Source: a virus
Taxonomy: Duplodnaviria > Caudoviricetes
Virus record (IMG/VR): IMGVR_UViG_3300020050_005097
Span: 1-64,000 of that record
Reading direction: 5' to 3' (one strand)
DNA length: 64,000 nucleotides
The position numbers were made by a program, and so were the translations under genes. How positions within the stretch are numbered: the stretch's first letter is position 1; each line of letters opens with the position of its first letter. The notes under the pieces were generated by a model. The model was not told the origin of the DNA. It saw only the letters and a list, made by a program, of their open reading frames with translations, and did no database searches. Of the stretch, positions 1 to 64,000 are shown piece by piece.

Positions 1-2329
1 GGCGTTCTAATGGAGCATTACGTTCAGCAAGTCTTAACTTTGCAACCAGGGACTTCACTTCAGAGGCGTATGTCTTAGCTGCTGACTCAGAGTACTTAGA
101 CTTCGGAACACTAAGAGACGCAAGACGTGCCTTGTTACCCAAGTCTTTAAGTCTATTGGAATGATCAGCATAAATACTCTCAATACGAGTACCAGAAGAT
201 AGGGTGTGTGCATCTTTAGTATTAGCAAGAGCCTTTACTACAGAGGTATTTGGAATCACCTTACCGGTCTTAGGGTGGGTATAGGTACGTCCCGTTTGAT
301 CATAGACTCTTTCACCAGTCTTAGGATCAATCGACCCACCCTTAGACGCCTTACGAAGATCCTGTTGAGGGACGTGTATATCAGCCCCTGCTCTAGAGAT
401 CAACGTAGATGCGCCACCAGAACCACGTGGGCCCTGATACTTAAGCTTCAACTCCGCAATGTTGTGGTCAATAGCAGACTGTCTGAAGTTAAGCCCATGC
501 TTCTCGGCATCAATAACTACCATAGAATGACGGACGGCCCGTGCTAACTCATCAGTAGACGCCTTCTTAATTGTCATGTCAGTAATGAGGTTACTGATCT
601 CGCCCATCTGTGCTTGGGTCTGACTCTTAGTCATCCTCTTCATACCTGGGTACTCTTTGTACTGGTGTTGAGGATCAAAGTTCTTAAGCTTCTCAAGAGC
701 GGCAGTATTCTTAACCTTGCCGTCCCTATTAGGAATCACAAGAACCGTATCACCATCAAAGTCAGCGCCAGACAAACGTTCTGCTACACTATGGTGAATA
801 CCAACAGCATCACGAGCCTGCTTAAGAAGAGTCTTAGCTTCCTTGTTTCTGTTGTTAACAGTAAGCTCAGGAATCTCGAACGTCCCACCATGAGGATGTC
901 TAATCAGAACAACACGTTCGCCCTGTGCATAGTTGGGCGCATAGATCTCTGTAGGCTTCATACTAGAGATAGGTAGAATCACATGATGCCCATGTGTACC
1001 CGGAATAGCAGCTGCCTTAAGATGTACAGCAGCAGAATCAGATTCATCACCAAAGTCTTCTAACAGCTTCCTCTTAACTTCAGGATTTGTTAGTTCAGAG
1101 ATTCTCTTGAATTCTTCTTGTCGCTGTTTAAAGGTTAGATCTAATTGCCTCTTAGCAAGGGTGGGGTTCTGCTTAGAAAGCATCTGCGACGACAGAGTTC
1201 GTGACCATTCAGACCACTTACCTTCATCATTCACAATGTTCATAGCAGAGGTGACAACTTCTTTACCATCTATCTTCTCGATAATCTGGTCTTTAATGTT
1301 GGCACCATACGGGTTGTCTTTATCAATCTTACCCGTCTTCTTAATGGTCTTCAATGGTTTCAGAGCATCAAGTTTATTACCAGTGTCAGACTTGTTGGTA
1401 TTAAACTGAATGTCCACACCCTTAGGTAGATCGTGCTTATACACAGCCATACCCTTAAGGTAATGCGTGCCATCTACAGTAACACGAACCTGTGCATAAC
1501 TTGCCCCACCAATAGACACATCTTTAACACCAGGTCGAACAAAGAGAACGCCGTCCGCTTTGTTGCCACCATCAGGACCATAAACAACCTGAACCCGCTT
1601 AGAATCAATCGACAGAGGCGTCTTAATCCCTAATTGCGTTCGCCCAAGATCCTTAGATCGACTAGCAATTTGTTGGATGTTGAACTTGTTCTGAGCAACT
1701 TGACCCCACTCAGTACCTGGAGGAGCCAACACCTTAACATTGGTCTTCTTACCAGTACCCAACTGCTCGACAGGAACTGAGTGTAACGAGTATCCTTCTT
1801 CACGAAGCATTGCAACAGCGCCATCAAGAGTGCTCTTAGTGATACCGTTGTGGTGCTCTACACCCTTACCAACATCGATGTATGTCTTCTTTGCGACCTG
1901 CTCTTTAAGCATTTCGGCAGTCGTAGTAAGAATACTGGCCTTCTCTTTTGCGCCAGGAGCAAGTAGTGCTCGAACGCTAGACTCACCAGGAAGACCCATC
2001 TTCTTAGCGATGGCCGGGTTAGAAAGACCCTTATCCTTAAGACGCTGGGCTTGGTCCTGTTGTGCCTGCTTCTGTTCGTTCTTAGCGATCTTCTTAGCAG
2101 CTCGAAGCTGTGTAGTAGAGAAATGCTCGGTAACGTTACCCTGTTCATCATGAATGTCAAAAGCTTTACAGATCTCAACAGGAGACATTCCCTGTTTCTC
2201 GAGATCACCAATAACCTCAAGAAACTTCTTGTTACGACTGGATTGAGAGTTACCTGATCCCCATGGGTATCGACCGCTACGTCTCAGGATTCCGTAGTGG
2301 GCAAGATATGCATCTTCATCAATGATCAC
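1..2329 (-). CDS. Putative single-subunit two-barrel (DFDGD) RNA polymerase, YonO/RdRP-like, with N-terminal HTH; 3' end outside window
   Basis: Hand translation from GTG at 2329 (overlaps upstream TAG): MIIDEDAYLAHYGILRRSGRYPWGSG... Frame appears open to the window edge (776 codons; segments translated by hand, and no in-frame ORF with a stop is in the track). Contains VVLIRHPHGGTFEIPEL and LSGADFDGDTVLV (DFDGD at 749-763), plus HTH-like GLSNPAIAKKMGLPGESSVRALL. Confidence 0.75.
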   Translation of the reverse strand, partial: MIIDEDAYLAHYGILRRSGRYPWGSGNSQSSRNKKFLEVIGDLEKQGMSPVEICKAFDIHDEQGNVTEHFSTTQLRAAKKIAKNEQKQAQQDQAQRLKDKGLSNPAIAKKMGLPGESSVRALLAPGAKEKASILTTTAEMLKEQVAKKTYIDVGKGVEHHNGITKSTLDGAVAMLREEGYSLHSVPVEQLGTGKKTNVKVLAPPGTEWGQVAQNKFNIQQIASRSKDLGRTQLGIKTPLSIDSKRVQVVYGPDGGNKADGVLFVRPGVKDVSIGGASYAQVRVTVDGTHYLKGMAVYKHDLPKGVDIQFNTNKSDTGNKLDALKPLKTIKKTGKIDKDNPYGANIKDQIIEKIDGKEVVTSAMNIVNDEGKWSEWSRTLSSQMLSKQNPTLAKRQLDLTFKQRQEEFKRISELTNPEVKRKLLEDFGDESDSAAVHLKAAAIPGTHGHHVILPISSMKPTEIYAPNYAQGERVVLIRHPHGGTFEIPELTVNNRNKEAKTLLKQARDAVGIHHSVAERLSGADFDGDTVLVIPNRDGKVKNTAALEKLKNFDPQHQYKEYPGMKRMTKSQTQAQMGEISNLITDMTIKKASTDELARAVRHSMVVIDAEKHGLNFRQSAIDHNIAELKLKYQGPRGSGGASTLISRAGADIHVPQQDLRKASKGGSIDPKTGERVYDQTGRTYTHPKTGKVIPNTSVVKALANTKDAHTLSSGTRIESIYADHSNRLKDLGNKARLASLSVPKSKYSESAAKTYASEVKSLVAKLRLAERNAPLER

Positions 2330-2889
2330 TACAGTTCCCCTTCCGCTTTGAGTAATTCGAGTTTACTATCGAAGTCAATGATTCTGTCCATGATCGCTAG
2401 AATGGTGTCTGGGTCTGGGACGTGTTTATCAACAGCATCGTTTTGATAGATGCGAAGCTCGATGTCAATGTCACGAGGATCAATGTTGTACTCTAAACAG
2501 AAAATAGACGTGTACACCTCTAATTGCTTGAAAGAAGCGGGTGTGATACCCGTCTTCAAATCGTGAATTCGAAGTTTGTTACGTCGGAAAGAGATAGCAT
2601 CAACCGTGCCAAAGCAATTGATCGAATAGAAGAGTGGTTGTTCAACTTCCATCTGATAAGCGATTGCGTCGGCTACATACATAGACATTGTGGGATATGA
2701 CTTGGATAACTTAATCTTGTGTGTGATACACTGCTGTGCGATTCGATGAAGCGCCGTACCTCTATCGGCAGCTCGATACGAATAGAATTTAGCAACGAGT
2801 TTCTGGTCTGTATAGTTAACCCAATGGTATGAACTAGGACTTAGAAACGCGTGCTTTCCGTCTACTTCTGAATGCTTGTTGAAGTTCAT
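2329..2889 (-). CDS. Cas4-like / PD-(D/E)XK exonuclease
   Basis: RGTALH, FGTVDAISF and IHDLKTG motifs, QLEVY. Confidence 0.7.
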   Translation of the reverse strand: MNFNKHSEVDGKHAFLSPSSYHWVNYTDQKLVAKFYSYRAADRGTALHRIAQQCITHKIKLSKSYPTMSMYVADAIAYQMEVEQPLFYSINCFGTVDAISFRRNKLRIHDLKTGITPASFKQLEVYTSIFCLEYNIDPRDIDIELRIYQNDAVDKHVPDPDTILAIMDRIIDFDSKLELLKAEGEL

Positions 2890-3151
2890 TCAGTACCTCT
2901 TCTTCGTTTTCCGGATAGATGAACGCAGAGAAAGACATCTCATTCATCCGTTCGACATAGTATCGTTGATTGGGGCGCTCTGTTGCAAAACGTGAGGCCT
3001 TGACTTCGAGCGTGGCCCATTTGTCGCCGAAAAAAATAACTAGGTCTGGAATGCCCTGTCTATAACTTGAGTCATTCTTGAGTACTTCGCAACCAGGAAA
3101 CATTTCATACAACTTTTGAATGATGTATGCCTGGTATTTGTTCTCTCTCAT
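2834..3151 (-). CDS. VRR-NUC family nuclease / Holliday junction resolvase
   Basis: GIPDLVI...ATLEVKAS...RPNQRYY; start moved to MRENKYQ. Confidence 0.75.
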   Translation of the reverse strand: MRENKYQAYIIQKLYEMFPGCEVLKNDSSYRQGIPDLVIFFGDKWATLEVKASRFATERPNQRYYVERMNEMSFSAFIYPENEEEVLNELQQAFRSRRKARVSKS

Positions 3152-3186
3152 AATGCCCCCAAGCAAAAGAAAAATGGACATTCTCC

Positions 3187-3211
3187 TATATTAGCCCATG
3201 TTATTGCTGCG
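3187..3211 (-). promoter_or_regulatory. Conserved phage promoter motif copy 1 (heads VRR-NUC/Cas4/RNAP operon)
   Basis: CGCA GCAATA ACA TGGGC TAATATA. Confidence 0.7.
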
Positions 3212-3242
3212 ACTCTATACTTACTTTTGATTTCACCCCCAT

Positions 3243-3743
3243 TCAACCCTCTCTGTACCAATCAAACAGATGCCATGTTGGAAACACAGGAACCTTGTTC
3301 ACCAATGCCAACTTGATCTCGTAGAACAGTAGACCATTCGTAGTGGCCGCGCTAACAACGTTATCGTACAACAAACCAGTATGTCGATCCACAATTGGCC
3401 CAATGGTTACATACTCGTCAACAGTCTTGAACTGAGAAGTGTACTTCCAAGCAAACCAGGCCGGCCTCCACACCAGATTCTCAATGTGGTTGTTCTGTTG
3501 ATCACCATCCAAATTGATCGGAGAGTCAAAGATATCTGTTTGACCAGTAACAAACGCGCTTGCCACCAGAAGCTTCACCGACTTGGTATATTGTTTACCG
3601 TCCTTCATCAACCCAACCTTAGACATTCCTTGCATCGTACAGCTTTGTTTGACCAACCTTTCTCGAACGTCATTTCGGATGCGTCCGTGAGTGCTTACAG
3701 AGTACTTTGGAAAGCCAAGAATTTTGGCCCAAATTTCGTCCAT
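3243..3743 (-). CDS. NUMOD4 + degenerate HNH protein
   Basis: WAKILGFPKYSVSTHGRIRN (NUMOD4-like); INLDGDQQNNHIENLVW lacks the first His of the HNH motif. Confidence 0.65.
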   Translation of the reverse strand: MDEIWAKILGFPKYSVSTHGRIRNDVRERLVKQSCTMQGMSKVGLMKDGKQYTKSVKLLVASAFVTGQTDIFDSPINLDGDQQNNHIENLVWRPAWFAWKYTSQFKTVDEYVTIGPIVDRHTGLLYDNVVSAATTNGLLFYEIKLALVNKVPVFPTWHLFDWYREG

Positions 3744-3764
3744 TTTAGTCCTCAAATCTTTTCA

Positions 3765-4341
3765 AAAAAGTAAGTATAAAGGTCCTAAAAAATAGGGTAG
3801 GTCTATACTTACTTTTTGAACTTTTTGGCGATTTTGACAAAAACAAGACTTTGTCGAAAAACTTTCTATAAAATGTAGAGGTCTATACTTACTTTTTTCC
3901 GCGCGTATATAAGTAAGTATAGACCTCTGCAATTTTAAGAAAGTTTTTCACAAAAATCTTGGATTTGTCCAGAGCTCTGAAAAAAGTTCGAAAAGTAAGT
4001 ATAAGGATTTTCAAAACCGCATGTAGGATGGGTTCTGGAGGTCTATACTTACTTTCAGACTTTTTTCTTTTTTCTCGAATTTTTCACTTTTTTGTTCATT
4101 TTTTGTGAACTTTTTGAAAACACTACTTTTTGACCCTCGAAATCGACCCGTTTTGAGCACTTTTCAGCACGGTTTTGGCCCTCTACAAAGCCTCATAACC
4201 ACCCGATATCGACCCTCAAAACAGCCGATTTTCAGCGACATTTCAAAAAGTTCTCAAAAAGTGCTCAGATTTGTCCAAAACCGAAAAACGCGAAAAGTTC
4301 GAAAAGTAAGTATAGACCCCCTATAGTCTATACTTACTTTT
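3765..4341. repeat. AT-rich origin-like region with 8 iteron-like GTCTATACTTACTTT copies in both orientations and a ~60-bp inverted repeat
   Basis: Copies near 3767(r, degenerate), 3801, 3881, 3911(r), 3991(r, degenerate), 4041, 4303(r), 4326; arms ~3832-3893 and 3911-3972 are imperfect reverse complements; poly-A/T tracts; no credible ORF. Confidence 0.75.
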
Positions 4342-5582
4342 CATCCCCAATCTGCCTCGAAAATAGGCAGATTTTCATCCGCCCATTTACGCTCATTAAA
4401 CGTCTGTTTTACATTCAAAGAAGCACGTACTGCACGGTCCACAGGAGACTCTGAAACCAGTGAATAATAGTACAAATCTCTAAACGTAGACGTGAGTCTG
4501 TCGATCCTACCCTGTGACTGTTCGAACTTCTTATAGGAGTAAGTCAGGGAGTAGAACACCATTGCATCAGTCTCGATACAGTTCCAACCTTCAGCACCAG
4601 CAGTGTACTGCACAAGATATACCCAGTTGTCAGACTTAGGAATCTCTTGCTTGCGGTGACCATTCCACTCTGCAATAGAAGGCCACTTACTATCAGCACC
4701 ATTCATCTCTCCAACACCAACAAGATCAGACCACGTGTCGTTCAACTCACGCAGCATATCAAGTTCGTAGTTGTAGTTATAGAACACAATGAGCTTAGGG
4801 TGAATCTCCATCAACTCACGCAGAGCAATCAACCGAGATGGGTCGCCATACACGATCTTACGACACACCGCGAACAACTCTCCGGCTTCTCGAATGGGTC
4901 TATCCTCGAAGGGATTCCATCGATCTTTCCATGCGATGTTGAACAAGTCTATGTCGTAGAACACCTCGATCTGTTTGTGATGACGAGTAGCATCACTCAA
5001 GTACTCCATCTCAACGAGTACTTCTTTCTTCAACTTCTCGAGCTTGGCAACCCCCAGAAATCGTTCAATCTTAGGATATCTACTGAACGGCGCATAGACA
5101 ACATGCTCACGTTTGAACTGAGTTACGTTCTTGTAGAACCCGTTAGCGATGAACACCGGAACATAGTCCAGCCAAGTATCTCCGGGGGTTGCGCTCAAGA
5201 TAAGCCAAGCGTTTCCGTTCTTCACGATCTTCTGAAACGACTTGACCCAGGCTCCGTTACCTACAAGCCTCTGTTCGTCGAAGATGAAGAAGCTGTCTTT
5301 GACTTCCTCGTATTTACTAATATTGTTCCACGAGTCGATGTGTAACACACCGGCAACCGAGGTATCTTCCGTGAGTCCAATACCAAACTTCGCCGCGTCT
5401 CCTTGCCATTCGAGAGAGTCCCGTTTCTTGGCGGTGGTGATGACATAGATATCATCCAACATCTCCTTTTCCATGTAGTAGGCCAGAGCGACAATGGATT
5501 TACCGCTACCAACACCACCCCACAAGATCTTCCCGTTACTCAGTCGGTTCAGTACTTCCCTCTGGTGAGGCATCAGTTCCAT
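4341..5582 (-). CDS. SF2 DNA helicase
   Basis: GGVGSGKS Walker A, FIFDEQR, LSATPG, QYTAGAEGWN, QSQGRIDR. Confidence 0.85.
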   Translation of the reverse strand: MELMPHQREVLNRLSNGKILWGGVGSGKSIVALAYYMEKEMLDDIYVITTAKKRDSLEWQGDAAKFGIGLTEDTSVAGVLHIDSWNNISKYEEVKDSFFIFDEQRLVGNGAWVKSFQKIVKNGNAWLILSATPGDTWLDYVPVFIANGFYKNVTQFKREHVVYAPFSRYPKIERFLGVAKLEKLKKEVLVEMEYLSDATRHHKQIEVFYDIDLFNIAWKDRWNPFEDRPIREAGELFAVCRKIVYGDPSRLIALRELMEIHPKLIVFYNYNYELDMLRELNDTWSDLVGVGEMNGADSKWPSIAEWNGHRKQEIPKSDNWVYLVQYTAGAEGWNCIETDAMVFYSLTYSYKKFEQSQGRIDRLTSTFRDLYYYSLVSESPVDRAVRASLNVKQTFNERKWADENLPIFEADWG

Positions 5583-5820
5583 CGTTCGCCTCTCGTGTAA
5601 GAACGGTTGGGTCCATAATCAAATGCGCAGCAGCATTGCGTTGTTCAACACTATGAATACGAACCTCATTCCAACCGAACGTATGGTGAAAAAGGGCAAT
5701 CGCTTTGCCAACATCAAAAGTCACAACATGTGCGCTAACATTTCTTCGCCAGTTCTGTCCTTCTTTTGCTGGAAGCGACCCCTTCACTTCATAGATCCAC
5801 GGTCCATTGTATTTAGTCAT
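5536..5820 (-). CDS. Hypothetical protein
   Basis: ORF in operon, overlaps neighbours. Confidence 0.55.
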   Translation of the reverse strand: MTKYNGPWIYEVKGSLPAKEGQNWRRNVSAHVVTFDVGKAIALFHHTFGWNEVRIHSVEQRNAAAHLIMDPTVLTREANDGTDASPEGSTEPTE

Positions 5821-6166
5821 CGCACGTCTCCTCAGAGTTTCTTAGGGCATGTTCCAAACGAAGAATCAGCGGGTTACTATACGGAAACTCGGTGTAATCC
5901 GGGACTCCATAAAGGAACCCAAGACCAATACCGTTATCTCGGATCTGATTAGCAAGCCCAGATACCTCCAACAGTTCGAGAAGAACCTCATAGTCCTCTT
6001 CGTACTTAACCCTTTCTGAGATCAAACGTTTATTAAGTTGTCGAAGATCCCTTTCGGCATCAAGAACATCACTCTGAAGCCCTCCGATTTTCTGTCCCTT
6101 TGTGGTAAGAGCATCGAACTGCTTCTTAAGAGTTTCCCGGAGAATCTTTTCAGTTTCATCCATCAT
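5813..6166 (-). CDS. Hypothetical coiled-coil protein
   Basis: Operonic ORF, heptad-rich. Confidence 0.6.
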   Translation of the reverse strand: MMDETEKILRETLKKQFDALTTKGQKIGGLQSDVLDAERDLRQLNKRLISERVKYEEDYEVLLELLEVSGLANQIRDNGIGLGFLYGVPDYTEFPYSNPLILRLEHALRNSEETCDD

Positions 6167-6578
6167 TATCGGTTTCCTCCATTAGTAGTTGATATCCCAA
6201 AGTCATAGCCATCGCGAAGTCAATCTTATCAATTGACGGATTACGTTCAGCCCACTTAGCGAATTCAATCTCATCACGTGGTGGGTAATACGAAAACCAC
6301 TCATCCATTTCTTGCCTAGGACGGAAAGTGTGGATCCATCGTAGATTGTTGGTGAGTGGGTGAAGCACTGGTGCCAGCATCACACCAAACCCATCGTTGA
6401 GCTGATTACAAAGCCTATCGTCTTCCAAATGGATAGTACCAAGAACACCACCGCCATCAATCGTAGAAGTCAGCTTATAGGTACTAGTCCCAATAGACGT
6501 TTTGAGATTACGTAACTCAGCCTCAGCTTTCTCAGCCCGAGCCTGCCAATCAATTGGAGTTGGTTCACCCCATGGCAT
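6156..6578 (-). CDS. Hypothetical protein
   Basis: AGGAG RBS upstream, operonic. Confidence 0.6.
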   Translation of the reverse strand: MPWGEPTPIDWQARAEKAEAELRNLKTSIGTSTYKLTSTIDGGGVLGTIHLEDDRLCNQLNDGFGVMLAPVLHPLTNNLRWIHTFRPRQEMDEWFSYYPPRDEIEFAKWAERNPSIDKIDFAMAMTLGYQLLMEETDNDG

Positions 6579-6589
6579 ATGATTACTCC

Positions 6590-6838
6590 TTAATTAGGGA
6601 ACAGAATTGTATCCATCTTAAGCCACTTAGGTGGCGGACCATCAAGACGAAGCTCTGCTGGAGTTTGGTTTGATCCGTGGTCTTCTATGGTGTATTGAGT
6701 GTTCAACTCCCAGTAAGCCTCACAAACCTCTTTGAATTGTGATTCCGCTTCTTTACGACATCGTTTGCACCACCACTTATAGCCTTTGAAGAAGTGCTTC
6801 ATGCAAGCAGGCATCTTGAAGTATGGTAAAGAATCCAT
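6590..6838 (-). CDS. Hypothetical Cys-containing protein
   Basis: ATGA overlap with upstream stop; C-x2-H...C-x2-C. Confidence 0.55.
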   Translation of the reverse strand: MDSLPYFKMPACMKHFFKGYKWWCKRCRKEAESQFKEVCEAYWELNTQYTIEDHGSNQTPAELRLDGPPPKWLKMDTILFPN

Positions 6839-7761
6839 CAATCCTCCCAAACAGTAGACCAGTGAGTAACCTCTGCCCAACCACCACAATTGTCCACAGG
6901 ACACACCATTCCACTGTTATCCAGTATAGAAGTACCGTCGTTCGGGTATTTTTTAATACTGGTCTGGCCACAAGTTGCGCAGTAGTAGCTGAGATTTACC
7001 ACCGGTGCCTTAGGTTTGACATCAAATAGTTCTTCAGAGATCAAGTAGCTGAGATTTACCACCGGTGCCTTAGGTTTGACATCAAATAGTTCTTCAGAGA
7101 TCACTGCGTTCTTAACACCAGACCGTGGGTTATCAATGATCGGATACATAAACCGCAGTTGAGCATACGTGTTAGCACAATACCGACAGCTAATCCGGTC
7201 ATAGATCGTCCCGGACTTCGTGATGTTCACAACCTCTGACTCACAAGAACTGCATTTGTAAGTGATGTGCACTTCATCTTTAGGGACAGGCGCCGTGACT
7301 TTAAGTGGAGTACTATCAGTAATCTTAGGCATTGATGGAGGATTTAAGTCTGTCTTTAGTACGATCTTACCCAAATCAGGAACACGGTAAACGGCCTTAT
7401 TGGTCTTCGGCTTAAGCGCATCAGCAAAGACATCCGCCACAGCCTCAAACACTTCATCACCAAGCTCCTCAATCACAAGAGCTCGCAAGAGGATGAGGTA
7501 ATTGATATGATCGCCAATCTTCTCATCCCACATAGCAAGGTCTGCACACTCATCAGCCCGTAACAGGTCGTAGATTGACACAGTGTGCTTCACCATCATG
7601 CCACCAAGGGCCCGACGATTGCTAACACCTTCAGTGACAGCAGCCACCTTGAAGTTGTGAAGCTTGTCCTCGGTGGCGTATTCCTTACTCTTACTAGCCA
7701 GAACAGAGCGAGACTTCTCTACAGTCTCCTCGAAAATGCGATCAAACTCGTCGTGCAGCAT
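6838..7761 (-). CDS. Nucleotide-modification-associated (DUF1599/Nmad-like) N-terminal domain plus zinc ribbons
   Basis: Start reassigned to MLHDEFD (AAGGAGG RBS); SKSKEYATEDKLHNF...GMMVKHTVSI; CSSC/CRYC and CATC/CPVDNC pairs. Confidence 0.5.
   Translation of the reverse strand: MLHDEFDRIFEETVEKSRSVLASKSKEYATEDKLHNFKVAAVTEGVSNRRALGGMMVKHTVSIYDLLRADECADLAMWDEKIGDHINYLILLRALVIEELGDEVFEAVADVFADALKPKTNKAVYRVPDLGKIVLKTDLNPPSMPKITDSTPLKVTAPVPKDEVHITYKCSSCESEVVNITKSGTIYDRISCRYCANTYAQLRFMYPIIDNPRSGVKNAVISEELFDVKPKAPVVNLSYLISEELFDVKPKAPVVNLSYYCATCGQTSIKKYPNDGTSILDNSGMVCPVDNCGGWAEVTHWSTVWED
6984..7103. repeat. Perfect 60-bp tandem duplication (in frame, 20 aa)
   Basis: 6984-7043 identical to 7044-7103; protein ISEELFDVKPKAPVVNLSY twice. 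Confidence 0.97.
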
Positions 7762-8254
7762 TACGATACGCCTCCTTGTACGCGAACATGGGGTTACCTT
7801 CGGGGAGCATCCACATAAATTTATACCGGCCGGTAAGCGGATGACGCCCACCACATGCAGGACAAGCAATCCGCTCGGGGGTAGTGACTCTGAAGTTGTG
7901 ATACTCGCAGGCACCACACCTAACGCACATGTATAGTTGTTGAGTGTCGTGGTTCGTCGTCTTATACCCAGGCTCGGACTTCATCCAAAGTTTGCCGAAG
8001 ACTTCATCAACATAGACGGCGAACAAACCCGCGTCGTTCTTACAAACCCAATCGCCTTCTTCAGCAATGGTGTATGTATTATTTGTAGGTACCAATAATT
8101 TGCGAATATCATCTTCAACAAACGCACACGGCCCAGGCAATCCGTATGCCCCAACGAACTGTTGCATCTCAAGCACGTTGTCATGACGCAACTGTACAGC
8201 TTCAATTTCCTCTGGTCGTGGAATGAACTTTTGGCGCTTAAACAACATAGTCAT
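7742..8254 (-). CDS. Conserved phage protein (xKP..EAVQ family) with C-terminal zinc ribbon
   Basis: RPEEIEAVQL...AEEGDWVCK...VFGKLW; CVRC/CPAC. Confidence 0.55.
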   Translation of the reverse strand: MTMLFKRQKFIPRPEEIEAVQLRHDNVLEMQQFVGAYGLPGPCAFVEDDIRKLLVPTNNTYTIAEEGDWVCKNDAGLFAVYVDEVFGKLWMKSEPGYKTTNHDTQQLYMCVRCGACEYHNFRVTTPERIACPACGGRHPLTGRYKFMWMLPEGNPMFAYKEAYRNAARRV

Positions 8255-8503
8255 TAGGTCTCCTTAATTAATTCTCAGTAGTAGCAACGTGGACAGGCTT
8301 GCCAGGCACAAACCCATAGCAGATCAATTACAAACTTGACCATCAGGTTCTCCTAACAATTGGATAGCAGTAGTTAGGACATCCACCAACACCACAGATA
8401 ACCCTCTCTGGAAGTTGGTTTAGGAATACGAAATTGTTCATGTGCGGGGGTCGAACAATCGTTTTAGTGCTCTTACACTCAGGGCAAATATAAACCTGCT
8501 CCA

Positions 8504-8875
8504 TCAATCACCCTCCGTCTTGTCTTCGTCATACAATCGACGATGAACGGCTTGATACAACCGATAAACAGCAGCCTTGTTATCATCGGTTGGTTGAATA
8601 CGAAACTTGGCAAGAAACCTCTGGTAACCAAAATCCCCGTAAGACGATCGGTCATTGAAAATCGTGCTACACAGGCCGATCTCTACAAAAGCATCGATCT
8701 GTCGAACCATATCTGCATGTTGCGTTTCTAACTGGTTCTTATTCCGAGCAAGTTGAAGTTCCAAATGTGCAATTTCAGCTTCGGTTTTGATAACCTGCTC
8801 AACATAAGTAATCACGGTTGGGGTATTCTTCACCACGAATTTGCGGAGCTGCTCGGCAGCAATGGGGCTATCCAT
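8504..8875 (-). CDS. Hypothetical protein
   Basis: GGAGG RBS, coiled coil. Confidence 0.6.
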   Translation of the reverse strand: MDSPIAAEQLRKFVVKNTPTVITYVEQVIKTEAEIAHLELQLARNKNQLETQHADMVRQIDAFVEIGLCSTIFNDRSSYGDFGYQRFLAKFRIQPTDDNKAAVYRLYQAVHRRLYDEDKTEGD

Positions 8876-8953
8876 TAATCATCCTCCGGTAGTAGACCGA
8901 TCCAGATATAGAATCGCTCAAGTCGTTTAAGCCATCTGTTCCAGATCATTATG

Positions 8954-9232
8954 TCACCTCTTCAGTTTGTCGATCATCGCATCGAGACGTGCAAGTACTT
9001 CATCTTCGGCCTTCTTCATAGACGCTTCACTGGGCATGTTCCTACCCGTGTAATCAACACCAGCAGGAGCACGAAGATCTGTGTGAGGGCACCGAGCTCT
9101 TACATGAAACCACATCATGATAGACCCAGAGAATGTAACCTCCGCGTCACGACCCTTTGGCGTCTTCATCATACGCGTGTTTGACACATACCTGGTCTGC
9201 ATTTCAACTGGCAACTCGATTTGACCGGCCAT
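8954..9232 (-). CDS. Hypothetical protein
   Basis: AGGAG RBS. Confidence 0.6.
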   Translation of the reverse strand: MAGQIELPVEMQTRYVSNTRMMKTPKGRDAEVTFSGSIMMWFHVRARCPHTDLRAPAGVDYTGRNMPSEASMKKAEDEVLARLDAMIDKLKR

Positions 9233-9235
9233 TAA

Positions 9236-10285
9236 TTACTCCTTTGTATTATGAAGACTGGGCACATCATCCTTCTTCATCCAGTGGTTGTATTCCCAAA
9301 CGTTCTTACACAGATCACAAGGAATATAGTTTCTGATTTCAGCACCCTCCAACCAAGTCAAATCCTTTTTCGAACCACACTTCTCACAAGTGTAATGAAG
9401 AATCTTACGCTCAATCGGGGTCTTGATGACGTTTTCTTGTTTCTTAGACTCGAGCATATTAAACGAGTCTCCACCCCAAACAGCATCGTCGGGCTTGAAC
9501 ATAGTGCTTAACGCACAAACAGGACACCGAATACGTTCTGGGGTAACAGTGTTGTTAATAAGCGCCTTGGTCGAAGCACACAAGATACACTTGTAGAGAA
9601 CGGTCTCAAGCCCTTCCTGATACGGAACCATTTTCACGTCTTTGTAACGGATGACGTTGTTCCAAAGATCGTCCATTTTGGTGGGCTTCTCTTCAACGGT
9701 CTTGAACAAATCAGGACCACCCGCCTCGTTAAGAAGATCCATGATGTCATTGGAGCTAACAATCGGCTTGACCAGAACATTGTCCTCATAGTCCTCGTCG
9801 GCATACTTCTCAGGATCATCACCCTCCAGAATATCCAACGTCATACGCACGATGCTCTGGACCTCTTCGGTGTACTTCTCAAGAGATCCAGCCTCACCAG
9901 TGTCATACGCCCGACTCACGATGGATGCGTACTTGGTCTTCTCACTAACAATCCACTCCGCAATTGCTCGGTCAGTGGGGTGCGTTTCTGCCTTGAGCTT
10001 GACGCGCTGCACTGATGGAAGCACGCCCTTCTCAAATTCCTCCAGGACTCGAGCCGCTTTAGCATCCGCCGCGGCCTGAGTGTTCTGAATAATGTGCGGT
10101 TTAACCTCAGTAAACTCCAGAATACACGCCGAACTCGAATCCAATAGTTCGTTCGGAACACGCTTGACTAGGTATTCAACACCATTAGCCAAGTTATCGT
10201 TCAGCGTTTTATTATCGCTTCGGAAGTTTCCAATCCGCTCTAAAGCGAGACCAAGCGAATCATACACAAGGTAGTAAACAGTCAT
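9236..10285 (-). CDS. Hypothetical protein with two C-terminal zinc ribbons
   Basis: CILC/CPVC and CEKC/CDLC pairs; similar layout to the C-terminus of 6838..7761. Confidence 0.65.
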   Translation of the reverse strand: MTVYYLVYDSLGLALERIGNFRSDNKTLNDNLANGVEYLVKRVPNELLDSSSACILEFTEVKPHIIQNTQAAADAKAARVLEEFEKGVLPSVQRVKLKAETHPTDRAIAEWIVSEKTKYASIVSRAYDTGEAGSLEKYTEEVQSIVRMTLDILEGDDPEKYADEDYEDNVLVKPIVSSNDIMDLLNEAGGPDLFKTVEEKPTKMDDLWNNVIRYKDVKMVPYQEGLETVLYKCILCASTKALINNTVTPERIRCPVCALSTMFKPDDAVWGGDSFNMLESKKQENVIKTPIERKILHYTCEKCGSKKDLTWLEGAEIRNYIPCDLCKNVWEYNHWMKKDDVPSLHNTKE

Positions 10286-10761
10286 AGCTCTCCAATCGCT
10301 TGAATGATGTCGCGCTTAGCTTCAGCCAGGCACTCTTTGTAAATCTGATCGTATCGCTGCTTAGCGGCGTGCTTCAACTCAACAATCTCATGCCGAGCAA
10401 GATCCAACTCACGCTCGAGCTGTTCGACGGTCTTTGTCTTCTTGGCATAAGTGATCTGAATACCACGATCGTCTTCAGAAATGCTGGCGATTTGGTAGTC
10501 CGCGACAAGGTTCTTCGCCGAGATATCGACCGGAACCTTCTTAGGTGTTTCCTCGGCCGGGATTGGCGACAGCATAAATCGCTTAAGCTCTACTGGGTGT
10601 CCACGTCGATGCGATGCTCCATACATTGGGCAAAGTTCGTATTTAGCACCGGCTAGCAGCACATGGTTAAATTCATCATCAACCCGAATGGAACCGACGG
10701 TAAAACCGGGACCCACGGCATCATAAAGAATAACATCAACAATCTTTTCGTCATCCATCAC
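10282..10761 (-). CDS. Hypothetical protein
   Basis: ATGA-coupled in operon. Confidence 0.6.
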   Translation of the reverse strand: MMDDEKIVDVILYDAVGPGFTVGSIRVDDEFNHVLLAGAKYELCPMYGASHRRGHPVELKRFMLSPIPAEETPKKVPVDISAKNLVADYQIASISEDDRGIQITYAKKTKTVEQLERELDLARHEIVELKHAAKQRYDQIYKECLAEAKRDIIQAIGEL

Positions 10762-11171
10762 AAACTCTCCATAAACTCGATTAGTTCGGCCTTAGCCTTG
10801 GCACGTTCTTCTTCGCGGATCTTTCGTTCCCATGCTTCGCGGTCTTCTTGTCGTTCTTTACGCGCATGTTCGGCAGATAGACCTCCACACCAATGCCGCG
10901 CGAGTCTAAGTAGATCTCGCTCAAGCATCTCTTGATACTCAACCATCATCGTATCGAATGCTTCGCCACTCATACCTGACGAAACCTTCGCTGGCTTCAA
11001 CAACACGTGTTGCAGATGACCAGTATTAGTATTTATACTCGGAGCAAGCATATAGGGAACGCCGTTGGCGATCTGCTCCTCCATATACTGAGTCAGCTCA
11101 ATAAACCCCTGCTGATAGTCCGTCGTTCGGCCTTCGTTTTCAGTGGGCTTAACCAAATCAAACTTCTTCAT
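10758..11171 (-). CDS. Hypothetical protein
   Basis: AAGGAG RBS. Confidence 0.6.
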   Translation of the reverse strand: MKKFDLVKPTENEGRTTDYQQGFIELTQYMEEQIANGVPYMLAPSINTNTGHLQHVLLKPAKVSSGMSGEAFDTMMVEYQEMLERDLLRLARHWCGGLSAEHARKERQEDREAWERKIREEERAKAKAELIEFMESL

Positions 11172-11180
11172 TAAGACTCC

Positions 11181-11594
11181 TTAAAACGGGTAGATTATTT
11201 GGACGGGCTTCTTCATTTGCTGAGCATAGCGAACGGTAGCCCACGTACCAGATCGCAGCTCTTCTTCAGAACTCTTAGGACAAGCCAGCAACAGATCGCA
11301 ATCGTCGACGATCTTTTTATTCCGGGTCAAATATGGCTCCGGGGGATACGCCTCGTCATACAATCCATGAGCTCGCTTGGGTGTGTGGCCGTTATGATCA
11401 CTACCAGGCCGTACACGGACAATATAACCATGCTGTCCCGCAAGGCGTCCGAACTGAGCATCAGCTCCAATGCAATCACCATGCACGGCAAGCGCGAAGT
11501 TCTCACCAGCCAACGCATGCAGCTTGCTGTTCACTCGCTTGTACTGAAGGACGGTCATTCCCTCTTGTGTTCCTGTGAACCCTACTACAAACAT
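11181..11594 (-). CDS. SLOG (DprA/Smf/YpsA-like) nucleotide-binding protein
   Basis: VGFTGTQEGMT, HGDCIGADA, RNKKIVDDCDLLLA, SGTWATVRYA. Confidence 0.65.
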   Translation of the reverse strand: MFVVGFTGTQEGMTVLQYKRVNSKLHALAGENFALAVHGDCIGADAQFGRLAGQHGYIVRVRPGSDHNGHTPKRAHGLYDEAYPPEPYLTRNKKIVDDCDLLLACPKSSEEELRSGTWATVRYAQQMKKPVQIIYPF

Positions 11595-11602
11595 GGGGCT
11601 CC

Positions 11603-11884
11603 CTATTCGTTAGCGATCTTCAGCAACACATCACCATGACAAGGCAGGGGTGCGCACGAGCATAGAAGATCTTTGTCTTTGAGAATGGTCTTGATTTACT
11701 GCTTGAACGCCGGGTTATCCTTGACGAGCTCGGCAAAACGCTCAACAGCATCGCCACGAGTCTCAACATGCTCGGTTCCAGGAAGAGACAGGTGACTAAA
11801 CGGATTACCCCATGGAGTACCCCGTCCGATATATACCGCGTCTTTCGGAACGTTCTTGTGGTGTCGGTTGTAAACCTTTGGCAT
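11603..11884 (-). pseudogene. DUF4326-like gene interrupted by an in-frame TAA at 11696-11698
   Basis: VYIGRGTPWGNPF...PAFKQ*IKTILKDKDLLCSCAPLPCHGDVLLKIANE; the family-typical C-terminus continues in frame to TAG at 11603. Confidence 0.75.
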
Positions 11885-11891
11885 GAGACCC

Positions 11892-11984
11892 CTAACTCCA
11901 GTATGCGATGAAGATATACACCGCCGAAATCAGAATCAACCACAAGACAACTACGAAAATATAGGCCTTAGTATCTCTCTTCAT
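11892..11984 (-). CDS. Small membrane protein (30 aa)
   Basis: MKRDTKAYIFVVVLWLILISAVYIFIAYWS, hand-translated. Confidence 0.55.
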   Translation of the reverse strand: MKRDTKAYIFVVVLWLILISAVYIFIAYWS

Positions 11985-12352
11985 CGGCGCTCATCCGGCT
12001 CGACAAACCGCTCGAGAATGGAGTTCACAAACGGTGCCACAAGAGTAGCGTTCTCCGCCGTGCGACGACCACCAAGTAGCGTCAGGATCGTGTCGTGGCT
12101 ATCCGTGGTGGAGAACTTCCACCCAGAAATACTGATCAAGTCAATCAGAGACTCGAATTCGACAGCGTCCTTCTTGGCATCAGCAGCATACAGGTCTTCA
12201 GCAACCTTGAGCTTCTGCTGAGCCTCGAGCAGTTCCTTGCGTCGGGTAACCACCTTGTCATGCTTATGCATCATCTCAACGCGACGCTCAAGAATCGGAT
12301 TGACGTTTTCCTTGATCATTCCGCGGATCTTGTTGCGGGTTTCTTCATTCAT
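11981..12352 (-). CDS. Hypothetical coiled-coil protein
   Basis: CCTAGGAG RBS, C/G-ending codons. Confidence 0.65.
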   Translation of the reverse strand: MNEETRNKIRGMIKENVNPILERRVEMMHKHDKVVTRRKELLEAQQKLKVAEDLYAADAKKDAVEFESLIDLISISGWKFSTTDSHDTILTLLGGRRTAENATLVAPFVNSILERFVEPDERR

Positions 12353-12369
12353 TTGTGTCTCCTAGGTTG

Positions 12370-12408
12370 GAAAAAGAAGAGGAAATACCGTGTTACTTTG
12401 GTATCTCC
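12370..12408 (-). terminator. Intrinsic terminator (homologous to 47049-47083)
   Basis: Stem ATACC/GGTAT, loop gtgttacttt, followed by TCTTCTTTTT on minus strand. Confidence 0.7.
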
Positions 12409-12417
12409 CCCTGGAAT

Positions 12418-12630
12418 TTACTTCTTGGCGAGCGCGGATGTTACTGCTGGGTCGTTCATGCTGAACCGAAGTGTGGTGATGACAGCCGACACATTTCCCA
12501 GCGTGAGGTGCAACTCGTCCAAAACCTTCTCGGTGAGAGGGGTTTCGAATCGGTTCAGCAACAGCACGGCGAGATGGTCGATGTCTTCTTGCAGTTCGTT
12601 CAGCCGGTTGACGGCATAGTAAGGGTCCAT
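12418..12630 (-). CDS. Cassette gene, hypothetical 70 aa
   Basis: Between promoter copy 2 and terminator; AAGGAGG RBS. Confidence 0.75.
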   Translation of the reverse strand: MDPYYAVNRLNELQEDIDHLAVLLLNRFETPLTEKVLDELHLTLGNVSAVITTLRFSMNDPAVTSALAKK

Positions 12631-12650
12631 GGTGGGCCTCCTTGTTGTTC

Positions 12651-12675
12651 CATCTTAGCCCATGTAAAACCTGCG
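12651..12675 (-). promoter_or_regulatory. Promoter motif copy 2
   Basis: CGCA GGTTTT ACA TGGGC TAAGATG. Confidence 0.75.
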
Positions 12676-12714
12676 AGAAGAACATGACCCTTGTGTTACG
12701 GGTCAGAGGTTCTC
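12675..12714 (-). terminator. Intrinsic terminator, AGAAC...GTTCT family
   Basis: gagaagaac-atgaccc-loop-gggtca-gag-gttctc. Confidence 0.65.
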
Positions 12715-12727
12715 AGAACGTACTTCT

Positions 12728-12901
12728 CTACTTCTTGTCCATGAGCTTCACGAGCTCGGGGTTCTTCTTGATGGCCTCCACCATGGTGTGGTAGAACGAC
12801 TTGTCGATGGCGGTCAGCAGCATTCGCGCGAGCACGAAGCCGATGCCGAACTTGAAGCCGTTCTTGACGGTGAAGATGTTCTTCGAAGTGGTCTCGATCA
12901 T
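12728..12901 (-). CDS. Cassette gene, 57 aa, hydrophobic segment
   Basis: MIETTSKNIFTVKNGFKFGIGFVLARMLLTAIDKSFYHTMVEAIKKNPELVKLMDKK; below track cutoff. Confidence 0.75.
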   Translation of the reverse strand: MIETTSKNIFTVKNGFKFGIGFVLARMLLTAIDKSFYHTMVEAIKKNPELVKLMDKK

Positions 12902-12934
12902 GGGGACTCCTGGGAGTTAGATGGATGAGTGTTC

Positions 12935-12959
12935 CATCTTAGGGCTTGTTAATTGTGCG
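12935..12959 (-). promoter_or_regulatory. Promoter motif copy 3
   Basis: CGCA CAATTA ACA AGCCC TAAGATG. Confidence 0.75.
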
Positions 12960-13028
12960 AGAGAAATGTAATACCCGTTGGGTATTTTGATATTCGTTTG
13001 TGTAACAGGTATTACATCCAGGACGGCG

Positions 13029-13130
13029 TCAGTTGCGGTTTGACCAGTGGCGTTGTCGCCTTCGGGCATCGTACGCAGCTCCGCTGATAACTAGTGCGGG
13101 CGCGATGATCCAGAAGAGAACTTCGTTCAT
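13029..13130 (-). CDS. Cassette gene, 33-aa membrane peptide
   Basis: MNEVLFWIIAPALVISGAAYDARRRQRHWSNRN; GGAG RBS. Confidence 0.65.
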   Translation of the reverse strand: MNEVLFWIIAPALVISGAAYDARRRQRHWSNRN

Positions 13131-13156
13131 GGGTTTCTCCTCTCTGTGGTAGGTCC

Positions 13157-13181
13157 TATTACAGGCCATGTTATTACTGCG
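13157..13181 (-). promoter_or_regulatory. Promoter motif copy 4
   Basis: CGCA GTAATA ACA TGGCC TGTAATA. Confidence 0.75.
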
Positions 13182-13232
13182 AGAGGAAGAAAAGGGTATG
13201 ACCGGTTGGTCAGGGACCCCATTTCGGTGCTT

Positions 13233-13421
13233 CTACTTCTGGAGGGTGCTGAACCAGAACTTCACGTACTCGCGACGCTCTTCGCTGTTGCGGGGCAACG
13301 GGTGTCCGGGGTCCGCCTCTTCGATCTGACCGATGACGGTGATACCGAGGGTGAACATACCGTACACGACGGTTGCTCCAACAGCAGTTCCTGCGGCGAA
13401 AACGACGATGTTCTTGAACAT
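13233..13421 (-). CDS. Cassette gene, 62 aa, N-terminal TM helix
   Basis: MFKNIVVFAAGTAVGATVVYGMFTLG... Confidence 0.7.
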   Translation of the reverse strand: MFKNIVVFAAGTAVGATVVYGMFTLGITVIGQIEEADPGHPLPRNSEERREYVKFWFSTLQK

Positions 13422-13446
13422 GATGTACTCGTTTCTGTAGAGGTGC

Positions 13447-13471
13447 TATTATACCCCTTGTTATCCTTGCG
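13447..13471 (-). promoter_or_regulatory. Promoter motif copy 5
   Basis: CGCA AGGATA ACA AGGGG TATAATA. Confidence 0.75.
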
Positions 13472-13505
13472 AGAAGAAAAAAGGTAGCCGATGTTCTGGC
13501 TGCCT
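13472..13505 (-). terminator. Intrinsic terminator
   Basis: aggtagcc/ggctgcct stem (G-U on minus), then TTTTTTCTTCT. Confidence 0.7.
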
Positions 13506-13527
13506 CTATACATCTTTGCGTTGGTAA

Positions 13528-13653
13528 CTAGAGCCTTCTCTGATGATGCACCGTATAGACGATCCACCAGATCACCATGCTACCCAAGAGGGCGGCTGCG
13601 GTGATGTTCGGATGGGTGTCGATCATGTCGGCGACATACGTGAAGAGGTTCAT
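13528..13653 (-). CDS. Cassette gene, 41-aa membrane peptide
   Basis: MNLFTYVADMIDTHPNITAAALLGSMVIWWIVYTVHHQRRL. Confidence 0.65.
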   Translation of the reverse strand: MNLFTYVADMIDTHPNITAAALLGSMVIWWIVYTVHHQRRL

Positions 13654-13681
13654 TAGCTTACCTTTCGGCAGGCGGATGTGT

Positions 13682-13706
13682 CATTATACCCCATGTTAAA
13701 TATGCG
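13682..13706 (-). promoter_or_regulatory. Promoter motif copy 6
   Basis: CGCA TATTTA ACA TGGGG TATAATG. Confidence 0.75.
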
Positions 13707-13708
13707 TG

Positions 13709-13744
13709 AGAGAAGAACATAACCCGTGTGGGTCAGCGGTTCTC
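13709..13744 (-). terminator. Intrinsic terminator, AGAAC...GTTCT family
   Basis: agaagaacataacccgtgtgggtcagcggttctc, near-identical to 14369-14405. Confidence 0.7.
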
Positions 13745-13747
13745 AGA

Positions 13748-13963
13748 TCAGGGGTTGATTTCCCGTAGGTAGTCGTGGTCCGAGCACGATGCGTGCATGA
13801 GCATGAGCATCCGCATCTTGGCGAATTCCATGGGCGTCACGGTCCACTCACTCGTACTGGTTGGTCCAGTGATGGTGAGCTTCACGCTGTCGTCCAGGTC
13901 TTCGATCTTGATGTCGATGTCATTCCCAAGCTCGTTCACGAACTCGGTTTCGGCAGATGCCAT
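13748..13963 (-). CDS. Cassette gene, 71 aa
   Basis: Start moved to MASAETEF (AGAAAGAGG RBS). Confidence 0.7.
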   Translation of the reverse strand: MASAETEFVNELGNDIDIKIEDLDDSVKLTITGPTSTSEWTVTPMEFAKMRMLMLMHASCSDHDYLREINP

Positions 13964-13984
13964 TTGGGGCCTCTTTCTGTGGTC

Positions 13985-14009
13985 CATTATACCACATGTT
14001 AAATATGCG
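13985..14009 (-). promoter_or_regulatory. Promoter motif copy 7
   Basis: CGCA TATTTA ACA TGTGG TATAATG. Confidence 0.75.
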
Positions 14010-14022
14010 TGAAAGAAAACCC

Positions 14023-14304
14023 TCAGCCCCTGTTAAGGGACTGCGGGAGTTGACTGATCGAACGTTGGGCGATTTGCAGGTGCATATTGATTTCATACTG
14101 CTTGTGGTCGCGCTCCTGCTTCGCCTCATGTACCGCTACGAGTCCGGACCAACGGGCATCTTCAGCGTCCTGCTTAGCCGTTACATCGGAAACCAGGTGG
14201 TTCACGGTAACGACAACCGAGGAGGTTGAGGTGGTGTTGGGCGCAGACTGCAGAGCAATCAAGGCGAAGAAGAGTACGAACAAGTAGCGAAATGCTATTT
14301 TCAT
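14023..14304 (-). CDS. Cassette gene, 93 aa, signal peptide/TM
   Basis: MKIAFRYLFVLFFALIALQSA... Confidence 0.65.
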   Translation of the reverse strand: MKIAFRYLFVLFFALIALQSAPNTTSTSSVVVTVNHLVSDVTAKQDAEDARWSGLVAVHEAKQERDHKQYEINMHLQIAQRSISQLPQSLNRG

Positions 14305-14332
14305 TGCGTTTCTCCGATTGTTTGACGGTGTC

Positions 14333-14357
14333 TATTATATGCCTTGTGAATCGTGCG
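14333..14357 (-). promoter_or_regulatory. Promoter motif copy 8
   Basis: CGCA CGATTC ACA AGGCA TATAATA. Confidence 0.75.
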
Positions 14358-14368
14358 AGAAGATATGT

Positions 14369-14405
14369 AAAAAGAAGAACATAACCCGTGTGGGTCAGAG
14401 GTTCT
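14369..14405 (-). terminator. Intrinsic terminator, AGAAC...GTTCT family
   Basis: aaaaagaagaacataacccgtgtgggtcagaggttct. Confidence 0.7.
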
Positions 14406-14427
14406 GTAAATCTCTAGATGTAAGCGG

Positions 14428-14634
14428 TTACATGTTGCGAACAATTTCGTTCGTCGTGGCGGTCGCCAACAACGCCTCGCTCACGTCGATGATATCGAGC
14501 ATTGTGGCAATCTTCATGTCGTCCAGCTCCTCCTGTGTTTGGGGGATTTGGTCGACATCGATCGTGTTCAACAGCTCGAGCCAGTTGATGAGGTCGGAGT
14601 GGATGGTGATGGCGCGGGGGACGTCTTTGAGCAT
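14428..14634 (-). CDS. Cassette gene, 68 aa acidic
   Basis: GGAG RBS, strongly C/G-ending codons. Confidence 0.7.
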   Translation of the reverse strand: MLKDVPRAITIHSDLINWLELLNTIDVDQIPQTQEELDDMKIATMLDIIDVSEALLATATTNEIVRNM

Positions 14635-14666
14635 GATGTGCTCCGTTTCGGTCTAGGCGGATTTCC

Positions 14667-14691
14667 TATTATACACCATGTGAATCCTGCG
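14667..14691 (-). promoter_or_regulatory. Promoter motif copy 9
   Basis: CGCA GGATTC ACA TGGTG TATAATA. Confidence 0.75.
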
Positions 14692-14692
14692 T

Positions 14693-14742
14693 GAGAAAAG
14701 AAAAAGAGAGGCCATGTGCGGGGGTTGTGATGGCCCCTCTTT
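14693..14742 (-). terminator. Intrinsic terminator
   Basis: agaggccat...atggcccctct imperfect stem, followed by TCTTTTTCTTTTCT on minus strand. Confidence 0.6.
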
Positions 14743-14800
14743 CTGAAATCAGGCCATGATGCGTCTCCTTGATCTAGGTGGGCGAAGCATGGTGGGGTTT

Positions 14801-14825
14801 CATTACAGCCCTTGTGATTCCTGCG
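14801..14825 (-). promoter_or_regulatory. Promoter motif copy 10 (cassette holds only an ATG-GCC-TGA minigene)
   Basis: CGCA GGAATC ACA AGGGC TGTAATG. Confidence 0.75.
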
Positions 14826-14826
14826 T

Positions 14827-14862
14827 GAGAAAAGGAAATGTCGTGTTGCTTATGACATTTCC
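14827..14862 (-). terminator. Intrinsic terminator
   Basis: ggaaatgtc/gacatttcc 9-bp stem, then TTTTCTC. Confidence 0.7.
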
Positions 14863-14898
14863 AATGTACTCGTACTGCGGTTGGTTCTACTGCGGGGC

Positions 14899-15000
14899 TT
14901 ACTTGTTGCGGATGTATCGGATCGCCCATGCGATCGTCACGATGGGGATCATGGCGATCATGGTGATCATGAACATGGCTTCGAACAGGAAGTCGAGCAT
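14899..15000 (-). CDS. Cassette gene, 33-aa membrane peptide
   Basis: MLDFLFEAMFMITMIAMIPIVTIAWAIRYIRNK; GGAGG RBS. Confidence 0.7.
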   Translation of the reverse strand: MLDFLFEAMFMITMIAMIPIVTIAWAIRYIRNK

Positions 15001-15025
15001 GGTATTTCCTCCGGTGTGTGGGTAC

Positions 15026-15050
15026 TATTATACCCCTCGTTATTCCTGCG
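15026..15050 (-). promoter_or_regulatory. Promoter motif copy 11
   Basis: CGCA GGAATA ACG AGGGG TATAATA. Confidence 0.7.
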
Positions 15051-15090
15051 CCCCTATGATTAAGATTAGTGGAGGAGCGTCAGATATAAC

Positions 15091-16053
15091 TCACGAGTAC
15101 TTCAGCGGGAACACCGGAAGGTCCACAAGCGTTTCACCCTGGTTGCCACGGAAGTCGTAGCCCATACGGATCAGATCCTGAATGCGGTTGCTAGTCGCGT
15201 CATCGTCAACAGACCCATCGGGCTTGCGAACCGGCTCGACGTAGGTCTTCATACCGCTGAGAACAGTGTAAAGCTTTCCATCCAGTTCATTGACACCCAT
15301 CCACTTGTCGTCGTTGGCGGCGATGGTCTCCTGGAGAGCCTTCACAATCCGGTCGCCAAGGGCGTTGAACATTGGATTGGTAGCGGCAACATACTCTTCG
15401 GGGGTCATATCATCTTCTCCGTTTAGGGTGAGGTACTTAACAGTAATATCGTGGATGCGCTTTCCGTTCTTCTTACCAATATCCCAATGCGCGTTTTCAG
15501 GGGTATGGTTGTGATCTGTCCAGCCATCGTAGTCGATGAACTCCTGAGCGCCCATTCGCAGAGGAGAGTCGTACCGAGCCAGGATGATTCCTTCATTGGC
15601 ACCCCAGAAACGAGGGTACTTCTCAATGTCGAAGTCATGCCCAGCCTTCTTCGTGGCAGCCAGCATGTAACCGACGGCCTCATATGTACCGTCGTCCCAC
15701 TCTTCAGCGGCGAAGCCCATAACCTCAGCCTGGATATTGGGCCCAGACCGGTTGGTATCAGCTCCACCAGGAGCATTCTCCAGGGTATAACCACCGACGT
15801 TAAGGGGGAGTAACTGCCAGATGAGTTTGTTACCCACAAGGAAATGAGGGAGCCCACGACCGGGATCACGTGCCCATGAGGAAATGAGCATGTTAGCGAT
15901 TGCTAGAGTTGAGCCGGTCTCCGCGGTATGCAGAGTAAACTTAGGTCCTTCATTGGGGCGAATATCCAAGCCGGCATTGATCGGGTGGTAAATGACCTCA
16001 ATACCATGCGCTGCCGCAGGTGCTGGGTCGATCCATAGTGTATGTGCAGCCAT
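15091..16053 (-). CDS. Endolysin, N-acetylmuramoyl-L-alanine amidase (Amidase_2-like)
   Basis: FTLHTAE, PHFLV, NIQAEV, HNHTPENAHWDIG Zn-amidase motifs; GEDDMTPEE linker before C-terminal domain. Confidence 0.8.
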   Translation of the reverse strand: MAAHTLWIDPAPAAAHGIEVIYHPINAGLDIRPNEGPKFTLHTAETGSTLAIANMLISSWARDPGRGLPHFLVGNKLIWQLLPLNVGGYTLENAPGGADTNRSGPNIQAEVMGFAAEEWDDGTYEAVGYMLAATKKAGHDFDIEKYPRFWGANEGIILARYDSPLRMGAQEFIDYDGWTDHNHTPENAHWDIGKKNGKRIHDITVKYLTLNGEDDMTPEEYVAATNPMFNALGDRIVKALQETIAANDDKWMGVNELDGKLYTVLSGMKTYVEPVRKPDGSVDDDATSNRIQDLIRMGYDFRGNQGETLVDLPVFPLKYS

Positions 16054-16066
16054 GGAAACCTTTCTG

Positions 16067-16321
16067 TTAGTGTCTATTTACTAGACTCATTTGCTCGTGA
16101 TCGTGATCTACGTAATACAGCGTTTCGTAGCGATCATCGATTTCTACCGTCAGTTCAACGAGCCTTCCTCCTTCCAGAGGGTTTACCTCTCGGAGCATCC
16201 CAGACACAGGCGTGCCATCAGGGAGAGAAGTGTCAACGATATGGTCTAGCTGAAGCAGCAAAGACATGACGTTGTGGGTGGATCGAGGGTTTTCGATGTC
16301 GTACACCATGGTTACCAGCAT
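16067..16321 (-). CDS. Hypothetical protein
   Basis: GGAGG RBS. Confidence 0.55.
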   Translation of the reverse strand: MLVTMVYDIENPRSTHNVMSLLLQLDHIVDTSLPDGTPVSGMLREVNPLEGGRLVELTVEIDDRYETLYYVDHDHEQMSLVNRH

Positions 16322-16480
16322 TGGTTCCTCCTATAGAATTATGGGTCGAAAATGATTTCGGTTGGGTGCAACTCTACAGCACAAAACTCGCAAACAAGGA
16401 TTGGCGAACCCTCTGGGCAGTGTTTAAAACAACACTTCCGCCACATAGGACTCCACACCTCGGTTTTATAGATTCCACAC

Positions 16481-16786
16481 TTACTGCAAACTAGTTGGGG
16501 CTCCATCTTGCTCCTTAACGACGTGGTGGAATCCACCGGTGAAGTAACACATTGATGGAAGAGGTCCCTTCAATGCTCGACCACACACCATACATACCCT
16601 CCGCCGGAAATTTCTCCCGATGATTTCGTCGCCGTGAGTGCAGCGAATATGTTTGTGTTTACACACCCCTGGAATCCATCGCTGGAACCAGTTACCAGAC
16701 GCGCCACGTTTGTACGCTTTGTCCTGCTGATCAAGCATGTATTTCATGCGTTTTCGTTGCTCTTCATCGTTCATGGCATCTCCCAA
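16481..16786 (-). CDS. Hypothetical Cys/His-rich protein
   Basis: CKH...CTH...CMVC. Confidence 0.55.
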   Translation of the reverse strand: MGDAMNDEEQRKRMKYMLDQQDKAYKRGASGNWFQRWIPGVCKHKHIRCTHGDEIIGRNFRRRVCMVCGRALKGPLPSMCYFTGGFHHVVKEQDGAPTSLQ

Positions 16787-17331
16787 TCTCCCGGCAGAGT
16801 ATCGAAGACCGTACCCTGAATGTTGAAGTTCAAGACAAATTCGTTCACGACACGCTGCTTCTCAAGATCCCCAAACGAAATGGCTCCGATGCTTGGGGTA
16901 ATCCAACCCATGAGAGCTCCGTAAGAAGTTCGTTCGAACCCAAGGGCATCGTAGACTTCGTTGAGGAAGACATGGCCACGGGCGTGAAGGAGATCATTGA
17001 AGTAGTTCAATTGACACCGGAGAAACAGCTTGTTAAGTTCGCCATTCTTCTTCCAATGACGAGAAGTCGAGTCGAACACTCGGTCATGTTTCGACATGAG
17101 CTGCGTCGGGTTTTGGTCCTCTTCGAACTTCTTCGGCATGATCAACTCTACTACGTCAATAGGCGTGAAGGTCCAACCGCGGGAACCATTGTACAAAGTA
17201 TCAAACGTGGCCGTAAAACTATGGTTATCGCCACAGATATCGATGATGGTACATTCGTTCAAATCTCTTGACGAGAGAAGAACGTCTCCAACACGAAGGC
17301 ATGTGGCAAAGGTCTTAATTGTACGAGTCAT
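16771..17331 (-). CDS. Protein with C-terminal DUF6353-like domain (paralogue of 45258..46112)
   Basis: [38 protein letters not shown] vs [38 protein letters not shown]. Confidence 0.7.
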   Translation of the reverse strand: [186 protein letters not shown]

Positions 17332-17336
17332 TATTA

Positions 17337-17355
17337 CTCCTTAGTTAGGTGAATT
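17337..17355 (-). promoter_or_regulatory. Start-associated motif AATTCACCTAACTAAGGAG
   Basis: Identical copies at 17988-18006 and 18362-18380; variants at 22505, 23057, 25000, 28876, 31529, 35692; always fused to the RBS. Confidence 0.75.
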
Positions 17356-17509
17356 AGAAATCGTTGACAAGGCCGGCTAAGCCTACGTCGTCATGGTTTC
17401 GACTTTCATCGACAAACCACGTGTGCATTTTAGTAGTACCCCCTGGTGTAGCGCAGCAAAGCCACACAAGAACTTGCTTGTAGTCGTTGGCTAGATACAT
17501 GAAGTCCAT
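17354..17509 (-). CDS. 51-aa protein ending HDDVGLAGLVNDF (C-terminal motif family)
   Basis: Hand translation; TAATG-coupled to upstream gene. Confidence 0.6.
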   Translation of the reverse strand: MDFMYLANDYKQVLVWLCCATPGGTTKMHTWFVDESRNHDDVGLAGLVNDF

Positions 17510-17982
17510 TACTCTGGTGTCCGATCGATAATCCGATATGGATGTTCGGTATCGAAATCGCCGGTGTGTGGGAAGAACGGTTTGAAATATGACCCGGGGT
17601 AGGTCTTACTCTCAAGGGCAAAGAACTCACACGCTTCGTGAGTCTCCACATCAACAATCCGGTCCAGCAACCACCGGCGCATATCGGCTTCAGAGAACAT
17701 CACCGCTTCGGGAGGGATTACAAACGTATGCTGCACGACGAATGGCCGATCGATATCTTGGAATGTGATTGTGTCCGTAACGTCTCGATAATCCATACTG
17801 AAACTCATATCAGGAACACGCCGATTCGATTCGTGTCTACCAGTCGAATCCGTGCACTTGATGTCGATCCGAAAGCGGAATGGTTCAAGGTAGTTGAACG
17901 CCCAACCCTCTTTGTAGTGCAACCGCTTGATCATGCCGATCAGATCTGGCGATGGTGATAGTTCGTCTGTATGTTGAACCAT
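17509..17982 (-). CDS. Conserved actinophage-type hypothetical protein
   Basis: Preceded by start-associated motif; WLLDRIVDVETHEACEFF. Confidence 0.65.
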   Translation of the reverse strand: MVQHTDELSPSPDLIGMIKRLHYKEGWAFNYLEPFRFRIDIKCTDSTGRHESNRRVPDMSFSMDYRDVTDTITFQDIDRPFVVQHTFVIPPEAVMFSEADMRRWLLDRIVDVETHEACEFFALESKTYPGSYFKPFFPHTGDFDTEHPYRIIDRTPE

Positions 17983-17991
17983 TATTACTCC

Positions 17992-18198
17992 TTAGTTAGG
18001 TGAATTAACCTTCCTACTCAGCCCCTCGGGCTTATGCTTGTGGCAGAACTTGTTATTGAACCGATCCTGCCAAATCACGTCACCCTCACAAACCCCAAGC
18101 GCCATGGAGCACCAACGATAAAAGCATCCGTTGTCGGGGCCCATAGCATACTCCTTGCCCTCATAGACCATGAAGGGCCACTTCTCGTCGGTGTCCAT
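17992..18198 (-). CDS. Hypothetical Cys-rich protein
   Basis: GGAG RBS. Confidence 0.5.
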   Translation of the reverse strand: MDTDEKWPFMVYEGKEYAMGPDNGCFYRWCSMALGVCEGDVIWQDRFNNKFCHKHKPEGLSRKVNSPN

Positions 18199-18389
18199 TA
18201 CATCTCCTACTACCGCTTCTTACGAAGCCTCAAGATGTGGCCAAGCCCATTCTGAAGGATTTGTGGGTCTGGGGTGTTCTGGACGACCTCGTCTTTCTGC
18301 CGCTGGCTCTTCGGGGTGTTCTTACGGGGAAGGTACTTACCATGCTTTAACTTCATTATTGCTCCTTAGTTAGGTGAATTGATAGAGGG

Positions 18390-18463
18390 TGTTAGGACTT
18401 AGGGCTAACGCGCCCAAGGAGAGACGCTTGAATAGTTTCCACATCAAGACCCATATCCTAACA
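18390..18463 (-). ncRNA. Structured element immediately 3' of tRNA-Leu
   Basis: Closing stem UGUUAGGA/UCCUAACA enclosing two hairpins (CUUGA/UCAAG and CUUGGGC/GCCCUAAG). Confidence 0.45.
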
Positions 18464-18465
18464 AG

Positions 18466-18549
18466 TGTCCGCGGTGGGATTCGAACCCACACAGCCGTTA
18501 GGCCCAGGGTGTTTAAGACCCCTATGTCTACCTATTCCATCACGCGGAC
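18466..18549 (-). tRNA. tRNA-Leu(UAA)
   Basis: Acceptor GTCCGCG/CGCGGAC, anticodon loop CT-TAA-AC, long variable arm, GTGGG-TTCGAAT-CCCAC T arm; no encoded CCA. Confidence 0.92.
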
Positions 18550-18555
18550 AAACCT

Positions 18556-18828
18556 TCACATCACGAGCTTGCACATCTCTCGGATGATTTGTAGAACCAG
18601 AGTAACTGAAGCCTTATATAGCGGATCGTTAATTAATCGATCTACATTGGGAGTCCAGTCATCATGATCGTGCGGGATGATAGTGGCATATTCACGCCAA
18701 CTTGGCCCGTAGCAAGCCTCGACCCTTTCGGCAAGAGGAACCACCCGATCCCATGTGCAATGGTAGGTGAAATGCGTCACAAGTCCACGAGCTCCTTGGA
18801 GAACCGGATCGTATGTCTTGATCCCCAA
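18556..18828 (-). CDS. Hypothetical protein
   Basis: Operonic ORF. Confidence 0.5.
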   Translation of the reverse strand: MGIKTYDPVLQGARGLVTHFTYHCTWDRVVPLAERVEACYGPSWREYATIIPHDHDDWTPNVDRLINDPLYKASVTLVLQIIREMCKLVM

Positions 18829-18974
18829 CCCATCCCACCCTCAAATCGTCGCCAACCCTCAGCACACTTTCGATACGTGCTGTAACCGTGAGAGGTCGCT
18901 AGAACCTTCCCATTTCTGGCCTTGTACCGATAGGCGAACTTCTTGTCTTCGGTGATGAAGAATTCGACAATCAC
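18777..18974 (-). CDS. YegP/DUF1508-like protein
   Basis: FAYRYKARNGKVLATSHGY. Confidence 0.65.
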   Translation of the reverse strand: MIVEFFITEDKKFAYRYKARNGKVLATSHGYSTYRKCAEGWRRFEGGMGWGSRHTIRFSKELVDL

Positions 18975-19651
18975 GATGCCTCCTCTTGGGCTTTACGAAC
19001 CTTGCGTTCCTGCCTGGCGTTCTGGTACTGGCGGTAACCAAGAACACAAGTAGCGCAGTGGCATCCGTAGTTCACGTAACCACTGCGCCCATGCGTCGGA
19101 GGAGTTGCCCCCTTACGACGCTCCCGGCCCTTCTTGTTCGAGATGGACCCCTGGAGCTTGCACTCAGGGCATCGACACCGCCAATTGGTGTAACCGGATA
19201 AAGTCCCGTGCGGGATACGATCTTCGGACTGTGACTCCATCCACTTCTTATGACGATCAGAGTTCGCTTTCGTGCACGGCTCGCATTTGCACCCGTTTTG
19301 GTAACACTGAACGGTGCCGTGGGTGTCTTTCTTCAACACTAACGGGGCCGTTTCAATCCCAAACCGTCGCATAACGTCGCAAACAGTGTCGTATGGATAC
19401 CCGGATCGTTCCGCGATCTCGTGCCGAGTAAGACCTTCGTCGGCCAACTCAGAAAAGATCTTGAACCGCTTTTCGGCCTCTATCTTTTGTGACCGAACAG
19501 TAACACCAGCCCGATTGGCGATCTGACGAACGCGCTCTCGGGTAAGTCCATACGAATCCCCAATTGCCTGGAGAGTTTCCCCCGCAGCAACCCGCCGTGC
19601 AATTTCAGCATTACGTTCGACGTTCTGTGGCTTTGGTCCACGTTTGCCCAT
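18971..19651 (-). CDS. HTH (sigma region 4-like) DNA-binding protein with three HG..Y..C-C-C zinc repeats
   Basis: GETLQAIGDSYGLTRERVRQI, a second HTH, then HGTVQCYQNGCKCEPC / HGTLSGYTNWRCRCPEC / HGRSGYVNYGCHCATC. Confidence 0.75.
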   Translation of the reverse strand: MGKRGPKPQNVERNAEIARRVAAGETLQAIGDSYGLTRERVRQIANRAGVTVRSQKIEAEKRFKIFSELADEGLTRHEIAERSGYPYDTVCDVMRRFGIETAPLVLKKDTHGTVQCYQNGCKCEPCTKANSDRHKKWMESQSEDRIPHGTLSGYTNWRCRCPECKLQGSISNKKGRERRKGATPPTHGRSGYVNYGCHCATCVLGYRQYQNARQERKVRKAQEEAS

Positions 19652-19665
19652 GTTGAGCTCCTTTG

Positions 19666-19974
19666 TTAGGCCTCTTCTTGAGGCGTGTACTGTCCTCTAG
19701 TCACTCGTCTGATGGTGTCGGAAGATACCCCGAACAACTTGGCGATGGAATGCTGAGTCTTGAAGTTGCGATGCAGCCGCTTGATTTCAGCAACCTGCTG
19801 TGCGGTCAGTTTCGGCTTCCCGTAGCTGTTCATGCCGTCGCTGGTACGTTTGTAAACCACGTCATAGTGGGCTTTACAATACCCCGCCACATTACCTCTG
19901 GCCCTACAATCCTCGTACTTGCATTGCTTTGAGAGACTCACTTCGACCTCCAGAAGTTCTTGATCAACCACCAT
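19666..19974 (-). CDS. Zinc finger + HTH protein
   Basis: CKYEDC...YCKAHY; TQHSIAKLFGVSSDTIRRV. Confidence 0.7.
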   Translation of the reverse strand: MVVDQELLEVEVSLSKQCKYEDCRARGNVAGYCKAHYDVVYKRTSDGMNSYGKPKLTAQQVAEIKRLHRNFKTQHSIAKLFGVSSDTIRRVTRGQYTPQEEA

Positions 19975-20140
19975 GCGGTTCCGAGCACTGCCTTACGGTC
20001 CAGCCACGTCACCCGGGTGGAATATGACGACTTCACAAGCAGCCGCCCGTTGATTTCGATGAACAACAACTCGTTGGTGCAATTCCAAGCAGCGCAACAG
20101 CAATGCGCCGTGCGTCTGTGTACTTCCGAACGTTTCTCAC

Positions 20141-20488
20141 TCACGAATGCTCCCTAAAATTATGAAGCTCGAGAGCTTCTTGGGCGTCTGGTCTTGTTCC
20201 GTACTTCTTCGACTGCCAGATGCAGTGATAGCAACGGGCAATATAGTCACGGTTCATTTCGTAGACAACCTCGGAAACAACCGTGTGATCGATCTTGTGC
20301 TCTTCAATTTTCCTGGGCTTACGCAGACGATCGTGATCCGTGTAAGCATGAGCGACCTTCTTGACGGTCAACCCATAAGCTGCCGCAACCTCCTTAACAC
20401 TGACCCCAGAATCAATGAGATCAATGAGCCGGTCGGTCGACGACTTTCTGTTCCATGGATCCGGTTGGGATCCTGCTGAATGGAGCAT
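20141..20488 (-). CDS. HTH + zinc-finger protein
   Basis: GVSVKEVAAAYGLTVKKVAH; ARCYHC...H. Confidence 0.55.
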   Translation of the reverse strand: MLHSAGSQPDPWNRKSSTDRLIDLIDSGVSVKEVAAAYGLTVKKVAHAYTDHDRLRKPRKIEEHKIDHTVVSEVVYEMNRDYIARCYHCIWQSKKYGTRPDAQEALELHNFREHS

Positions 20489-20657
20489 TTTGCTTCCTCT
20501 TCTAGTGCCTGTAGGATACTTTCTTGCAGGTTGTGGATGAAGGCATGGATTTCCTCGAAGTCTTCCGTGCTGTAATCCAGCAAACCCTCACTCAGAAACG
20601 AGACGTTGTTGTCATCGGCGAGATGGATAATTATTTCTTCTCGGTCCATACGGCTCC

Positions 20658-21038
20658 CTAGTTAGGTTCCATACGTGGAAGGGTTGTGATTTGACAATCA
20701 AGGCCGAGGCTGTTGAAGATGTTCTTGATGTTCTTTGCCCCTACCGGGTTCTGTGAGTGGACCAGAATAACACAATCATGCAGGATCCCAGAAGGATCAT
20801 ACTTCTGGATCAGCGCAACCTGCTTTGCCACCAACGCCGCATCACTTTTACTTGCACTACCAAGATCATGATCAAACCAGATCTGAGTGATATCCTCGGT
20901 GGCATCTGAAGGCAGGAAGTTTGTCTCGGTTGCCCATTCGGCAAAGAACAACATCGCTTCCTGGCTCGTGCGAAGATATACTACTTCCGTTTCCCACATG
21001 TTGGCAAACGTTCTTTCGTCATCGATTACGACAATCAT
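20658..21038 (-). CDS. Cyclic-phosphate-processing receiver-like domain protein
   Basis: IVVIDDER, IWFDHDLG, VHSQNPVGAKNI; start moved to MIVVIDD. Confidence 0.65.
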   Translation of the reverse strand: MIVVIDDERTFANMWETEVVYLRTSQEAMLFFAEWATETNFLPSDATEDITQIWFDHDLGSASKSDAALVAKQVALIQKYDPSGILHDCVILVHSQNPVGAKNIKNIFNSLGLDCQITTLPRMEPN

Positions 21039-21056
21039 TTTGACTCCTAGGTTAGG

Positions 21057-21092
21057 GAAAGAAAGCAACACCCCGTGTTGATTGGGGTATTG
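21057..21092 (-). terminator. Intrinsic terminator
   Basis: gcaacacccc/ggggtattgc stem, then TTTCTTTCC. Confidence 0.65.
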
Positions 21093-21110
21093 CGGGGACT
21101 TCTGTGGGGG

Positions 21111-21377
21111 TTACTTGTGGGTGTTCTCGTACTTGTCGATTTCCTTCTGGCTTTCGTCCAAGATGATCTGTAGCTTGATCTTCTGGTCGATGATATCGAC
21201 GAACATCTCGTTCAAGTCGACCATGTTTGGTTCCGAAATGGTGGTGAATTCGGATTCGGTATGGCGGATCTTGGCGAGAAGCACGTCGCAATCAGCGAGG
21301 CCTCGGATGGCTGCGGACTTGTTGGAGCGGGCCATGTTGTAGGCGAGCTCGTCAAGCATTGAGTGTATATCTTTCAT
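21111..21377 (-). CDS. Cassette-type gene, 88 aa
   Basis: Between promoter copy 12 and terminator; C/G-ending codons. Confidence 0.7.
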   Translation of the reverse strand: MKDIHSMLDELAYNMARSNKSAAIRGLADCDVLLAKIRHTESEFTTISEPNMVDLNEMFVDIIDQKIKLQIILDESQKEIDKYENTHK

Positions 21378-21397
21378 TGCAACTCCTTCTGTTGTCC

Positions 21398-21422
21398 TAT
21401 TATAGGAGTTGTTATTCTTGCT
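21398..21422 (-). promoter_or_regulatory. Promoter motif copy 12 (AGCA variant)
   Basis: AGCA AGAATA ACA ACTCC TATAATA. Confidence 0.65.
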
Positions 21423-21962
21423 AGGTCAAAACGAATTCGAGATTAGGTTATCGAGTTTCCGAATCGCACGACCCATTCGCTCAATATCCCGCTCGACAAA
21501 CCCAATCAGATGCTGCGGCTTACCGTTACGTCGCATGTTGCGGACGTTGTTGATCTTGTCCTTGCGTCGACGATTGACTGAACTTCGATAGATGATGATC
21601 TCACTCAAAGTAAAGGTACCGTCGATTGGCTTGTTTAGCTCTTCGTCAGTGAATAACATTAGACCCTTTCCATCGCGGCGATCTTCTTACGCGCCATTCG
21701 AATATGTCGTTGGATCATGTAGTACGTAAGTGAAAACAGCGTTACAGCAAACCCCACTCCGCAAATAAGGGCTGCGATAAACGCCACCATCACGATAAAG
21801 ATGGTTTCCATTGCTCTACTCCATTTCTTGCTCCTGGATGGAATCCGCAGAGAAGTTGGATGATTCGATTGCAATGCGTGCAGTCCCACGAAGGATATAG
21901 GTCGCCGATTGGGGCCACCATGTGCTTGCTTCGTTGGAATATGACTTCCTGGTATTCAAGCA

Positions 21963-22127
21963 TTAAAACCCCTGGACTAGTGCGGTCATTGGAATTCCGT
22001 CGTGTGTTTCCCAATCGTGTAACTCATCCATGAAAACGGTTTTTACACGATATAGACATGTTCCATCCCATAGAACCCATGAAATACAGAACATCTCTAT
22101 TGTGAAATCTGTTCCGACGAAGATCAT
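21963..22127 (-). CDS. 54-aa protein ending HDGIPMTALVQGF
   Basis: Hand translation; TGATG/TAATG coupling on both sides. Confidence 0.65.
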   Translation of the reverse strand: MIFVGTDFTIEMFCISWVLWDGTCLYRVKTVFMDELHDWETHDGIPMTALVQGF

Positions 22128-22282
22128 CAGAAGTCCTGCACTAATGCAGATAGAGGGACGTCATCGAACCAAGGGGTGTCAAGTAGAATTTCTCCCACAT
22201 TAAGCATTCTCATATGAGTCCCCTTGAAGTGCATACGGAATGACAACCAACGTGGACTTGATACAACAAAGACTCTGATCAT
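22127..22282 (-). CDS. 51-aa protein ending FDDVPLSALVQDF
   Basis: Hand translation; TGATG coupling. Confidence 0.65.
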   Translation of the reverse strand: MIRVFVVSSPRWLSFRMHFKGTHMRMLNVGEILLDTPWFDDVPLSALVQDF

Positions 22283-22497
22283 CAGAACCCACTAACCAAT
22301 GCCGACAGCGGGATACCATCTCTGGTCTCGCCCTTGTTCCGCCAGAAGGTGTTCAGACCTCTCTTCGCCATGAGGAAGCGATGCACAAAACCCGGATGGA
22401 TTTGCCCGTCATATAGCAAGAACCATTCCTGCCAGATATCTTCCAACTTAACCCCGCCTTGTTCTTGCGGTTTAAGTGGTGCGACTCTCAACGCCAT
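22282..22497 (-). CDS. 71-aa protein ending RDGIPLSALVSGF
   Basis: Start-associated motif and RBS upstream. Confidence 0.7.
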   Translation of the reverse strand: MALRVAPLKPQEQGGVKLEDIWQEWFLLYDGQIHPGFVHRFLMAKRGLNTFWRNKGETRDGIPLSALVSGF

Positions 22498-22520
22498 TAC
22501 GTTTCTCCTTTGTAGGTGAA

Positions 22521-22907
22521 TTAGAACACAACCCAATCGGGCTGCACTTCGATCAGATCAACGGGCTCTTCGCCAGGAGCCCACTGGCAGTAATTTACCT
22601 CCAACCCATGCGGAGCAAGATGATTATGCACACGGTGCTCGCACCCGTCAGCTTTCCATCCGAACTCTCCGCCATAGATGGTCCAGATCTCTACTGGCTG
22701 TGGTTCGCAATGACAATCTGGTTCGGGCATCCTCTTTCCACGGTTATCAAATGCTTCATCAGCTGTGTCGAATAGCAACGCACTCAGAATATCGGAGGTG
22801 CCGCTGTAGACAGTCCACTTGATAGTGCCGTCTTCGAGTCTTACCAAGGCAGATCCGCTAGACATCAGACCTCCGTAAGGTTGTCGATATGGAACATCAT
22901 CAAGCAT
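22521..22907 (-). CDS. Hypothetical protein
   Basis: Operonic ORF. Confidence 0.55.
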   Translation of the reverse strand: MLDDVPYRQPYGGLMSSGSALVRLEDGTIKWTVYSGTSDILSALLFDTADEAFDNRGKRMPEPDCHCEPQPVEIWTIYGGEFGWKADGCEHRVHNHLAPHGLEVNYCQWAPGEEPVDLIEVQPDWVVF

Positions 22908-23106
22908 CTGGCAGTACCATCGTCCCCAGCGTCACCAACCCAAAATACAATTCGTAGACTTGGGAATGCGTGTGAAACATCAACCACATACCCAGTTCCC
23001 CAGAACTCTGGCTCATGCTTTGCTCGCACTTCTGCGAATTGTTTGAACATTCACTTCCCCTTTGTAGGTGAATTGAAAAAAGATGAAGCCGTGATTTGGC
23101 TTCTCT

Positions 23107-23131
23107 CATTATAGCGCTTGTTATTGCTGCG
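23107..23131 (-). promoter_or_regulatory. Promoter motif copy 13
   Basis: CGCA GCAATA ACA AGCGC TATAATG. Confidence 0.75.
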
Positions 23132-23138
23132 AGATCAG

Positions 23139-23235
23139 CATAAGTAGTAGGAACGGCTCAGCATAGCACCGTGGTTTGGCCTCGGCTCCACCGTCGTGGA
23201 TTTCGCCTACACTCTAGAAATGCCCACTACTTATG
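23139..23235 (-). ncRNA. Structured element immediately 3' of tRNA-Lys
   Basis: Perfect 10-bp closing stem CAUAAGUAGU/ACUACUUAUG; inner hairpin UCCAC-GACG-GUGGA. Confidence 0.45.
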
Positions 23236-23240
23236 ATCTG

Positions 23241-23314
23241 TGCCCCCGGTGGGATTCGAACCCACGATCTGCAAATTAAAAGTTTGCTGCCTTAACCAGC
23301 TTGGCTACAGGGGC
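23241..23314 (-). tRNA. tRNA-Lys(UUU)
   Basis: Acceptor GCCCCTG/CGGGGGC, anticodon arm GCAAA-CTTTTAA-TTTGC, T arm GTGGG-TTCGAAT-CCCAC; no CCA. Confidence 0.92.
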
Positions 23315-23538
23315 TAAACCGTTACTTCAAATGCCGAATGTTGATCACGTCTCGAGGAGGAACACCGAACAAACCCTCACCATCCTCGAACATCACCATG
23401 TCGCCAGAAATATCAGCAACCGTCTTTCCAGTAGGCACACCAATACCAACAACAGAAATCGGCATGTCGTCGGCGACCATGAGGCAGTACTCGACACGGA
23501 TTTCTCCGTCACGGTTACGCCACGTCAACTCAATAGCT

Positions 23539-23865
23539 TTACCCACGGACGTTTCTCCGTTCGTTGTATGTGGTGGCGAATTCGTCCCAGGTCTTGACAG
23601 AGTTACCAATGGCAATCCGGTTGTTCTCTTGGAACTTCGGGTATTCGACGATCATGATGTCGCTAAGCACCTCTTCTTCAACCGCGCCCTGCGACACCAC
23701 CCACAGCGCACCATCCTCGAACAAGATCTCGAAATAGATGCCAAACCATGCGCTGAAGCCATCCGCGTAATAAACATACCCGGGGACGCCCTCAACCTGG
23801 ATGTTCACCGCGGGGATGAACGTCTCACCCAACCGCACACAATTGCCTACCTGCTCAGGTTTCAT
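23539..23865 (-). CDS. Hypothetical protein
   Basis: Operonic ORF. Confidence 0.55.
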   Translation of the reverse strand: MKPEQVGNCVRLGETFIPAVNIQVEGVPGYVYYADGFSAWFGIYFEILFEDGALWVVSQGAVEEEVLSDIMIVEYPKFQENNRIAIGNSVKTWDEFATTYNERRNVRG

Positions 23866-24362
23866 TCATCTGCTTTCTTTTGAGTAGTTCGTTCGACAGT
23901 AAAAAGAACGTCGCCAGTATCGATGTCTTCCTGCTTGAACATTGACATGGCTGGTGGATTTAACAGGAGGTCCTTTGGAATTCGCACAGGCTCACCGACG
24001 GCATCCAGCACCAAATATAACAACTGCCGTGTTTCACGCAACTCGATTTCTGGATGCGAATCTAGATGGGCTCGAATCTTGGCAAAGGTAAGTGCTTCTG
24101 GCGGAATATCAACTCTTTCGCCCATTCTTAGCCACCCGATCCTTCTCAACCTGCTCCATCAGACGGTCGTAGAACTCCGAAGCAAGCGCAGGATCGACAG
24201 TTTCGTACAGGGTCTTCACATCCACCGCGACGCTGGTCTTCAGGTCACGAACCTTACGGAACTCCTGAATGGCGAACTGGTAGGCTGCGGATTTCGTCTG
24301 GGATTCGACGGTGACGATTGCCGACTTTTCTCCGGCCTTAAGCCATAGTACGTAAAACATGG

Positions 24363-24740
24363 TCATCCTCTCGACATTAGTTCGGTTTTCCCTGGGGGGA
24401 TTGGATCTTCATGCATGACAAACCCCGCCGTTACGCTACTGGCCCGTGGAAATTCATATCCTCCAGCCGGCTTGCCACCACGCGTATCGCCCTCGTTGTC
24501 GTCAGGCTCATCTTGATCAACCAACGGCGGTGGAATATCCGTCGGGAGAAGAGGCTCAAAGCTCCAGCAATCCTTTCCCTGCTGCTCATCCCAACAGCGA
24601 ATGAGACGAACCCGCGAACCGTCCTCCGCATTGAAGCTGACCTTCCACACCGACATGTCTTTCTCGGCATGGTTGAATGCGAGTCGAAGGGAGTCGAAGA
24701 ACTGCAACGCACCTGCTTCATTACGTGTCTGTACTTCCAT
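24363..24740 (-). CDS. Hypothetical phage protein
   Basis: AAGGA RBS; WKVSFNAEDGSRVRLIR. Confidence 0.6.
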   Translation of the reverse strand: MEVQTRNEAGALQFFDSLRLAFNHAEKDMSVWKVSFNAEDGSRVRLIRCWDEQQGKDCWSFEPLLPTDIPPPLVDQDEPDDNEGDTRGGKPAGGYEFPRASSVTAGFVMHEDPIPPGKTELMSRG

Positions 24741-25054
24741 TGATTAGTCCTTTCGGTGTTGCCCGCGGTGGATTAGGGGGAGACAGCCGGGCATGTGCCG
24801 TCCAGCCAACTCGTCAAATATAGCGTAGTACTCAAGAGAGATCTCTCGAAGCCGCTTCCTACTATCAGCAGCCTTACCAAGATCACTCTTATTGTCGGTA
24901 AGCCATTGCATTCTTCGCAACAACCTATCGGTGTCGATGTTACCGACCTTAGAGATATGAACCCTTGTAGAGGCCGGCACGATTTGAGCCATTATCATTC
25001 TCCAATGGTTGGTGAATCAAAAAAGAAGAGGGGCCTTTTTTAGCTTCGGGGGAA

Positions 25055-25245
25055 GCAAGTCATGCCCAGGACTATGGTAACCGCGGCCGCTGTGGAGCCC
25101 GTCACCTCTGTGATACCCACTCCTGAATATCACAGCTTCGGCGGCCTGACCTGTCAAACCCATACACGGCCACGCGATGGGGACAGCAGACTGTAGAAAT
25201 ATCAAGCTTCACCGGCGGAGGTGAGCTTTGACTTCCTAGCGCCGA
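25055..25245 (-). ncRNA. Candidate structured ncRNA (~190 nt)
   Basis: Intergenic; helices UCAAAGCUCACC/GGUGAAGCUUGA, CUGUC/GACAG, CCCAU/AUGGG, GGCCGC/GCGGCC and CUGUGAUAUUC/GGGUAUCACAG, with G-U pairs on the minus strand. Confidence 0.55.
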
Positions 25246-25251
25246 GAACTA

Positions 25252-25470
25252 CTACAAATGACTTGGTTGAACTTGCGTTTCACTGATTGTACGGCGGATG
25301 ATGCGATACTTCACATCAGGGTTTGCTGCGCTCATGCGTTTGTAGGCAGCTTCAACTGGCCTTGGATTATCACAACCGACGGAATCAAACCAGATGGGTT
25401 CGTTTTGTACAGTTACTCCACCATACCTTTGAAGTTTGTAGGTGTTTACCGAACTGATCTCTATGGCCAT
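25252..25470 (-). CDS. Hypothetical protein
   Basis: TAATG coupling. Confidence 0.55.
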   Translation of the reverse strand: MAIEISSVNTYKLQRYGGVTVQNEPIWFDSVGCDNPRPVEAAYKRMSAANPDVKYRIIRRTISETQVQPSHL

Positions 25471-25763
25471 TACCGAGCCGGACCGATCAAGTCGTGAGGG
25501 CCACCCGTACGAGGACCCTTGGGCACGGCCACACCGGTCTTGACCTCCACCAGCTCGGGCGCATCGAAGGTGAACTCCGCGGGCTCACCAGTGGTCTTGT
25601 TCACGCCACGAAGGCATACACGGAGACACCCGTGCTTGTAGAAGAACATTGCCTGGACCGAACCCTCAAAGCCGGAGGCGGGGTCCTTGTACGTCTTGCC
25701 GAACTCGATCTTGTGCGCGTCGAGCTGGTCGATGATCTGCTTGCTAGTTTCGTTACGTCGCAT
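25470..25763 (-). CDS. Conserved phage hypothetical protein
   Basis: GKTYKDPASGFEGSV...YKHGC; AAGGAG RBS. Confidence 0.65.
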   Translation of the reverse strand: MRRNETSKQIIDQLDAHKIEFGKTYKDPASGFEGSVQAMFFYKHGCLRVCLRGVNKTTGEPAEFTFDAPELVEVKTGVAVPKGPRTGGPHDLIGPAR

Positions 25764-26007
25764 TATTGCTCCTTAATTAGGTGGTTTACGTTTCAATTCA
25801 GTGACGATGGTTACAATCCGTATCATTCGAAAATCCGGATCGTCCTTTACCCGTTCATACGAGCCTTCGATTAACGCAAGGTTCTCTGATTCGGCGGTGC
25901 ATACCCACAATTCTTCATTGTAGTTTTCGTCCGGGTCCATCCATCGTTTTTGGATTTGGTATACAGGAACTTCTTCTGCTTCTGACGTAGTGTATTGAGC
26001 CGCCATG

Positions 26008-26262
26008 TCACATCTTCGGGAATTGACTGTCAAGCTGCACGAACTCGACACACTTCTGACACAAGGGGTGGTTCTCCGGATTGCGAGAAGGAACCCAGGT
26101 GTACCCGCACAGGGCCGTAACGGGAGTACCCATGACTCGGGCTTCCATCACGACTGCCGGACCGGATTTGTCTTTCGTGCCGGGGACGATATGACTGAGA
26201 ATCGGTTCGTCCGTGTCCAGCACCTCTTCGGTTACTGGTCGGTTGTCTAGTTGAGTGGTCAT
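26008..26262 (-). CDS. DUF3039-like zinc-binding protein
   Basis: HIV...MGTPVTALCGYTWVPSRNPENHPLCQKC. Confidence 0.7.
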   Translation of the reverse strand: MTTQLDNRPVTEEVLDTDEPILSHIVPGTKDKSGPAVVMEARVMGTPVTALCGYTWVPSRNPENHPLCQKCVEFVQLDSQFPKM

Positions 26263-26505
26263 TAGGCTCCTTCCAGCCAACGGTCGCCCCACCAAATTGC
26301 TCGGATGAACATATAGACGAGGATTCTTGATTTGCCGGGGCTGTATCGTCCGTTCCAGCCGTAACCATCGTGATCGTATATCATTACAAGGTCCCTTCTA
26401 CCCATAATTGACCCCACCAGACGTAGCGAATGAAACGCACGACATACAGCGCCGACTCCAGAGGTCCGCAGCGCCCGTTCCAAATTGCTACGTCTGCTTC
26501 CTGAG

Positions 26506-27006
26506 TCATCCTTCGGCTCGCAGTGCTTTCAGGAATGTCATGGCTTTTGCTCGATTTTTGAACATTCCAATATCATCCCACATTTTTTCTAGTCCATCAA
26601 GTTTACCCTCTGGATCGGAATACCTAGACATGACTATGATTCGGTTTCCTTTTCCATTTCTCATGCTGTATTGCCAACGTGGATCTTGGCTAACAACATC
26701 TTGCCGATCACCGCCGATGGACGTAATCTTCACTCCACTAAGAAGCTCTAGCTCTAGGTTAATGGCAAGGGTCGCATCTCTGGCTTGAATGCAATGAGGA
26801 CACCCGCGCGGGTCGTACAACATCTCAGTAAGAGAGGTTGGGTCAAACCTATACCCACAGAAAGCGGTCATCATACGTTCGTTACGAAGAGAAAACTCGT
26901 AATTATTGATGAGGTTATCGTCCGTGTCAAGGAAGAAGCCCCAGAAGTAATGCCTATTCAGACGAATGATGAGATTCTTGTTTTGGACGTATCGATCGAG
27001 GCTCAC
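26506..27006 (-). CDS. Protein with internal DUF3039-like module
   Basis: TAFCGYRFDP...GCPHC. Confidence 0.55.
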   Translation of the reverse strand: MSLDRYVQNKNLIIRLNRHYFWGFFLDTDDNLINNYEFSLRNERMMTAFCGYRFDPTSLTEMLYDPRGCPHCIQARDATLAINLELELLSGVKITSIGGDRQDVVSQDPRWQYSMRNGKGNRIIVMSRYSDPEGKLDGLEKMWDDIGMFKNRAKAMTFLKALRAEG

Positions 27007-27470
27007 GAATACATCCTAAGTGACGGAAGTACAGCTTCCAAATCACTGCGATGGTTATAGGAGGCGATGTCTTTCCAAGCCACCTCTGTACCACGATGAG
27101 AAAGACCATCTTCGTCGCAATAACGACGCATCAACACACACGTGGTAGAAGGACCAGAACGAAACGCGTAGTAGTACCGAGCACGCTCATTATACGGAGC
27201 CGGCTCTGGTTCGGGCCCCGCCTTGCATTCACTATCCTCGGGCAGTTCACAGAGAGCCTGATGGATGGCTTTGGCGATGTGGCCACACTTTGGGCAGGTA
27301 TCAAAACCAGAATCCGGGTTACGCATGAGGTTTTCCCCACAGATAGATACCAGCGGGACGTTTCTATTTGCTACTTCGACAAGAAGCCATCCGCCGGGGG
27401 TCATTACCAAGTGTCCTCGGTGTCTGACTAGATATGGAGGTTCCGAACCGTCGTTTAGGTATTCACCCAT
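27003..27470 (-). CDS. Protein with N-terminal DUF3039-like module
   Basis: GHLV...PLVSICGENL...TCPKC. Confidence 0.55.
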   Translation of the reverse strand: MGEYLNDGSEPPYLVRHRGHLVMTPGGWLLVEVANRNVPLVSICGENLMRNPDSGFDTCPKCGHIAKAIHQALCELPEDSECKAGPEPEPAPYNERARYYYAFRSGPSTTCVLMRRYCDEDGLSHRGTEVAWKDIASYNHRSDLEAVLPSLRMYS

Positions 27471-27694
27471 TACTTCTTCTCCTTCTTTTTGAAAGCTCCT
27501 GGGTTAGCATCCAAACATTCGGGACACGGCTCACCAGTGAGATATTCGAGGGATTCGGGCATCCACTCATCGCCACAAATAGCAACCAAAGGCGTCTCGG
27601 TCTCGATGGAGTGTTGCACCATTTCGACAGAGCTGCTGAATTGACTACCGTTTTGTGGGTAACAATGCACCACTTGACCGTCGGGTTCCATCAC
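27470..27694 (-). CDS. DUF3039-like zinc-binding protein
   Basis: VVHC...TPLVAICGDEWMP...PCPEC. Confidence 0.6.
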   Translation of the reverse strand: MMEPDGQVVHCYPQNGSQFSSSVEMVQHSIETETPLVAICGDEWMPESLEYLTGEPCPECLDANPGAFKKKEKK

Positions 27695-28075
27695 TTCTTC
27701 TCCTTGAGTGGGTATAACAGGAAGAACCGCTTTCGCTTCTTCGGGTACCTGTGCTTACGCTTGAGCTTCCGGTCCACCGCGTAGAACAGATCGCAACTCA
27801 GACGATGACGTCCATGCTTGGCCCCGCAGGTGCACTTCGGCTTGATACTTAGCTTCTTCACTGTGTGATCTCCTCCGGTGGTGGAAGGTTGTCAAGGCGT
27901 AGAGCTGGAGCCGCTTGCAACGCCAACCGCGTTTCGGTAACTACCTCGTACAATGCCGATCTAACGTGTCCAAGATGTTCATCGGCAGATTCCATGACAT
28001 GGGCAACGATTGTATCGGCCCAAATATCCGCGGGCAGTTCGAACTCAAGCTCAAGCTTGTATGTCTTGATTTTGC

Positions 28076-28327
28076 TCACTTTCGCTCCTCGGGGTCGTGG
28101 CAGATGATGCAGTCGTCGTGGCAGGGGTCTTCCAACGAGTTGTAGATGCAGAACTTCGTTGGGCTGTCGGGGCAGGGCCAAGTTCCGAGAATCAGCGAAA
28201 AGGCGCTGACGTTGTATTGGTCGGCCAACCTTTCGCGAAGTTCGTACTCAGCCGCAAGCATCCTTGATCGGGCGGAGTTTATTTCTTTCCTGGCGTCCGC
28301 AATTTTCTGGACTAGCTCTTCGTACAT
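28076..28327 (-). CDS. Hypothetical Cys-rich protein
   Basis: WPCPDSPTKFCIY...CIICHDPEERK. Confidence 0.6.
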   Translation of the reverse strand: MYEELVQKIADARKEINSARSRMLAAEYELRERLADQYNVSAFSLILGTWPCPDSPTKFCIYNSLEDPCHDDCIICHDPEERK

Positions 28328-28558
28328 TGGTACAGCTCCTTTGATTAGTGGCGAGGATGCGGGCCTTCATACCCAGCAAGTTCGTAGTAGGTGTCCAGGT
28401 TGTAGTCCGGACGGTGCTTGTGGATCACCTGAGCAACTGCAATGATGTCATCACGAAGCTGAACGGTGTAGAACTGCCGGTTATCAACAATCAAAAACAT
28501 GTTCTTGATTGTGTTTTTCTGTCTATAGAACGCTCTTGCCAGATCGTTGATCATCTCA

Positions 28559-28867
28559 TCAGTCATTGGAATCCTCCCACAGCACAGAAGGGTGCTCGAC
28601 GACGAGATCCGTGTTCGGATACAAGCCGAGATTGGTCTCACGCCACCCGGTTGTCTGTCCGAACCGATCCACCTGTGAAAGACGAGCCATGAGAGACCCG
28701 TCGCAATCCTTGTCGTATCCGTCGATCTTGAACACGCAGACGATATAGGAACCCACGGGCTCGGGTTCAACTCCGTCACGTCGGATTACGCGGATGCCTC
28801 CGGCAACAGCTTCGGTTCGGAAGTTCTCTTCTTCTTCCGTGATTTCTCGCACTGGGCGAATGTTCAT
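28559..28867 (-). CDS. Hypothetical protein
   Basis: Start-associated motif upstream. Confidence 0.65.
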   Translation of the reverse strand: MNIRPVREITEEEENFRTEAVAGGIRVIRRDGVEPEPVGSYIVCVFKIDGYDKDCDGSLMARLSQVDRFGQTTGWRETNLGLYPNTDLVVEHPSVLWEDSND

Positions 28868-29520
28868 GAGTACATCTCCTTAGTTAGGTGATTATGCTTT
28901 TCGCTTGCGCTGGGCTTTCTTAGCCCGTTCCTTCTCGACGAACGCACGCTTGTTGCGCTTGCGGTGCTTGCTCTGATTCAACCGCACTTCACGCATGTGG
29001 CCGTCTTCTGGAATATCCGGGTAGTGCTTGGTGGTTCCGATTCGCTTGCCGTATGAGGCTCTGTCTTCAAGCTCGTCCACCACATCTTCATAGTCTTCCC
29101 ATGCTCCGTCAATCATGTCACAACCCCTCACTAGACATCAGCAACTTCACGAATAGGTCAACCGCATCCTGACGGTTTGTGATCTTGATCCGGCATGGCG
29201 CTGGCGAGTTAATCTTGGCCACGATTTCGTAGTACACCACCCGGTAGGGATCAAATTTAGTGACCTCGTTAAGAGTCACCTTATCTGACTTCATGATCAG
29301 TTCATCTGACACAGGCGCGCCCATCAGTACTCATCCTCCTGGATCATGCCGTAACCGGGCTCACCAAGAAGCCACACATGACCAAGACAGGCCACCTCGT
29401 TTTCCTTGCCGTTGTCAATGTTGGTACCGACGAACATCGGAACCTTCATACACTTGTGGTTGTTCGCACAACAACGACGCTTACTAGCTTCACTTCGCAG
29501 CATTTTACAGCTCCTTTGAT

Positions 29521-29847
29521 TTAGTAGGTCAACTCGTACGCTTTTGCTTCTGCTTTGATTACGTCCCACGGTTTATGGAACGATATTTCTAGGGCGTTTT
29601 GCAGAGGACTGATACTCTCGTGCCGACCATTTTGATCGTACCAGTACTCTCTAGCTTCAATTCGCGCCAATCCTCCGTGTAAAACAAGAAGATGCAACGT
29701 GTACTCATGGTGTATACCCCATCCGTATACATCCCAATACGAATTCACAAATCGGAATTTCTTGTCTCGGAAGTCTACGTCATGGGCTCTGCACCAATGA
29801 CGAAAAACAACCATATTTTCCGCAACTACAAGAACAACCTCATCCAT
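29521..29847 (-). CDS. Hypothetical protein
   Basis: AAAGGAG RBS directly after the large structured RNA. Confidence 0.6.
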   Translation of the reverse strand: MDEVVLVVAENMVVFRHWCRAHDVDFRDKKFRFVNSYWDVYGWGIHHEYTLHLLVLHGGLARIEAREYWYDQNGRHESISPLQNALEISFHKPWDVIKAEAKAYELTY

Positions 29848-29858
29848 TACTACTCCTT

Positions 29859-30730
29859 TGTTTGCATTCTTAGCAGGGGGCACGAGAGAAAGCGCCTCGG
29901 ACTATCCGATATTTAACGCAGGGCGTCTACATGAGTTCTCTTTGTGATACATGCAATAAGAGTCCTACCTCCTATCAGGTTTCGGGAGCGCCTCCAATTG
30001 GAGGAACCACATGGTGTAGGAACCAGTCTCCCTATACCACCCCTGCTAAAAATACAAACAGCGCCGGAGCAGAGCCAAAATCTACTAACCCAATTCGAGG
30101 AAAGGATTCCTGTCATGAGGTGCATTCGATTCTGACTCTGCTCCGACACTAGTGTTTGTGGGGGAACGGCCCGGTAGCTCCGTTCATTACATGAGAGTGT
30201 ACCCGACACACATAGTGCGCCTGTTCCGGGTAAAAGGGATTGCTCTCAAAACCCTTGTTTCTGAAGCAGTACTTTATGCCGACGTTCGAACTAACTTCGA
30301 ATCCGCAGATAATCTGTCAAATATAAGACCGGTAGCTGCACGTTCTTATACTTACAGATCGACGCCCACACAAATGGCTCTTTCGAGGTTCAGAAACGAT
30401 TCCAACCGCGTGCTTCTGCATTTAGCCACGGGTTAGAATAGAGCGATGAGCGGGTACCAGAGTTCTCCTATACTCAGCTGGTATAAGTCTCCCTCTGGCC
30501 CCATCTCTCACCATCACTCGCTGATCACGCTTCCAACATGATCACTAGGTTTCCGACTGGAAGTTGTCGGTCGCCTCGGGTCCCTTACGGGTAACGCCAC
30601 GAGCTGGTTTTTTGTTTAACCCGCAGATTGCCGTACACACCCGGACCCCAGAAGGACCGCGGGGGCGAGTCATCCTCGCTCAATCTGTCGTTGCCGTCTT
30701 TTCCTTGACGTTCTACTTAGTGGGGGCCGG
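29859..30730 (-). ncRNA. Candidate large structured ncRNA locus (~0.9 kb)
   Basis: No credible minus-strand ORF. 21-bp helix 29859-29879/30040-30060 and 18-bp helix 30065-30082/30128-30145, whose only non-Watson-Crick pairs are G-U on the minus strand; GNRA hairpins at 30378-30387 and 30582-30591; many nested helices. Confidence 0.7.
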
Positions 30731-30860
30731 TGTGGTATCCATCCGGCATTACATGAGGCTAGCCTCGACCACTTGCTCGAAGTCCACGACGGTATGCGTG
30801 ACCTCAAAACCCACTAACGCTCTGAGCTTAAAGCCTCTTTAGCCTCGCTCAGACGAGGTA

Positions 30861-31085
30861 CTACCGTACTACTGCTGCCGACACTGTGTCGTTGTGGCTT
30901 GGAGGATGAGCCGGCGAGTTCATGTATGTCATCGTGTAGTCCGACGTGAACAACCCACGCTTCTCGCCTTCAGCATGAAACACCTCCACATCTGCCTTTG
31001 TGTCGAACGGGCCGTACGTGACCCACTCTTTGTCGTGAGGCCATGCGCTTCCGGTTCGCTGGTTGGTGGTCATTACGATTTGCAT
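30861..31085 (-). CDS. Hypothetical protein
   Basis: AAAGGAG RBS before MQIVMTT. Confidence 0.55.
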   Translation of the reverse strand: MQIVMTTNQRTGSAWPHDKEWVTYGPFDTKADVEVFHAEGEKRGLFTSDYTMTYMNSPAHPPSHNDTVSAAVVR

Positions 31086-31547
31086 GACTCTCCTTTGTTT
31101 GGTTACTTGGCCTTTTCCTTGGTGAAATCGAAGGACGATGGATCCGCAGACCCATGCGACAACCTTCATTGTTTCTCCTTTGTTTGGTTACTTCTTCTTT
31201 GAATACCGGTGATAGAGCATACCGCCATCCGGGTTTTCCTCGCTGACGATGATGTCTTTTCGGAAAGCCGAATAGCCAACGGTTATTGCACCGATGACCC
31301 CTTTGATGATGTTGATCGGACGAATTCGAAACAGTTTCATCCGTCGATCCTGTTCAGCTGACTCGCGTAGACCACGACCTCGAAAACGTGCAGCGGGTCG
31401 AAGTTATTTCCGTCCGAAGATTCGTTATAGCTAGTCGCCATTTCGGAAGCATACGTCTTGGACACGAACGGAATACTACAAATTGCGACGTCTGCGGTCT
31501 TTCCTACGAAATACAACTTCATTGCTTTCTCCTTTGTTAGGTGAATT

Positions 31548-31820
31548 GCTTGCGAAATTCCGGTGGCCTGACTTATGACCAGACTGTACTCGAACGGATC
31601 TCATGAGCAGTATGGACTCGTATAGAGACTGTGGTAGCACCGGAAACCAAGTGGGACGCCGGGCTTGGTCGTTTAATCCATCTAGATAAGCGCGATGCTT
31701 TTCAATGCTAGATGTGATCCCACAAATATAACTGGTGAATGCGCCTATGTAGTGTCATCACCCAAGCCGACTCGCGGCTTCCGAATGGCGGTCGCATTCC
31801 TTACCGACACTTGACCAGTT
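31548..31820 (-). ncRNA. Candidate pseudoknotted ncRNA (~270 nt)
   Basis: Stem 31730-36/31814-20 encloses crossing helices 31737-43/31793-99 and 31751-56/31806-11; also CAUCUAG/CUAGAUG and UUCCGGUG/CACCGGAA. Confidence 0.55.
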
Positions 31821-31823
31821 AGA

Positions 31824-32408
31824 TCAACTCTGCATTGCTGATCGAACCGTGGCCTCGTTGATACCGAAGTGTTCGGCGATCTCACGGTTGTTCTTCCCGG
31901 CGAGGTGCATGGCGGTTGCCTCCTGAGCGAACTCTCGGTAAGCTCGATCAGCAGCGTTGTCGTACTCGCCCGGGTTGTCGAGCATGTCCACAACGGTCGG
32001 ATCGAGACCTTCCGAGGCGTTGGACGAGACGGCGTAGTACCGAGCGCCCTCCAACGGCTGCTTCTCGTTGATCCACTCGCTTCGGAGATGACCCTCATTC
32101 TTCAAGGCAGTCTGCGCAGCGTTCCACAACCCAGAGGTCAAGACCAGTCCGAATCGCTTCTCGATCTCCTCGATGATCTCCTGCTTGTTGAGACCAGGCG
32201 TGTCTCGGACCACCGCCAGGATCGCTTCTCGGCGCTTCTTCGTGTCCTCGGGGGTCGAGTAGGCACGCTTGTCCGTCGACCGATTTCCCTTGGGCTTCTT
32301 CTCGGTACTCGACACCTTCGCGTCTCCGAGAATCAGGTACTGCTTGCCATCGATGACCACGATCTTCTCAGGGACGATCTCGATCAACTTCAGGTTCAAC
32401 TGCGTCAT
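31824..32408 (-). CDS. Winged-HTH protein with C-terminal HTH (paralogue A)
   Basis: ILAVVRDTPGLNKQEI...; GKNNREIAEHFGINEATVRS. Confidence 0.7.
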   Translation of the reverse strand: MTQLNLKLIEIVPEKIVVIDGKQYLILGDAKVSSTEKKPKGNRSTDKRAYSTPEDTKKRREAILAVVRDTPGLNKQEIIEEIEKRFGLVLTSGLWNAAQTALKNEGHLRSEWINEKQPLEGARYYAVSSNASEGLDPTVVDMLDNPGEYDNAADRAYREFAQEATAMHLAGKNNREIAEHFGINEATVRSAMQS

Positions 32409-32431
32409 TACTTGTCTCCTTTGGTAGGTTA
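32361..32431. repeat. 71-bp perfect direct repeat (second copy 32886-32956)
   Basis: Covers RBS and first codons MTQLNLKLIEIVPEKI of both paralogues. Confidence 0.92.
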
Positions 32432-32483
32432 ACTTACTTGCGAAATTCCGGCGGACTGATGACCAGACGGTGCTCGATCTTCG

Positions 32484-32933
32484 CTATACCCGTGATCCGA
32501 ACGGCCCGAGTGCTTGGAACTCGATCTCCTCTTCCTCGGCGAGAAGTCGCTCCAGTTCGGGGTCGCCCGGCGAAACGAAGTAGTACCGGTTACCGGAGAA
32601 CTTGTCGGTCCCGTTGATCCGCTCCGCTCTGATCTTGCCTTCCTTCTGGAGCTTGGTCTGAGCAGCGTTCCAAAAGCTTTCGGCGAGGTTGACTCCGTGC
32701 TCACGCTCCATGGCTTCGATCACACCGGTCTTCTTGATACCTGGGTTTCGTCGGATGATGTCCAGGATCTTGGCTCGTCGATCTGTGGCTTCCGCGTCCG
32801 CAGTGATGCTTCGACCACCATTTGGCTTCGTGTTCTTGATCGTGACATCGTCGAGGATCAGGTACTGCTTTCCGTTGACGACGATGATCTTCTCAGGGAC
32901 GATCTCGATCAACTTCAGGTTCAACTGCGTCAT
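32484..32933 (-). CDS. Winged-HTH protein (paralogue B)
   Basis: Same N-terminus as paralogue A; ILDIIRRNPGIKKTGV...WNAAQTKL. Confidence 0.7.
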   Translation of the reverse strand: MTQLNLKLIEIVPEKIIVVNGKQYLILDDVTIKNTKPNGGRSITADAEATDRRAKILDIIRRNPGIKKTGVIEAMEREHGVNLAESFWNAAQTKLQKEGKIRAERINGTDKFSGNRYYFVSPGDPELERLLAEEEEIEFQALGPFGSRV

Positions 32934-33696
32934 TACTTGTCTCCTTTGGTAGGTTATTGACACGTAGTGGGTTAGGTGGTGCACCACCAATTCCGCAAGC
33001 TCCACAGACGGGGGAACATCTGCTTCAGCACCATTATTGGAACTGTCCCCACTACCGCTCTGAGCCTAAGTCCTGCTTTAACGTCGCTCAGACGACGAGT
33101 CGGCTTCCATAGCCAATGCTCCCTTCAGCATTAACCCAAGAGTGTACGTGGTCATTGGCTTTGACCAGGTGACCATCTCTTGATCTAGACCGGGCCCGCA
33201 ATTGAGCACGATCATTTCGGAGTCGACTTGCGTGGCTGGTACTGAGTACATCAGCTTGGTAGCTACCCAGTCGACACACGCCTTGAAGTCCTCATCCATG
33301 AGAACCCCTTTTGGTTTTCCTTTAGCACTCTCGTGCCGGAATTGTTTAATGTACTGCAAGAAAGTGGTGGCTGATGATAGTCTATGCTCTTACGCTACAT
33401 TCAGTTGGAAACCAACCTTAGTGTCACTACATCATCACTTACGTTCCGGCTCAAGGCCTTATCCGGAAACCACCGTTACTACCGATTGTTCAAATGCTTG
33501 ACGAGGGCCTTTACTTCTTCTTCGCCAGCCGGATTCCAGCTCGATCCGTTATTCGGAGAAATGTACTCCGAATGAAGTTTCCACCGCTCTGGAGGGTAAT
33601 CGTTCTGGCGGTCCCGTTTGATGATTAGGTACCGAGTCCCGATATCGGTAGAGGACTTTGGCATCTGGATGAATGCGTACTCAAGGTCTTCGCCCA

Positions 33697-34254
33697 TCAG
33701 AACTTATAGTCCGGAAGCCGAAACGGGTGGTCAAGTCCATCGGGCGCAAACATCCAGTTGGCGAGAATCGACGCGGTACGACCGTTTCCATCTTTGAAAG
33801 GATGGATCCAGAGGAACTGCTTGATCCAAATGTCGATGTCTGTTCCGCGATCCCTCGAGTCCTCAATGAACAGATCGGGGATGTTATCGAGAAGTTGAGC
33901 CATGGCGTACGGAACGCTCTGGGGGTGACAACTCGGCCCGCCACTTTGGAACACCACGGGGGTGCTCCTATACGACGGTTCCATTCGATTGATGCGGAAC
34001 TCTAACATACCCCGAACTAAACAATTGACACGAAACAGATCGTTCATGTCGAACTGCTGCGCGAACGGCTCGTTCTTCCACGGAATGTCCTGCATATACA
34101 GAACCGCCCTGGCCATCCCGACCACCTCGTCAGCGTCTGCCTTCTGACGCTTTACTTCGCTACCAATCCATGTCAACTGGCGAATGGATATGGTTTTCTC
34201 CTCTACTGACTGTGTCACGACAGACCCCTTTCCGGGTTCCCGATCTTCCAACAC
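33697..34254 (-). CDS. Fic/Doc family protein (putative AMPylase)
   Basis: Canonical WIHPFKDGNGRTAS motif. Confidence 0.85.
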   Translation of the reverse strand: MLEDREPGKGSVVTQSVEEKTISIRQLTWIGSEVKRQKADADEVVGMARAVLYMQDIPWKNEPFAQQFDMNDLFRVNCLVRGMLEFRINRMEPSYRSTPVVFQSGGPSCHPQSVPYAMAQLLDNIPDLFIEDSRDRGTDIDIWIKQFLWIHPFKDGNGRTASILANWMFAPDGLDHPFRLPDYKF

Positions 34255-34513
34255 ATGCGCATGACCCAGCCAGTAACACCGGACTGAGGGTCGAAGTCGG
34301 CGATCTTTCCGCCGAGATTCCAGATGATCTTCTTCATAATGCCTCCTTGATTAACGTCGGGCGCCCTTGAGAAGGAACGCGGCGAATGAATCTGCGGTGC
34401 TCTCCACTTCCATTTGCGTGGACAGGCGCGCGTTGGGGGTCAGAGAGTCTTGGTCGTGATGGAACTGGATTGCAAGCACCAGCGCCCGATCTCGAATCCT
34501 TGCGATTTCCGTG

Positions 34514-34918
34514 CTATCCATTGCGCTTCCTTTCAGCAAGCACGAGACAACTCGTGGCAAGCTCAATTAGTTCATCTGGGGACATTTCGATTTCGGTGAT
34601 GATCTCGAGTTGACCACCATCGCTTTTCTCGACAACAGCAACGCCGAACCGACCGTCAGTATTGCTCCAGTCAGCAACCTTGGTGCCAGGCTCGCATCGC
34701 CGATTGAACATCTTGATCGCTGTTTGAAGGTCGACGCGGTTCTCGTCCATGATTTCCTTGACGGCTTCGATCTTGCCCTTACTTGTGTTTGCTTGGGCTC
34801 GAGCGATTTCCGCCTGACACTGTTTGCAGCCAATACCAGCACTGCAACGAGCAACCAACCGTGGTCGTTCGCCTTCGACTGGAGTGCCCGGGATTTGATG
34901 ACCGTGTGTGGTATACAT
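34514..34918 (-). CDS. MYTTHGH-module protein 1
   Basis: MYTTHGHQIPGTPVEGERPRLVARCSAGIGCKQC; AAGGAG RBS. Confidence 0.7.
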   Translation of the reverse strand: MYTTHGHQIPGTPVEGERPRLVARCSAGIGCKQCQAEIARAQANTSKGKIEAVKEIMDENRVDLQTAIKMFNRRCEPGTKVADWSNTDGRFGVAVVEKSDGGQLEIITEIEMSPDELIELATSCLVLAERKRNG

Positions 34919-35340
34919 TACTGCTCCTTGTCGAAGATGAACGCCGGCATGATGTTGATGCGACGGTCTTCTTGTGGTGTTGGGCCGCACCCATACTTAC
35001 TGGCGACGTTTCTTCCAGCCTTATACGAGTGTTTGGTCGGGTCATAGTCTTGAAGCCACGCCATGTATCCATCTTCATGGGGACGGATGGCGTAAGCAGA
35101 TCCGAAGTTCTCTCCGCCTTGGAAGACGATGTAGATCCACCAGAAGAAGGTTTCTGCCGCACACTTCGGACACATGTCCTTCCACAACGGCTTTTCGGTA
35201 TCGCCCAGACGCAGGTCGTATCGACACCAGGAATTGACAAGCCACTCGTAACTGTATGCTCCTTTGGCCGTTTCGAACGTGTTGGAGTGTGCGTAGCACC
35301 CACCCGAATCACATGTGATGACGACTTCGATGCTCATCAC
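34918..35340 (-). CDS. Hypothetical zinc-ribbon protein
   Basis: ITCDSGGC...DMCPKC. Confidence 0.6.
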   Translation of the reverse strand: MMSIEVVITCDSGGCYAHSNTFETAKGAYSYEWLVNSWCRYDLRLGDTEKPLWKDMCPKCAAETFFWWIYIVFQGGENFGSAYAIRPHEDGYMAWLQDYDPTKHSYKAGRNVASKYGCGPTPQEDRRINIMPAFIFDKEQ

Positions 35341-35684
35341 TCACCGTCCACGGGGATCTTGACCCAGATGTGGTGGCCGGTGCCACGCGTGAACTCGAAG
35401 AACCGACCCTCGTCATCCATCATGAAGCAACGGATGATCGTGTGAACGCCGATGATCTGGCCGTGCTCGTCGACGTCGGGGTGCGTTGAGACGCGCAGAT
35501 CCGTGACGGTGGCGAAGCGAAGGAACTCGGGCTGGGGGTACTCGAGGCCCTTGGCTCGGAGTTCACGAAGCTCGAGACGCTCCTGATAGCAGACCTCCAT
35601 TCCGTCGGTGAGGTCTTCCACCCACGCGGGGATGTAGCCGGAAGCCTGAAGTATCTCGGTCTCGTCAGTAGTCATTTCGTACAT
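35337..35684 (-). CDS. Hypothetical protein
   Basis: Start-associated motif; C/G-ending codons. Confidence 0.7.
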   Translation of the reverse strand: MYEMTTDETEILQASGYIPAWVEDLTDGMEVCYQERLELRELRAKGLEYPQPEFLRFATVTDLRVSTHPDVDEHGQIIGVHTIIRCFMMDDEGRFFEFTRGTGHHIWVKIPVDGE

Positions 35685-35788
35685 TGCTTTTCTCCTATGT
35701 TAGGTGAATTGATTAGAAAAAAAAGAATGAGACGTCGGCAGTTTCTCGGGGGTGAGTGTCGGCCTAAGAGTATTGCTACTCTATGTCT

Positions 35789-35813
35789 CATTATAGGGCT
35801 TGTTATTTTTGCG
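35789..35813 (-). promoter_or_regulatory. Promoter motif copy 14
   Basis: CGCA AAAATA ACA AGCCC TATAATG. Confidence 0.75.
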
Positions 35814-36443
35814 AGCTCATTTTCAGGCTCTGTATTTCTTGGCTTTGTCGATGCGATCCTGTGCTTCCGCTATAACGATTCGACGCTTGATTTTCACCAT
35901 ATCAACATCGGTTTGGTTGATGCGATCTTCAAGCCATTCCACCAGTTCTCTTGTGGTTAAGTTCTTAACCCATCTTTCCGCGTCTTCAATAGGAAGAACT
36001 TTTTCCTTTAGATCTCTGACAACACCATCGATAAACATGAATTATCTCCTATGCCTTTGTGGCTGTCATTTGCTCCATCGCTGCGATTCGAAGCTCTGCT
36101 TCAGCAACAAGGAGGTTGAATTGGGCCACGGTTAGCAACGGGTGCTTTTCAGCAGCAACCTGTTCTAACATGGTGAGAAGAATCTTTGTGTTAGCGCCTT
36201 GAACTAAATGGGAAAAGTCTTCCAAAGGAATGACATAATCTCTCAACTTCATTAAAGGAGTATAGACTTCACTATCATCAAGGGCTACACCGTTGGCAAG
36301 TAACATTACAATTATCTCCTTATTAGCGGATTGTGTGGTGGCTCCGGTAGGCAACCGGCCGGACTTACGAATATACTTGTAGCGCCAGGTCTTCAACCCG
36401 ATCTTTGCACTCATTTAAGCATTCAGTATATTACCACCAATTA

Positions 36444-37127
36444 TCAATCAGTCTTCGGGTCGTACTGCGCCATGTCTCCAACGCTCAGGTTGACATTCCG
36501 GTGCCCATCATCAAGAGTGACGATGTTGTTTTCCTGGCGAATGTCATTAGGGGTGACGATGTTCTGTGCATCGGGATCGCTAGGCCACCCTGGCGTGGGA
36601 GGGTTAACCGGAGGCGGAGGTGCGCACTCCTCGGAAACCTCGGGAAGAGGCGGCGGGCAGTCCTCGGAAACCTCCAGGGTGTTCTGTGTGGTGATACCGC
36701 TTTCATCATTCGCGATGACTGTCGCATGGATCGCAACTGGTTTGGCCGGAATGTCAGGCGGAACCTTACCGTTGCCAAAGACGCGCTTGGGTCGTTTTGA
36801 AGTATCCGAGGGGAATGCCCAGGTGACCCGATCATCAAGATCTTCGAATCCGGCGACACCTTCGCCAAGCCCAATAAACTGCTGCTTGAACACCTTCGCC
36901 GAGTAGCAACGCAGGCTATCTCCGGAACGGGTGAGATACCAGCCAGGAAACGCCTTGCCCATGGTCGGGATGATCTTGCGGTTGATGGTGATGAACGTCT
37001 TACCATCCTCCGTGGTGATCTCACCGATTAGCGCGGCAATCTCATGGAGGTTCTCTTCGGTGATACGAACCGCCTCAACCTGAAACGGAGTACGAACGTA
37101 ACGATCAAACTTTAAACTTTCACCCAT
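36444..37127 (-). CDS. xKP..EAV family protein with Pro-rich low-complexity tail
   Basis: RTPFQVEAVRIT...GWYLTR...VFKQQF; EVSEDCPPPLP/EVSEECAPPPP repeat. Confidence 0.6.
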   Translation of the reverse strand: MGESLKFDRYVRTPFQVEAVRITEENLHEIAALIGEITTEDGKTFITINRKIIPTMGKAFPGWYLTRSGDSLRCYSAKVFKQQFIGLGEGVAGFEDLDDRVTWAFPSDTSKRPKRVFGNGKVPPDIPAKPVAIHATVIANDESGITTQNTLEVSEDCPPPLPEVSEECAPPPPVNPPTPGWPSDPDAQNIVTPNDIRQENNIVTLDDGHRNVNLSVGDMAQYDPKTD

Positions 37128-37458
37128 CGGTATCAGTCCCTTCATTGGTAGGAGTAGCTGCTTCTTTGAGGTATTCGGACATGTCGAGGCACAACTGGCC
37201 GGCGTCCGTACAAACCTTCTCGATGTACATGAATCCCTGAAGACAGGCCTTGCTCAGGTTATTGAACGCTGCCGCGGCATTGGCCCAGTCTTCAGCGGTG
37301 AGCTGCTTGGGGTCCTCAACGACCGCTTCGACTGCGGCCTCGTCAGTATCCGGCTGAAGCACAGAAATATGATCCTGTGCGGAAGGATGTGCCGCCTTCG
37401 ACTCTTCAACGGAACGATCCGCAAAGACGTTGTGCGTCACGGGAATATCATCACTCAT
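37120..37458 (-). CDS. Hypothetical protein
   Basis: Operonic ORF. Confidence 0.55.
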   Translation of the reverse strand: MSDDIPVTHNVFADRSVEESKAAHPSAQDHISVLQPDTDEAAVEAVVEDPKQLTAEDWANAAAAFNNLSKACLQGFMYIEKVCTDAGQLCLDMSEYLKEAATPTNEGTDTDG

Positions 37459-37907
37459 AAGTTTTCCAATCTATCGGGGAAGGCGACATTGTCTGTTTTC
37501 TTGTAGACGTCTACGTAAGTGGTCTCTGTCGCGCCATTATAGGTCACTTCGTAGTACACGTTATCTGGAATGTCCGTTGTAACGAGGGCTTTCCAATTAC
37601 CAAGGGTCTTGGCGAACCACACAATATGGACTTCGCTAAGAGTCAGTTCGGGTTGCTCATCAGGCAGCTTACGATTATCGTTGTAGTAACGAGCAACAAG
37701 CATTCGGGCCTTCGTATCCCGACTGATTTTGTTCATTAGGCTAATCCTTTGGATTGAATCGTCTGGGTAAAGCATTACTGTGGTGGCGTTCCAGGCTTCA
37801 CCATAACACTTGGAACATCCGATAAGGCCCTTACAATGTGCAGTGATGCCTGGGATCGGGTAAGTGGGCGCTGTTCCTGGAATATAATGCCCATGGGTTG
37901 TGTACAT
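37455..37907 (-). CDS. MYTTHGH-module protein 2, C-terminal DUF6275-like domain
   Basis: MYTTHGHYIPGT...HCKGLIGCSKC; VWFAKTLGNWKALVTTD...YYEVTYNG...YVDVYKK. Confidence 0.7.
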   Translation of the reverse strand: MYTTHGHYIPGTAPTYPIPGITAHCKGLIGCSKCYGEAWNATTVMLYPDDSIQRISLMNKISRDTKARMLVARYYNDNRKLPDEQPELTLSEVHIVWFAKTLGNWKALVTTDIPDNVYYEVTYNGATETTYVDVYKKTDNVAFPDRLENL

Positions 37908-38092
37908 TTACACCTTCCGGGAAGTAAATACCTCTCGAGCACGCTCCGGATCTTCTCGCTCGGTCGAAATGGTGAATGTAACGCCGCCATCCGTGGAATA
38001 TACGTTGTCGTGGATCAGGTTCTTCCACAATGCCGTACGGTCAGTGGTACGCTCCCATTCACTTGATGCGGTTGTTACGTCGGGTGGTTGCA

Positions 38093-38479
38093 TCAGCCTT
38101 CTCCTGGGTAACGTGCAGCGGCGTTAAAGGCCTCTCGAGCATAAGGCAGCGCACGAGGCGAGTACTGGTTTGCAAACGGTGGCATAGTAGATAATGCTCC
38201 CGCAACAAAGTTCTCGAAAGGAGTGTAGTCATTCGGATCGATCGAACCCTGATCCTCCCAACTAAGACCCTTCCGTTCCTGAGCAGCAAACGCATTGGCA
38301 AACCATCCGACCATCAGACTTCGATCGATCTGGTCAAGTTTGTTGCCGAAATTCTTCATGAACTCTTCGGCCCAAACCATTGCGTCATTGGTCTCTAACA
38401 GCTTGGCTGCCTGGAGGTCCGGCTCGGTTGGAATATAGGTATCTTCCACATCGGCTGGTTTAGAAACGATATCGCTCAT
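38093..38479 (-). CDS. Hypothetical protein
   Basis: DAMVWAEEF...MVGWFANAF. Confidence 0.6.
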   Translation of the reverse strand: MSDIVSKPADVEDTYIPTEPDLQAAKLLETNDAMVWAEEFMKNFGNKLDQIDRSLMVGWFANAFAAQERKGLSWEDQGSIDPNDYTPFENFVAGALSTMPPFANQYSPRALPYAREAFNAAARYPGEG

Positions 38480-39027
38480 TAGTCCCTCGGATCTTCTAAG
38501 TAGTTAACTGATGTGTGGGATGGACCTCGACTATGGTCAAGCTCGCACTCTGAAAGAAGCCAATAGCTCTTACCACCATCACTGGAGAAAGCCTCTGGGT
38601 TGCGAGTACTTTGCCAAATACCATTACCACCAGCAACGGACTTGTCGTGGAATACCCACTCATTGGGATCGTTGGTAAGCGGGGAAAGATTCTCATGATT
38701 GAGAAGCGCCGTGATGGTTGGGATGGCAATCATCGCCGACCCACCACTATGCCCCATATCGGCAAATGCCTGAATGACTCGAATATAACCACGAACCACG
38801 TCGGGGTCTTCACCAAGAAGTGACAGCTCCTTTTTGGCATGGGAAACTAGGCCGCTATCCTCAGAAAATGCAAGATTCCCCAAAGCAAGCGCAACCACCT
38901 CCTCCGCCTGCTTGGTCTGCTCAAAGCAAACGCTACAAATCCGAACCCCGCCGCAGCGGACCTCTTTTGCTGGAGTATTCGGATCCACCGGAGTTCCGGG
39001 GATCTGATGACCGTGAGTTGTGTACAT
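38479..39027 (-). CDS. MYTTHGH-module protein 3
   Basis: MYTTHGHQIPGT...RCGGVRICSVC; GHSGGSA...LSPLTNDPNEW. Confidence 0.7.
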   Translation of the reverse strand: MYTTHGHQIPGTPVDPNTPAKEVRCGGVRICSVCFEQTKQAEEVVALALGNLAFSEDSGLVSHAKKELSLLGEDPDVVRGYIRVIQAFADMGHSGGSAMIAIPTITALLNHENLSPLTNDPNEWVFHDKSVAGGNGIWQSTRNPEAFSSDGGKSYWLLSECELDHSRGPSHTSVNYLEDPRD

Positions 39028-39061
39028 TAACCCTCCTGATTAAATATGCGTAGGTGTGGTG

Positions 39062-39520
39062 TCAGTTCTCATCAGCGTAACGACGGTCGAGTTCATCTTC
39101 CTCAAGGGTGACGTACATCGTCTTGAGGTATGCCTTGACACCGGACTTGTCATTTGTAGACCACTCGAATCCTCGAACGATAAGGTCGACGTTCTTGATG
39201 TCTGCCCAATCGAGCATTTCGATCGTAGACTCATTGAGCTGAGTCTTGCCGCTGGAGGTGATCATGATCACTCGAGGGGGCTTGATGGAAAAGTTGACGG
39301 CCACAGGAAGATGTGGGTTACGGACCTCTTCCTCATCCTCACGAGGATTGGGGTACTTGACGTTCCAGCGATCTTTGAGCATGGCCTGTGCGACCTTCTC
39401 GTCAGGGATCTCGACCGAGAAACCCTTCACGCCCTTGGCGTTGAACTTGCCCTCACGACCCTCAAAGTTCTTGAAGATCAGTTTGGCCTTATCGAATTGT
39501 GCGGTAAGCGGTTCACTCAT
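39062..39520 (-). CDS. Single-stranded DNA-binding protein (probable)
   Basis: LIFKNFEG...FSVEI...GVKAYLKTMYV, acidic tail; adjacent to polymerase. Confidence 0.65.
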   Translation of the reverse strand: MSEPLTAQFDKAKLIFKNFEGREGKFNAKGVKGFSVEIPDEKVAQAMLKDRWNVKYPNPREDEEEVRNPHLPVAVNFSIKPPRVIMITSSGKTQLNESTIEMLDWADIKNVDLIVRGFEWSTNDKSGVKAYLKTMYVTLEEDELDRRYADEN

Positions 39521-39731
39521 TAGAGCTCCATTTCTAATTGTTCGTTGTCTGTCACTGCGGTGATTGTTAGAGTCACCTTTTGGATTGGATCATTTATCTC
39601 ATCCCTGTACTTCGAGATGATGTCAAACGTTTCGTCGCGGATCACTTTAGACGTGTATAGCCTGTAGCGACCCTCGAACCCTTTGTAATTCGTATGCTGG
39701 ATGGCATGAACGGTAAATGTTTCGCGCATGA

Positions 39732-39971
39732 CTATCCATATACGAACTTGCGGAGTACTCCATCGGGATCAACACAACTGCAAATACGTGTCAACGGTCC
39801 GAAGTCGTCGTACTCACCGGGCATGAACATGATTGCGTAATACCCAAGCTCTTCCAACTGCGGACGAAGTACAGAATCTTCGCATCTGTAGTAATGCTCG
39901 AAACTGAAGTCCTTCAAGGAAATGTCCGAGGGTAGGTCTTCGTACTTGCCTTCTGGCGGAGTTGAATGCAT
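39732..39971 (-). CDS. Hypothetical protein
   Basis: TGATG coupling. Confidence 0.55.
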   Translation of the reverse strand: MHSTPPEGKYEDLPSDISLKDFSFEHYYRCEDSVLRPQLEELGYYAIMFMPGEYDDFGPLTRICSCVDPDGVLRKFVYG

Positions 39972-40215
39972 CAGAACCTCCGATCGAATCGGTCAAGAAA
40001 CCCAGCGAAGCGGCCTAGTCGATTAGCCCACTTACACCTGTTCGTAAACTGTCGAATATAGATGAGAGCATCCTCGATGTTAGCGAACTCATGAGTCTCT
40101 TGAGCCCACGAATATGGAATCCCTGGGAAGTCTACTTTTACTCCCCAGCGAGAACCCACCGGGTAAATTTGGATCATGATTTTTCCTTTTCGATTAAGAT
40201 TAGTGGAAATATCTT

Positions 40216-43200
40216 TTACGACACAAACCTATGGAAGGGTCCATAGTACTCGATTGCAGCCTCAGCATCTCGGGCCAACTTCTCGAAATATGAGTAGTCG
40301 ATGAAGTCGCCGTAAGGCTCTTCACGCTTCTCCGCCATCTCACGTTCGATCCATCGGTAACCCTTGGTGCCAGTAACCGCGTACTTCTTGTCTTCCTTGA
40401 TACGCCAGAGGAATGCGCCACCCTTAAGCACAGGGATGAAACTCCCCGTGCGACCGACATGCACAAACTCCGTCACCTTTCGCAATTCACTCTCGTTGAA
40501 GTCGAGATACATTGCTCCCTGCTGAACGCTTCGCGTCTCACAAAGATCGTCGAACTCAATCTCTTCGTTGGTGAACAGCTTCTTGAACACGTACGGATGC
40601 TGGAACTGAGCGCCTACCGCAGTCCACTTATCGCCCTGACGAGCAATATAAACTGCGTCATTGACGAGACAGAACTTGTCATACGTCCCTTCGTGCTCGA
40701 ATTCGTATCCGTACTTCTGGCCGAAGTCCATGACAAACTGGATGATCTCCGGCGTAGCGTCTGGAATCTTGATCGAGTCCGTCTTGATGTGCGCAACGGT
40801 AAATCCTTTCTCCTGCACAGCGTGCTTGAGGTCTACCATGAATAAAGCACCGCGTTTGGCCACGATGTTGTCGATGTTCCTGTTGTCCTTGAACGGAGTT
40901 GGGAACTTCGCACTAGTGAGGCCATAAACGCTGTTGATTACAATCTTTAGCGCATACGCCAGATCGTCGGCCACATCTTCACCAGCGGCCAAAAACGGTT
41001 GCAGTCGACCACCAAGTAGCTTGCGGGCTCGGTCGAACTCCTTACGCTTAACCGCCATACGAGCGTCCTTGAGCTCGGAGAACCGTTCTGTGTAGGGTCC
41101 GAAGAGATTGAGGAGCTCAATGCTGGTCGGATGCATGGAGGCAACGTCCAGAAGCGCAACATTCTCATATACGCCCGGCTCGGCGTAAACGTACCCGCCT
41201 TCTCCTGTGACTTCTCCACGATAAGTACTTTCCTTTCCGTCGAACTTGTACCCGGGGAATTCCTCGGACAAGTCTGTGTAAATGAATTTCTTCTGAGGCT
41301 CCTTGTCGGAACCAAAGATGATCTTTGCCGTGTGGTTCTGAGTGGTGTGATTAACACTGAGACCAGACAACTCGGCCAACATCTCACGAGCGACGAAGTC
41401 CTGCTTACGGTTCTCGAACACCGCCTCTAACGCATGGACATCGTTCGCACAGTAATCGATGACTCGAGGGATCATTTCCTCAGGAACAGGCGAGTCCCAA
41501 TCAAGATCAAGCTCCATGTGATGGATACCAAGCTCAATTTCGAACTTCTTGAGGCTCTGCTTCTTCGACGAGAAGTCGTACGCATCTGTGTAGGAAAGGT
41601 TGTACGCCTCTCCGAACAGCGCATTGTGATTGCCGCCGATGATCTTCTGACTAAGCCGGTAGATCTCCTCATTCGTGTAGCCCAAGAAACGAGCGTACAG
41701 AATATGGTTATCGTACTTGCGATTATTGAACCCGACCAACTTGAGCGCGAACAAAGGCTCGATCTCATGTGGTTCTGGGTTGATCATTCGGACGACGTCA
41801 GCATCCCCAGCATACTTCCAGCAGATCAGAAGCAGGTTGGGATATACCTCAATGTCGAAGAACACGATCGGGTCGTCAGATTTAACAGGGCCCTCAACCT
41901 CAAGCGGCATGAACTCCTGCCCGATGAACTGCATCTTCTGGACCACCTTGATGGCCGTATCGGACTGATGAGTACTTCGAGCGGCAAAGGTTAGGATCGT
42001 ACCACGAAGATCTCGCACGTCGTAAGCCATTCCGGACTCATACGCTTCTTCCAAGATCTTATGGATGAAATCAACTGACGATTTGGTCCCAGGGTGTACT
42101 TCTTTCCTGAGGTTCTTGTCAATTAGTGCTCGAAGTCCCTTTTCACTTTGGATTGTCTTCGTACCAAGCATGGACTTCTCTTTCTTTGGCAACCCACTTG
42201 TAAGGGTCGCAACCTCTAGGTTGTTACATCTGGTCAATTTCCTCCGGAGGGAACTGTCCCCAAGCAAAGTTTTAACCTCGATACCGTCTGCGTAAAGAGC
42301 AGCAAGCTCCTTGACGTTACCGTGGTAAATATAGTGCAGATGAACGCCCGCGCCGCTTTTGCTAAGCTCGGTGTATGTCGGGGGAAACTGTGATGCTGCC
42401 CAACAGTTCATCTCTAGACTCTTATCGCCATTCTCATCAACAAGGTCGAAGTCGATGACGATGTGTTGCTCGGGTACCTTCACGAAGTGCAACTTTGAAG
42501 TGTCGATATCCTTTAGTGTAGTTGTCACATTAGCCCACTTAAACCTGGGACTACCATCAGTCTTTGTGTACTGAGCTGGTTGATCCGCATAAAGACGGTC
42601 GAAGTGCGACTCAATATCATCGACAGCAATTTGGTATGTCGTGTCCGGCTTGAATGGATCCGGTGCTGTCAATTTCTTGAATTTGGAGTAGTAGCTTCGA
42701 ACAAGTACCCCATCGACTTCTGCCTTTTCTTCGAACTTGTCGAAGTAATTACGTAGCTCCTCTCGGAATTTGTATTGGGGAAGCAGACGCTCGATTCCAG
42801 TCTCTGCTCCGAATTCCTTGTAGAGTTCATACGCTCGTTTAAGGGAGACACCACCCTTTTCCTTAAACTCTTCGTAGTAATACTCCACATAGTTGTAGAA
42901 CACATCGGTTTGAAGCATCATCTCGAGAGGGCGGTAAGAGTTGTAGTGGGTCTTACCCATTTCCCGATAGCGCTCGCGGCAATGATGTGCAATTGCTCCT
43001 AGTTCGAAGTCAACCATCCCCATCAGTGCGTGGTACCGATCCTCGTCGATCTTCACACCCGTGGGATGCACGTCGATAAGGCGTCGGATAATACCAGACT
43101 TGGCGTCACTGATCTTGACTGGCTGGTTCGTACCCATAAACAGAAACGCATTGACCCGAGCGGTGTATCCGGGCTTGTACTTCTCGTTCATCGGCATGTC

Positions 43201-43941
43201 TTCGTGAGAGATGATCGAATTAAGCTTCGTATTGTCATCAATCTTCGACAGGTCCCCATCATGCTGAATGGCCACGAGGGGGTTGCTCTTGAACGCTTCA
43301 GTAGCAAATGCGTTGTTACCACTACCCAGAGCCTTAGCATCGAAGGTCGTCGTATAGCCCTCGAACAGCTTCTGAATAATGTTGATCACCGTGGACTTGC
43401 CACTACCCGCAGGTCCATAAAACACGAGGAACTTCTGGATCTTCTTTGCCTCACCGGCAACGACGGCCCCAATAGCCCACTCGATCTTCGCACGTTCCTC
43501 CGGAGAATATAGAACGCTAAGGAGTTCATCCCAAGCATCAATAGGGCCCTCTTCGAGAGAATATGGAAGACGCTTGCTTGCGTAATCTGTTTTCTTGACT
43601 TCGGTGTTAGCGAAAACGAGCGACTCGTCTAGCGTATGGTAGTTGTCACTGATGTTCTGAAGGAACTGCCGGAACGTAGTCCAGATCTTCGTGTTGAACG
43701 ACCGAAGGTTCTGAATTTGATAAAGGTTCCCGCATTCGTCATTATACCGGTGAAGGTCTTCGTCCACCAGGCGTTGAACATCGTACTCGTCACTAGACCA
43801 TAGACCAGCTTCTTCGTCCCAGACAGCATAGAACGATCGTCCTCGACTCATCAAGTCTTTGGACCTACCGATGTTCCAGTCTGGGTAAAGCACAGGGGGG
43901 CCATCGCGTCTTTCTTTCACTCTAATTTCATAGAAATCCAC
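40216..43941 (-). CDS. SF3 helicase - AEP primase - 3'-5' exonuclease - family B DNA polymerase fusion
   Basis: GPAGSGKS (SF3); VIDFD and SKSGAGVHLHY (AEP); FFDIEVYPN and GFNNRKYD (exo); LDVASMHPT, KIVINSVYG, IKTDS (PolB motifs A/B/C). Confidence 0.85.
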   Translation of the reverse strand: MDFYEIRVKERRDGPPVLYPDWNIGRSKDLMSRGRSFYAVWDEEAGLWSSDEYDVQRLVDEDLHRYNDECGNLYQIQNLRSFNTKIWTTFRQFLQNISDNYHTLDESLVFANTEVKKTDYASKRLPYSLEEGPIDAWDELLSVLYSPEERAKIEWAIGAVVAGEAKKIQKFLVFYGPAGSGKSTVINIIQKLFEGYTTTFDAKALGSGNNAFATEAFKSNPLVAIQHDGDLSKIDDNTKLNSIISHEDMPMNEKYKPGYTARVNAFLFMGTNQPVKISDAKSGIIRRLIDVHPTGVKIDEDRYHALMGMVDFELGAIAHHCRERYREMGKTHYNSYRPLEMMLQTDVFYNYVEYYYEEFKEKGGVSLKRAYELYKEFGAETGIERLLPQYKFREELRNYFDKFEEKAEVDGVLVRSYYSKFKKLTAPDPFKPDTTYQIAVDDIESHFDRLYADQPAQYTKTDGSPRFKWANVTTTLKDIDTSKLHFVKVPEQHIVIDFDLVDENGDKSLEMNCWAASQFPPTYTELSKSGAGVHLHYIYHGNVKELAALYADGIEVKTLLGDSSLRRKLTRCNNLEVATLTSGLPKKEKSMLGTKTIQSEKGLRALIDKNLRKEVHPGTKSSVDFIHKILEEAYESGMAYDVRDLRGTILTFAARSTHQSDTAIKVVQKMQFIGQEFMPLEVEGPVKSDDPIVFFDIEVYPNLLLICWKYAGDADVVRMINPEPHEIEPLFALKLVGFNNRKYDNHILYARFLGYTNEEIYRLSQKIIGGNHNALFGEAYNLSYTDAYDFSSKKQSLKKFEIELGIHHMELDLDWDSPVPEEMIPRVIDYCANDVHALEAVFENRKQDFVAREMLAELSGLSVNHTTQNHTAKIIFGSDKEPQKKFIYTDLSEEFPGYKFDGKESTYRGEVTGEGGYVYAEPGVYENVALLDVASMHPTSIELLNLFGPYTERFSELKDARMAVKRKEFDRARKLLGGRLQPFLAAGEDVADDLAYALKIVINSVYGLTSAKFPTPFKDNRNIDNIVAKRGALFMVDLKHAVQEKGFTVAHIKTDSIKIPDATPEIIQFVMDFGQKYGYEFEHEGTYDKFCLVNDAVYIARQGDKWTAVGAQFQHPYVFKKLFTNEEIEFDDLCETRSVQQGAMYLDFNESELRKVTEFVHVGRTGSFIPVLKGGAFLWRIKEDKKYAVTGTKGYRWIEREMAEKREEPYGDFIDYSYFEKLARDAEAAIEYYGPFHRFVS

Positions 43942-43953
43942 ACAACCCCCTTT

Positions 43954-44484
43954 TTAGTCGTAGTCTAATTCAAACAAGTACTCGTTAAACTGGTACCAGA
44001 TCTCAACCTCTCGTTGATCTTTTTTCGTATGGGTCAAAGGAAATAGTCCTCCATGCCCCCGTCGATTATAGGTTCGGAATACAAACTGCTCGATGACATC
44101 GTGTAACGCCTTCTCATTAATAGGGGTAGCGTCATTGACGGTAGAAAGACCAAGGTTGGTAAGCATCACCCAAAACCAATTCTTCGCACTTTCGTCAGTC
44201 TCGAACTCAGCAACTCTAGAGAAAGCTATAAGCATCTCCAAGACGGAGCACCCAGGAGAAGTGAGTGCCCCGTCAATTGGAAATCCACGTTGTCTCAAGA
44301 ATTCGATTCGTAAGTCTCGGCCGTCTTCTACACGGTTATCATCACCAGATACTAAAAACACAAATTGAAACTGGTGAAGGGTAGAGAGAAGATTATTGAA
44401 CCGTAAGTTGGGCAAACGGGCCGAGGGAACACTAACCTTTTGGCATAGCCAGTTGAAATATTGATCTTCAATTGGCTTGGGCAT
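43954..44484 (-). CDS. Conserved core hypothetical protein
   Basis: DDNRVEDG...CSVLEMLIAFS...GHGGLFPL...EIWYQ. Confidence 0.7.
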   Translation of the reverse strand: MPKPIEDQYFNWLCQKVSVPSARLPNLRFNNLLSTLHQFQFVFLVSGDDNRVEDGRDLRIEFLRQRGFPIDGALTSPGCSVLEMLIAFSRVAEFETDESAKNWFWVMLTNLGLSTVNDATPINEKALHDVIEQFVFRTYNRRGHGGLFPLTHTKKDQREVEIWYQFNEYLFELDYD

Positions 44485-44486
44485 TA

Positions 44487-45248
44487 TCAGTCAGACCTAA
44501 ACTTCCGGTCGTTGGAGTGCTTGAGGTCCCGATCCTCGAACTCCTGCTCGATGGTGTGCCCAGCCACCTCAAGCTCATATCGCCCTGCGTGCCGAAGCAC
44601 TTCGTACTCCTTGTGCTGCTTGACGCTTCGAATGTACACAACATTCTTGTCGCCTGAGCCATGACCAAACTTCAGTTCACCAAGAAGCTCTGCGGGGTTG
44701 TACATCGGAACTTCCAACGAGTCAGCAAGAATGTCGTCGCCCTCATACCAGGTAACGGTTTCCTGAGCCCACTCGTTGTCGTTCTCGATGAACTCCTCGA
44801 CACGGATCACGTACGGCTCACCGTCGATACGAGCGGCAGCTTCAGCCTCTTCGTCCCACTCTGCCCCACTCTCGGGGTCGGTGAAGACATTGACTCGCTC
44901 GTAGACGATGTCGGAAAGGTCGTCACTCTGCTGAGTGAGTTCCTCCTCGGTGACGTCATCATCTTCATCAGCGGCGATTTCAAAGAGCTCTTCGTCACTG
45001 CTGTCCAAGGCCTTCTCAAAATCTGCTGCCATTTTGGCCTTTAGGTATTCCTGCACTTCAGATGGTGACAACTGTGGCTCGGGGATCTCTTCAAGATCAT
45101 CGATGGTCGCATCAATCACGTCAAATACCTCATTACGTCCGGTGCGTCGACCGATTAGAAAGCCAGTCCCGAATCCCACAACAGCGCTGGCAGCTCCGGC
45201 CGCAACCGGAATCACCCACTTCTGCTTGAGAATCTCTTGAATGTACAT
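44487..45248 (-). CDS. Acidic protein with N-terminal membrane anchor
   Basis: VAAGAASAVVGFGTGFLIG, then D/E-rich region. Confidence 0.7.
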   Translation of the reverse strand: MYIQEILKQKWVIPVAAGAASAVVGFGTGFLIGRRTGRNEVFDVIDATIDDLEEIPEPQLSPSEVQEYLKAKMAADFEKALDSSDEELFEIAADEDDDVTEEELTQQSDDLSDIVYERVNVFTDPESGAEWDEEAEAAARIDGEPYVIRVEEFIENDNEWAQETVTWYEGDDILADSLEVPMYNPAELLGELKFGHGSGDKNVVYIRSVKQHKEYEVLRHAGRYELEVAGHTIEQEFEDRDLKHSNDRKFRSD

Positions 45249-45257
45249 TAAGACCTC

Positions 45258-46112
45258 CTAGATCTTGTCGTAGATAATTCCGTCGACGTTGAAGTCGAGG
45301 TGGCACACCCGTTCGATACCCTGCACGAAGTCCTGGTTGCGCGACTCGTACATACCGAAGTCGATGTAGTTGTCCCCGTCGCCACCGAGAACCCAACCGA
45401 CAACGGATCCTTCCGTAGACCGCTCGTAGCCAAGGGCATCGTAGACCTCATTGAGGAACACGTGACCACGAGACTGGAGCAGATCGTTGGCATAGGCTTG
45501 CTGGCACTTGATGAAGATCCGATTCAACTCAGGGTTCTTCTTGAAATTGCGAGATCCCTCGTCGAAGAACCGCCCGTAACCAGAGCCACCCTTACCGACA
45601 ATCTTGACCTTCGCCTTCTTGCCGTCAGGAAGTTCGACCTTCTGCGTCGTAATGGCGCGGTGGATCTCCTCTTCCTTCTCATCGCCAAGCGCAGCCTGGG
45701 TGCGAGTACGATACTCGTCATGCACCTTGGCAAGCGCAGCGTAGGCCGCAGTCATACCAGCATTGCGCCGAGTAAGCTGCACGTGAGAGCCCGTGAGAGC
45801 GCCCACAGAGGCTCCTAAGACGATAACCGGCGGAGCATACAGCTTCACCACCTTGCTGACGTTTACGCCGTACACGAGTGCCAGGGCCCGCTTCTGCTCA
45901 TCAGGGTCATCGATGTTCTCACGAACCGCCTCAAGGTCCTGCTTCATCTTCGGAAGTTCTTCCGAAAGCTTGAGGGTGGCACGACAAGCCATGACCGTTC
46001 CCGTGGCCACACCAGCGATACCACCAGCAAACATGATGTTGGGGGCGTTCTTCTTGAGAAGAAGGGCGGCGCGGAACAGGCTTTTCGTAACTCCTACTGG
46101 AATCATACTCAT
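45258..46112 (-). CDS. DUF6353-like protein, N-terminal hydrophobic helices
   Basis: KKNAPNIMFAGGIAGVATG...GHVFLNEVYDALG. Confidence 0.7.
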   Translation of the reverse strand: MSMIPVGVTKSLFRAALLLKKNAPNIMFAGGIAGVATGTVMACRATLKLSEELPKMKQDLEAVRENIDDPDEQKRALALVYGVNVSKVVKLYAPPVIVLGASVGALTGSHVQLTRRNAGMTAAYAALAKVHDEYRTRTQAALGDEKEEEIHRAITTQKVELPDGKKAKVKIVGKGGSGYGRFFDEGSRNFKKNPELNRIFIKCQQAYANDLLQSRGHVFLNEVYDALGYERSTEGSVVGWVLGGDGDNYIDFGMYESRNQDFVQGIERVCHLDFNVDGIIYDKI

Positions 46113-46404
46113 ATTTCTCCTTAGATTTTTCCGTTCGCCACAAAGCGAAGGTATACTGCTGTTACTTGGGCGTCCGACATGTTTTGCACCTTTTTGGCCC
46201 AAGCGGGGCCAGGATATGCATTTGCGATCGCCGCCCGTTGCTGTTGGACGTCCATTACTACTCCTTACAAATGTTGGAGGATCACGTCAGCGACAATCGT
46301 TGCGCAGACTGCTGCTATGATTGCGCCGCGTTTTGTTTTGGTGTAACTATCAACCACGCTCACCACCGACCACCCGAATATTACGGCAAAGAGAATGGCA
46401 GCCA

Positions 46405-47025
46405 TCAAATATGCTCCACCGGTGGGAACATCACGAGCCATCCGTCACGAACCCTTCGAACCTCGACATGCGCAAGACTGCTCCAACCCCAGTTGGTATC
46501 GACGAACGAGGTCGGCTGCCCAATGAGATCCTTGAGATCCTCGAGGGACGCGAACTCATACTGCTCAATGACACTACCAAGCGTCTCGACCACCAGCACA
46601 GCCTCTTCTTCACTTTCGAAGACGATATCGCTGGCATCACGTCGAGCGGGACGAACACGAGACGACTCTCCCGGAAGGAACCCGCGGGCCTGTGGGCTAT
46701 ACCGGTCTACGGCTCGGTTGTACTGAACACGAGAGGTGCTTCCACCAGAGGACGACCGACGAGGAGCAGAGTCCCCGTAGATCATTCGCTCGACGCCCTG
46801 TGTGGTTGCTTCCACAATGGTCCGACGAAGAGCGGGTAGAAGAACTTCTGCCACAATAAAGCTGGCAGCCGCTCGTCCATCCCCACCAATAAACACCTCT
46901 TTGACCTTCGAGCCGAAGGAACGCTTGCGCTCGATCACCTTACCGGTGACAACCTTCTCAAGGTCCTTCTTCACAGGCTTCTTTTCTTCTTTGCCCTTGT
47001 GTGAATTACCTGGGAAATCTTCCAT
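46405..47025 (-). CDS. Conserved core hypothetical protein
   Basis: YEFASLEDLKDLIG...DTNWGW. Confidence 0.7.
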   Translation of the reverse strand: MEDFPGNSHKGKEEKKPVKKDLEKVVTGKVIERKRSFGSKVKEVFIGGDGRAAASFIVAEVLLPALRRTIVEATTQGVERMIYGDSAPRRSSSGGSTSRVQYNRAVDRYSPQARGFLPGESSRVRPARRDASDIVFESEEEAVLVVETLGSVIEQYEFASLEDLKDLIGQPTSFVDTNWGWSSLAHVEVRRVRDGWLVMFPPVEHI

Positions 47026-47048
47026 GTGATCCTTTCATAGATTAATTG

Positions 47049-47083
47049 GAAAGAAGAGGGAATACCGTGTTGCTTTGGTATTC
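47049..47083 (-). terminator. Intrinsic terminator (homologous to 12370-12408)
   Basis: gaatacc-gtgttgcttt-ggtattc, then CCTCTTCTTTCC. Confidence 0.7.
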
Positions 47084-47093
47084 GCCTCCCGAA

Positions 47094-47375
47094 CTACTTT
47101 CTCTTGTTCCTTTTCTCCTCGAGTTTGTCTCGGAACTTCGGCTTGAATTCGTAGTCGAAGTAGTCCCAGGCCTTATCGATCTTGATGTCGACGCGCTCTT
47201 GGATGACATCTTGGATGACCATCGTTGTTGCGAACTTGGCCGCCGTGACAGGAAGCTCTTGGGTAAGAGTCTTGTCTTGGGGCGTGTTGTTGTCAACGAT
47301 GGACCAGATGATCTGAGAGATGCCGGCGCCAATGACGAAGCCTGAAACTTTCTTTACGATTTTGCGTCCGTCCAT
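47094..47375 (-). CDS. Cassette gene, 93 aa
   Basis: Between promoter copy 15 and terminator. Confidence 0.7.
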   Translation of the reverse strand: MDGRKIVKKVSGFVIGAGISQIIWSIVDNNTPQDKTLTQELPVTAAKFATTMVIQDVIQERVDIKIDKAWDYFDYEFKPKFRDKLEEKRNKRK

Positions 47376-47409
47376 AGGGTCCTTTCGGATGTAGGGTGGA
47401 TGAGTGGTT

Positions 47410-47434
47410 CATTATAGGGCGTGTTATTATTGCG
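47410..47434 (-). promoter_or_regulatory. Promoter motif copy 15
   Basis: CGCA ATAATA ACA CGCCC TATAATG. Confidence 0.75.
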
Positions 47435-47568
47435 TCTGGTAGGACATAACCCACCGAATTAACAACAACCCGAAAAAGCCGATTAGTATCCAGAAAAACA
47501 CCCAAGTGACGGCGTCGATAAGGCCCCAGAAAATATGGGTTAAGATCGACCACGTTTTACTTCGACTA

Positions 47569-48048
47569 TTACGCCGCAGGAGGATCACCAAAATCAATTT
47601 CAGTAGCAGTAGGATCTGCGGTGTCGCTGACATTGAGTGCGTTTGCGGTCTTCAACTTGAGCATCTCGCCAGCAGCGGCTTCGGACATCTCGGCGGGAAG
47701 AATCCCGATCACGAAATTGGCGGCGGCATCGGCATCGGTGACAAACTGCATGAGAAGCGCGTCGTATGCGGCAGAGCACCGGAACGTCTCTCGATCGGCG
47801 TCGTTCTTAATGAAGGCCTTGCCGTCTTCACTCTTCCTACCATAAGAAGTAAGAATCAGATTCTCGAAGAACTCGAACAGTTCCTGCTGGTTGTCTTCCT
47901 TCTCGGTAAGCGCACGCATTGCATCGGCGAGACCACCCTTGACAGAGATCTCGAGCCGAACAAGCTCGACCTTCGTGAGGTTGAAGTGAAGCGTTTCGGT
48001 CTGCTTAACGCCGTTGAAATCGTCGTACATGATAATGTGCTTAAGCAT
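47569..48048 (-). CDS. Conserved core hypothetical protein
   Basis: YDDFNG...HFNLTKVEL...YGRKSEDG...SAAYDAL. Confidence 0.7.
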   Translation of the reverse strand: MLKHIIMYDDFNGVKQTETLHFNLTKVELVRLEISVKGGLADAMRALTEKEDNQQELFEFFENLILTSYGRKSEDGKAFIKNDADRETFRCSAAYDALLMQFVTDADAAANFVIGILPAEMSEAAAGEMLKLKTANALNVSDTADPTATEIDFGDPPAA

Positions 48049-48156
48049 TTCGGGTTTCCTTTGTGTTTGTTTAGAATAGAAAGAGAAAGAGAAAGTCCTA
48101 GTTTTTGAGGCTAGGGCTTTCCCTGTAGGGGCACTTCCTTGGGCACTACTTGGGCA

Positions 48157-48411
48157 CTACTCGGTGTCGGTCTCGAACACGTCGATGATGCCGTCGCTGT
48201 CGTTGTCCGACGAGTCGGTGGAGTTGGGGTCCGACCCGAGCGCGTTGGCTCCGGCGACGAGCACGGCGGCAAGGACGGCAGCGGCGCCGAGTGTGACGGC
48301 GGTCTGGTGGTCCTTGGTCCATGCCTTCGCACGGGTCCAGCGCGACGGGGCGTCCTCCTCGACCTTCTCGATGGAGGTGTTGGCGGTGACGGGGGTCAGG
48401 TCGGTGGTCAT
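48157..48411 (-). CDS. Cassette gene with C-proximal TM helix and acidic tail
   Basis: Start MTTDLTP; AVTLGAAAVLAAVLVAG. Confidence 0.7.
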   Translation of the reverse strand: MTTDLTPVTANTSIEKVEEDAPSRWTRAKAWTKDHQTAVTLGAAAVLAAVLVAGANALGSDPNSTDSSDNDSDGIIDVFETDTE

Positions 48412-48456
48412 GATTGACTCACTTTCTTGCTGTGGTTGTGGGTTGGGGATGTGGTC

Positions 48457-48481
48457 CATTACAGGGCCTGTAAATCCTGCG
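48457..48481 (-). promoter_or_regulatory. Promoter motif copy 16
   Basis: CGCA GGATTT ACA GGCCC TGTAATG. Confidence 0.75.
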
Positions 48482-48484
48482 TGG

Positions 48485-49231
48485 TTATGTCAAAACTTTC
48501 GTGTAATTGTAGTCGAAAGCCAGACATGGCCGCCCATCCTCACATAGAATTGACGTGAAGTCCAACGATAGCTGTTTGTCAGCCTCCCAACCAATACGAC
48601 CCGAATCAGATGTCGGAGGAATCCCAATCATGTAGTAGAAATCGCTAAGCGTCACATACATGTCGCTCATGAGCTTAGCGTTTACATCGTTCTGGGACTT
48701 TCGGAGCTTCTCCATGTCGCAATTGAAATACCTACCGGTAAACAATTCGCAACACATTACAGGCCCACTACCCACAACGATGGTTTCCCCCGGGGGATTT
48801 GCTCGAATATGGTCTTTGGCGATTTCCTCACGGATCATTTGATCTTTCTTCTCACCGTGAACTTCGATCGCCTTTTCCCGGTATTCGGCGAATCCTTTCT
48901 CGGCAACCGCAAGCAGCGAATATGCAGCCGCCGTTCGCTTTGAACTGATGTGGTTTGCGCCCAGAATGCTACCAACAGTGACAGCGCCCGCTGCTACCGC
49001 CGGAATATACAGGTCCCACACAAGCTCAATCTTTTCACCAATTGTGGTGGGATTATTCTCAGGAGCCTCCATGTACTCGTGATCCCTGATTCGGATAGCA
49101 GCTCTGTATGACGCCTTACCTGCTAAATATGCGGTGCCGATTGTTCCGCTGACACCCAACGCGGTAAGGATCGCCGGAGAGTTCGACTTGATTACCTTCT
49201 GTGCACTTTGAGCAAGACTAATGAGATTCAC
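48485..49231 (-). CDS. DUF6353-like protein (paralogue)
   Basis: KSNSPAILTALGVSGTIG...YVTLSDFYYMIG...GWE. Confidence 0.7.
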   Translation of the reverse strand: MNLISLAQSAQKVIKSNSPAILTALGVSGTIGTAYLAGKASYRAAIRIRDHEYMEAPENNPTTIGEKIELVWDLYIPAVAAGAVTVGSILGANHISSKRTAAAYSLLAVAEKGFAEYREKAIEVHGEKKDQMIREEIAKDHIRANPPGETIVVGSGPVMCCELFTGRYFNCDMEKLRKSQNDVNAKLMSDMYVTLSDFYYMIGIPPTSDSGRIGWEADKQLSLDFTSILCEDGRPCLAFDYNYTKVLT

Positions 49232-49355
49232 TCAGGGGTCTCTCCTTTTCGTACGGCTTTGATGAATTCATATACGATGATGAACCAAAAGAGCAAACCA
49301 CCAAGCCATGCCATACGGTCTAGAACGTCTTTGATGAGGTTCATCGTTACTCCTA

Positions 49356-49706
49356 TTACTTCTTGGTGCGGAACGTGCGTTGGTATTCGGCGTTGGTAAG
49401 AACGACGAATTTGGTTTTGTCCATCATTGGATCGTACAAGCGAACAATCCAAGTTCCACTAGGAGCAATCTGCGGGTCTTCAGGACACTCCCGACAGTAC
49501 ACATGAAAGTGATATACGACATCGTGGGAAGTATCCCATCCGACATCGTGGGAAGTATCCCATCCGACGCGCTTAACGTTCTTGAAAATCGTCTCGATCT
49601 TGTCCGCATCAGCAAGAGAACAATTAAGCGGGACAAAAACCGCCTTGATGGAGGGCTTACAAAACTTGGGTTTTTCGACCTTGATCTTATGCTTTTTTTT
49701 CTTCAT
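49356..49706 (-). CDS. xKP..EAV family-like protein with 8-aa duplication
   Basis: KPSIKAVF...GTWIVR...YQRTF; VGWDTSHD twice. Confidence 0.55.
   Translation of the reverse strand: MKKKKHKIKVEKPKFCKPSIKAVFVPLNCSLADADKIETIFKNVKRVGWDTSHDVGWDTSHDVVYHFHVYCRECPEDPQIAPSGTWIVRLYDPMMDKTKFVVLTNAEYQRTFRTKK
49517..49568. repeat. 24-bp tandem duplication
   Basis: cgacatcgtgggaagtatcccatc twice, plus cgac. Confidence 0.95.
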
Positions 49707-49847
49707 TAGTGCTCCTTATTATTGGATAGAAAAAAGGTATGAGAAGACTTGGGTATCATAGCCCAATCGTAACTATGATTTGGCGGCTTTGCTTCCGCAC
49801 CAGGCAGGTAGGTCTTACACCTACACATTCGTGTCTTGCCTTCTTCT

Positions 49848-49872
49848 CATCTTAGGGCGTGTTTTTTCTGCG
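49848..49872 (-). promoter_or_regulatory. Promoter motif copy 17
   Basis: CGCA GAAAAA ACA CGCCC TAAGATG. Confidence 0.75.
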
Positions 49873-49877
49873 AGGTG

Positions 49878-49913
49878 AGAGAAGAACATAACCCTTGCGG
49901 ATTAGAGGTTCTC
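49878..49913 (-). terminator. Intrinsic terminator, AGAAC...GTTCT family
   Basis: gagagaagaacataacccttgcggattagaggttctc. Confidence 0.65.
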
Positions 49914-50154
49914 AACTCACTTCTCGCTAGACGTTTAGCTGATACTCGACTTCAGCAATCGACCTCCGATGGTACGAACCACGAGCACACCGTCCTTCAC
50001 GTGGCTGGGCTTGACCATGCGGAAACCGAAGAGTCGGCAGCCAATGGTGTACGCACTGATGATGACGATGGATTCGACGACCAGCGAAGCAATGCCGGAG
50101 GAATCCGAGGTCTTTTCGTTTGTGGTTGGTTGGTTGACGTTGTAGTCCATTTGA

Positions 50155-50628
50155 TTAGTTCCTTGGTAGTTTGGTTTCCATCAGCATCTGAAAGAAAGTG
50201 TTGGTCTCTTCTGGAGGCCAACGAAATGTGGTACGAAAGCCGAACGCCTTCGAATAGGTGGGCTCGATGCAGTAGTAGGCATCACCACCGTTATCGAAAG
50301 CCACGCTTGGGTCGGAGTTCTTTCGTATCCAGTTGAAGCGTACTTCTTTGTAGCCATGGATTAGGTTTCTGAGAAACCGCTTCGACTCGGGAGAGTATTT
50401 CTGAAACGCCCATGATTTGACGATTCTCCAGAGAAGACCCCATAGCGTGTTTGTATTGGCTAAGAAGTACGCGTTACGAACAGTATTCCCCTGGCATGAG
50501 AACTGCGAGCACACCCCGTGGATCTTAAGAACGATCAACAGGTGTAACACGCCCTCGTCCACCCGGACGTTTCGACCGAAGTAATCCTTAAACCACGTTT
50601 GCTTATGTCTTGGCGCGTCGACTCTCAT
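50155..50628 (-). CDS. Hypothetical protein
   Basis: VDEGVLHLL...GVCSQFSCQG. Confidence 0.55.
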   Translation of the reverse strand: MRVDAPRHKQTWFKDYFGRNVRVDEGVLHLLIVLKIHGVCSQFSCQGNTVRNAYFLANTNTLWGLLWRIVKSWAFQKYSPESKRFLRNLIHGYKEVRFNWIRKNSDPSVAFDNGGDAYYCIEPTYSKAFGFRTTFRWPPEETNTFFQMLMETKLPRN

Positions 50629-50707
50629 TAATTACTCCCATTTTGACATTAGGATGGAAAAGGATAACCAGTGTAGAACCTGGTCATTGCCTTTCACTGC
50701 TTGTCAT

Positions 50708-50992
50708 TCAGACTGCTTCGGCAGCAACCTCGGCCACGTCGACGGCCTTGGTGATGGTCTGGGTGAAGACTCGACCGGTCTTGAAGACGATCTTGGTGAC
50801 GGTCTCTCCGGCGGTCTCGACCGTGTCCATGCTGATGGGGGTGTTCGTGGCAACGGCCCACCAGGCGTAGGCAACACAGCCGGCGGTGCTGGCGGCCATG
50901 CCGGTCCAGAACACGATCTCGGGGGCGTTGTCCTTCAGCTTCTGCTTGAGGGACTTCTTGGGGATGGCGATGTTGGTGACTTCTCCGGGCAT
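50708..50992 (-). CDS. Cassette gene with TM helix
   Basis: IVFWTGMAASTAGCVAYAWW; C/G-ending codons. Confidence 0.7.
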   Translation of the reverse strand: MPGEVTNIAIPKKSLKQKLKDNAPEIVFWTGMAASTAGCVAYAWWAVATNTPISMDTVETAGETVTKIVFKTGRVFTQTITKAVDVAEVAAEAV

Positions 50993-51099
50993 GATTTGCT
51001 CCTTGTGGAATGGATGGAAGAAAGGGGTGAGAGTCAGTTCTATTTGCTTTGGCTATTGCTAGCGTTGGCTACCGTACGGATACGGATAGATCTTCTTCT

Positions 51100-51124
51100 C
51101 ACTCTAGCCCTTGTTATTTCTGCG
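51100..51124 (-). promoter_or_regulatory. Promoter motif copy 18
   Basis: CGCA GAAATA ACA AGGGC TAGAGTG. Confidence 0.7.
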
Positions 51125-51517
51125 TGGTCTTTCTACTGTCTCGCATGTGCTGAGTTCTAGTTAGCGAGGCTAGCGTTTCCGCACTACAAGAAAGAGATGT
51201 TGCTATATTGCCAAGAGTCTCTTTATTGTGTCCTGGTTGATTAAGAAGGATTGCCGCACGGTTAATGTTGTCTCGGACCTTGTCGGCTAGCTCTTGCAGA
51301 TCTTTATCCATTACCCCTCCGATATAGATTCTAGGTCACGCTTACATTGGCCGTCGGAGATGTCTTTCAAAAGCTTATGGACATCTCCGATGATGTCAAT
51401 CACTTGGTACAACTGAGGGTGCGTGAGGTCATTATCTCGCAGCATCTTTGAGCACGTCTCTAACGATTCGCACGCACCCACGACAACAATTTGATAATCG
51501 GGATCGACCATGATTCC

Positions 51518-51730
51518 TCAGATCTTTGAGATCAGGGCCAGGACGACCTTGCGGGCGGTATCAGCAGCGACGTAGAGCACGACGAGCTTGGTGACATCTT
51601 CGACGATCTTCTCGACTGCGACCGTCGTTGTGGCGATGACGTCGGCACTTGATTCGGACGGCTGGACTTCTGTGGTGTCTTGCGGGTCTTTCTTGACCAT
51701 GGAAACTTGGAGTGCACGGTTCTTGAGCAT
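51518..51730 (-). CDS. Hypothetical 70 aa
   Basis: GAAAGGA RBS. Confidence 0.65.
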   Translation of the reverse strand: MLKNRALQVSMVKKDPQDTTEVQPSESSADVIATTTVAVEKIVEDVTKLVVLYVAADTARKVVLALISKI

Positions 51731-51750
51731 TAAGGGTCCTTTCGGGATTA

Positions 51751-51802
51751 GAAGAAAGAAGAGGGGGGTCCTCAGTATATGGGCATACTGAGGACTCCCC
51801 TC
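51751..51802 (-). terminator. Strong intrinsic terminator
   Basis: gaggggggtcctcagtat/atactgaggactcccctc stem, then TTCTTTCTTC. Confidence 0.8.
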
Positions 51803-51826
51803 GCTAGAACCAGCGTGATGCTGGAG

Positions 51827-51919
51827 CTACTGCGAGTTGAACTTGGCGTAGGTGGCGTAGCCGGCACCGCCGACGATGGTGGCGATGATGGCGATGAGGC
51901 CGAGCTTGCGCTTGTTCAT
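51827..51919 (-). CDS. Cassette gene, 30-aa membrane peptide
   Basis: MNKRKLGLIAIIATIVGGAGYATYAKFNSQ; AAGGAGG RBS. Confidence 0.7.
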   Translation of the reverse strand: MNKRKLGLIAIIATIVGGAGYATYAKFNSQ

Positions 51920-51947
51920 GGCAGATCCTCCTTGGATCATTGGGGTT

Positions 51948-51972
51948 CATTATAGGGCCTGTTATTTCTGCG
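51948..51972 (-). promoter_or_regulatory. Promoter motif copy 19
   Basis: CGCA GAAATA ACA GGCCC TATAATG. Confidence 0.75.
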
Positions 51973-52053
51973 AGGCGTAGAAGAAGGTAACCCGTGAGGG
52001 TCGCCTTCCGTTCACTATGATGGGGGGGGTCTAGTGAACAAGTTGGTTGGTGT

Positions 52054-52164
52054 TCAACCTCGTCGGATTTCCCTGATGATGATCCAGATGATCCAGAGAC
52101 CACCCGTGAGGATCGTCAGGAATCCATCCAACAAGAAGCTGAACAGACCGTACTTGTTTTGCAT
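52054..52164 (-). CDS. Cassette gene, 36-aa membrane peptide
   Basis: MQNKYGLFSFLLDGFLTILTGGLWIIWIIIREIRRG; AGGAGG RBS. Confidence 0.7.
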   Translation of the reverse strand: MQNKYGLFSFLLDGFLTILTGGLWIIWIIIREIRRG

Positions 52165-52190
52165 TTGGTCCCTCCTAAGGGATAGTGGTC

Positions 52191-52215
52191 TATTATACGG
52201 GTTGTTATTGTTGCG
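52191..52215 (-). promoter_or_regulatory. Promoter motif copy 20
   Basis: CGCA ACAATA ACA ACCCG TATAATA. Confidence 0.75.
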
Positions 52216-52262
52216 ACACCTGCGAAATACCCTCAATTTACCAGAGACCCCTCTAATTCTTC

Positions 52263-52326
52263 TTCTAAGCGATTTAATGCTCCGGCGAGTATAATCACCC
52301 GGCTTTGGTATTAAAGTCGCTTAGAA
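52263..52326. repeat. 18/19-bp inverted repeat in AT-rich intergenic block
   Basis: ttctaagcgatttaatgc ... gtattaaagtcgcttagaa. Confidence 0.8.
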
Positions 52327-52517
52327 CGCAAATGAGAGGGTAGTTTTTTGAATTGTTTGTCTAGAAAACCCACCCGGGGAATTTTGCGGTCCAATTTTGT
52401 AGAAAAGCTTTGAATAAAGGCGGTTTATTGTAGTATAAAGACTAGTATATTAAGATTTACTGCCATTTTGACTGTTTGCTGGAAAAAAAGATAGTGCATG
52501 TTAATCGAACAACGAAA

Positions 52518-52560
52518 CATGTATGCCGTGTAAGTGTTTTAAGTTTACACGGCATACATG
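52518..52560 (-). terminator. 16-bp perfect hairpin, probable terminator
   Basis: catgtatgccgtgtaa/ttacacggcatacatg. Confidence 0.7.
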
Positions 52561-52578
52561 CGGTTCGCTATGTCGAGG

Positions 52579-52863
52579 TCAGGTCTTTGAGGTCTTCGTG
52601 ATGATTCCGAACGCCTTCGACACGAGCACGTGGCTGTGCTCATACGCGACGATGACAAGCACCTGCGCGAGGGTTCCGCCGACGATCAGCCAGGTATCGG
52701 CACTGGGTCGATTCGAGCGCTTGGCGCTTTTGATCAACTCCAGTTCCTTCAACTGGTGAACGAGGGCTTTGGCCTCGGGTGAGTGCGAGTCAACGGCTCG
52801 CATTTCGCTGTAGATGCGTGCAATCGCGTCGTCGACGTCCGAGTTCTTCTTTCGAATACTCAA
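52579..52863 (-). CDS. Cassette gene, 94 aa, C-terminal TM
   Basis: AGAAAGGAG RBS, TTG start; WLIVGGTLAQVLVIVAY. Confidence 0.75.
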   Translation of the reverse strand: MSIRKKNSDVDDAIARIYSEMRAVDSHSPEAKALVHQLKELELIKSAKRSNRPSADTWLIVGGTLAQVLVIVAYEHSHVLVSKAFGIITKTSKT

Positions 52864-52885
52864 GACTGTCTCCTTTCTATAGGGT

Positions 52886-52910
52886 CATTATAGGCCATGT
52901 TTTTCCTGCG
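52886..52910 (-). promoter_or_regulatory. Promoter motif copy 21
   Basis: CGCA GGAAAA ACA TGGCC TATAATG. Confidence 0.75.
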
Positions 52911-52913
52911 ACC

Positions 52914-53276
52914 CTATTTAAGGTTAGAGACATCAATGTCAGGAGGTAGAGTTTGCGGATTCATCTTGAACTTAACCTCGGGGAGAAGCTCAAGATCATG
53001 GGGGTCCCCATCGACATCGAGCGAGAAAAGCTTCGTTCCGGTTTCGGTGGTGCTCACGTTGATAGTGCCAACTGGTGGCGTGGTATCAGTAACCGAGAAC
53101 ATCTGCCGAAGCACCATCATTAGCGCCCCATAAAGGAACGTGAACTGAGCAACCGTGTTTCCATCCCAGTCAAGCCACCCTCGCATCACAGCGAAAGCGA
53201 CAGCAGCCGCGACAAGCGTTGCTCCTGCCTGAGACCAGACCTTGATGAACTTCTTTACAGACATCTTATCTTCCAT
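52914..53276 (-). CDS. Holin-like 2-TM protein
   Basis: Two hydrophobic helices; follows tail genes. Confidence 0.6.
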   Translation of the reverse strand: MEDKMSVKKFIKVWSQAGATLVAAAVAFAVMRGWLDWDGNTVAQFTFLYGALMMVLRQMFSVTDTTPPVGTINVSTTETGTKLFSLDVDGDPHDLELLPEVKFKMNPQTLPPDIDVSNLK

Positions 53277-53278
53277 GT

Positions 53279-53701
53279 CTAACCTCCGGTGGTTGTAGTC
53301 GTTCCAGAAGTCGTATTCTGGGTTAATGCGTCCCGCTTAGACTCGGGCTTATACCCGTCCGCACATTCGTTGACTGGGTACGTATCGTCAGTGATGTGAA
53401 GGTATTCTTTTCGACGCTCATTGGCCAACTTGATTGTAGCAACCTCAGCCTCCGTCATGTCTGGAGTCGTCGGGAGATCCACGCTCAACAGCAACAGAAT
53501 ATCTCTAATCGCCTGGTTGTTGTCCGAAATTGCGTGACAAAAAGCGATTGTCTGAGTGGCATCTTCTTGCTTAGCCCGCTCATAATCTTGATTTGCGTTG
53601 TTTTGAATCCCGTAAAGAGCAGCGACAACACCAAACGTGATGATCACTGTCCAAAAAGTAAACAAATACTTTGTGGTTAACGTATAAATATGTTTATGCA
53701 T
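53279..53701 (-). CDS. Membrane protein, 1 TM plus extracytoplasmic domain
   Basis: YLFTFWTVIITFGVVAALYGI. Confidence 0.65.
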   Translation of the reverse strand: MHKHIYTLTTKYLFTFWTVIITFGVVAALYGIQNNANQDYERAKQEDATQTIAFCHAISDNNQAIRDILLLLSVDLPTTPDMTEAEVATIKLANERRKEYLHITDDTYPVNECADGYKPESKRDALTQNTTSGTTTTTGG

Positions 53702-53702
53702 A

Positions 53703-53831
53703 TTACCTGCTCTTGTATGTAAGTATGGTCATGATGAAAGTGCCCACCGAAGCCGCCGCAGTAAGGATTAGTAGATTTCTGTGGCCCCACCATAGTTTAT
53801 AGACGATTTCATTTTTCTTCTTTGTCGTCAC
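53703..53831 (-). CDS. 42-aa 1-TM protein (not in track)
   Basis: GGAGG RBS plus GTG; MTTKKKNEIVYKLWWGHRNLLILTAAASVGTFIMTILTYKSR. Confidence 0.55.
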   Translation of the reverse strand: MTTKKKNEIVYKLWWGHRNLLILTAAASVGTFIMTILTYKSR

Positions 53832-54084
53832 GACTATTCCTCCGGCGCTCGTCTAGAGCCAACGCAAACGGGGCCCCTAGCAGAGAAGCCAAAATCGGAT
53901 ACAGGACTGGGTTTGGTGGGTTGGCGTAGAAAAGTTGGTTTGCAGTTCCAGCCAAACCCAACGTTAAAAAGAAAACGTCTCGAACTCGGTTAACCCACCT
54001 TGACCATTCGGTGTCAGACACTCGAGGAGAATCCTCTTTTTTAACTGGAACTTCCGCATCATCTAATGGTTCCGACGATGGCAT
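53809..54084 (-). CDS. Holin-like 2-TM protein
   Basis: VFFLTLGLAG; LYPILASLLGAPFAL. Confidence 0.6.
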   Translation of the reverse strand: MPSSEPLDDAEVPVKKEDSPRVSDTEWSRWVNRVRDVFFLTLGLAGTANQLFYANPPNPVLYPILASLLGAPFALALDERRRNSRDDKEEK

Positions 54085-54118
54085 AAATGATCAATCCTTT
54101 CTCGTCGGGAGTTTAACC

Positions 54119-55279
54119 TTACCCAATAGATTCCAAAACTTCAGCGTATGGGGCAGACACTGTTGTGATGTATTTGGTTTCTGTTTTATCGACAAGCGTA
54201 GCATGTTCGATAACACGCATTTGTTTTCCGGCTTCATAGTTTGCTGCGACAAATACTAAATCCCCCATAAAGTAGTCTAACCCATACTTGAAATGCGACG
54301 AATTTACTTCACACTCGATGAGGCCGACTGGTTGTTGTGCATTTGAAATGTCGGTAATTCTAGAATACAGAACATCTACTGGGTCGGATGGTGTAGCACT
54401 GGTCAGTAAATCCCAATCTTTAGCATCCACCGAAACATTTCTACAATCCCACCCAGTGGCTGTATGCGATAACGTTCGCTGTGTGTGTCCATCGGTTACC
54501 GCGTAACCACCAGTTTTTCTATCCTGATTAGACCAAACATATCTTGGTTTAACGATCTCATCACGAGAAGAGTTGAACTGCACAAGTTCGCTTCGATTTT
54601 CTCCAAGATACGCAATGAACCTAAACTCTGGAATCGTATCGGTTGGTCTAGACACTTTTAGCCCAATATCAGCTGCGCGTAGAATTTCATACACCGCATT
54701 TGATAAATACGAAGGGCTTTTAATTACGCGGGTCTTTGTAGCCACTTCGTAAAAAACACCAACATCATAGGTAACCAAAACGTTTGGAAGCGCTTCGATG
54801 GCTCCTAACGTGAGAGCCCCGGGATCATAATCGTCCGGATTAACTAAGTACCGATCCAACAGCGTGTTTACATGCATCCAAGAGTAATCGGCAGGTAATT
54901 CAAACTCCATTGGAGAAGTTGAATACACGCCCATTTGTTCTACTGGTGCAGGTGCCCAATCTGGAACCGCCATACTGTAAGTAACAACGCGATGATCCAT
55001 GATTACAGCCGCTGCGCAACGACCAAAGACTTCCAATTTTGCAGGTCCTGGTTTTGTCTCATCAATGGTGGCCGTTTCAATTTCCATAACCACATTAGTG
55101 TTTGTGTGAGAAATGAATGTGCCTGGGGCAAACAACGAGACGTATTGTTCGGTTGGGTCACATACGACACGAACCTCTCCACCTGGGTAATTGTATCTTT
55201 CTACCCATAAAACAGAATCGAGCCCAGTAATATGTTCCACAACGGCATAGGTTTCTTTTTCAAGAGTAAAAAGATCCAT
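54119..55279 (-). CDS. Minor tail / hub protein (ReqiPepy6 gp37-like)
   Basis: Start MDLFTLE; VLWVERY...GEVRV; FKYGLDYFMGDLV. Confidence 0.7.
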   Translation of the reverse strand: MDLFTLEKETYAVVEHITGLDSVLWVERYNYPGGEVRVVCDPTEQYVSLFAPGTFISHTNTNVVMEIETATIDETKPGPAKLEVFGRCAAAVIMDHRVVTYSMAVPDWAPAPVEQMGVYSTSPMEFELPADYSWMHVNTLLDRYLVNPDDYDPGALTLGAIEALPNVLVTYDVGVFYEVATKTRVIKSPSYLSNAVYEILRAADIGLKVSRPTDTIPEFRFIAYLGENRSELVQFNSSRDEIVKPRYVWSNQDRKTGGYAVTDGHTQRTLSHTATGWDCRNVSVDAKDWDLLTSATPSDPVDVLYSRITDISNAQQPVGLIECEVNSSHFKYGLDYFMGDLVFVAANYEAGKQMRVIEHATLVDKTETKYITTVSAPYAEVLESIG

Positions 55280-55281
55280 TA

Positions 55282-56148
55282 TTACACCCCCCAGTATGTA
55301 TATCGATGATCGGCCCTGGTGAACTCGTGGTCTACAGAAACGCCAAAGAAGTTCCAACCCGGGTACAAATATGGCCAAATAGAACCCCATACGATTTTGT
55401 CTACGAGGGTTCTGTTGTCAACGCTTGCTCGGATTAGAGTGATGTATTTGTTGTCTTCTGCGCTGCTAATATGAATGATGTCGCCAACAAGAAAGTCGTG
55501 GCTAACTAAGAAGAAATACTTATCGGGGTTCTTAAGATCGTTGATCCTAAGGCTGCTTGTGTTGGTAGTGCAAGTAACCTCCATGAAGAACCCATGCGGA
55601 GCAGACGACAACTCGTCGGTGTGACTGATATACGAGTATCCGTAAGTCTCTGGGTCTGGTCCAATCGCAATATCAGTGTTTTCTGTCGAACAGATAAACG
55701 GATACGGACACGTAAGCGTCAGTTTAAGATCAGTCTCAGGAGCAAACTGCGACGCCTCGACCTTGCTAACTACTCCAAACAAACTACCGATATATGTAGA
55801 ACCATTCATGAACCTAAGCTCAAGCTTGCTTTCTGTATTGTATTCGATAGATTGAATATTGTAGGAAATGGCTTTGTAGATGGTGTCCCGAAGATCGCCA
55901 ACGGTGGTCCCTTCTCTATAATTAGGATTAAGAGAGAGAAGGAGCGCCACCACACGTTCTTTTGGCTGCATTCGAAAGAACTTAGGTCCATCGTTGTAAG
56001 TATTCAGAATCTCTTCGACATCAAGTCCTGTAGCGGCCTTCAAAATATAAGGATTAGACCGATTTGGGCCGCCAACAGAAAAGGTGGCGTGAGTAATCTG
56101 AAGAATACCCGTCTTAGGGGAACATAACTGGATCTCTGTGATGTTCAT
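55282..56148 (-). CDS. Distal tail protein (Dit-like)
   Basis: Follows tape measure; YILKAATGL, LTCPYPF. Confidence 0.7.
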   Translation of the reverse strand: MNITEIQLCSPKTGILQITHATFSVGGPNRSNPYILKAATGLDVEEILNTYNDGPKFFRMQPKERVVALLLSLNPNYREGTTVGDLRDTIYKAISYNIQSIEYNTESKLELRFMNGSTYIGSLFGVVSKVEASQFAPETDLKLTLTCPYPFICSTENTDIAIGPDPETYGYSYISHTDELSSAPHGFFMEVTCTTNTSSLRINDLKNPDKYFFLVSHDFLVGDIIHISSAEDNKYITLIRASVDNRTLVDKIVWGSIWPYLYPGWNFFGVSVDHEFTRADHRYTYWGV

Positions 56149-59100
56149 ACGTTAAGCTCCTCCTTTGCGAGTGCAATCTGTGACCTAGTATTCCGATAAA
56201 TATCGCTCGTGCTCAACTCGTGAGGAGCGTTGTTGATTTGCGTGAACTGGATTGGTTGGGTGGGTTTATCAGCCAACTTCGATGGATCGACGGCCGCTGC
56301 TGCGGCTTGTTCCTGAGCAACTACCGCCAACGACGTCGCCTGCTGTGTAGACAAAGTCGGATCGATAGTAGGCGTCTCCCAGAGATTATTCATTTCTCCA
56401 GCACCACGTTTAACGCCGGTTAAATCAAGCACAGGAGTGATTGTCGGGTTAGAATCCCACAAGATGTCTGGGCTGATTGTGTTACTGGCCAGTGTATCTC
56501 GCAACCCGCCAATAATCCCGTCACCGAATGCAGCAGCTCCATCCGCAGCAGTTGTGTCGTTATTGAATCCAACGACAAATCCCTCTGCAATTGATTTAGC
56601 CATCTCGATCATGACTTTAGAGGGGGAATTAATGTCAAGTATGTTCGCAATTGATTCGATTACTCCACCGGCAAGTTCCGCACCAGCATCATAAATCCCT
56701 TGTCGGCCAGACCAAAGTCCTCTGATAATTCCGATGACAATTGACTTAACTAAATGTTCAATTGCTTTGTCCAGCTTTTCCCCACCATTATCAATTGCCG
56801 TGGCGAGGTTTTCCATAAGGTTAGCCGCCAATTTTATAGCGCCGTCGTCGATTCTTTGCGATTGAGCATCGATGGCGTCCATAATTGCCAACACGAATCC
56901 GCCGATAGATTCACCCCATTCGCCAGCATGAAGCGCTAAGTTGTCGACAAAGTCAGTTCCGAGCTTAGAACCCATTGCCACTAAGATTGGAAGATTTCTA
57001 TCAAGTTGAATCATTAACACGAGAAGGAAGAGCACGATAGATTCGACGATCTTAGGAACCGCGGCCGTCAATCCAGTCATAAAGGTTACAAACAACGTCG
57101 TACCAGCAGCCATAATATCAGGCAGCTTGAAGTTCAGAAACGCCAAGAACTGCATAACAATCGACGCGACTGTAAGCAAAATATCGCCAATGTGATCGTT
57201 GATTCCATGTAAGAATGCCAAGAGCATGAAATAACCAACGTTGGTGATTCGTTCATAGTTGTCGTAAATGAACTGAATAATACCACCAAGAATAGCATTC
57301 CAAGCCGCGACCATCTCGGGCACGTGTTCGATTAGGAATTGCACGATGTATTTAACAGCCTTGCCGAGCAGTACGGTGAATCTTGGAATGTTGGCTAGCA
57401 AAGACTCGATGCCCGTGATGATCCCACGGAATATGGCGCCGATGAAGAGGGTTATCTCTCCGATCAGTGTCATGAATGTGGAGGGACCAATTTCGGCAAG
57501 AGTCTTGATCGACGAAACCAAAAGCGCCACACCACCAGCAAAGAGTAGTACGCCCAAACCGAATAATGCCATGCCAGCACCAACGGTCACCAAAGCTGCC
57601 CCGAAAAGTGCAAGTGCTTCGGTGGCGCCGCTTCCATCTAAGAATAATGCGCCAACAGCAAGAAGTCCCAAAAATATGACGATTGCAGACATAACTCCGA
57701 TTACTACCCACAAACCGGTGTCAGCCAACAACTTTATTGCGGCAGCAAGAATTGTAATTGAAGCCGCAATAATCCCGATCGTGAATGCGCCCTCAATTGC
57801 TTCTTTACCGTTTAGGAAATGGACAGCAACGACAAGTGCAATCAATGCAGCACCGAGACCTATGATGCCTTCCCACAACTCTTTGAGTCCCATGGTCCCA
57901 AACTTCTTCACTGCCTCTGCAAGAACAAGCATGGAGAAGCTGATAATCGCGATACCAATCGCAACTTCCTCCATTCGCTTTGGAGAACCAAAGCTGATAA
58001 TCGCGAAAGTTATTAAGGCAAGAATGATGGCTAAGGAACCAAGACCCTTGGCCAAGACGTCCATTTCTGAACCACCAAGATCCGTAATAACTTTGGATAG
58101 AGCCAACAATGACACTGCAAGAAGCCCGATACCAATGCCCTTAACCTGAGCGTCATCTGGGATGATTGTAAGCGCTGCGACAATCATTGCGATTGAGATA
58201 CCAACCGCGTACATGCCTTGAACCAGGGTTTTGAAGTCCATCTTACCGAACTGCTCGACCGATTTAAACAACTTACCGGTTGCAAGCGCAATAGCAATGA
58301 TGGCAAATGAGGTAGAGAACATGTGCTTTGGACTGCCCATCAGTTTCATTGATGCGCCCAGACCGATCATAAGGACACTAACTGAGGTAAGACCACGCAT
58401 TAATTCTAATGGGTCCATCGTAGACAACAACTTAACCGCAACCGAAAGAATAAGAATCGCGCCAGCAAGAGCCATAATGGTCGTACTCATCGTTGCGAAA
58501 CTTGCGGTTTGCTCTAATCCCTTAATGCCACCTTCAGCGGTGCTAGTGTTTTTACCAAGAGACTTCATGGTTGCGCCTAGCATACCAAAACCAACGCCCA
58601 TGGCAATTAACGCTTTGAACAATGCGTCAGAATCGATGAGGCTTAGAACGACCAGCGAGACAGTTAAGATCGCGATCGCCTCCGCAATCTTAAGCATTGC
58701 TTCCGCTTTAATTTCTCTCTGCATGGCGCCCAGGGTGCCCGTAACACTTCCGATAAGGTTCTTGATTTTGGTGGTAAAGCTACCACCAAGAAGGGCGCCA
58801 ATAATTCCGTTGTCCAACCAGTTTTTGAGGAATGCCCCAACCCCATACGCTGCGGCAATGATGGCTCCGAACAAACCAACATTTATAGCATCTTGTACAA
58901 GATTGAAATCGCCACTCTTTAAAGCATCCGCAACCTTCGGGATGAACCCCTTGAACCAATCGGCGACCATTCCAATCTTTTCGCCAATCCAATCAAACAC
59001 CTTACCAAGGAACTCTCCGACTTTACTAAGACTTTCAAACCGGTCTTGAACTCTACCGGTAGAGTCGCCGAGTATATCGAACTTCCCAGAAAGATTGTCT

Positions 59101-60767
59101 TTGTTGAAAAGACTGCCAATAGAGTCTTTAAACTGAACAAGAGCATCTTTGATTTTACCAAACGCTTCGATAATTGGTTGTAGTTTTGGCCCGATGTTGT
59201 CGTTGTACAAACGAACAAGCGCGTCTTTCAACTCGCCAAACCACTTAACAACCGCTTCAAATTTTCCGGAAATGTTAAGTTCGCCAAGGAACTGCGCAAT
59301 GGGGCCAAAGATCTTCATGAAGAACTTATCGATCCCACCACCGTCAAGAAGGCTCTTCTTAAGTTCAAACAGAGCGTCCCCGATGTTTCCGAAAATATTA
59401 AGGATACCGATTCCTCCGGGCTTTACGGCACGGAAGAGAAGCAGGAAGCCCATGGCAATATTCTTGAGAATTGCAAATCCGATGGCGAGAATTGAAAACA
59501 ACCCTCGAAACACACCACGAATTGCGTAAAGAACTTCAGATGTTGGCTGAAGAACGTTAGCCAAGAACGCAAAGACCTTTGAGATCTTAACAATTAGGGG
59601 TTCTGTTTGCGGAGGGAACACATCTTTGAATGCTTCACCAATAATCTTAGCGATTGCGTTAATGCTCTTGAAAATCGCAGTAAAGCCGCTGATGAGTCCC
59701 GGGATCGCAGCAGTTAATGCCGTGAAATTGATTTTACTAAGAAGGCTAATCGCGCCAAAAGTCTCGACACCTTCCATGGCTGAAAATGTATCGATAAGTG
59801 GGGTAATAGCTTCTTTGAATTTCTTAACCACCGGCGTGATTGCGTTGAACAAATCCCTCATGTGAACAAGATGCGGAGTAAAGAACACCGCAGCAATTCT
59901 AGAGAAAGCCGACTTAAGGTTCTCCAAAGACCCGGCGTATGTTTCGTTAGCTTTCTTAGCGCTCGGTCCATATGCAGCAGACATGGCTTGCGAGAACTGC
60001 TTGAAACTAAGTTCGCCGTTGGTAGCCATTTCTTGAACGGCTTCCTGACTAATACCCATTTGTGTAGCTAAGGCCGCCGTAGCATTCAACCCTCGGGTTG
60101 AAAACTGAAGGAGATCTTGGTTAGTGACCTTCCCCGCGGCAGCAGATCCGGAATATACATAGGCAATCTCGTCGAACGATGCTCCAGTCATTGCCGCTGC
60201 ACCCGCGATACCGAGCAGCGTGCTTTCCATTTCTTGGCCGACATCGATACCGGAAGAGGCTAACTGGGCAGCCGCTTTAGCTGAACTACCAAGACCATAA
60301 GCAGTGTCCTCAACCGCGGCTTTAGCGGAATCCATGGCCACTTTAGAGTCAACACCAATAGCCTTAAACATGAAGTCTGCATGTTCAAGATCAAGGGCTC
60401 GCTTTTTACCGCCGGCTTCCATTGGTCCTAAAATAGACGCCGCCGTTGTTTTTGCAAACTGAAGGGCGCCATTAGTTAAATTCTGAATGACCGAAAATCC
60501 TACCGCGCCGAGAGCAGAGAACTTTCTTGAAATATCATCAACAGCTCGGCCAATGCCACTTAGATCCACCGTATGTGAACTGTCCGCAAGTTTTCGAATA
60601 ACTTCGCCAGTGGCAGCAAGGTTTGTTGTTGAAGACTTAGAAACGCCGTCAAAGTTAAGACTTTCCTTAAGCCTATCGAGAACGCTAATTGTACCAGCTG
60701 CTTTTTTCTCGAAATCGGCGTTGTCAAACTTCATTGATACAACGCGTTCGTCGATGTTGTCGCTCAT
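56145..60767 (-). CDS. Tape measure protein
   Basis: About 1540 aa, Ala/Gly/Ile-rich helical repeats; DERVVSMKFDN start; tape-measure domain. Confidence 0.92.
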   Translation of the reverse strand: MSDNIDERVVSMKFDNADFEKKAAGTISVLDRLKESLNFDGVSKSSTTNLAATGEVIRKLADSSHTVDLSGIGRAVDDISRKFSALGAVGFSVIQNLTNGALQFAKTTAASILGPMEAGGKKRALDLEHADFMFKAIGVDSKVAMDSAKAAVEDTAYGLGSSAKAAAQLASSGIDVGQEMESTLLGIAGAAAMTGASFDEIAYVYSGSAAAGKVTNQDLLQFSTRGLNATAALATQMGISQEAVQEMATNGELSFKQFSQAMSAAYGPSAKKANETYAGSLENLKSAFSRIAAVFFTPHLVHMRDLFNAITPVVKKFKEAITPLIDTFSAMEGVETFGAISLLSKINFTALTAAIPGLISGFTAIFKSINAIAKIIGEAFKDVFPPQTEPLIVKISKVFAFLANVLQPTSEVLYAIRGVFRGLFSILAIGFAILKNIAMGFLLLFRAVKPGGIGILNIFGNIGDALFELKKSLLDGGGIDKFFMKIFGPIAQFLGELNISGKFEAVVKWFGELKDALVRLYNDNIGPKLQPIIEAFGKIKDALVQFKDSIGSLFNKDNLSGKFDILGDSTGRVQDRFESLSKVGEFLGKVFDWIGEKIGMVADWFKGFIPKVADALKSGDFNLVQDAINVGLFGAIIAAAYGVGAFLKNWLDNGIIGALLGGSFTTKIKNLIGSVTGTLGAMQREIKAEAMLKIAEAIAILTVSLVVLSLIDSDALFKALIAMGVGFGMLGATMKSLGKNTSTAEGGIKGLEQTASFATMSTTIMALAGAILILSVAVKLLSTMDPLELMRGLTSVSVLMIGLGASMKLMGSPKHMFSTSFAIIAIALATGKLFKSVEQFGKMDFKTLVQGMYAVGISIAMIVAALTIIPDDAQVKGIGIGLLAVSLLALSKVITDLGGSEMDVLAKGLGSLAIILALITFAIISFGSPKRMEEVAIGIAIISFSMLVLAEAVKKFGTMGLKELWEGIIGLGAALIALVVAVHFLNGKEAIEGAFTIGIIAASITILAAAIKLLADTGLWVVIGVMSAIVIFLGLLAVGALFLDGSGATEALALFGAALVTVGAGMALFGLGVLLFAGGVALLVSSIKTLAEIGPSTFMTLIGEITLFIGAIFRGIITGIESLLANIPRFTVLLGKAVKYIVQFLIEHVPEMVAAWNAILGGIIQFIYDNYERITNVGYFMLLAFLHGINDHIGDILLTVASIVMQFLAFLNFKLPDIMAAGTTLFVTFMTGLTAAVPKIVESIVLFLLVLMIQLDRNLPILVAMGSKLGTDFVDNLALHAGEWGESIGGFVLAIMDAIDAQSQRIDDGAIKLAANLMENLATAIDNGGEKLDKAIEHLVKSIVIGIIRGLWSGRQGIYDAGAELAGGVIESIANILDINSPSKVMIEMAKSIAEGFVVGFNNDTTAADGAAAFGDGIIGGLRDTLASNTISPDILWDSNPTITPVLDLTGVKRGAGEMNNLWETPTIDPTLSTQQATSLAVVAQEQAAAAAVDPSKLADKPTQPIQFTQINNAPHELSTSDIYRNTRSQIALAKEELNV

Positions 60768-61141
60768 TGCTTCACCTCTCTCCACACGTCGTTGGCGATC
60801 TTGTCGAACAATGGCCGGAGGGCCGGATTAATGAAATCTAATCCTTCTACATAACCACCACCGCCGGTCGCATGGCCATAGTGTAAAAGAACAACAACCG
60901 AGGTTCCCTCAGAAGTCTTATTACTGTTGTACCAATTAATAGTGTACTTCCCCCTACGCTTGATTACTTTGTAGTACCAATCGGAAGCGGTAAGACCACT
61001 ATCAACAGGCGTCGCCTTAACTAGAAGGTCTACACCTTTTTGCCCATACTGACTAAGAATGTCAAAAGGCTTTCCTTGTTTCAAGTTGTTGATGAAGAAC
61101 TCCGTTTTATCAAAGGAGCCACTTGATTTGGCTTCGATCAC
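60764..61141 (-). CDS. HK97 gp10-like tail component
   Basis: TPVDSGLTASDW...LHYGHATGGGGYVEG.DFINPAL. Confidence 0.7.
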   Translation of the reverse strand: MIEAKSSGSFDKTEFFINNLKQGKPFDILSQYGQKGVDLLVKATPVDSGLTASDWYYKVIKRRGKYTINWYNSNKTSEGTSVVVLLHYGHATGGGGYVEGLDFINPALRPLFDKIANDVWREVKQ

Positions 61142-61158
61142 AGTAACCCCTTTCTAAA

Positions 61159-61533
61159 CTATACGGCAATATCTCCGTAGAGGTACCACTCGTTGGTACC
61201 AACCTTTTCAAGGGTGAATCGAGAATACTGTCCTGCTGAATTTAGAGCTCCACCAAGAGAGTTGATGGTAACGCCTGACCCAGCGACAATAGTGGTTAGA
61301 CCGGCACCATACTGCGCTCCACAAATGACACTGCCAACTGGAATGGCGACGTCAACGTTCGGGGGAACCGTCAGGTTATTCGCCCCAGCCAAATTCATCT
61401 CAATAACTTTGCCGGGATCGGTAAGCACCAGCGTGTAGTTCGCGGTCTTACGGGAAAAGATTACATCCCGTAAACGTACCGATGCGATTTGCTCATCCAT
61501 GTGAGTAGCTGTATAGCTATTTACTGCAACCAT
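61159..61533 (-). CDS. Small beta-rich virion protein (fibre/decoration-like domain)
   Basis: TANYTLVLTD.G..IEMN.AGA..LTVP...GAG..TI.AGSGVTI. Confidence 0.55.
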   Translation of the reverse strand: MVAVNSYTATHMDEQIASVRLRDVIFSRKTANYTLVLTDPGKVIEMNLAGANNLTVPPNVDVAIPVGSVICGAQYGAGLTTIVAGSGVTINSLGGALNSAGQYSRFTLEKVGTNEWYLYGDIAV

Positions 61534-61542
61534 GAAAGCTCC

Positions 61543-62358
61543 CTATTCATACGTTGACGAAATCATGTAATCGCCAACGGTCGGGGTTCCGATAGTAGCC
61601 CCATCGATTTGGAATGTGTTTGCGTCTAGCATCTCAACAAGATGCGCTGGACCAGTAGCCGTCCAGGTACCATCGCCATTGTCGGTGATAACAACACAGA
61701 GCATGGCGATAATATCAACCACCATCGGGAGTCTAGGCTCAACCGATTCGGTGCCGTACAGATAATCTTCTAAAAGCGCCAGTGCTTCTGGCCGAGTGGT
61801 ACGCGAGTCAATTACCAAATGTGCCGTTGGTCGGCGACTTGGGAACTGTTCCGGGGTCCCGCTAAAAGACCAGCTGAACTCAATTGGAGCGACGTTTGTG
61901 TCTACTGTTTGGTTTGCAACGTTGTCGGGGATTGATGTGAGGTTGTACAAAATATGAATCTTGTATCCCAAATCCACACCAGTAACATCATTTCCAACAA
62001 GAGTTCTATAGGACATACCAAAAGTATCTCTTGGTTGACTGTCCAATAGCAAACCTTCGTTCGTATCGACATACCCGTCAAACATTAGGAATTCGTCCGG
62101 ATATGTTAATGCTTTAACCCTGGCGGTGAAATCTCCGTCCGTGACAAGATCGAAGGTTTTGACCCCGTCCAAATAGATTGGCGTAGCGGCAACATTGTCG
62201 TGAGCTTCCTCTACCGAGATGAGCCCGCTCCAAGAAAAGCCTTTGGCGCGCTCAGAAAAGCCAGTACCAATAGGATGAAGAGGAGAGTAAAAGACTCCTC
62301 TATCTACACCAAGTTCATAAACTCGTTCACCAATTTGATCCCACAAAAGTTTAGTCAT
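61543..62358 (-). CDS. Second phi13-type tail-tube paralogue
   Basis: WDQIGERVYELGVDRGVFY...GYKIHILYN aligns with 62944..63831. Confidence 0.75.
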   Translation of the reverse strand: MTKLLWDQIGERVYELGVDRGVFYSPLHPIGTGFSERAKGFSWSGLISVEEAHDNVAATPIYLDGVKTFDLVTDGDFTARVKALTYPDEFLMFDGYVDTNEGLLLDSQPRDTFGMSYRTLVGNDVTGVDLGYKIHILYNLTSIPDNVANQTVDTNVAPIEFSWSFSGTPEQFPSRRPTAHLVIDSRTTRPEALALLEDYLYGTESVEPRLPMVVDIIAMLCVVITDNGDGTWTATGPAHLVEMLDANTFQIDGATIGTPTVGDYMISSTYE

Positions 62359-62368
62359 TTACTACCTC

Positions 62369-62917
62369 CTAACCACTAGTGCCAAGTTTAGCTTTTCGAG
62401 CCGCGTTAAGTTCTCGGTTTCTTGCGGCGATCTCGCCCTTCGACATTTGCTTTTCATTCGAGTTCTTAATGCCACAGATTCTAAGTAAAGCAAACAGTCT
62501 ATTCAAATTCCAATTCTCACAATCGAACGGCACGCTATATGAGGTCATCCAGAAGTAGATTAACTCTGAAGTGATAATCTCCGGAGATTTCTTCGCCCTC
62601 TGGTTCGGAGGTTCATAGAACGTGGTCGCCGATTGAGCAGACGCAATATACTCACTGACTGCGTCATAATGTTTCTTAGAAAACAGTGAAACGATTTCGG
62701 AAGATACGCCGGGCGTAACAAGCATCATCTCGATGTATGCTCTAACTTCTTCATCGGTCTTTTTCTCTGTGTCTAAGAACGGTTTTCCAAACTTTGCCTC
62801 CCATTTTGACAGTGCGGCCAGAGAATGCTCTAGTTCTAAAACAACGCCTTCCCGAATTACAAACTCGGAAGTTTCTTCGTTAAAGAACTCTTGCTCTTCT
62901 ACAATTAATGTGAGCAT
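62369..62917 (-). CDS. Tail assembly chaperone
   Basis: LEHSLAALSKWEAK...TSELIYFW...WNLNRL. Confidence 0.7.
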   Translation of the reverse strand: MLTLIVEEQEFFNEETSEFVIREGVVLELEHSLAALSKWEAKFGKPFLDTEKKTDEEVRAYIEMMLVTPGVSSEIVSLFSKKHYDAVSEYIASAQSATTFYEPPNQRAKKSPEIITSELIYFWMTSYSVPFDCENWNLNRLFALLRICGIKNSNEKQMSKGEIAARNRELNAARKAKLGTSG

Positions 62918-62943
62918 TCTCTGGCCTCCTGTCTAAATGATTA

Positions 62944-63831
62944 TCACGGATCGCGGGTGAAGGCCCAGTCGCTATCACTGAACGAGTTCAGAGCGTAACC
63001 GGTAGTCGCTTCCGCGAGAATGGTAAGGTGTCCGCCAGCAACGGCGATGGTGACGGTTCCAGCAGCAACAACAGCGTTGGTGTCGGCGCGACGGTAACGA
63101 ACGCCAGTAACTGCGGGGATGGTGATGACACCAGTCGCAGAAACAAACGTCGGCTCCGTAGCCGTAACCAGCGTAATGCCACCACCGAAGAATGCAAGAA
63201 CGTCATCCGGCTGAGGAAGAATCGGATCAACGCCAACGGAACCGTAAAGGACTGCTTCCAAATCAGCAAGCTCACCAGCATCGACAACAGTCGAATCGAT
63301 CACGATAAGCGCCGTGGGCTTGTAGCCCGTGACGTTCACCGGAACAGTGGACAGCTTGTAGCTGAAAGTAATCGCCTCGGGCGAATCGTTGACAGTGCCG
63401 TACGCTTTCTCCGTCGGAGCAGCAGTAACACCATACATGAGGTGGATCTTGTACCCGTAATCCTCGCCATCGATGTCGTTGCCCTTCTTGGTCCGATAGG
63501 AAAGGCCAAACGAAGTGCGAGTCTGCTGACCAATGGTGACGCCAGCCGTGGGCGAAACGAGACCATCGAAAGGTTCAAACTCTACCGGATAAGTAAACGC
63601 CTCAAGCGTTGCCTCAAGCTGCTCGGCCGAAATGAGGTTCAGGTACTTGATGTTGTCAGCATACTTGGCGTTAGCCTCGGCACCAGTAGGAGACTCGGTA
63701 ACGGTGGTGAGACCGTTCCAAGCAACACCATTGGTGTAGTTGCCGTCAACATCGGGGATGTAAAGGACCCCATGATCAACGCCCGTTTCATAGGTGCGCT
63801 CACCAGTATTGTCCCAACTAAGTGCGGTCAT
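62944..63831 (-). CDS. Major tail (tube) protein, phi13 family
   Basis: WDNTGERTYETGVDHGVLY...YADNIKYL...GYKIHLMYG. Confidence 0.85.
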   Translation of the reverse strand: MTALSWDNTGERTYETGVDHGVLYIPDVDGNYTNGVAWNGLTTVTESPTGAEANAKYADNIKYLNLISAEQLEATLEAFTYPVEFEPFDGLVSPTAGVTIGQQTRTSFGLSYRTKKGNDIDGEDYGYKIHLMYGVTAAPTEKAYGTVNDSPEAITFSYKLSTVPVNVTGYKPTALIVIDSTVVDAGELADLEAVLYGSVGVDPILPQPDDVLAFFGGGITLVTATEPTFVSATGVITIPAVTGVRYRRADTNAVVAAGTVTIAVAGGHLTILAEATTGYALNSFSDSDWAFTRDP

Positions 63832-63839
63832 GATACTCC

Positions 63840-64000
63840 TTAGAAGTACAGTTTGTAGACAGTGTGGTTGAGTTGATCAGCCACATAGAAACGAAGAAAC
63901 ACGCAAGACGGTAAATCAGCAACCGCTGACGGGATGAGACTATCCGGGTCTCGATCGATCACAGTAACTTCATATCGTTTTTTGTGCATGTAAGGATTGT
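63840..64000 (-). CDS. Tail terminator protein, partial (5' end outside window)
   Basis: ...NPYMHKKRYEVTVIDRDPDS...YVADQLNHTVYKLYF*. Confidence 0.7.
   Translation of the reverse strand, partial: NPYMHKKRYEVTVIDRDPDSLIPSAVADLPSCVFLRFYVADQLNHTVYKLYF

Follow-up and report, generated by a model that had tools for sequence, protein, structure and literature searches.

A truncated siphovirus gene for a single-chain two-barrel RNA polymerase homologue and the promoter-like motif that accompanies its family

At its left end, the window (the 64,000-nt stretch of phage DNA analysed here) encodes most of a protein that the evidence supports as a one-chain relative of the RNA polymerase core of cells that carries its own DNA-binding modules. 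Its fold, as modelled, and the invariance of its catalytic residues are observed here, as is its membership of PHROG 4291, which is the family of Lactococcus phage 1706 ORF75. Within this family, gene and a 24-nt promoter-like motif co-occur in a strand-specific manner across relatives that infect two phyla, the Actinobacteria and the Firmicutes. The protein is probably a catalytically competent, single-chain two-barrel polymerase that acts as a DNA-dependent RNAP on the 24-nt motif, freeing transcription of the non-structural genes from host sigma; the DNA template, the recognition of the promoter by the protein itself and the timing are what we infer from these observations.

The gene, its family and its genomic setting

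The sequence-only reading had described a frame of at least 776 aa with a GTG start at 2329 and DFDGD at nt 749-763, and translation of positions 2..2329 agrees with it. An open-ended ORF listing gives a 776-codon stop-free frame with an open 3' end, in which DFDGD occupies codons 523-527 and which contains VVLIRHPHGGTFEIPEL (aa 473-489) and LSGADFDGDTVLV (aa 519-531). An in-frame stop ahead of the catalytic motif was looked for, and none occurs in the 776 codons. Immediately upstream lies the exonuclease gene, whose TAG stop shares one base with the GTG. Gene calling places the start identically in P0003, a full-length relative of 906 aa with 98% identity across the entire 776 aa. The frame passes beyond the left edge because the window starts at base 1 of the 76,307-bp source record, and its absence from the ORF track had correctly been put down to this run-off, as the contig ends inside the gene. 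Relatives indicate that about 130 codons are missing, together with a gene of 88 codons and a short tail; as the contig ends here, the C-terminal HTH, the third of the protein, is absent from the window copy. A circle joining both ends of the record was considered and rejected: at the far end, the ORF that is open at its 5' side (L002 12035-12307) lies in another frame and has a tail-fibre-like C-terminus, and tail-fibre gene 1 of ReqiPepy6 sits at the matching position. The 76.3-kb record is thus cut at both ends and is not permuted.

The protein matches PHROG 4291, "RNA-dependent RNA polymerase", over its full length (E=0, 1070.5 bits; protein residues 4-776 on profile positions 7-778 of 909). 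The window phage resembles isolates with the family in full-length homology, domain order, gene position and promoter-like motif, and differs from them in being uncultured, in its G+C content of ~49% and genome of over 76 kb, in its truncated copy and in its identity to isolate homologues (37-59%, best 58.8%). Megablast against phages returned a single 124-bp patch, to Gordonia DJ phages. The family spans at least 2,010 metagenome clusters at 50% identity and 250 cultured phages, among them Arthrobacter AM/AU, Gordonia DJ, Streptomyces BI, Rhodococcus CC and Microbacterium EL phages, Lactococcus 1706 and Faecalibacterium FP_oengus. Most of the 250 isolate records label the homologue "helix-turn-helix DNA-binding domain protein", the mis-annotation that had been foreseen, and RefSeq names the family "RNA-dependent RNA polymerase". 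The family was named the "1706 family" of YonO-like proteins by Ruprich-Robert and Thuriaux in 2010 (PMC2919709), appears as YonO-like or RdRP-like in bioRxiv 10.1101/842583, and includes the HTH protein of Koert et al. (2021), who obtained an HHpred probability of 95.7% to RdRP for a family protein. The novelty implied by the sequence-only reading is therefore lost to PHROG 4291, the RefSeq name, PMC2919709 and the bioRxiv preprint, and the ORF was "hidden" in the sense that the contig ends inside it, but not in the sense of an uncatalogued family. The literature searched held no biochemical or transcript data for any family member. The window gene is one further, truncated member of a family that is already catalogued and whose activity has been predicted in print, and the gain from this window alone is small.

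The genome is of siphovirus type, as had been proposed: it encodes a tape measure of 1546 aa and a major tail protein but lacks a sheath; of the earlier description of a compact phage-encoded RNAP in a siphovirus, the fold, the signature and the virus type stand, and the novelty does not. The order endonuclease-exonuclease-polymerase is common to Avazak, LibertyBell, Mudcat, Camille, Bing, 1706 and ReqiPoco6. The polymerase gene holds a conserved position, with helicase, HNH, endonuclease and exonuclease genes ahead of it and a small phrog_4303 gene behind it, at the right end of the genome; this last gene falls beyond the window cut and is present in L020 (89% identical), L021, L022 and six isolates. 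Two apparent fusions, P0307 (polymerase residues 1-559 linked to the final two thirds of a tape measure) and P0306 (replicase positions 1-1022 joined to the polymerase from profile position 291), give no evidence of fusion; each partner is truncated at the joint, which suggests deletion genomes or chimeric contigs.

Features of the polymerase gene and its surroundings (window coordinates)
Feature	Position	Strand	Basis or remark
Truncated gene, HTH-flanked single-chain two-barrel RNA polymerase homologue	2..2329	-	776 of ~906 codons; PHROG 4291
Predicted-disordered N-terminal peptide aa 8-26, LAHYGILRRSGRYPWGSG, candidate DUF7211-like capsid-loading tag	2252..2308	-	conserved
First N-terminal helix-turn-helix, aa 43-60	2150..2203	-	weak Pfam HTH_23 match
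Second N-terminal helix-turn-helix, aa 93-112	1994..2053	-	HTH_38 at 93-112 in P0003
Two-barrel catalytic core, aa 235-745	95..1627	-	structural matches to QDE-1, RDR2, phage gp62/gp64
Beta-like barrel, aa 246-297; invariant D259, Q280, R282, K292, G293	1439..1594	-	invariant columns; model strands
R477-H-P479-H480 motif (RHPH, residues 477-480), beta'-like barrel	890..901	-	invariant R, P, H
D523-F-D525-G-D527 metal-binding loop	749..763	-	invariant Asp residues
Exonuclease gene, phrog_3953	2329-2889	-	directly upstream in polymerase operon
Endonuclease gene, phrog_93	2834-3181	-	upstream in polymerase operon
Motif copy directly 5' of endonuclease-exonuclease-polymerase operon	3188..3211	-	pattern match
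Twenty further motif copies, among non-structural genes	12652..52910	-	pattern match; coding strand

Fold, catalytic residues and flanking modules

An AF2 model of P0003 (pLDDT 86.7, pTM 0.78) was compared with known structures by Foldseek and VIA-align, and all of its significant PDB matches are two-barrel RNA polymerases, which answers the search for a double-psi barrel. The whole QDE-1/RDR2 core can be superposed with residues 235-745 (Z 16.6-16.7), which are read as a beta barrel followed by a beta' barrel in one chain. The best VIA-align scores were to RDR2 (Z 16.7; 354 aa, 4.1 A) and QDE-1 (Z 16.6; 360 aa, 4.2 A; Foldseek E 3.7e-9), with the set of such entries (PDB 2J7N, 7Y7S, 7W82, 7RQS) spanning Z 15.7-16.7 over 340-370 residues; these eukaryotic RNA-silencing enzymes differ from the phage protein in sequence (12-15% identity) and are without HTH and without phage or promoter context. 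The non-virion enzymes of Thermus phages, P74-26 gp62 (Z 14.0) and P23-45-type gp64 (Z 12.7), are likewise single-chain two-barrel RNAPs of phages, yet they belong to another phage lineage with unrelated promoter motifs, and no HTH was detected in those matches. Residues 437-636 align to Rpb1 (Z ~11, VIA-align), gp66 of crAss-like phage phi14:2 (PDB 6VR4) was matched by Foldseek at E 6.7e-4, and the best BFVD matches include P23-45 gp64 and phage "RdRP" entries. At the level of sequence, phmmer of the protein against the PDB gave no match, and the family profile against the PDB recovered HTH proteins only; around DFDGD, P23-45 gp96 and phage beta' scored at insignificant levels (E 0.5-1.2).

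The R-x-P and DFDGD elements, earlier taken as a two-barrel RNAP catalytic signature, have proved durable. Across 88 homologues (43-98% identical) R477, P479, H480, G521, D523, D525, G526 and D527 are invariant, the whole of DFDGD included, and judged by this conservation the signature is not a product of chance. Likewise invariant in the 88 sequences are D259, R282 and K292, which are candidates for three positions of the eight-residue two-barrel signature: the fourth Asp and both basic residues. They belong to the beta-like barrel, whose strands in the model are 246-249, 261-264, 278-285 and 289-297, and may be the equivalents of the canonical beta-barrel residues D709/R738/K743 of QDE-1 (PMC2919709).

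That the protein is an RNA-dependent RNA polymerase, as the RefSeq/PHROG name says, acting for example as a maker of dsRNA or in interference with RNA defence, is very improbable. The eukaryotic RdRPs QDE-1 and RDR2 are indeed its closest solved structures, and Pfam RdRP PF05183 matches the window protein at aa 514-616, with 21.1 bits, below the 23.8 gathering cut-off (24/44 family members match at E<0.01, the best at 1.7e-6). The name, however, derives from the Pfam family label and not from an assay; the protein has DNA-binding HTH modules, and its gene is accompanied by a DNA motif. QDE-1 itself is reported to accept DNA templates as well (PMC9508822), and the characterised phage homologues YonO and gp66 are described as DNA-dependent (PMC5467207, 10.1101/2020.03.07.982082), as are gp64 and gp96. 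YonO of SPbeta (PMC5467207) resembles the family protein in being a single chain of ~100 kDa with a DxDGD two-barrel core. The 1706 group and YonO share a broad "YonO-like" group as separate families (PMC2919709); no sequence match links the two here, no YonO chain is among the PDB matches and none in BFVD is named YonO.

The core is, by sequence, flanked by predicted HTHs of sigma-region-4 type, two of them N-terminal and one C-terminal in full-length relatives. HTH_23 was found in 44/44 family members, Sigma70_r4_2 in 40/44 and Sigma70_r4 in 29/44; in the model the second HTH region contains helices 104-111 and 116-122. The architecture would thus be a beta-like barrel, then a beta'-like barrel with RxPH and DFDGD, between HTH modules.

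The 24-nt motif and the proposed function

The motif CGCA-N4-W-N-ACA-N5-TATAAT, searched for in the window as CGCA-N4-W-N-ACA-N5-TAnnnT, occurs in 21 copies against 0.36 expected. Every copy is on the coding strand, with no match on the opposite one, and the structural/packaging arm of the record is free of it. Its position upstream of the operon is kept in L020, L022, Mudcat, ReqiPoco6 and FP_oengus. Coding-strand-only copies are found in the gene carriers Avazak (10), ReqiPoco6 (14), ReqiPepy6 (~17), LibertyBell (7), Mudcat (7), Camille (7), Bing (11) and L022 (8). Lactococcus 1706 has a variant, CACA..TATAGT, and Faecalibacterium FP_oengus, in which the strict pattern has no copy, has the variant CGCG-A5-nnCA-N5-CTTTATGG, found by reading intergenic regions. 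Among controls without the gene, the motif is absent from ReqiDocB7 (which shares its host with ReqiPoco6), phiC31 and L5, and sk1 gave only noise. In window 1-16000, canonical -35/-10 promoters number 15, with 20.2 expected, and so show no enrichment.

In the proposed mechanism, the HTH modules would read the upstream boxes of the motif, and the enzyme would start at the motif ahead of small early/middle genes and of its own operon, transcribing the non-structural genes of the phage independently of the host sigma factor. Since a copy of the motif also lies ahead of the operon that encodes the polymerase, the mechanism requires that the enzyme arrives with the virion or that host polymerase carries out the first round. 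Only 6 nt separate the end of the copy at 3188 from the called ATG, which speaks against the mechanism in so far as transcription would begin 7 nt past a -10 element. Private promoters have a precedent in P23-45, where gp64 and gp96 have a motif each (10.1101/2022.12.01.518664).

An unlikely alternative is that the motif is a host sigma-A promoter with a box for a phage activator, in the manner of T4 MotA middle promoters, the protein being merely an HTH activator or a polymerase with another purpose. TATAAT is the consensus housekeeping -10 element in both host phyla, and since the motif ends in a perfect TATAAT in most of the phages, host holoenzyme could read it. Its upstream boxes, near -30 and -20, are suitably placed for an activator, the protein carries HTHs of sigma-4/LuxR type, and the motif precedes the polymerase gene itself. 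Against this, the FP_oengus variant, which lacks A at the second position of the sigma-70 -10 element, and several Bing/Camille copies (TTTAAT, TATGGT) depart from that element at key positions, and the family-wide catalytic invariance is unneeded for a pure DNA-binding role. The G+C of the phages, far below that of their hosts (PMC5513430, PMC7302621), also fits host-independent expression.

It is also improbable that the product of the enzyme is RNA for replication, as a primer or in an R-loop at the origin, instead of mRNA. The 1241-aa replicase of the phage already includes an AEP primase, its homologue 1706 GP55 being a four-in-one protein with primase activity (PMC12205980), and the sister-clade gene lies in the head module by the portal gene, away from the replication genes.

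Should the family's polymerase read its promoter alone, it would be a ~100-kDa, sigma-free, promoter-specific polymerase of cellular fold, useful both for understanding how promoters are minimally recognised and as a tool for orthogonal expression, and hundreds of "HTH DNA-binding protein" or "RNA-dependent RNA polymerase" annotations would be corrected. To our knowledge, few single-chain two-barrel RNAPs have been characterised experimentally, namely YonO, crAss gp66, P23-45 gp64/gp96 and QDE-1-type enzymes, and the present family is by far the most widespread among them. Its cultured hosts are easily grown (Arthrobacter, Gordonia, Streptomyces, Lactococcus) and its candidate promoter is sharply defined.

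Possible delivery with the virion

More tentatively, the polymerase may be a head cargo, loaded through a flexible DUF7211-like N-terminal tag or by association with the portal and injected with the DNA. By means of its sigma-4-like HTH modules it would read, unaided, a 24-nt promoter that has co-evolved with it in siphoviruses of Actinobacteria and Firmicutes, and the small phrog_4303 product, whose gene always comes next, would be its partner. Host-independent early transcription would then run from the first minute, and the strategy of an injected polymerase would extend to ordinary siphoviruses of Gram-positive bacteria. The tape-measure-fused gp96 of P23-45 is a virion RNAP, so such enzymes can be virion-borne. 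Both crAss gp66, a two-barrel enzyme, and N4 vRNAP, which has an unrelated T7-like fold, are packaged in the virion, injected and start early transcription; at 2,180 aa and ~3,500 aa they are far larger than the family protein.

Several features are indirect hints of virion delivery. The depositors of 1706 labelled orf75 "structural protein", and in a sister clade the polymerase gene directly follows the portal gene or is fused to it. The N-terminal peptide, with H11, G13, S18, G19 and R20 invariant, belongs to a stretch (residues 1-26) of pLDDT <50 in the model, and is a candidate for resemblance to the DUF7211 tag. DUF7211 (PF23847) scores 12.6 bits (E 0.096) against the polymerase N-terminus, below the 27-bit cut-off, and four small proteins of the same phage match it at 29.9-48 bits. 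Conversely, a profile of 88 N-termini places the four DUF7211 ORFs of the phage among the top 9/972 (best E 0.063). The Cys content of the polymerase, 0.13%, is like that of the phage's virion proteins.

A truncated two-barrel polymerase and its family

The minus-strand frame at the left edge of the window translates to VVLIRHPHGGTFEIPEL at residues 473-489 and LSGADFDGDTVLV at residues 519-531, the latter containing DFDGD (codons 523-527, nt 749-763). The sequence-only reading had described an open frame with a GTG start and this motif, and its coordinates are exact, with no stop in 776 codons. The GTG overlaps by one base with the stop codon (TAG) of the exonuclease gene that precedes it, and lies behind a GGAAGGGG stretch. 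Because the window starts at base 1 of the 76,307-bp IMG/VR record, the gene is cut by the contig end. A full-length metagenomic relative of 906 aa (P0003) has an identical start and is 98% identical across all 776 residues; the contig that carries it, L020, shares 89.5% DNA identity with the window end and places 130 codons, followed by an 88-codon gene, in the stretch absent from the window copy. Three independent contigs end 13-41 nt past the 88-codon gene, beside a G+C-rich hairpin, and this stop is probably the physical genome end. The hairpin, a G-rich run, short loop and matching C-rich run 3' of the phrog_4303 gene (the small gene directly after the polymerase gene), may be a terminator or a mark of the genome terminus. 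Continuation of the polymerase at the other end of the record was ruled out, as the 5'-open ORF there lies in a different frame and encodes a tail-fibre-like C-terminus. Since phage ReqiPepy6 carries tail-fibre gene 1 at the matching left-end position, the record is considered cut at both ends, despite a completeness estimate of 100%.

The encoded protein is matched end to end by PHROG 4291, labelled 'RNA-dependent RNA polymerase' (E=0, 1070 bits). The Pfam RdRP model scores 21.1 bits over residues 514-616, just under its cut-off of 23.8 bits, and matches 24 of 44 diverse family members at E<0.01; HTH_23 is found in all 44, Sigma70_r4_2 in 40 and Sigma70_r4 in 29. The family holds at least 8,000 proteins in a 90%-identity collection and at least 2,010 clusters at 50% identity, 860 of these below 1e-30. 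Across 88 aligned members (43-98% identity), invariant columns include D259, Q280, R282, K292 and G293 in the first barrel, R477, P479, H480, G521, D523, D525, G526 and D527 in the second, and M575, G576, N580, D584, D607 and K610 in the next two long helices. The R-x-P and DFDGD motifs, proposed earlier as the catalytic signature, are therefore conserved throughout. All two-barrel polymerases share eight residues: the three aspartates of DxDGD, R-x-P, one further aspartate, and two basic residues from the other barrel (Ruprich-Robert and Thuriaux, 2010; PMC2919709). All eight have invariant candidates here, those of the first barrel being putative equivalents of the canonical residues.

An AlphaFold2 model of P0003, built on the 88-member alignment, has a mean pLDDT of 86.7 and a pTM of 0.78. 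Significant Foldseek matches in the PDB are two-barrel polymerases only: QDE-1 (E 3.7e-9), Thermus phage gp64/gp62 (~1e-6), crAss gp66 (6.7e-4) followed by beta'/Rpb1 chains, as well as RDR2 and P23-45 gp96. Matches in BFVD are P23-45 gp64 and phage 'RdRP' entries. By VIA-align, residues 235-745 superpose on RDR2 (Z 16.7, 354 residues, 4.1 A), QDE-1 (Z 16.6, 360 residues, 4.2 A), gp62 (Z 14.0) and gp64 (Z 12.7), and Rpb1 aligns across residues 437-636 (Z ~11). As these searches return two-barrel polymerases, the model of this close relative upholds the predicted two-barrel fold.

The protein itself has been described. Koert et al. (bioRxiv 10.1101/842583) reported exactly this protein as a signature gene of an actinophage supercluster and of Lactococcus and Faecalibacterium phages, with HTHs at both ends, an HHpred match to Pfam RdRP, a DxDGD loop and the YonO and crAss motifs. 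The '1706' family was earlier placed among YonO-like proteins (Ruprich-Robert and Thuriaux, 2010; PMC2919709). By tblastn, 250 isolate records carry the gene (Arthrobacter 95, Gordonia 55, Streptomyces 54, Lactococcus 13, and others), and most name it 'helix-turn-helix DNA-binding domain protein', the mis-annotation that the sequence-only reading had anticipated. RefSeq versions use 'RNA-dependent RNA polymerase', where 'RNA-dependent' is probably a misnomer derived from the Pfam label, and FP_oengus has 'putative RNA polymerase'. No enzymology of the family was found in the literature searched. The window gene is thus a truncated new member of a known, database-annotated family; the model supports a compact phage-encoded RNA polymerase, whose enzymatic activity remains predicted.

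Coordinates of the polymerase, its domains and associated features (L002, remainder of the same record beyond the window; other L numbers, contigs of related metagenomic phages)
Feature	Location	Strand	Description
Polymerase gene	2..2329	minus	776 codons, GTG start, no stop (ORF list, open ends allowed)
N-terminal peptide	residues 1-26		conserved, predicted disordered
Two small HTHs	between N-terminal peptide and alpha/beta domain
Alpha/beta domain	residues ~127-235
Two-barrel core	residues 235-745
Helical region	between two-barrel core and third HTH
Third HTH	residues 871-899		in part absent from window
Motif copy	3188-3211	minus	heads endonuclease-exonuclease-polymerase operon
Replicase	40216-43941	minus	1241-aa helicase/AEP-primase/family-B polymerase, phrog_4210 E=0
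Protease-capsid fusion	L002 506-2551 (record 64506-66551)	minus	681 aa
DUF7211 small proteins	L002 8250-8783, 5494-6015, 5030-5497, 4667-5029 (record 72250-72783, 69494-70015, 69030-69497, 68667-69029)	minus	N-terminal HYG/HHG-V-x-GMKWG
5'-open ORF	L002 12035-12307 (record 76035-76307)	minus	tail-fibre-like C-terminus
G+C-rich hairpin	L020 ~6126-6141; L021 ~3474-3514
~1,800-aa polymerase proteins	L017 1866-7235; L018 229-5658; L023 3495-8894		portal-adjacent clade; core = C-terminal half
P0307	L024 6001-12063		in-frame: polymerase N-terminal 559 residues + last two thirds of tape measure
P0306	L025/L026 6001-10968		in-frame: replicase (profile 1-1022) + polymerase from profile position 291

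Genome layout and a promoter-like motif

This phage has all its genes on the minus strand. Read in phage orientation, the first group comprises small genes, HNH, a virion protein, large terminase, portal and a protease-capsid fusion; next come the major tail protein, a tape measure of 1546 aa, minor tail proteins and many small genes, and last a primase-polymerase of 1241 aa, helicase, HNH, endonuclease, exonuclease and the polymerase. This layout, with its major tail protein and tape measure, is siphovirus-type, in agreement with the earlier assignment, and is collinear with Gordonia Avazak, Rhodococcus ReqiPoco6, Lactococcus 1706, Streptomyces LibertyBell and Bing, Arthrobacter Mudcat and Microbacterium Camille. 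A recent characterisation of GP55, the counterpart of the 1241-aa protein in 1706, describes it as a 'four-in-one replicase' (PMC12205980).

A 24-nt promoter-like motif, CGCA-N4-W-N-ACA-N5-TATAAT, recurs in the window. Searched as CGCA-N4-T-N-ACA-N5-TA-N-R-D-T with at most one mismatch, it yields 21 copies against 0.36 expected, on the coding strand only, spanning 3188-52910 and densest at 12652-15050. The sites are intergenic, 6-45 nt ahead of a ribosome-binding site or start codon, and no copies are found in the 23 kb that encode packaging, head and tail functions. Hairpin-plus-T terminators often precede the copies, giving one-gene cassettes.

The motif is present, on the coding strand only, in every gene-carrying relative tested, with hosts from two phyla: Avazak (10 copies), ReqiPoco6 (14), Rhodococcus ReqiPepy6 (~17), LibertyBell (7), Bing (11), Mudcat (7, as a CGCG variant), Camille (7), 1706 (~8, as CACAnGTTTTACATAnnCTATAGT), contig L022, with an 88%-identical polymerase (8), and the temperate Faecalibacterium phage FP_oengus (~10, as CGCGAAAAAnnCA-N5-CTTTATGG), where one copy precedes the nuclease-polymerase operon as in the window. 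Among phages without the polymerase gene, ReqiDocB7, which shares the host of ReqiPoco6, has one match, phiC31 and L5 have none, and the A+T-rich sk1 shows scattered one-mismatch noise on both strands.

The main rival reading, that of a host sigma-A promoter with a phage activator box, would account for the TATAAT element. Counted from TATAAT, the conserved upstream boxes occupy about -30..-27 and -20..-18, not -35; window 1-16000 shows no enrichment of canonical -35/-10 promoters (15 against 20.2 +/- 5.2 expected), and in FP_oengus the last box is no longer sigma-70 -10-like. Among the few genes conserved group-wide, as listed by Koert et al. (bioRxiv 10.1101/842583), the polymerase alone has DNA-binding modules. 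Because of this, and because motif and gene co-occur, promoter-specific, DNA-dependent transcription of non-structural genes is the most likely function, in which the polymerase would read the motif as a private promoter. The same logic has been applied to the two-barrel polymerases of P23-45, each with its own motif, where relatives lacking the enzyme also lack the motif (10.1101/2022.12.01.518664).

Gene neighbours and hints of virion carriage

In all six isolates tested (E 1e-31 to 1e-39) and in L025, the polymerase gene is followed by a phrog_4303 member. In a portal-adjacent sister clade of the polymerase core, the next gene opens with a phrog_4303 domain fused to a segment matching 'virion structural protein' families. 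The retention of this pair in two quite different neighbourhoods suggests that the phrog_4303 protein is a physical or functional partner of the polymerase. Two in-frame joints, P0307 (its contig recorded in two samples) and P0306 (found on two contigs, each of a different run), were set aside as evidence of fusion, since neither partner is complete where they meet; they probably come from deletion genomes or from chimeric contigs.

Several observations hint that the polymerase travels in the virion. The depositors of 1706 (EU081845) named orf75 'structural protein' and nearly all other genes 'unknown'; the same label on ReqiPoco6 gp106 was copied from orf75. The sister clade sits in the head module of high-G+C phages (L017, L018, L023). 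L017 encodes, in this order, large terminase, a 1789-aa protein, one of 203 aa, S78 protease and major head protein, the 1789-aa protein having an N-terminal Phage_portal domain (E 2.9e-29) and PHROG 4291 positions 113-863 at residues 1050-1788. L018 and L023 have a separate portal gene and then, across an overlapping stop/start, a 1809-aa or 1799-aa protein with the L017-type linker and core, followed by genes matching those of L017. The ~1,050-aa N-terminal region of these proteins includes a phrog_8314 segment, and they have neither the N-terminal peptide nor the first or the C-terminal HTH. As three samples with diverged sequences share one architecture, it is not an assembly accident. Internal head proteins such as SPP1 gp7 are usually encoded in the slot right after the portal. 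When the genome is in its replicating form, the polymerase gene is located just upstream of the structural arm, and in L025 and L026 it is followed by the phrog_4303 gene and then by connector, DUF7211 and terminase genes.

The N-terminal peptide of the polymerase (LAHYGILRRSGRYPWGSG) is predicted to be disordered, yet its key positions are invariant. Four small basic proteins beside the terminase and portal genes begin LAHYGVKGMKWGVR or FEHHGVxGMKWG and match Pfam DUF7211 (E 8e-13 to 3.5e-7), making the DUF7211 peptide a candidate head-cargo tag; one PHROG that they match is labelled 'virion structural protein'. The polymerase peptide itself matches DUF7211 weakly (E 0.096), and among 972 ORF segments ranked by a profile built from 88 polymerase N-termini, the four DUF7211 ORFs fall in the top nine (best E 0.063), a suggestive resemblance. 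With one Cys in 776 residues (0.13%; family median 1.5 per ~900 residues), the polymerase groups by Cys content with the virion proteins of this phage (tape measure and major tail protein 0, protease-capsid fusion 0.15%, portal 0.23%), as compared with 0.5-1.6% in helicase, replicase, terminase and exonuclease. The protease-capsid fusion contains an acidic spacer (~residues 150-305) with many hydrophobic-x-His sites (LEH, VEH, AQH, MKH, VKH and LSH twice); these are similar to the LAH/FEH with which the DUF7211 tags and the polymerase N-terminus begin, and the prohead protease may cleave at them.

Follow-up and report, generated by a model that had tools for sequence, protein, structure and literature searches.

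The 64,000-nt window analysed here, from a ReqiPepy6-like siphovirus found in wastewater, carries 21 copies of a 25-base motif with the fixed architecture CGCA-N6-ACA-N5-TRNRRT-purine. We interpret these copies as promoters read by the phage's own RNA polymerase (PHROG 4291, the Lactococcus phage 1706 orf75 family) and not by the host sigma-A holoenzyme, an inference that we hold at a probability of roughly 0.65 in the absence of start-site or enzyme data. The motif was found only in phages that encode this single-chain polymerase, and is therefore most likely that enzyme's own promoter.

A pattern scan of the window returned 18 exact matches to CGCANNNNNNACANNNNNTRNRRT, every one on the minus strand, whereas shuffled sequence gave 0.07 on average and never more than 1. 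The three other copies each have one mismatch, at 3188 (hexamer TAATAT), 15027 (ACG replacing ACA) and 21399 (AGCA replacing CGCA); the one-mismatch scan also yielded three unrelated chance matches (1.86 expected). The initial annotation gave coordinates one lower than these match positions because it included the 25th base (thus 3188 is its 3187), and the 25-base spans are used below. That last base is a purine in 21/21 copies. Weight-matrix scores of the 21 copies range from 29.6 to 38.5 bits, every other coding-strand position stays at or below 6 bits, and the highest opposite-strand match reaches 9.5 bits; the distribution of scores is bimodal, with no intermediate-scoring copy in the window. 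Across ten genomes pooled, 76 sites have the N6/N5 spacing and none has another total spacing. The full record is 76,307 bp long, and a scan of the 12.3 kb beyond the window found no copy.

Each of the 21 copies lies on the coding (minus) strand; they are intergenic or extend no more than 11 nt into the end of the upstream gene, mostly 22–36 nt upstream of a start codon, and the structural module of the window has none. Transcription meets the copy at 52886..52910 first, and this copy immediately follows the last gene of the tail module (52914-53276). It is followed by those at 52191..52215 and 51948..51972 (both with hexamer TATAAT), 51100..51124 (TAGAGT, overlapping the final 11 nt of the upstream gene), 49848..49872 (TAAGAT), 48457..48481 (TGTAAT) and 47410..47434, which heads a long replication operon running through a primase-polymerase gene (40216-43941). 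The copies at 35789..35813 and 23107..23131 (both TATAAT) precede leaders of ~100 and ~240 nt, respectively, and the AGCA variant at 21398..21422 (TATAAT) lies 22 nt upstream of an 88-aa gene. An array at 12.0–15.4 kb contains the ACG variant at 15026..15050 (TATAAT), then 14801..14825 (TGTAAT), 14667..14691, 14333..14357, 13985..14009, 13682..13706 and 13447..13471 (all TATAAT), 13157..13181 (TGTAAT), and 12935..12959 and 12651..12675 (both TAAGAT), the last with a 70-aa gene 22 nt downstream. Terminator-like hairpins in this array number 14 (2.9 expected), several of them directly upstream of copies, i.e., at 14397-14382, 14043-14024, 13735-13720 and 12986-12970 for the copies beginning at 14333, 13985, 13682 and 12935. 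The remaining copy (copy 1, 3187..3211; CGCAGCAATAACATGGGCTAATAT plus a final a) heads an operon of endonuclease, exonuclease and polymerase genes, and an iteron-like repeat ends 2 nt upstream of it. The initial annotation had claimed 21 invariantly spaced copies that are intergenic and on the coding strand, none in structural genes, with the first heading the operon of an RNAP-like gene, and all of these claims held, with the small overlaps noted above.

RNA contigs from two runs of a sludge metatranscriptome (X15 and X16) gave a weak hint that transcription may begin near these sites. In the 20 kb examined, 16/16 RNA contigs start 10–25 nt downstream of a copy, nine copies have contigs beginning at that distance, and none of the 16 contigs includes a hexamer. 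The contigs extend up to 12630 (X15) and 12637 (X16) below the copy at 12651..12675, and those at the other copies are 3013-3163 and 2691-2841 (both X16; copy 1), 12723-12913 and 12723-12920 (12935..12959), 12981-13135 (X15; 13157..13181), 13228-13438 (X16; 13447..13471, starting 10 nt past the hexamer), 13749-13961 and 13749-13953 (13985..14009), 14058-14314 and 14058-14316 (14333..14357), 14417-14651 and 14356-14644 (14667..14691), and 21127-21385 (X15; 21398..21422). Several contig ends are identical between both runs, and DNA-like runs span the gaps left between the RNA contigs. In ReqiPepy6 a tRNA starts 9 nt past the hexamer, and this distance is seen in two relatives. Given the position and strand of the copies, the terminators upstream, the RNA contigs just downstream and the closely following tRNA, the copies likely function as promoters, even without a mapped start site.

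The same architecture at identical spacing is present in 12/12 polymerase-bearing relatives examined, and in the 13 genomes together, the coding strand carries 159 sites and the opposite strand 0. The relatives infect Rhodococcus, Gordonia, Streptomyces, Arthrobacter, Microbacterium, Curtobacterium, Lactococcus and Faecalibacterium, or are represented by an oral contig, so that the hosts of motif-bearing phages span the Actinobacteria and Firmicutes; their proteins are merely 35–60% identical, and the N6 and N5 bases vary freely. When a 44-nt copy was compared by BLAST with 50,697 phage records, 150 matched, solely from genera of polymerase carriers: Gordonia (n = 55), Streptomyces (n = 53), Arthrobacter (n = 28), Lactococcus (n = 8), Rhodococcus (n = 4) and Microbacterium (n = 2). 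Polymerase homologues, detected in 250 phage records, include 55, 54, 95, 13, 4 and 4 from these genera, respectively; the agreement of the two sets was compared by genus counts, not record by record. In five phages that infect the same host genera but have no polymerase, the motif is absent and matches are at chance level only. Thus, within the phage records searched and these five controls, the motif is restricted to polymerase-bearing phages, and variants of its −30 box (CGCA, CGCG, CACA/TTTA) track the polymerase tree. All motif-bearing phages are related, so common ancestry may account for part of the co-occurrence.

The polymerase gene (2..2329, minus strand) encodes a single-chain, two-barrel enzyme that matches PHROG 4291 (E = 0; profile positions 7-778 of 909) and, weakly in the two-barrel region, the Pfam RdRP family; its last ~130 codons are missing, cut by the contig end. 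On the basis of these matches the phage very likely encodes its own DNA-dependent RNA polymerase, the catalytic activity of the family being inferred. The adjacent minus-strand genes for a Cas4-like exonuclease (2329-2889) and a VRR-Nuc-type endonuclease (2834-3181), both conserved in 12/12 relatives, are likely co-transcribed with it from copy 1, again by inference. Genes for the helicase and DNA polymerase, like those for the polymerase and both nucleases, are present in 12/12 relatives. Full-length polymerases of the family carry N- and C-terminal helix-turn-helix (HTH) modules resembling sigma region 4 (Sigma70_r4_2 at 8.8e-8 and Sigma70_r4 at 2.1e-6 in 1706, Sigma70_r4_2 at 5.4e-8 in oengus; Pfam). 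The window polymerase has only sub-threshold HTH matches at its N-terminus, and its C-terminus is missing. Two other HTH proteins are encoded in the window, a tandem-HTH protein at 18974-19651 (Sigma70_r4 2.3e-8, HTH_23 7.9e-10) and a weaker one at 31827-32408, and homologues of these were found in 0/12 motif-bearing relatives. No sigma or HTH Pfam family was detected at E ≤ 0.001 in the other called non-structural proteins, a scan that covered the conserved proteins except two DNA-polymerase-sized enzymes, and a Pfam search of 103 proteins detected no MotA or AsiA family. With that omission, the polymerase is likely the sole conserved transcription-related protein with known DNA-binding domains.

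The hexamer only partly follows sigma-A rules. In the window 13/21 copies are perfect TATAAT and 18/21 fit TANNNT, a rule met by 0/14 FP_oengus sites, 3/8 Pippin15 sites and 4/6 Scap1 sites; position 2 is not A in 14/14 FP_oengus and 5/8 Pippin15 sites, and in the pooled profile T3 (1.8 bits) is more informative than A2 (1.2 bits). The initial annotation had seen no TTGACA, and this held: canonical −35 boxes in the array were not above chance (2 weak matches vs 3.0 expected in shuffles). A TG extension is absent from the window copies, whose bases at −15/−14 are G/C-rich, and Lactococcus phage copies likewise lack it, along with any −35 box. At 8/12 sites of Lactococcus phage 1706 the Shine-Dalgarno begins 3–6 nt after the hexamer, and in 1706, P078 and FP_oengus together it begins 1–6 nt past the hexamer, with the start codon at 12–20 nt. 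Since the Shine-Dalgarno of 1706 begins so soon, RNA likely starts at the 3′ edge of the hexamer, which is inferred from that position and not from a mapped start site. The initial annotation implied a hexamer at −12..−7 and took the lack of a start 6–8 nt downstream as refutation. That placement is probably wrong, and with a start probably at the edge of the hexamer the criterion would reject a true promoter. The argument rests on the Firmicute relatives; ribosome-binding sites in the window phage are far enough downstream to suit either start position, and its RNA contigs, starting ≥10 nt downstream of the hexamer, are compatible with either.

The most serious alternative, although we consider it unlikely, is that host sigma-A holoenzyme reads the copies as strong "−10 only" promoters, with TATAAT at −12..−7, RbpA/CarD assisting in Actinobacteria, and the upstream boxes being strength-tuning spacer features or remnants of duplicated cassettes. 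Actinobacteria have many promoters that lack a −35 box, and their sigma-A uses these. As the hexamers mostly fit TANNNT and actinobacterial sigma-A tolerates a missing −35 box, the host polymerase could read many of the copies, and no injected polymerase would be needed. A 50-bp intergenic motif in Gordonia phage Vardy (cluster DJ) has been read as a possible sigma-70 −10 signal (Henson et al. 2022, genome announcement, PMC9671010). Against this, the upstream boxes are kept across phages of two phyla while the intervening bases vary, the essential A at position 2 is present in only 0/14 FP_oengus and 3/8 Pippin15 sites, and the Lactococcus copies lack both accessory elements. In 1706 a start 6–8 nt downstream would truncate the ribosome-binding site, and the motif is absent from the five phages of these host genera that have no polymerase.

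A second possibility, raised by the initial annotation beside that of phage RNAP promoters, is that the host polymerase reads the copies with a phage activator or sigma appropriator bound to the CGCA and ACA boxes, as in T4 MotA/AsiA. A conserved box near −30 in place of the −35 box and the two HTH proteins of the window would fit, but neither protein has a homologue in the 12 relatives that share the boxes, the scan of non-structural proteins (two DNA-polymerase-sized enzymes left out) gave no further candidate, and MotA/AsiA families were not detected. This reading is weakened to the point of being very improbable, and the phage RNAP reading is supported and favoured over it, still without start-site or enzyme data. 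That the repeats are mainly recombination sites for cassette gain and loss, similar to integron attC, is all but ruled out. Variant contigs from a wastewater run do join 14675 to 14810 (from one copy to the next, 14801..14825) and 12958 to 13708, with both joints falling inside a motif copy or at its border and with loss of the cassettes in between. However, recombination is expected of any dispersed repeat; the fixed orientation and start-codon distance, upstream terminators, RNA contigs just downstream and the tRNA 9 nt past the hexamer fit a promoter, and a Pfam scan of the called proteins found no recombinase gene.

The element was also compared with described systems. The Vardy motif is the same element, and Vardy carries the polymerase; its cluster-mate Kenosha has ~10 copies of CGCA-N6-ACA-N5-TATAAT-GAGACCCCTACGAAAG in a region of small membrane-protein genes. 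The core CGCA-N6-ACA-N5-TATAAT is common to the window and Kenosha and the downstream leader is weakly shared, the transcribed GAGACCCCTAC part being degenerate in the window, unlike in cluster DJ. The Vardy report dealt with one phage and made no connection to a phage polymerase, upstream boxes or cross-phylum spread. Thermus phage P23-45, likewise a siphovirus, has single-chain two-barrel polymerases (gp96 in the virion, gp64 non-virion) whose own conserved motifs precede early genes (PMC10770324), and there also the motif is confined to relatives carrying the enzyme. The polymerases are barely similar, though, the P23-45 motifs are one AT-rich and one GC-rich, and that system rests on measured start sites, ChIP data and enzyme assays, whereas the window system is inferred from sequence. 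Promoters of T7, T3 and SP6 are rigid, contiguous and ~23–30 bp long; their upstream bases confer specificity, the melting block is of the TATA type and directly adjoins +1, and the start is rich in purines. The proposed (unmapped) geometry of the window promoters resembles this, but those enzymes have a Pol-I-like right-hand fold unrelated to the two-barrel polymerase. T4 middle promoters (MotA box plus sigma-70 −10, with AsiA) similarly have a box at about −30 replacing the −35 and a TATAAT-like hexamer; the window phage differs in having no detected MotA/AsiA homologue or conserved activator, a second box at −20, and relatives with hosts in two phyla. Bacterial sigma-A promoters share the TATAAT hexamer and differ in their −35 box, in lacking the two extra conserved boxes, in the A at position 2 that some motif lineages lack, and in the start, here inferred to be at the hexamer's edge. 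At the level of sequence, the phage meets three criteria for promoters of the phage-polymerase type: its own polymerase gene, a long, rigid, multi-copy, one-strand motif upstream of genes, and co-occurrence of the two.

The balance of evidence leans toward the phage polymerase as the reader, given that the motif occurs with the polymerase only and across two host phyla, that two lineages depart from sigma-A rules, and that no other conserved recognised DNA-binding protein was found. One argument against it is that the polymerase family has no mapped start, rifampicin test or enzyme assay, leaving the reader of the motif, the RNA start position and the timing of transcription as inferences. A GenBank note terms the 1706 polymerase homologue a structural protein, the only sign of virion delivery seen. 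In the proposed mechanism, the sigma-region-4-like HTH modules at the N and C ends of the polymerase would read the CGC(A/G) and ACA boxes, which would lie ten base pairs apart on the same helix face; the A/T-rich hexamer would be the melting region, and RNA would begin at the conserved purines immediately after it, putting the boxes at about −24..−21, −14..−12 and −6..−1. Since the gene for the polymerase is itself preceded by a promoter of this type, the mechanism requires that the enzyme be delivered with the virion or that some copies be weakly read by the host polymerase. The promoters would then drive mini-cassettes, each composed of a promoter, short leader, small gene and terminator, together with the replication operon and the polymerase's own operon.

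The 25-nt promoter motif, in which a CGCA first box and an ACA box are followed by an A/T-rich, TATAAT-like hexamer (CGCA-N6-ACA-N5-TRNRRT), matched exactly at 18 places in the window, all on the minus (coding) strand, compared with 0.07 in shuffled sequences. The initial annotation had listed 21 copies with a purine at the 25th position, and both claims held: copies 3188, 15027 and 21399 (named here, as all copies, by the coordinate of the hexamer end) were recovered at one mismatch, and the purine is present in 21 of 21 copies. When scored with a weight matrix built from the copies, these reached 29.6–38.5 bits, versus ≤6 for the rest of the coding strand and a best of 9.5 on the opposite strand, and thus they form a discrete class rather than the tail of a score distribution. 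No copy was found in the remainder of the 76,307-bp IMG/VR virus record, beyond positions 1–64,000.

All genes in the window are on the minus strand, and their order was established from a crude gene map and family searches (Pfam, PHROG). In transcription order, the structural module, which includes the tape measure gene (56145–60785), ends at 52914 and is followed by a first array of seven copies (52887 to 47411), each with one to four small genes after it, and then by a long replication operon with a primase-polymerase gene (40216–43941). Single copies are located at 35790, 23108 and 21399, and a second array of eleven copies (15027–12652) is followed by an operon through the helicase gene (4341–5582) and by an AT-rich repeat field. 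Copy 1 (3188) heads the genes for an endonuclease, an exonuclease and the phage polymerase, a single-chain two-barrel RNA polymerase (PHROG 4291; 2–2329). The hexamer is mostly 22–36 nt from the start codon, and the array has more terminator-like hairpins than expected (14 versus 2.9), several of them just upstream of copies, so the inferred layout is a repeated unit of terminator, promoter, short leader and small gene. Copies 51101, 49849, 35790 and 23108 are followed by 100–240 nt without a convincing Shine-Dalgarno-led gene, and could possibly drive small non-coding RNAs. Just downstream of copy 21399 is an accessory gene for a cREC_REC domain protein (20661–21038; Pfam 3.9e-12), a defence-related family, and other defence-related Pfam matches within 24–53 kb were Tad3 (Thoeris inhibitor, 1.1e-28) and Fic/DOC (1.9e-9).

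Polymerase homologues were detected in 250 phage records (Arthrobacter 95, Gordonia 55, Streptomyces 54, Lactococcus 13, Rhodococcus 4, Microbacterium 4, and others). Rhodococcus phage ReqiPepy6, with the size and gene order of the window's phage, has 16 exact copies of CGCA-N6-ACA-N5-TRNRRT, all on the coding strand and in equivalent places; one of them heads the operon for endonuclease, exonuclease and polymerase, and another is followed by a tRNA 9 nt later. A tRNA also starts 9 nt after the hexamer in Lactococcus phage P078, unlike the window's tRNA-Leu(taa) (18465–18549) and tRNA-Lys(ttt) (23240–23314), both on the coding strand and neither directly behind a promoter copy. The same architecture was found in Streptomyces phages LibertyBell and Scap1, Gordonia phage Kenosha, Arthrobacter phages Circum and Paella, Microbacterium phage Camille, Curtobacterium phage Pippin15 and an oral siphovirus contig. 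The versions in phages of Firmicutes are CACA-tGTTTT-ACA-N5-TATAGT-AGAAAGAAGG in Lactococcus phage 1706, TTTA-N2-TTTT-ACA-TACCC-TATAAT-GAAAGG in P078, and CGCG-AAAAAn-nCA-N5-CTTTAT-GGAAGG in Faecalibacterium phage FP_oengus. Genome-specific matrices for 13 genomes (the window's phage and 12 polymerase-bearing relatives) gave 159 sites on coding strands and 0 on opposite strands, and the N6/N5 spacing pooled over ten genomes was kept in 76 sites, with any other total spacing in 0. The spacer bases vary freely, which indicates selection acting on the boxes and rules out that they are only recent duplicates.

The motif appears restricted to phages with the polymerase. When a 44-nt copy from Kenosha was used as the query against 50,697 phage records, it gave 860 matches, spread over 150 records (Gordonia 55, Streptomyces 53, Arthrobacter 28, Lactococcus 8, Rhodococcus 4, Microbacterium 2). 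The polymerase carriers belong to the same genera, in nearly equal counts, and the many other actinophage groups among those records gave no match. A loose pattern found 3–23 sites in four of five tested carriers, missing P078, whose first box is TTTA, and only 0–1 chance matches in five polymerase-free phages (of R. equi, Streptomyces, L. lactis, G. terrae and F. prausnitzii). The first-box variants track the polymerase tree: CGCA is found in the clade of the window's phage, LibertyBell, Scap1, ReqiPepy6 and Kenosha (support 98/94), CGCG in earlier branches and FP_oengus, and CACA and TTTA in the Lactococcus clade. Because all carriers are related, this link between motif and polymerase is co-inheritance and not independent replication.

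The Lactococcus genomes bear on where the RNA starts. In phage 1706, 8 of 12 copies have a Shine-Dalgarno sequence (AGAAAGAAGGT or AAGGAGG) from 3–6 nt after the hexamer and a start codon 17–20 nt after it, with similar cases in P078 and FP_oengus. A start 6–8 nt downstream of the hexamer would remove the 1706 ribosome-binding site, so transcription probably starts at the conserved purines that directly follow the hexamer, an inference from sequence alone that is matched by the purine at the 25th base of the window's copies. The hexamer would then be a melting block at -6 to -1 instead of a -10 element, placed, by analogy, as in T7-type promoters. The window's own sequence cannot decide the start, since its ribosome-binding sites are 9 nt or more downstream.

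The window's phage (49% G+C) is from a wastewater or sludge habitat, and its sequence occurs in wastewater and activated-sludge sequencing runs. We compared two sludge metatranscriptome runs (X15 and X16) with two DNA-like runs (X1 and X3, labelled RNA-Seq and used only as bridging controls) over 2001–22000. Each of the 16 RNA contigs from X15 and X16 is positioned immediately downstream of a promoter copy, and none includes a hexamer; their upper ends (12630/12637, 12913/12920, 13135, 13419/13438, 13961/13953, 14314/14316, 14651/14644, 21385 and 3163) are 10–25 nt lower than the hexamer ends located at 12652, 12936, 13158, 13448, 13986, 14334, 14668, 21399 and 3188. Lower ends at 12723, 13749 and 14058 agree between the two runs, and DNA-like contigs run across the same positions, so repeats do not account for the breaks. 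X15 and X16 are filed under two same-year studies, possibly of one campaign. No X15 or X16 contig covered copies 13683, 14802 and 15027 or the regions 3.3–12.4 kb and 14.7–21.1 kb, which shows neither that they are silent nor that the runs are free of DNA carry-over. The contig ends are a weak hint of possible transcript boundaries, and are silent on which enzyme made the RNA. In a wastewater run, contigs join 14675 to 14810 and 12958 to 13708, losing one or three cassettes; both joints are in or at the edge of promoter copies, so the repeats are also breakpoints of cassette gain and loss in the natural population.

A protein that reads the motif in phages of two host phyla must, we reason, either belong to the host and be universal or be encoded by the phages and conserved. 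The host candidate is sigma-A, against which four points count: the copies have no -35 box and no TG extension; a base other than A occupies hexamer position 2 at all 14 sites of FP_oengus and at 5 of 8 in Pippin15; in the pooled profile T3 carries 1.8 bits against 1.2 bits for A2, and no base is more conserved than the C of ACA; and the motif is not used by other phages that infect the same hosts. Canonical sigma-70 geometry was rejected for lack of a -35 box, as was TTTACA as a -35 box with a later -10, for which no consistent hexamer was seen by eye at 16–19 bp. The initial annotation had also allowed a separate phage activator. Pfam searches at E ≤ 0.001 returned sigma/HTH families in only two of the window's proteins, a tandem-HTH protein (18974–19651) and a C-terminal-HTH protein (31827–32408), and in none of the conserved non-structural proteins scanned. 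Neither has a homologue in the 12 relatives, and both were rejected as activators for this reason. The tandem-HTH protein (226 aa) has two N-terminal HTH domains (Sigma70_r4, HTH_23) and a Cys/His-rich C-terminal half matching HNH and HTH PHROGs.

The polymerase, by comparison, is present in 12 of 12 relatives, whose full-length versions carry N- and C-terminal HTH regions that match sigma-70 region 4 families above the Pfam cut-offs, in agreement with Koert et al. (bioRxiv 10.1101/842583), who predicted the family from sequence. The window's own polymerase matches PHROG 4291 (E = 0) over profile positions 7–778 of 909 only, with the contig end inside the gene; circular permutation was rejected, as joining the contig ends gave a stop after 5 codons, and the record is truncated. 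In a simple model, which remains a model, the two fused HTH modules would pair with the two boxes ten base pairs apart. We consider that the 21 copies are promoters, most likely of the phage's own polymerase (probability about 0.65), in the absence of a start-site map, inhibitor data or an enzyme assay. The promoter claim of the initial annotation thus held, and of its two readings the phage polymerase is favoured and the activator, for want of conserved HTH proteins, disfavoured. Since the polymerase is itself encoded downstream of a promoter of this type, we infer that either the enzyme is packaged, for which a single GenBank note is the only evidence seen here, or the host polymerase reads some copies; recognition by both polymerases in Actinobacteria is possible.

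Other repeats were also observed. About nine copies of a 16–17-nt AT-rich repeat (AAAAGTAAGTATAGAC), in both orientations, occur at 3214–4344, between the helicase gene and copy 1, flanking an HNH endonuclease gene (3243–3743), and one stops 2 nt upstream of the CGCA of copy 1. This field is possibly a replication origin (iterons) or an operator field for the polymerase operon. A second minus-strand repeat, (C/T)AATTCACCTAAC(T/A)AAGGAG (35707, 31544, 28891, 18377, 18003 and 17352), lies 5–7 nt before start codons and never coincides with promoter copies; judged by its sequence, it resembles an extended ribosome-binding or start-associated element rather than a promoter. In Scap1 and LibertyBell, the CCCTATAGTGAG version of the copies is, when reverse-complemented, the T7 promoter core CTCACTATAGGG. 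We treated this as coincidence, given the wrong strand (pointing away from genes) and the different polymerase fold, though cross-reaction of such DNA with T7-promoter primers or T7 polymerase is possible.

The element is already in print for one relative under a different reading: the announcement of Gordonia phage Vardy (cluster DJ, PMC9671010), a polymerase carrier, described a 50-bp intergenic motif, present in five copies, with a 'sigma-70 -10' that 'may regulate gene expression'. No promoter or motif linked to the PHROG 4291 polymerase was found in the accessible literature searched (including for the string TATAATGAGAC), which did not cover the original descriptions of ReqiPepy6, 1706 and P078, so an earlier mention is not excluded. 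Promoters private to a phage enzyme are already established for T7-like, N4, jumbo-phage, crAss-like and P23-45 polymerases. Of the systems characterised in detail, the closest is that of Thermus phage P23-45, with two two-barrel polymerases and private motifs that are missing in relatives without the enzyme (PMC10770324).

A bolder reading, which we think falls a little short of probable, is that of a minimal, self-sufficient transcription machine, delivered by the virion and running an early and middle programme free of the host polymerase. In this reading, the two fused sigma-region-4-like HTH modules would read CGC(A/G) and ACA directly, the polymerase would melt the TATAAT block and start RNA at its 3′ edge, and the enzyme arriving with the virion would drive the early and middle programme of a large supercluster of Actinobacteria and Firmicutes phages. 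If true, the enzyme and its ~27-bp promoter would be a new orthogonal expression pair, and could give a compact system for use in Gram-positive hosts of high G+C. At least 250 sequenced phages of Arthrobacter, Gordonia, Streptomyces, Rhodococcus, Lactococcus, and gut and oral bacteria carry the enzyme, and the lineage-specific variants of the promoter make its transcription of DNA and sigma-free promoter finding directly testable. Annotation would change in hundreds of SEA-PHAGES genomes that label the enzyme 'HTH DNA-binding protein' or 'RNA-dependent RNA polymerase', and for the phage studied here, the promoter reading would explain its arrays of strongly expressed mini-cassettes.

Follow-up and report, generated by a model that had tools for sequence, protein, structure and literature searches.

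The window analysed here is a 64,000-nt stretch of phage DNA comprising bases 1-64000 of a 76,307-bp source record that IMG/VR rates as 100% complete. The 1241-aa DNA primase/polymerase of this phage shares ~62% identity with its counterparts in Gordonia phages and in the Rhodococcus phages ReqiPepy6 and ReqiPoco6, and a neighbouring gene carries, in relatives, the actinobacterial domain DUF3039, which makes an actinobacterial host likely. The minus strand carries nearly all genes of the window, and it also holds a gene-free stretch of ~1013 nt, which extends from the TAG stop codon of a 74-aa ORF (30861-63) to position 29848. This ORF (30861..31085, minus strand), delineated from the ORF list and the sequence, is function-unassigned and has no Pfam or PHROG match, and its stop codon lies 2 nt before the predicted ribozyme described below. 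It is present in two related loci, L005 and L033 (75-77% nucleotide identity), and absent from a third, L034.

Downstream of the gene-free stretch, a Shine-Dalgarno (SD) sequence AAAGGAG (29859-29853) and an ATG at 29847 precede a 108-aa ORF (29521..29859 with its SD, minus strand), and a gene of the same family follows the RNA in every member of the group. The 108-aa protein is 97, 84, 47 and 38% identical to those of the relatives. It has no Pfam or PHROG match, and in the Atlas it fell into unnamed viral clusters only. An AF2 model of the protein (pLDDT 87) retrieved nothing from Foldseek at E<=0.001, and the best VIA-align hit (Z 5.3) was to a generic alpha/beta fold. The RNA is absent beside more distant members of the 108-aa gene family. 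The tRNA nearest to the locus is a tRNA-Lys, 6.5 kb off.

The initial annotation had placed a non-coding RNA of ~0.9 kb in this stretch and had seen no credible gene in it. The absence of a gene was confirmed, since TAA, TAG and TGA are all present in each of the six frames (29860-30860), so that no single stop reassignment would open a frame. One candidate, a 98-aa ORF starting with GTG (29913-30209), is broken in relatives by indels whose lengths are not divisible by 3, and protein coding was rejected. The structured stretch was likewise upheld, but the full non-coding span is ~1013 nt, and its first ~145 nt are a predicted Pistol ribozyme that had gone unrecognised. The start given in the initial annotation falls ~15 nt from the predicted cleavage site of this ribozyme, but only by coincidence, since the Pistol at the 5' end had been missed.

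Homologues and conservation of the locus

Four relatives of the large RNA were found via the flanking proteins. Three of them are full length, namely L005 (Logan SRR27686863), L033 (a 72-kb contig, ENA ERZ15186016) and L034 (ENA ERZ27249412, found via a profile search), and the fourth, L006 (GCA_009612795.1), covers the 3' 516 nt only. In every full-length member a Pistol is followed by the large RNA, the SD and a gene of the same family, and the conserved blocks occur in one fixed order in all members. From the cleavage site to the SD, the RNA measures 856 nt in the window, 782 nt in L005 and 916 nt in L033.

Between the window and L005, the flanking genes are 74.7% and 78.9% identical at the nucleotide level and the 3' core of the RNA is 87-90% identical. 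Between the window and L033, the downstream protein is 38% identical, the 3' core of the RNA 88.8% and its 5' half 65%. The 3' core stays 84-89% identical between divergent members while the adjacent protein falls to 38%, and in these alignments the RNA is the best-conserved item of its neighbourhood. The members are mosaic: the ribozyme of L033 resembles that of the window (Pistol and P3 insert 95% identical), and the 5' half of L033 resembles that of L005. All five members have the same, or almost the same, 16 nt between the last helix and the ATG.

Wider searches returned no further member. A blastn search of 50,697 phage records with this region as the query gave no match, exact-word scans for conserved blocks found nothing in IMG/VR (blocks of the 3' half) or in GTDB genomes, and the scan of JGI metagenomes returned only the already known WBZX contig. 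No IMG/VR loci were found when sought by the flanking proteins. A covariance model of the 3' domains (R1) matched family members only, with nothing in L003, L004 (two IMG/VR contigs that carry related Pistols), ReqiPepy6 or elsewhere in this genome.

A predicted Pistol ribozyme at the 5' end

A cmscan search of 29400-31200 on both strands, run with permissive filters at E<=10 against all 4227 families of Rfam 15, returned Pistol alone. The initial annotation had considered GOLLD or ROOL as possible classes and had named group I/II introns and ribozymes among the families to be searched. A ribozyme was found, but there was no match to GOLLD, ROOL or group I/II introns, which argues that the locus belongs to none of these, and by this search the large RNA downstream of the Pistol falls in no Rfam family. 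The Pistol match (RF02679; 30800-30858, minus strand) reaches 41.8 bits, above the gathering score of 34.5, and its homologue in L005 scores 45.2 bits. A second, weaker copy in this phage (33029-33097) scores 32.0 bits, under the 34.5 cut-off.

The RF02679 score and the comparison of related copies together define the 5' part of the Pistol (30810..30858, minus strand). Its P1 stem, CCUCG/CGAGG with the loop UCUGAG (30858-30843), is followed by a linker CUAAAGA, the P2 5' strand GGCU (30835-30832), a UUAA junction, the pseudoknot strand GCUCAGAGC (30827-30819) and the P3 5' strand UUAGUGGG (30817-30810). An 85-nt expansion of the P3 loop (30725..30809), with three small predicted hairpins and one copy of CUCAUGUAAUG, separates these elements from the 3' part (30711..30724), which consists of the P3 3' strand CCCACUAA (30724-30717), a GU junction and a weak P2 3' strand, AGAA. 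All of these elements are read on the minus strand.

Five Pistols were compared: both copies of this phage, that of L005, and those of L003 and L004, which were found by pattern. The pseudoknot comprises 7 nt, in that the P1 loop and the first base of the 3' stem (UCUGAGC) are complementary to GCUCAGA (30827-30821), and its sequence is identical in all five. P1 covaries, with CCUCG/CGAGG replaced by CGUCG/CGACG. P3 (UUAGUGGG/CCCACUAA) has eight of eight positions paired and is followed by GU in each of the five; the pair that closes it varies between U-A, U-G and G-C, and at an inner position G-C is replaced by U-A. The inserts in P3 measure 85 nt at this locus and 76, 104, 44 and 4 nt in the others. 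The P2/P3 assignment of the Rfam alignment, which uses GGUC at 30803-30800 and has no P3, was set aside because it is not kept in L005, while the long-range 8-bp P3 is conserved and covaries.

In the published Pistol model, cleavage occurs within the GU and the P3-P2 junction is strictly 2 nt long (PMC4604425), and the GU that follows P3 here thus predicts a cut between G30716 and U30715. Active bimolecular Pistol constructs delete the P3 loop (PMC4604425), so the loop is dispensable and a large insert tolerable. P2 is the weakest element. In the Rfam register, GGCU and AGAA form two of four pairs in the window, and the L005 strands form one of four, or three of four at an offset of 1. By eye, the alignment also allows a register shifted by two, in which the window forms GCUUU/AGAAC with a single C.A mismatch; L033 reads as a clean CGUUUU/AAGACG (six of six pairs). 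P2 probably exists in an altered form. Given the poor pairing of P2, self-cleavage at this locus is plausible but unproven. On its score and on four of five structural criteria, the 5' element can be assigned to the Pistol class, with an unusually expanded P3.

ReqiPepy6 has neither a Pistol nor a comparable intergenic gap. The sequence downstream of the L003 and L004 Pistols shares nothing with the large RNA. A literature search turned up no earlier account of a large structured RNA joined to a Pistol.

Folding and covariation of the large RNA

Downstream of the predicted cut, the large RNA extends for ~856 nt (30715-29860, minus strand). The minimum free energy of the minus strand over 29855-30799 was -363.9 kcal/mol, compared to -307.2 +/- 9.7 kcal/mol for dinucleotide shuffles (z -5.86), and the corresponding z values were -7.77 for L005 and -5.63 for L006. 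The plus strand of the same interval folded much worse (z -2.76). The helices listed in the initial annotation were all recovered. The three longest contain no mismatch and two G-U pairs each, the rest being Watson-Crick pairs: 19 in the 21-bp helix (30060-30040/29879-29859), 16 in the 18-bp helix (30145-30128/30082-30065) and 7 in the 9-bp helix (30519-30511/30449-30441). The shorter pairings CCAGAG/CUCUGG, UAUAC/GUAUA, AUCUGU/ACAGAU, UAUAAGA/UCUUAUA and CAGAUUG/CAAUCUG and both GNRA hairpins are present as listed, the word CUCAUG(U/A) recurs 4 times and AGCUACCGG twice, and the last helix does end at the ribosome-binding site of the 108-aa gene.

The minus-strand structure contains 35 G-U pairs and a single A-C 1x1 mismatch, and mirroring it onto the plus strand costs it 48 kcal/mol. 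It is the minus-strand RNA that is under selection, as had been proposed from the G-U pairs of the long helices. These results bear directly on whether the stretch could be a degenerate mobile or DNA-level element, either an ORF-less group I/II intron or a set of inverted repeats serving replication, packaging or recombination. The long, near-perfect inverted repeats of 21 and 18 bp and the variable content of the stretch would suit such an element. However, G-U pairs favour one strand only (35 versus 1), the changes in the relatives keep RNA pairing and not DNA symmetry, and the plus-strand fold is poor. As for an intron, no intron family matched at E<=10, and the flanking ORFs are separate genes, the upstream one with its own TAG stop and the downstream one with its own SD and ATG, so that there are no exons to join. 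We consider a DNA-level or intron origin extremely unlikely.

Compensatory changes were counted in the two halves of the RNA. In the 3' half (alignment A6, four sequences), the 119 consensus pairs were paired in 98.1% of cells and 16 had changed on both sides, whereas shuffles gave 6.0 +/- 2.0 such changes (0 of 500 reached 16) and slid partners gave 1-4. A five-sequence alignment of the 3' half gave the same picture. In the 5' half (A10, four sequences), 77 pairs were 92.4% paired and 22 had changed on both sides, compared to 9.6 +/- 2.1 in shuffles and 3-7 with slid partners. Taken together, about 38 base pairs changed on both sides and are still paired, well above both kinds of control; covariation statistics are nonetheless weak by R-scape standards because there are only five members, partly mosaic and partly near-identical. 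The covariation is thus supportive, not conclusive. With the fold strength, which exceeds that of dinucleotide shuffles, the sequence comparisons show the ~856-nt remainder to be a predicted multi-domain structure maintained by selection.

Domains of the large RNA

All domains lie on the minus strand and are described from the 5' end. A hairpin CGUC-AAGGAAAA-GACG (30695..30710) begins 5 nt after the predicted new 5'-OH end and is identical in the window, L005, L033 and L034. It is followed by a variable stem-loop domain (30624..30687; helix 2 of A10) that is closed by CAGAUUG/CAAUCUG in the window and by GGUUGA/UCAACC, with a different sequence, in relatives, such that two pairs have changed on both sides. 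Next come an A-rich conserved strand, ACAAAAAACCAGCUCGU, and a long irregular arm (30440..30615), placed by the consensus fold and by pair counts on A10; the arm includes the 9-bp helix and CCAGAG/CUCUGG. The strand ACAAAAAACCAGCUCGU can pair with CGAGUGAUGG (30521-30511), enclosing three covarying hairpins. This helix is invariant and so gives no covariation, which leaves it a predicted pairing only, and in the window its 3' strand has an alternative partner at 30449-30441. The next element is a hairpin UUCUAACCCGUG...CGCGGUUGGAA (30399..30438) that is conserved in L006, L033 and L034; it corresponds to helix 13 of A10, with 11 pairs, 100% paired and one changed on both sides.

A closed domain of ~140 nt, GUUUCUGAA...UUCAGAAAC (30257..30397), is found in the window only, as seen in alignments A1, A4 and A8 and in segment folds. 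It bears the second AGCUACCGG loop, a near-copy of the core hairpin loop. L033 carries an unrelated insert of ~170 nt just upstream of the hairpin UUCUAACCCGUG...CGCGGUUGGAA, and both sites are free of inserts in L005, L006 and L034.

The conserved core block (30159..30254), which comprises helices 1-5 of the 3' half and is 90% identical to L005, holds an unpaired invariant strand, CUCUCAUGUAAUGAA, and the hairpin GAACGG-AGCUACCGGG-CCGUUC. Helix 1 shows a G-C to U-A change in L033, and three pairs of helix 4 have changed on both sides. A long-range pairing GGGUUUU/GAAACCU, present in one consensus fold, was dropped because L033 breaks it and supports the competing helix 1. The other members carry an insert of 67-118 nt after the core block that the window lacks. 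The arm that follows (30060..30157) is closed by a 23-bp helix, which contains the 18-bp helix, and has a variable tip. Across four sequences the 23-bp helix stays ~99% paired; it shows a single C-G to U-A change and six one-sided G-U changes, and the tip helix changes from CCC/GGG to UUU/AAA in L005.

The last domain (29860..30059) is closed by the 21-bp helix, and the covariance model R1 scores it at 329 bits. It contains hairpins with the invariant loops GACUGG and GUAGGA and an invariant strand, CCCGAAACCU. One position of the 21-bp helix is A-U in the window and L005, U.U in L006 and L033, and U-A in L034, a pattern of mismatch and then repair. Hairpins 12 and 13 of this domain covary, and L005 lacks 38 nt of it. 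Across the RNA, the invariant unpaired blocks and loops are CUCUCAUGUAAUGAA, CCCGAAACCU, ACAAAAAACC, GACUGG and GUAGGA, and judged from the alignments they exceed what a merely stable spacer would need. As a separate observation, the palindromes AGCU and CCGG occur in a conserved loop and both are lost in L005; they give only a hint of possible oligomerisation.

The 3' half is a conserved core, the 5' half is more variable, and entire closed domains have been gained or lost at a small number of fixed positions. This pattern of gain and loss between close relatives (the 140-nt domain of the window, the 67-118-nt insert and the 170-nt insert of L033), together with the mosaic nature of the members, would also be expected of a patchwork, in which independent small RNAs or hairpin-forming selfish insertions had accumulated in a tolerant spacer behind the ribozyme. 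Yet the order of the conserved blocks is constant throughout the group, and long-range helices (helices 1 and 9 of the 3' half and helix 5 of the 5' half) enclose several hairpins and show compensating changes. Moreover, the scaffold is constant and the indels are confined to its tips or junctions, which is also the case in other large RNAs, and no internal promoter-like motif or terminator was found that would define separate small-RNA units. A patchwork is very unlikely in our estimation, and the option of a polycistron of small RNAs in the initial annotation, which meets the same enclosing helices and fixed block order, is also unlikely. The initial annotation's alternative of a new large RNA is supported, the stretch being a conserved, covarying, multi-domain RNA that has four homologues and no Rfam family.

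Transcriptional setting and proposed processing

A 24-nt promoter-like motif, CGCA..ACA..TATAAT, occurs in 21 copies in the window against 0.27 expected, and no copy lies in the 12.7-kb block that holds the RNA (23131-35790). The only terminator-like site in this block is weak (34050-34027), and the next one is at 23103-23085; the total number of terminator-like sites is below the count in shuffled sequence. No convincing terminator or sigma-70-like site was found at the RNA locus itself, and no 3' processing signal, ribozyme or terminator marks the 3' end of the RNA. In a block that has neither the promoter-like motif nor a convincing terminator, the ribozyme probably generates the 5' end of the large RNA.

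The best explanation of the locus is that it encodes one composite minus-strand RNA, a predicted Pistol fused to a large structured RNA. The large RNA would be transcribed within a long polycistronic message, in which a built-in ribozyme is a sensible way to create a 5' end. Cleavage at G30716/U30715 would sever the upstream mRNA, which would keep a 2',3'-cyclic phosphate, and would leave the large RNA beginning as 5'-OH-UAGAA and then the invariant hairpin. A 5'-OH end followed by a hairpin may be a poor entry for 5'-end-dependent RNases. As the RNA ends in neither a ribozyme nor a terminator, it would either stay joined to the downstream mRNA or be freed when a double-strand RNase of the host cuts the adjacent helices of 23 and ~20 bp, which, by analogy with RNase III sites in phage mRNAs, are the only candidate sites of 3' processing.

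If the RNA stays joined, the locus could be a giant cis-acting leader or intercistronic module with no function in trans. The Pistol would cut, and the structured RNA would remain on the downstream mRNA, protect the new 5' end and hold the SD that serves the 108-aa gene unpaired in a fixed setting. Several observations are consistent with this. The RNA lacks its own promoter and terminator, its closing helix ends at the SD, the sequence from this helix to the ATG is conserved in all five members, and the same gene family follows in each. In addition, the second Pistol of this phage (33097-32964) has its predicted cut a mere 29 nt upstream of the following gene's ATG, purely an mRNA-processing layout, and the Pistols of L003 and L004 likewise occupy the gap from a stop codon to the gene that follows. 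Against a leader, ~860 nt at 84-89% identity with invariant unpaired blocks go far beyond what end protection needs, while the protein served drifts to 38%; no alternative pairing sequesters the SD, so that no switch is visible; and distant homologues of the downstream gene do without such a leader. We regard a cis-acting leader as possible but doubtful.

The candidate function that we somewhat favour is that of a large phage RNA acting in its own right, which, like GOLLD and ROOL, would bind to or assemble with a partner from the host or the phage. Its size, its conserved 3' core and variable 5' half, its invariant unpaired elements and its conservation above that of the neighbouring genes speak for this reading. 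The lack of an own promoter, terminator or 3' signal and the position of the last helix against the SD count against it, and the conservation from helix to ATG despite 38% protein identity fits a cis-acting leader equally well. A more specific version, in which the RNA is a third independent family of ornate phage RNAs that forms an RNA-only higher-order assembly, with the monomer cut from a long early or middle transcript by the Pistol, is unlikely on present evidence.

Discussion

To our knowledge, only a handful of bacterial or phage RNA classes are this large and complex, namely OLE, GOLLD, ROOL, HEARO and raiA. Most such classes have no known function, and OLE, GOLLD and ROOL form RNA-only assemblies. 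A further family matters here as one that is better conserved than its neighbouring genes and occurs in relatives of Gordonia and Rhodococcus phages. Its apparent fusion to a self-cleaving ribozyme joins two questions, the role of large phage RNAs and the purpose of Pistols. The predicted cleavage site offers an exact 5' end, and for structure determination the conserved 3' core, at ~300-400 nt, is a tractable object. If the RNA does form an ornate assembly, the Pistol class would gain a concrete job in the maturation of giant phage RNAs, and such RNAs would be extended to actinobacterial phages.

The Pistol class was described by Harris et al. in 2015 (PMC4604425) and reportedly by Weinberg et al. 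in the same year. The predicted ribozyme resembles it in its score above the RF02679 cut-off, P1, the P1-loop pseudoknot, conserved junction nucleotides, the 8-bp P3 and the GU junction, and like many Pistols it is phage-borne. It differs in its 85-nt P3 loop, which is 5 nt in the Rfam consensus, in a P2 that is weak or register-shifted, and in its fusion to a large structured RNA. Pistols have been described as prevalent in Firmicutes (PMC4604425), whereas the host range here looks actinobacterial. HDV-like theta ribozymes lie next to tRNAs in gut phages and are also small self-cleaving ribozymes in a phage transcript, for which a role in processing a neighbouring non-coding RNA has been proposed (PMC10879173). 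They belong to another ribozyme class and another phage group, and their cargo is a tRNA rather than a large RNA.

In the early mRNA of T7, intercistronic RNase III processing hairpins cut the transcript into units and leave protective hairpins. The locus described here likewise has structured elements lying intergenically in a long phage transcript, and its adjacent helices of 23 and ~20 bp are plausible substrates of a double-strand RNase. Unlike the T7 hairpins, the predicted cut is made by the RNA's own ribozyme, and the element is about ten times larger and has conserved unpaired blocks.

GOLLD is a large ornate RNA of phages and prophages, reported by Weinberg et al. in 2009. The RNA of this locus shares with GOLLD a length of ~800 nt or more, a phage-encoded origin in a tRNA-carrying genome, many helices and a 3' region better conserved than the 5' region; it differs in having no covariance-model match at E<=10 and in not being tRNA-adjacent. 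[quoted passage not shown] ROOL (RF03087; PMC12286853) is similarly large, ornate and encoded by phages or prophages, with no known protein partner, but it gave no covariance-model match, its architecture is different and the RNA here is longer. By these comparisons, the large RNA resembles GOLLD and ROOL in kind only.

Mobility of the ribozyme-RNA unit

In L034, a metagenome locus with a full-length homologue of the large RNA, a gene ending in ...FDFTKEKAK* lies directly 5' of the Pistol ribozyme (L034:1-90). The same ending is found at 31100-31135 of the window, where it is located upstream of the 74-aa ORF (30861-31085, minus strand). The comparison indicates that members differ by gain or loss of the 74-aa ORF and that the Pistol and large RNA move together as a module.

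The large RNA carries an invariant hairpin at its 5' end, ACGUCAAGGAAAAGACG, and exact copies of this hairpin are also present in approximately 8 unrelated, AT-richer viral contigs (IMG/VR contigs listed: L014, L015, L017, L018, L023, L025 and L031). In these contigs the hairpin is followed by UUAAAACC, has no Rfam match and lacks an upstream Pistol; L018 carries it in two tandem copies.

A second Pistol-like ribozyme and a promoter-like motif

A second Pistol-like ribozyme was identified on the minus strand at 32962-33097, scoring 32.0 bits, slightly below the Rfam cut-off of 34.5 bits. Its P1 overlaps the end of the preceding ORF, whose stop codon falls within the linker, and its P3 carries a 76-nt insert. 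Cleavage is predicted at G32963/U32962. Two paralogous HTH genes follow, and the ATG of the first (32933) is 29 nt from the predicted cut. A counterpart is present in the homologous locus L033, at about 962. Upstream of the second copy, an ORF of 185 aa (33700-34254, minus strand) encodes a Fic/DOC domain (Pfam E 6e-9); this gene is also present at the corresponding position in L033.

The promoter-like sequence CGCAnnWWWWACAnnnnnTAnAAT occurs at 21 minus-strand sites in the window (3188 to 52910), compared to 0.27 expected by chance, with zero copies in 23131-35790.

A conserved pseudoknotted motif

The top-scoring Pistol (49.9 bits) was found in L004, a 19-kb IMG/VR contig, and is followed 3' by ~380 nt of non-coding sequence. 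A second gene-free stretch of ~900 nt (L004:5550-6500) lies upstream of two tRNA genes (6801 and 8208). Neither stretch resembles the large RNA. Immediately 5' of the L004 Pistol is a conserved pseudoknotted motif of ~90 nt (L004:4813-4905), which lies directly 3' of a TGA stop and was also found in the window (31728-31820, minus strand), at L033:1712-1805 and, in a further homologous locus, L005:535-625. Its outer stem covaries (ACUGGU/ACCAGU, ACUGGC/GCCAGU and ACGGGU/ACCUGU), GUGUC/GACAC and GAAUGCG/CGCAUUC form crossing pairings, and CAAGUGUCGGUAA and GAUGRCACUACAUAGG are invariant. Comparison with Rfam returned no match at E<=10, and the motif is a candidate for a new ribozyme or processing motif.
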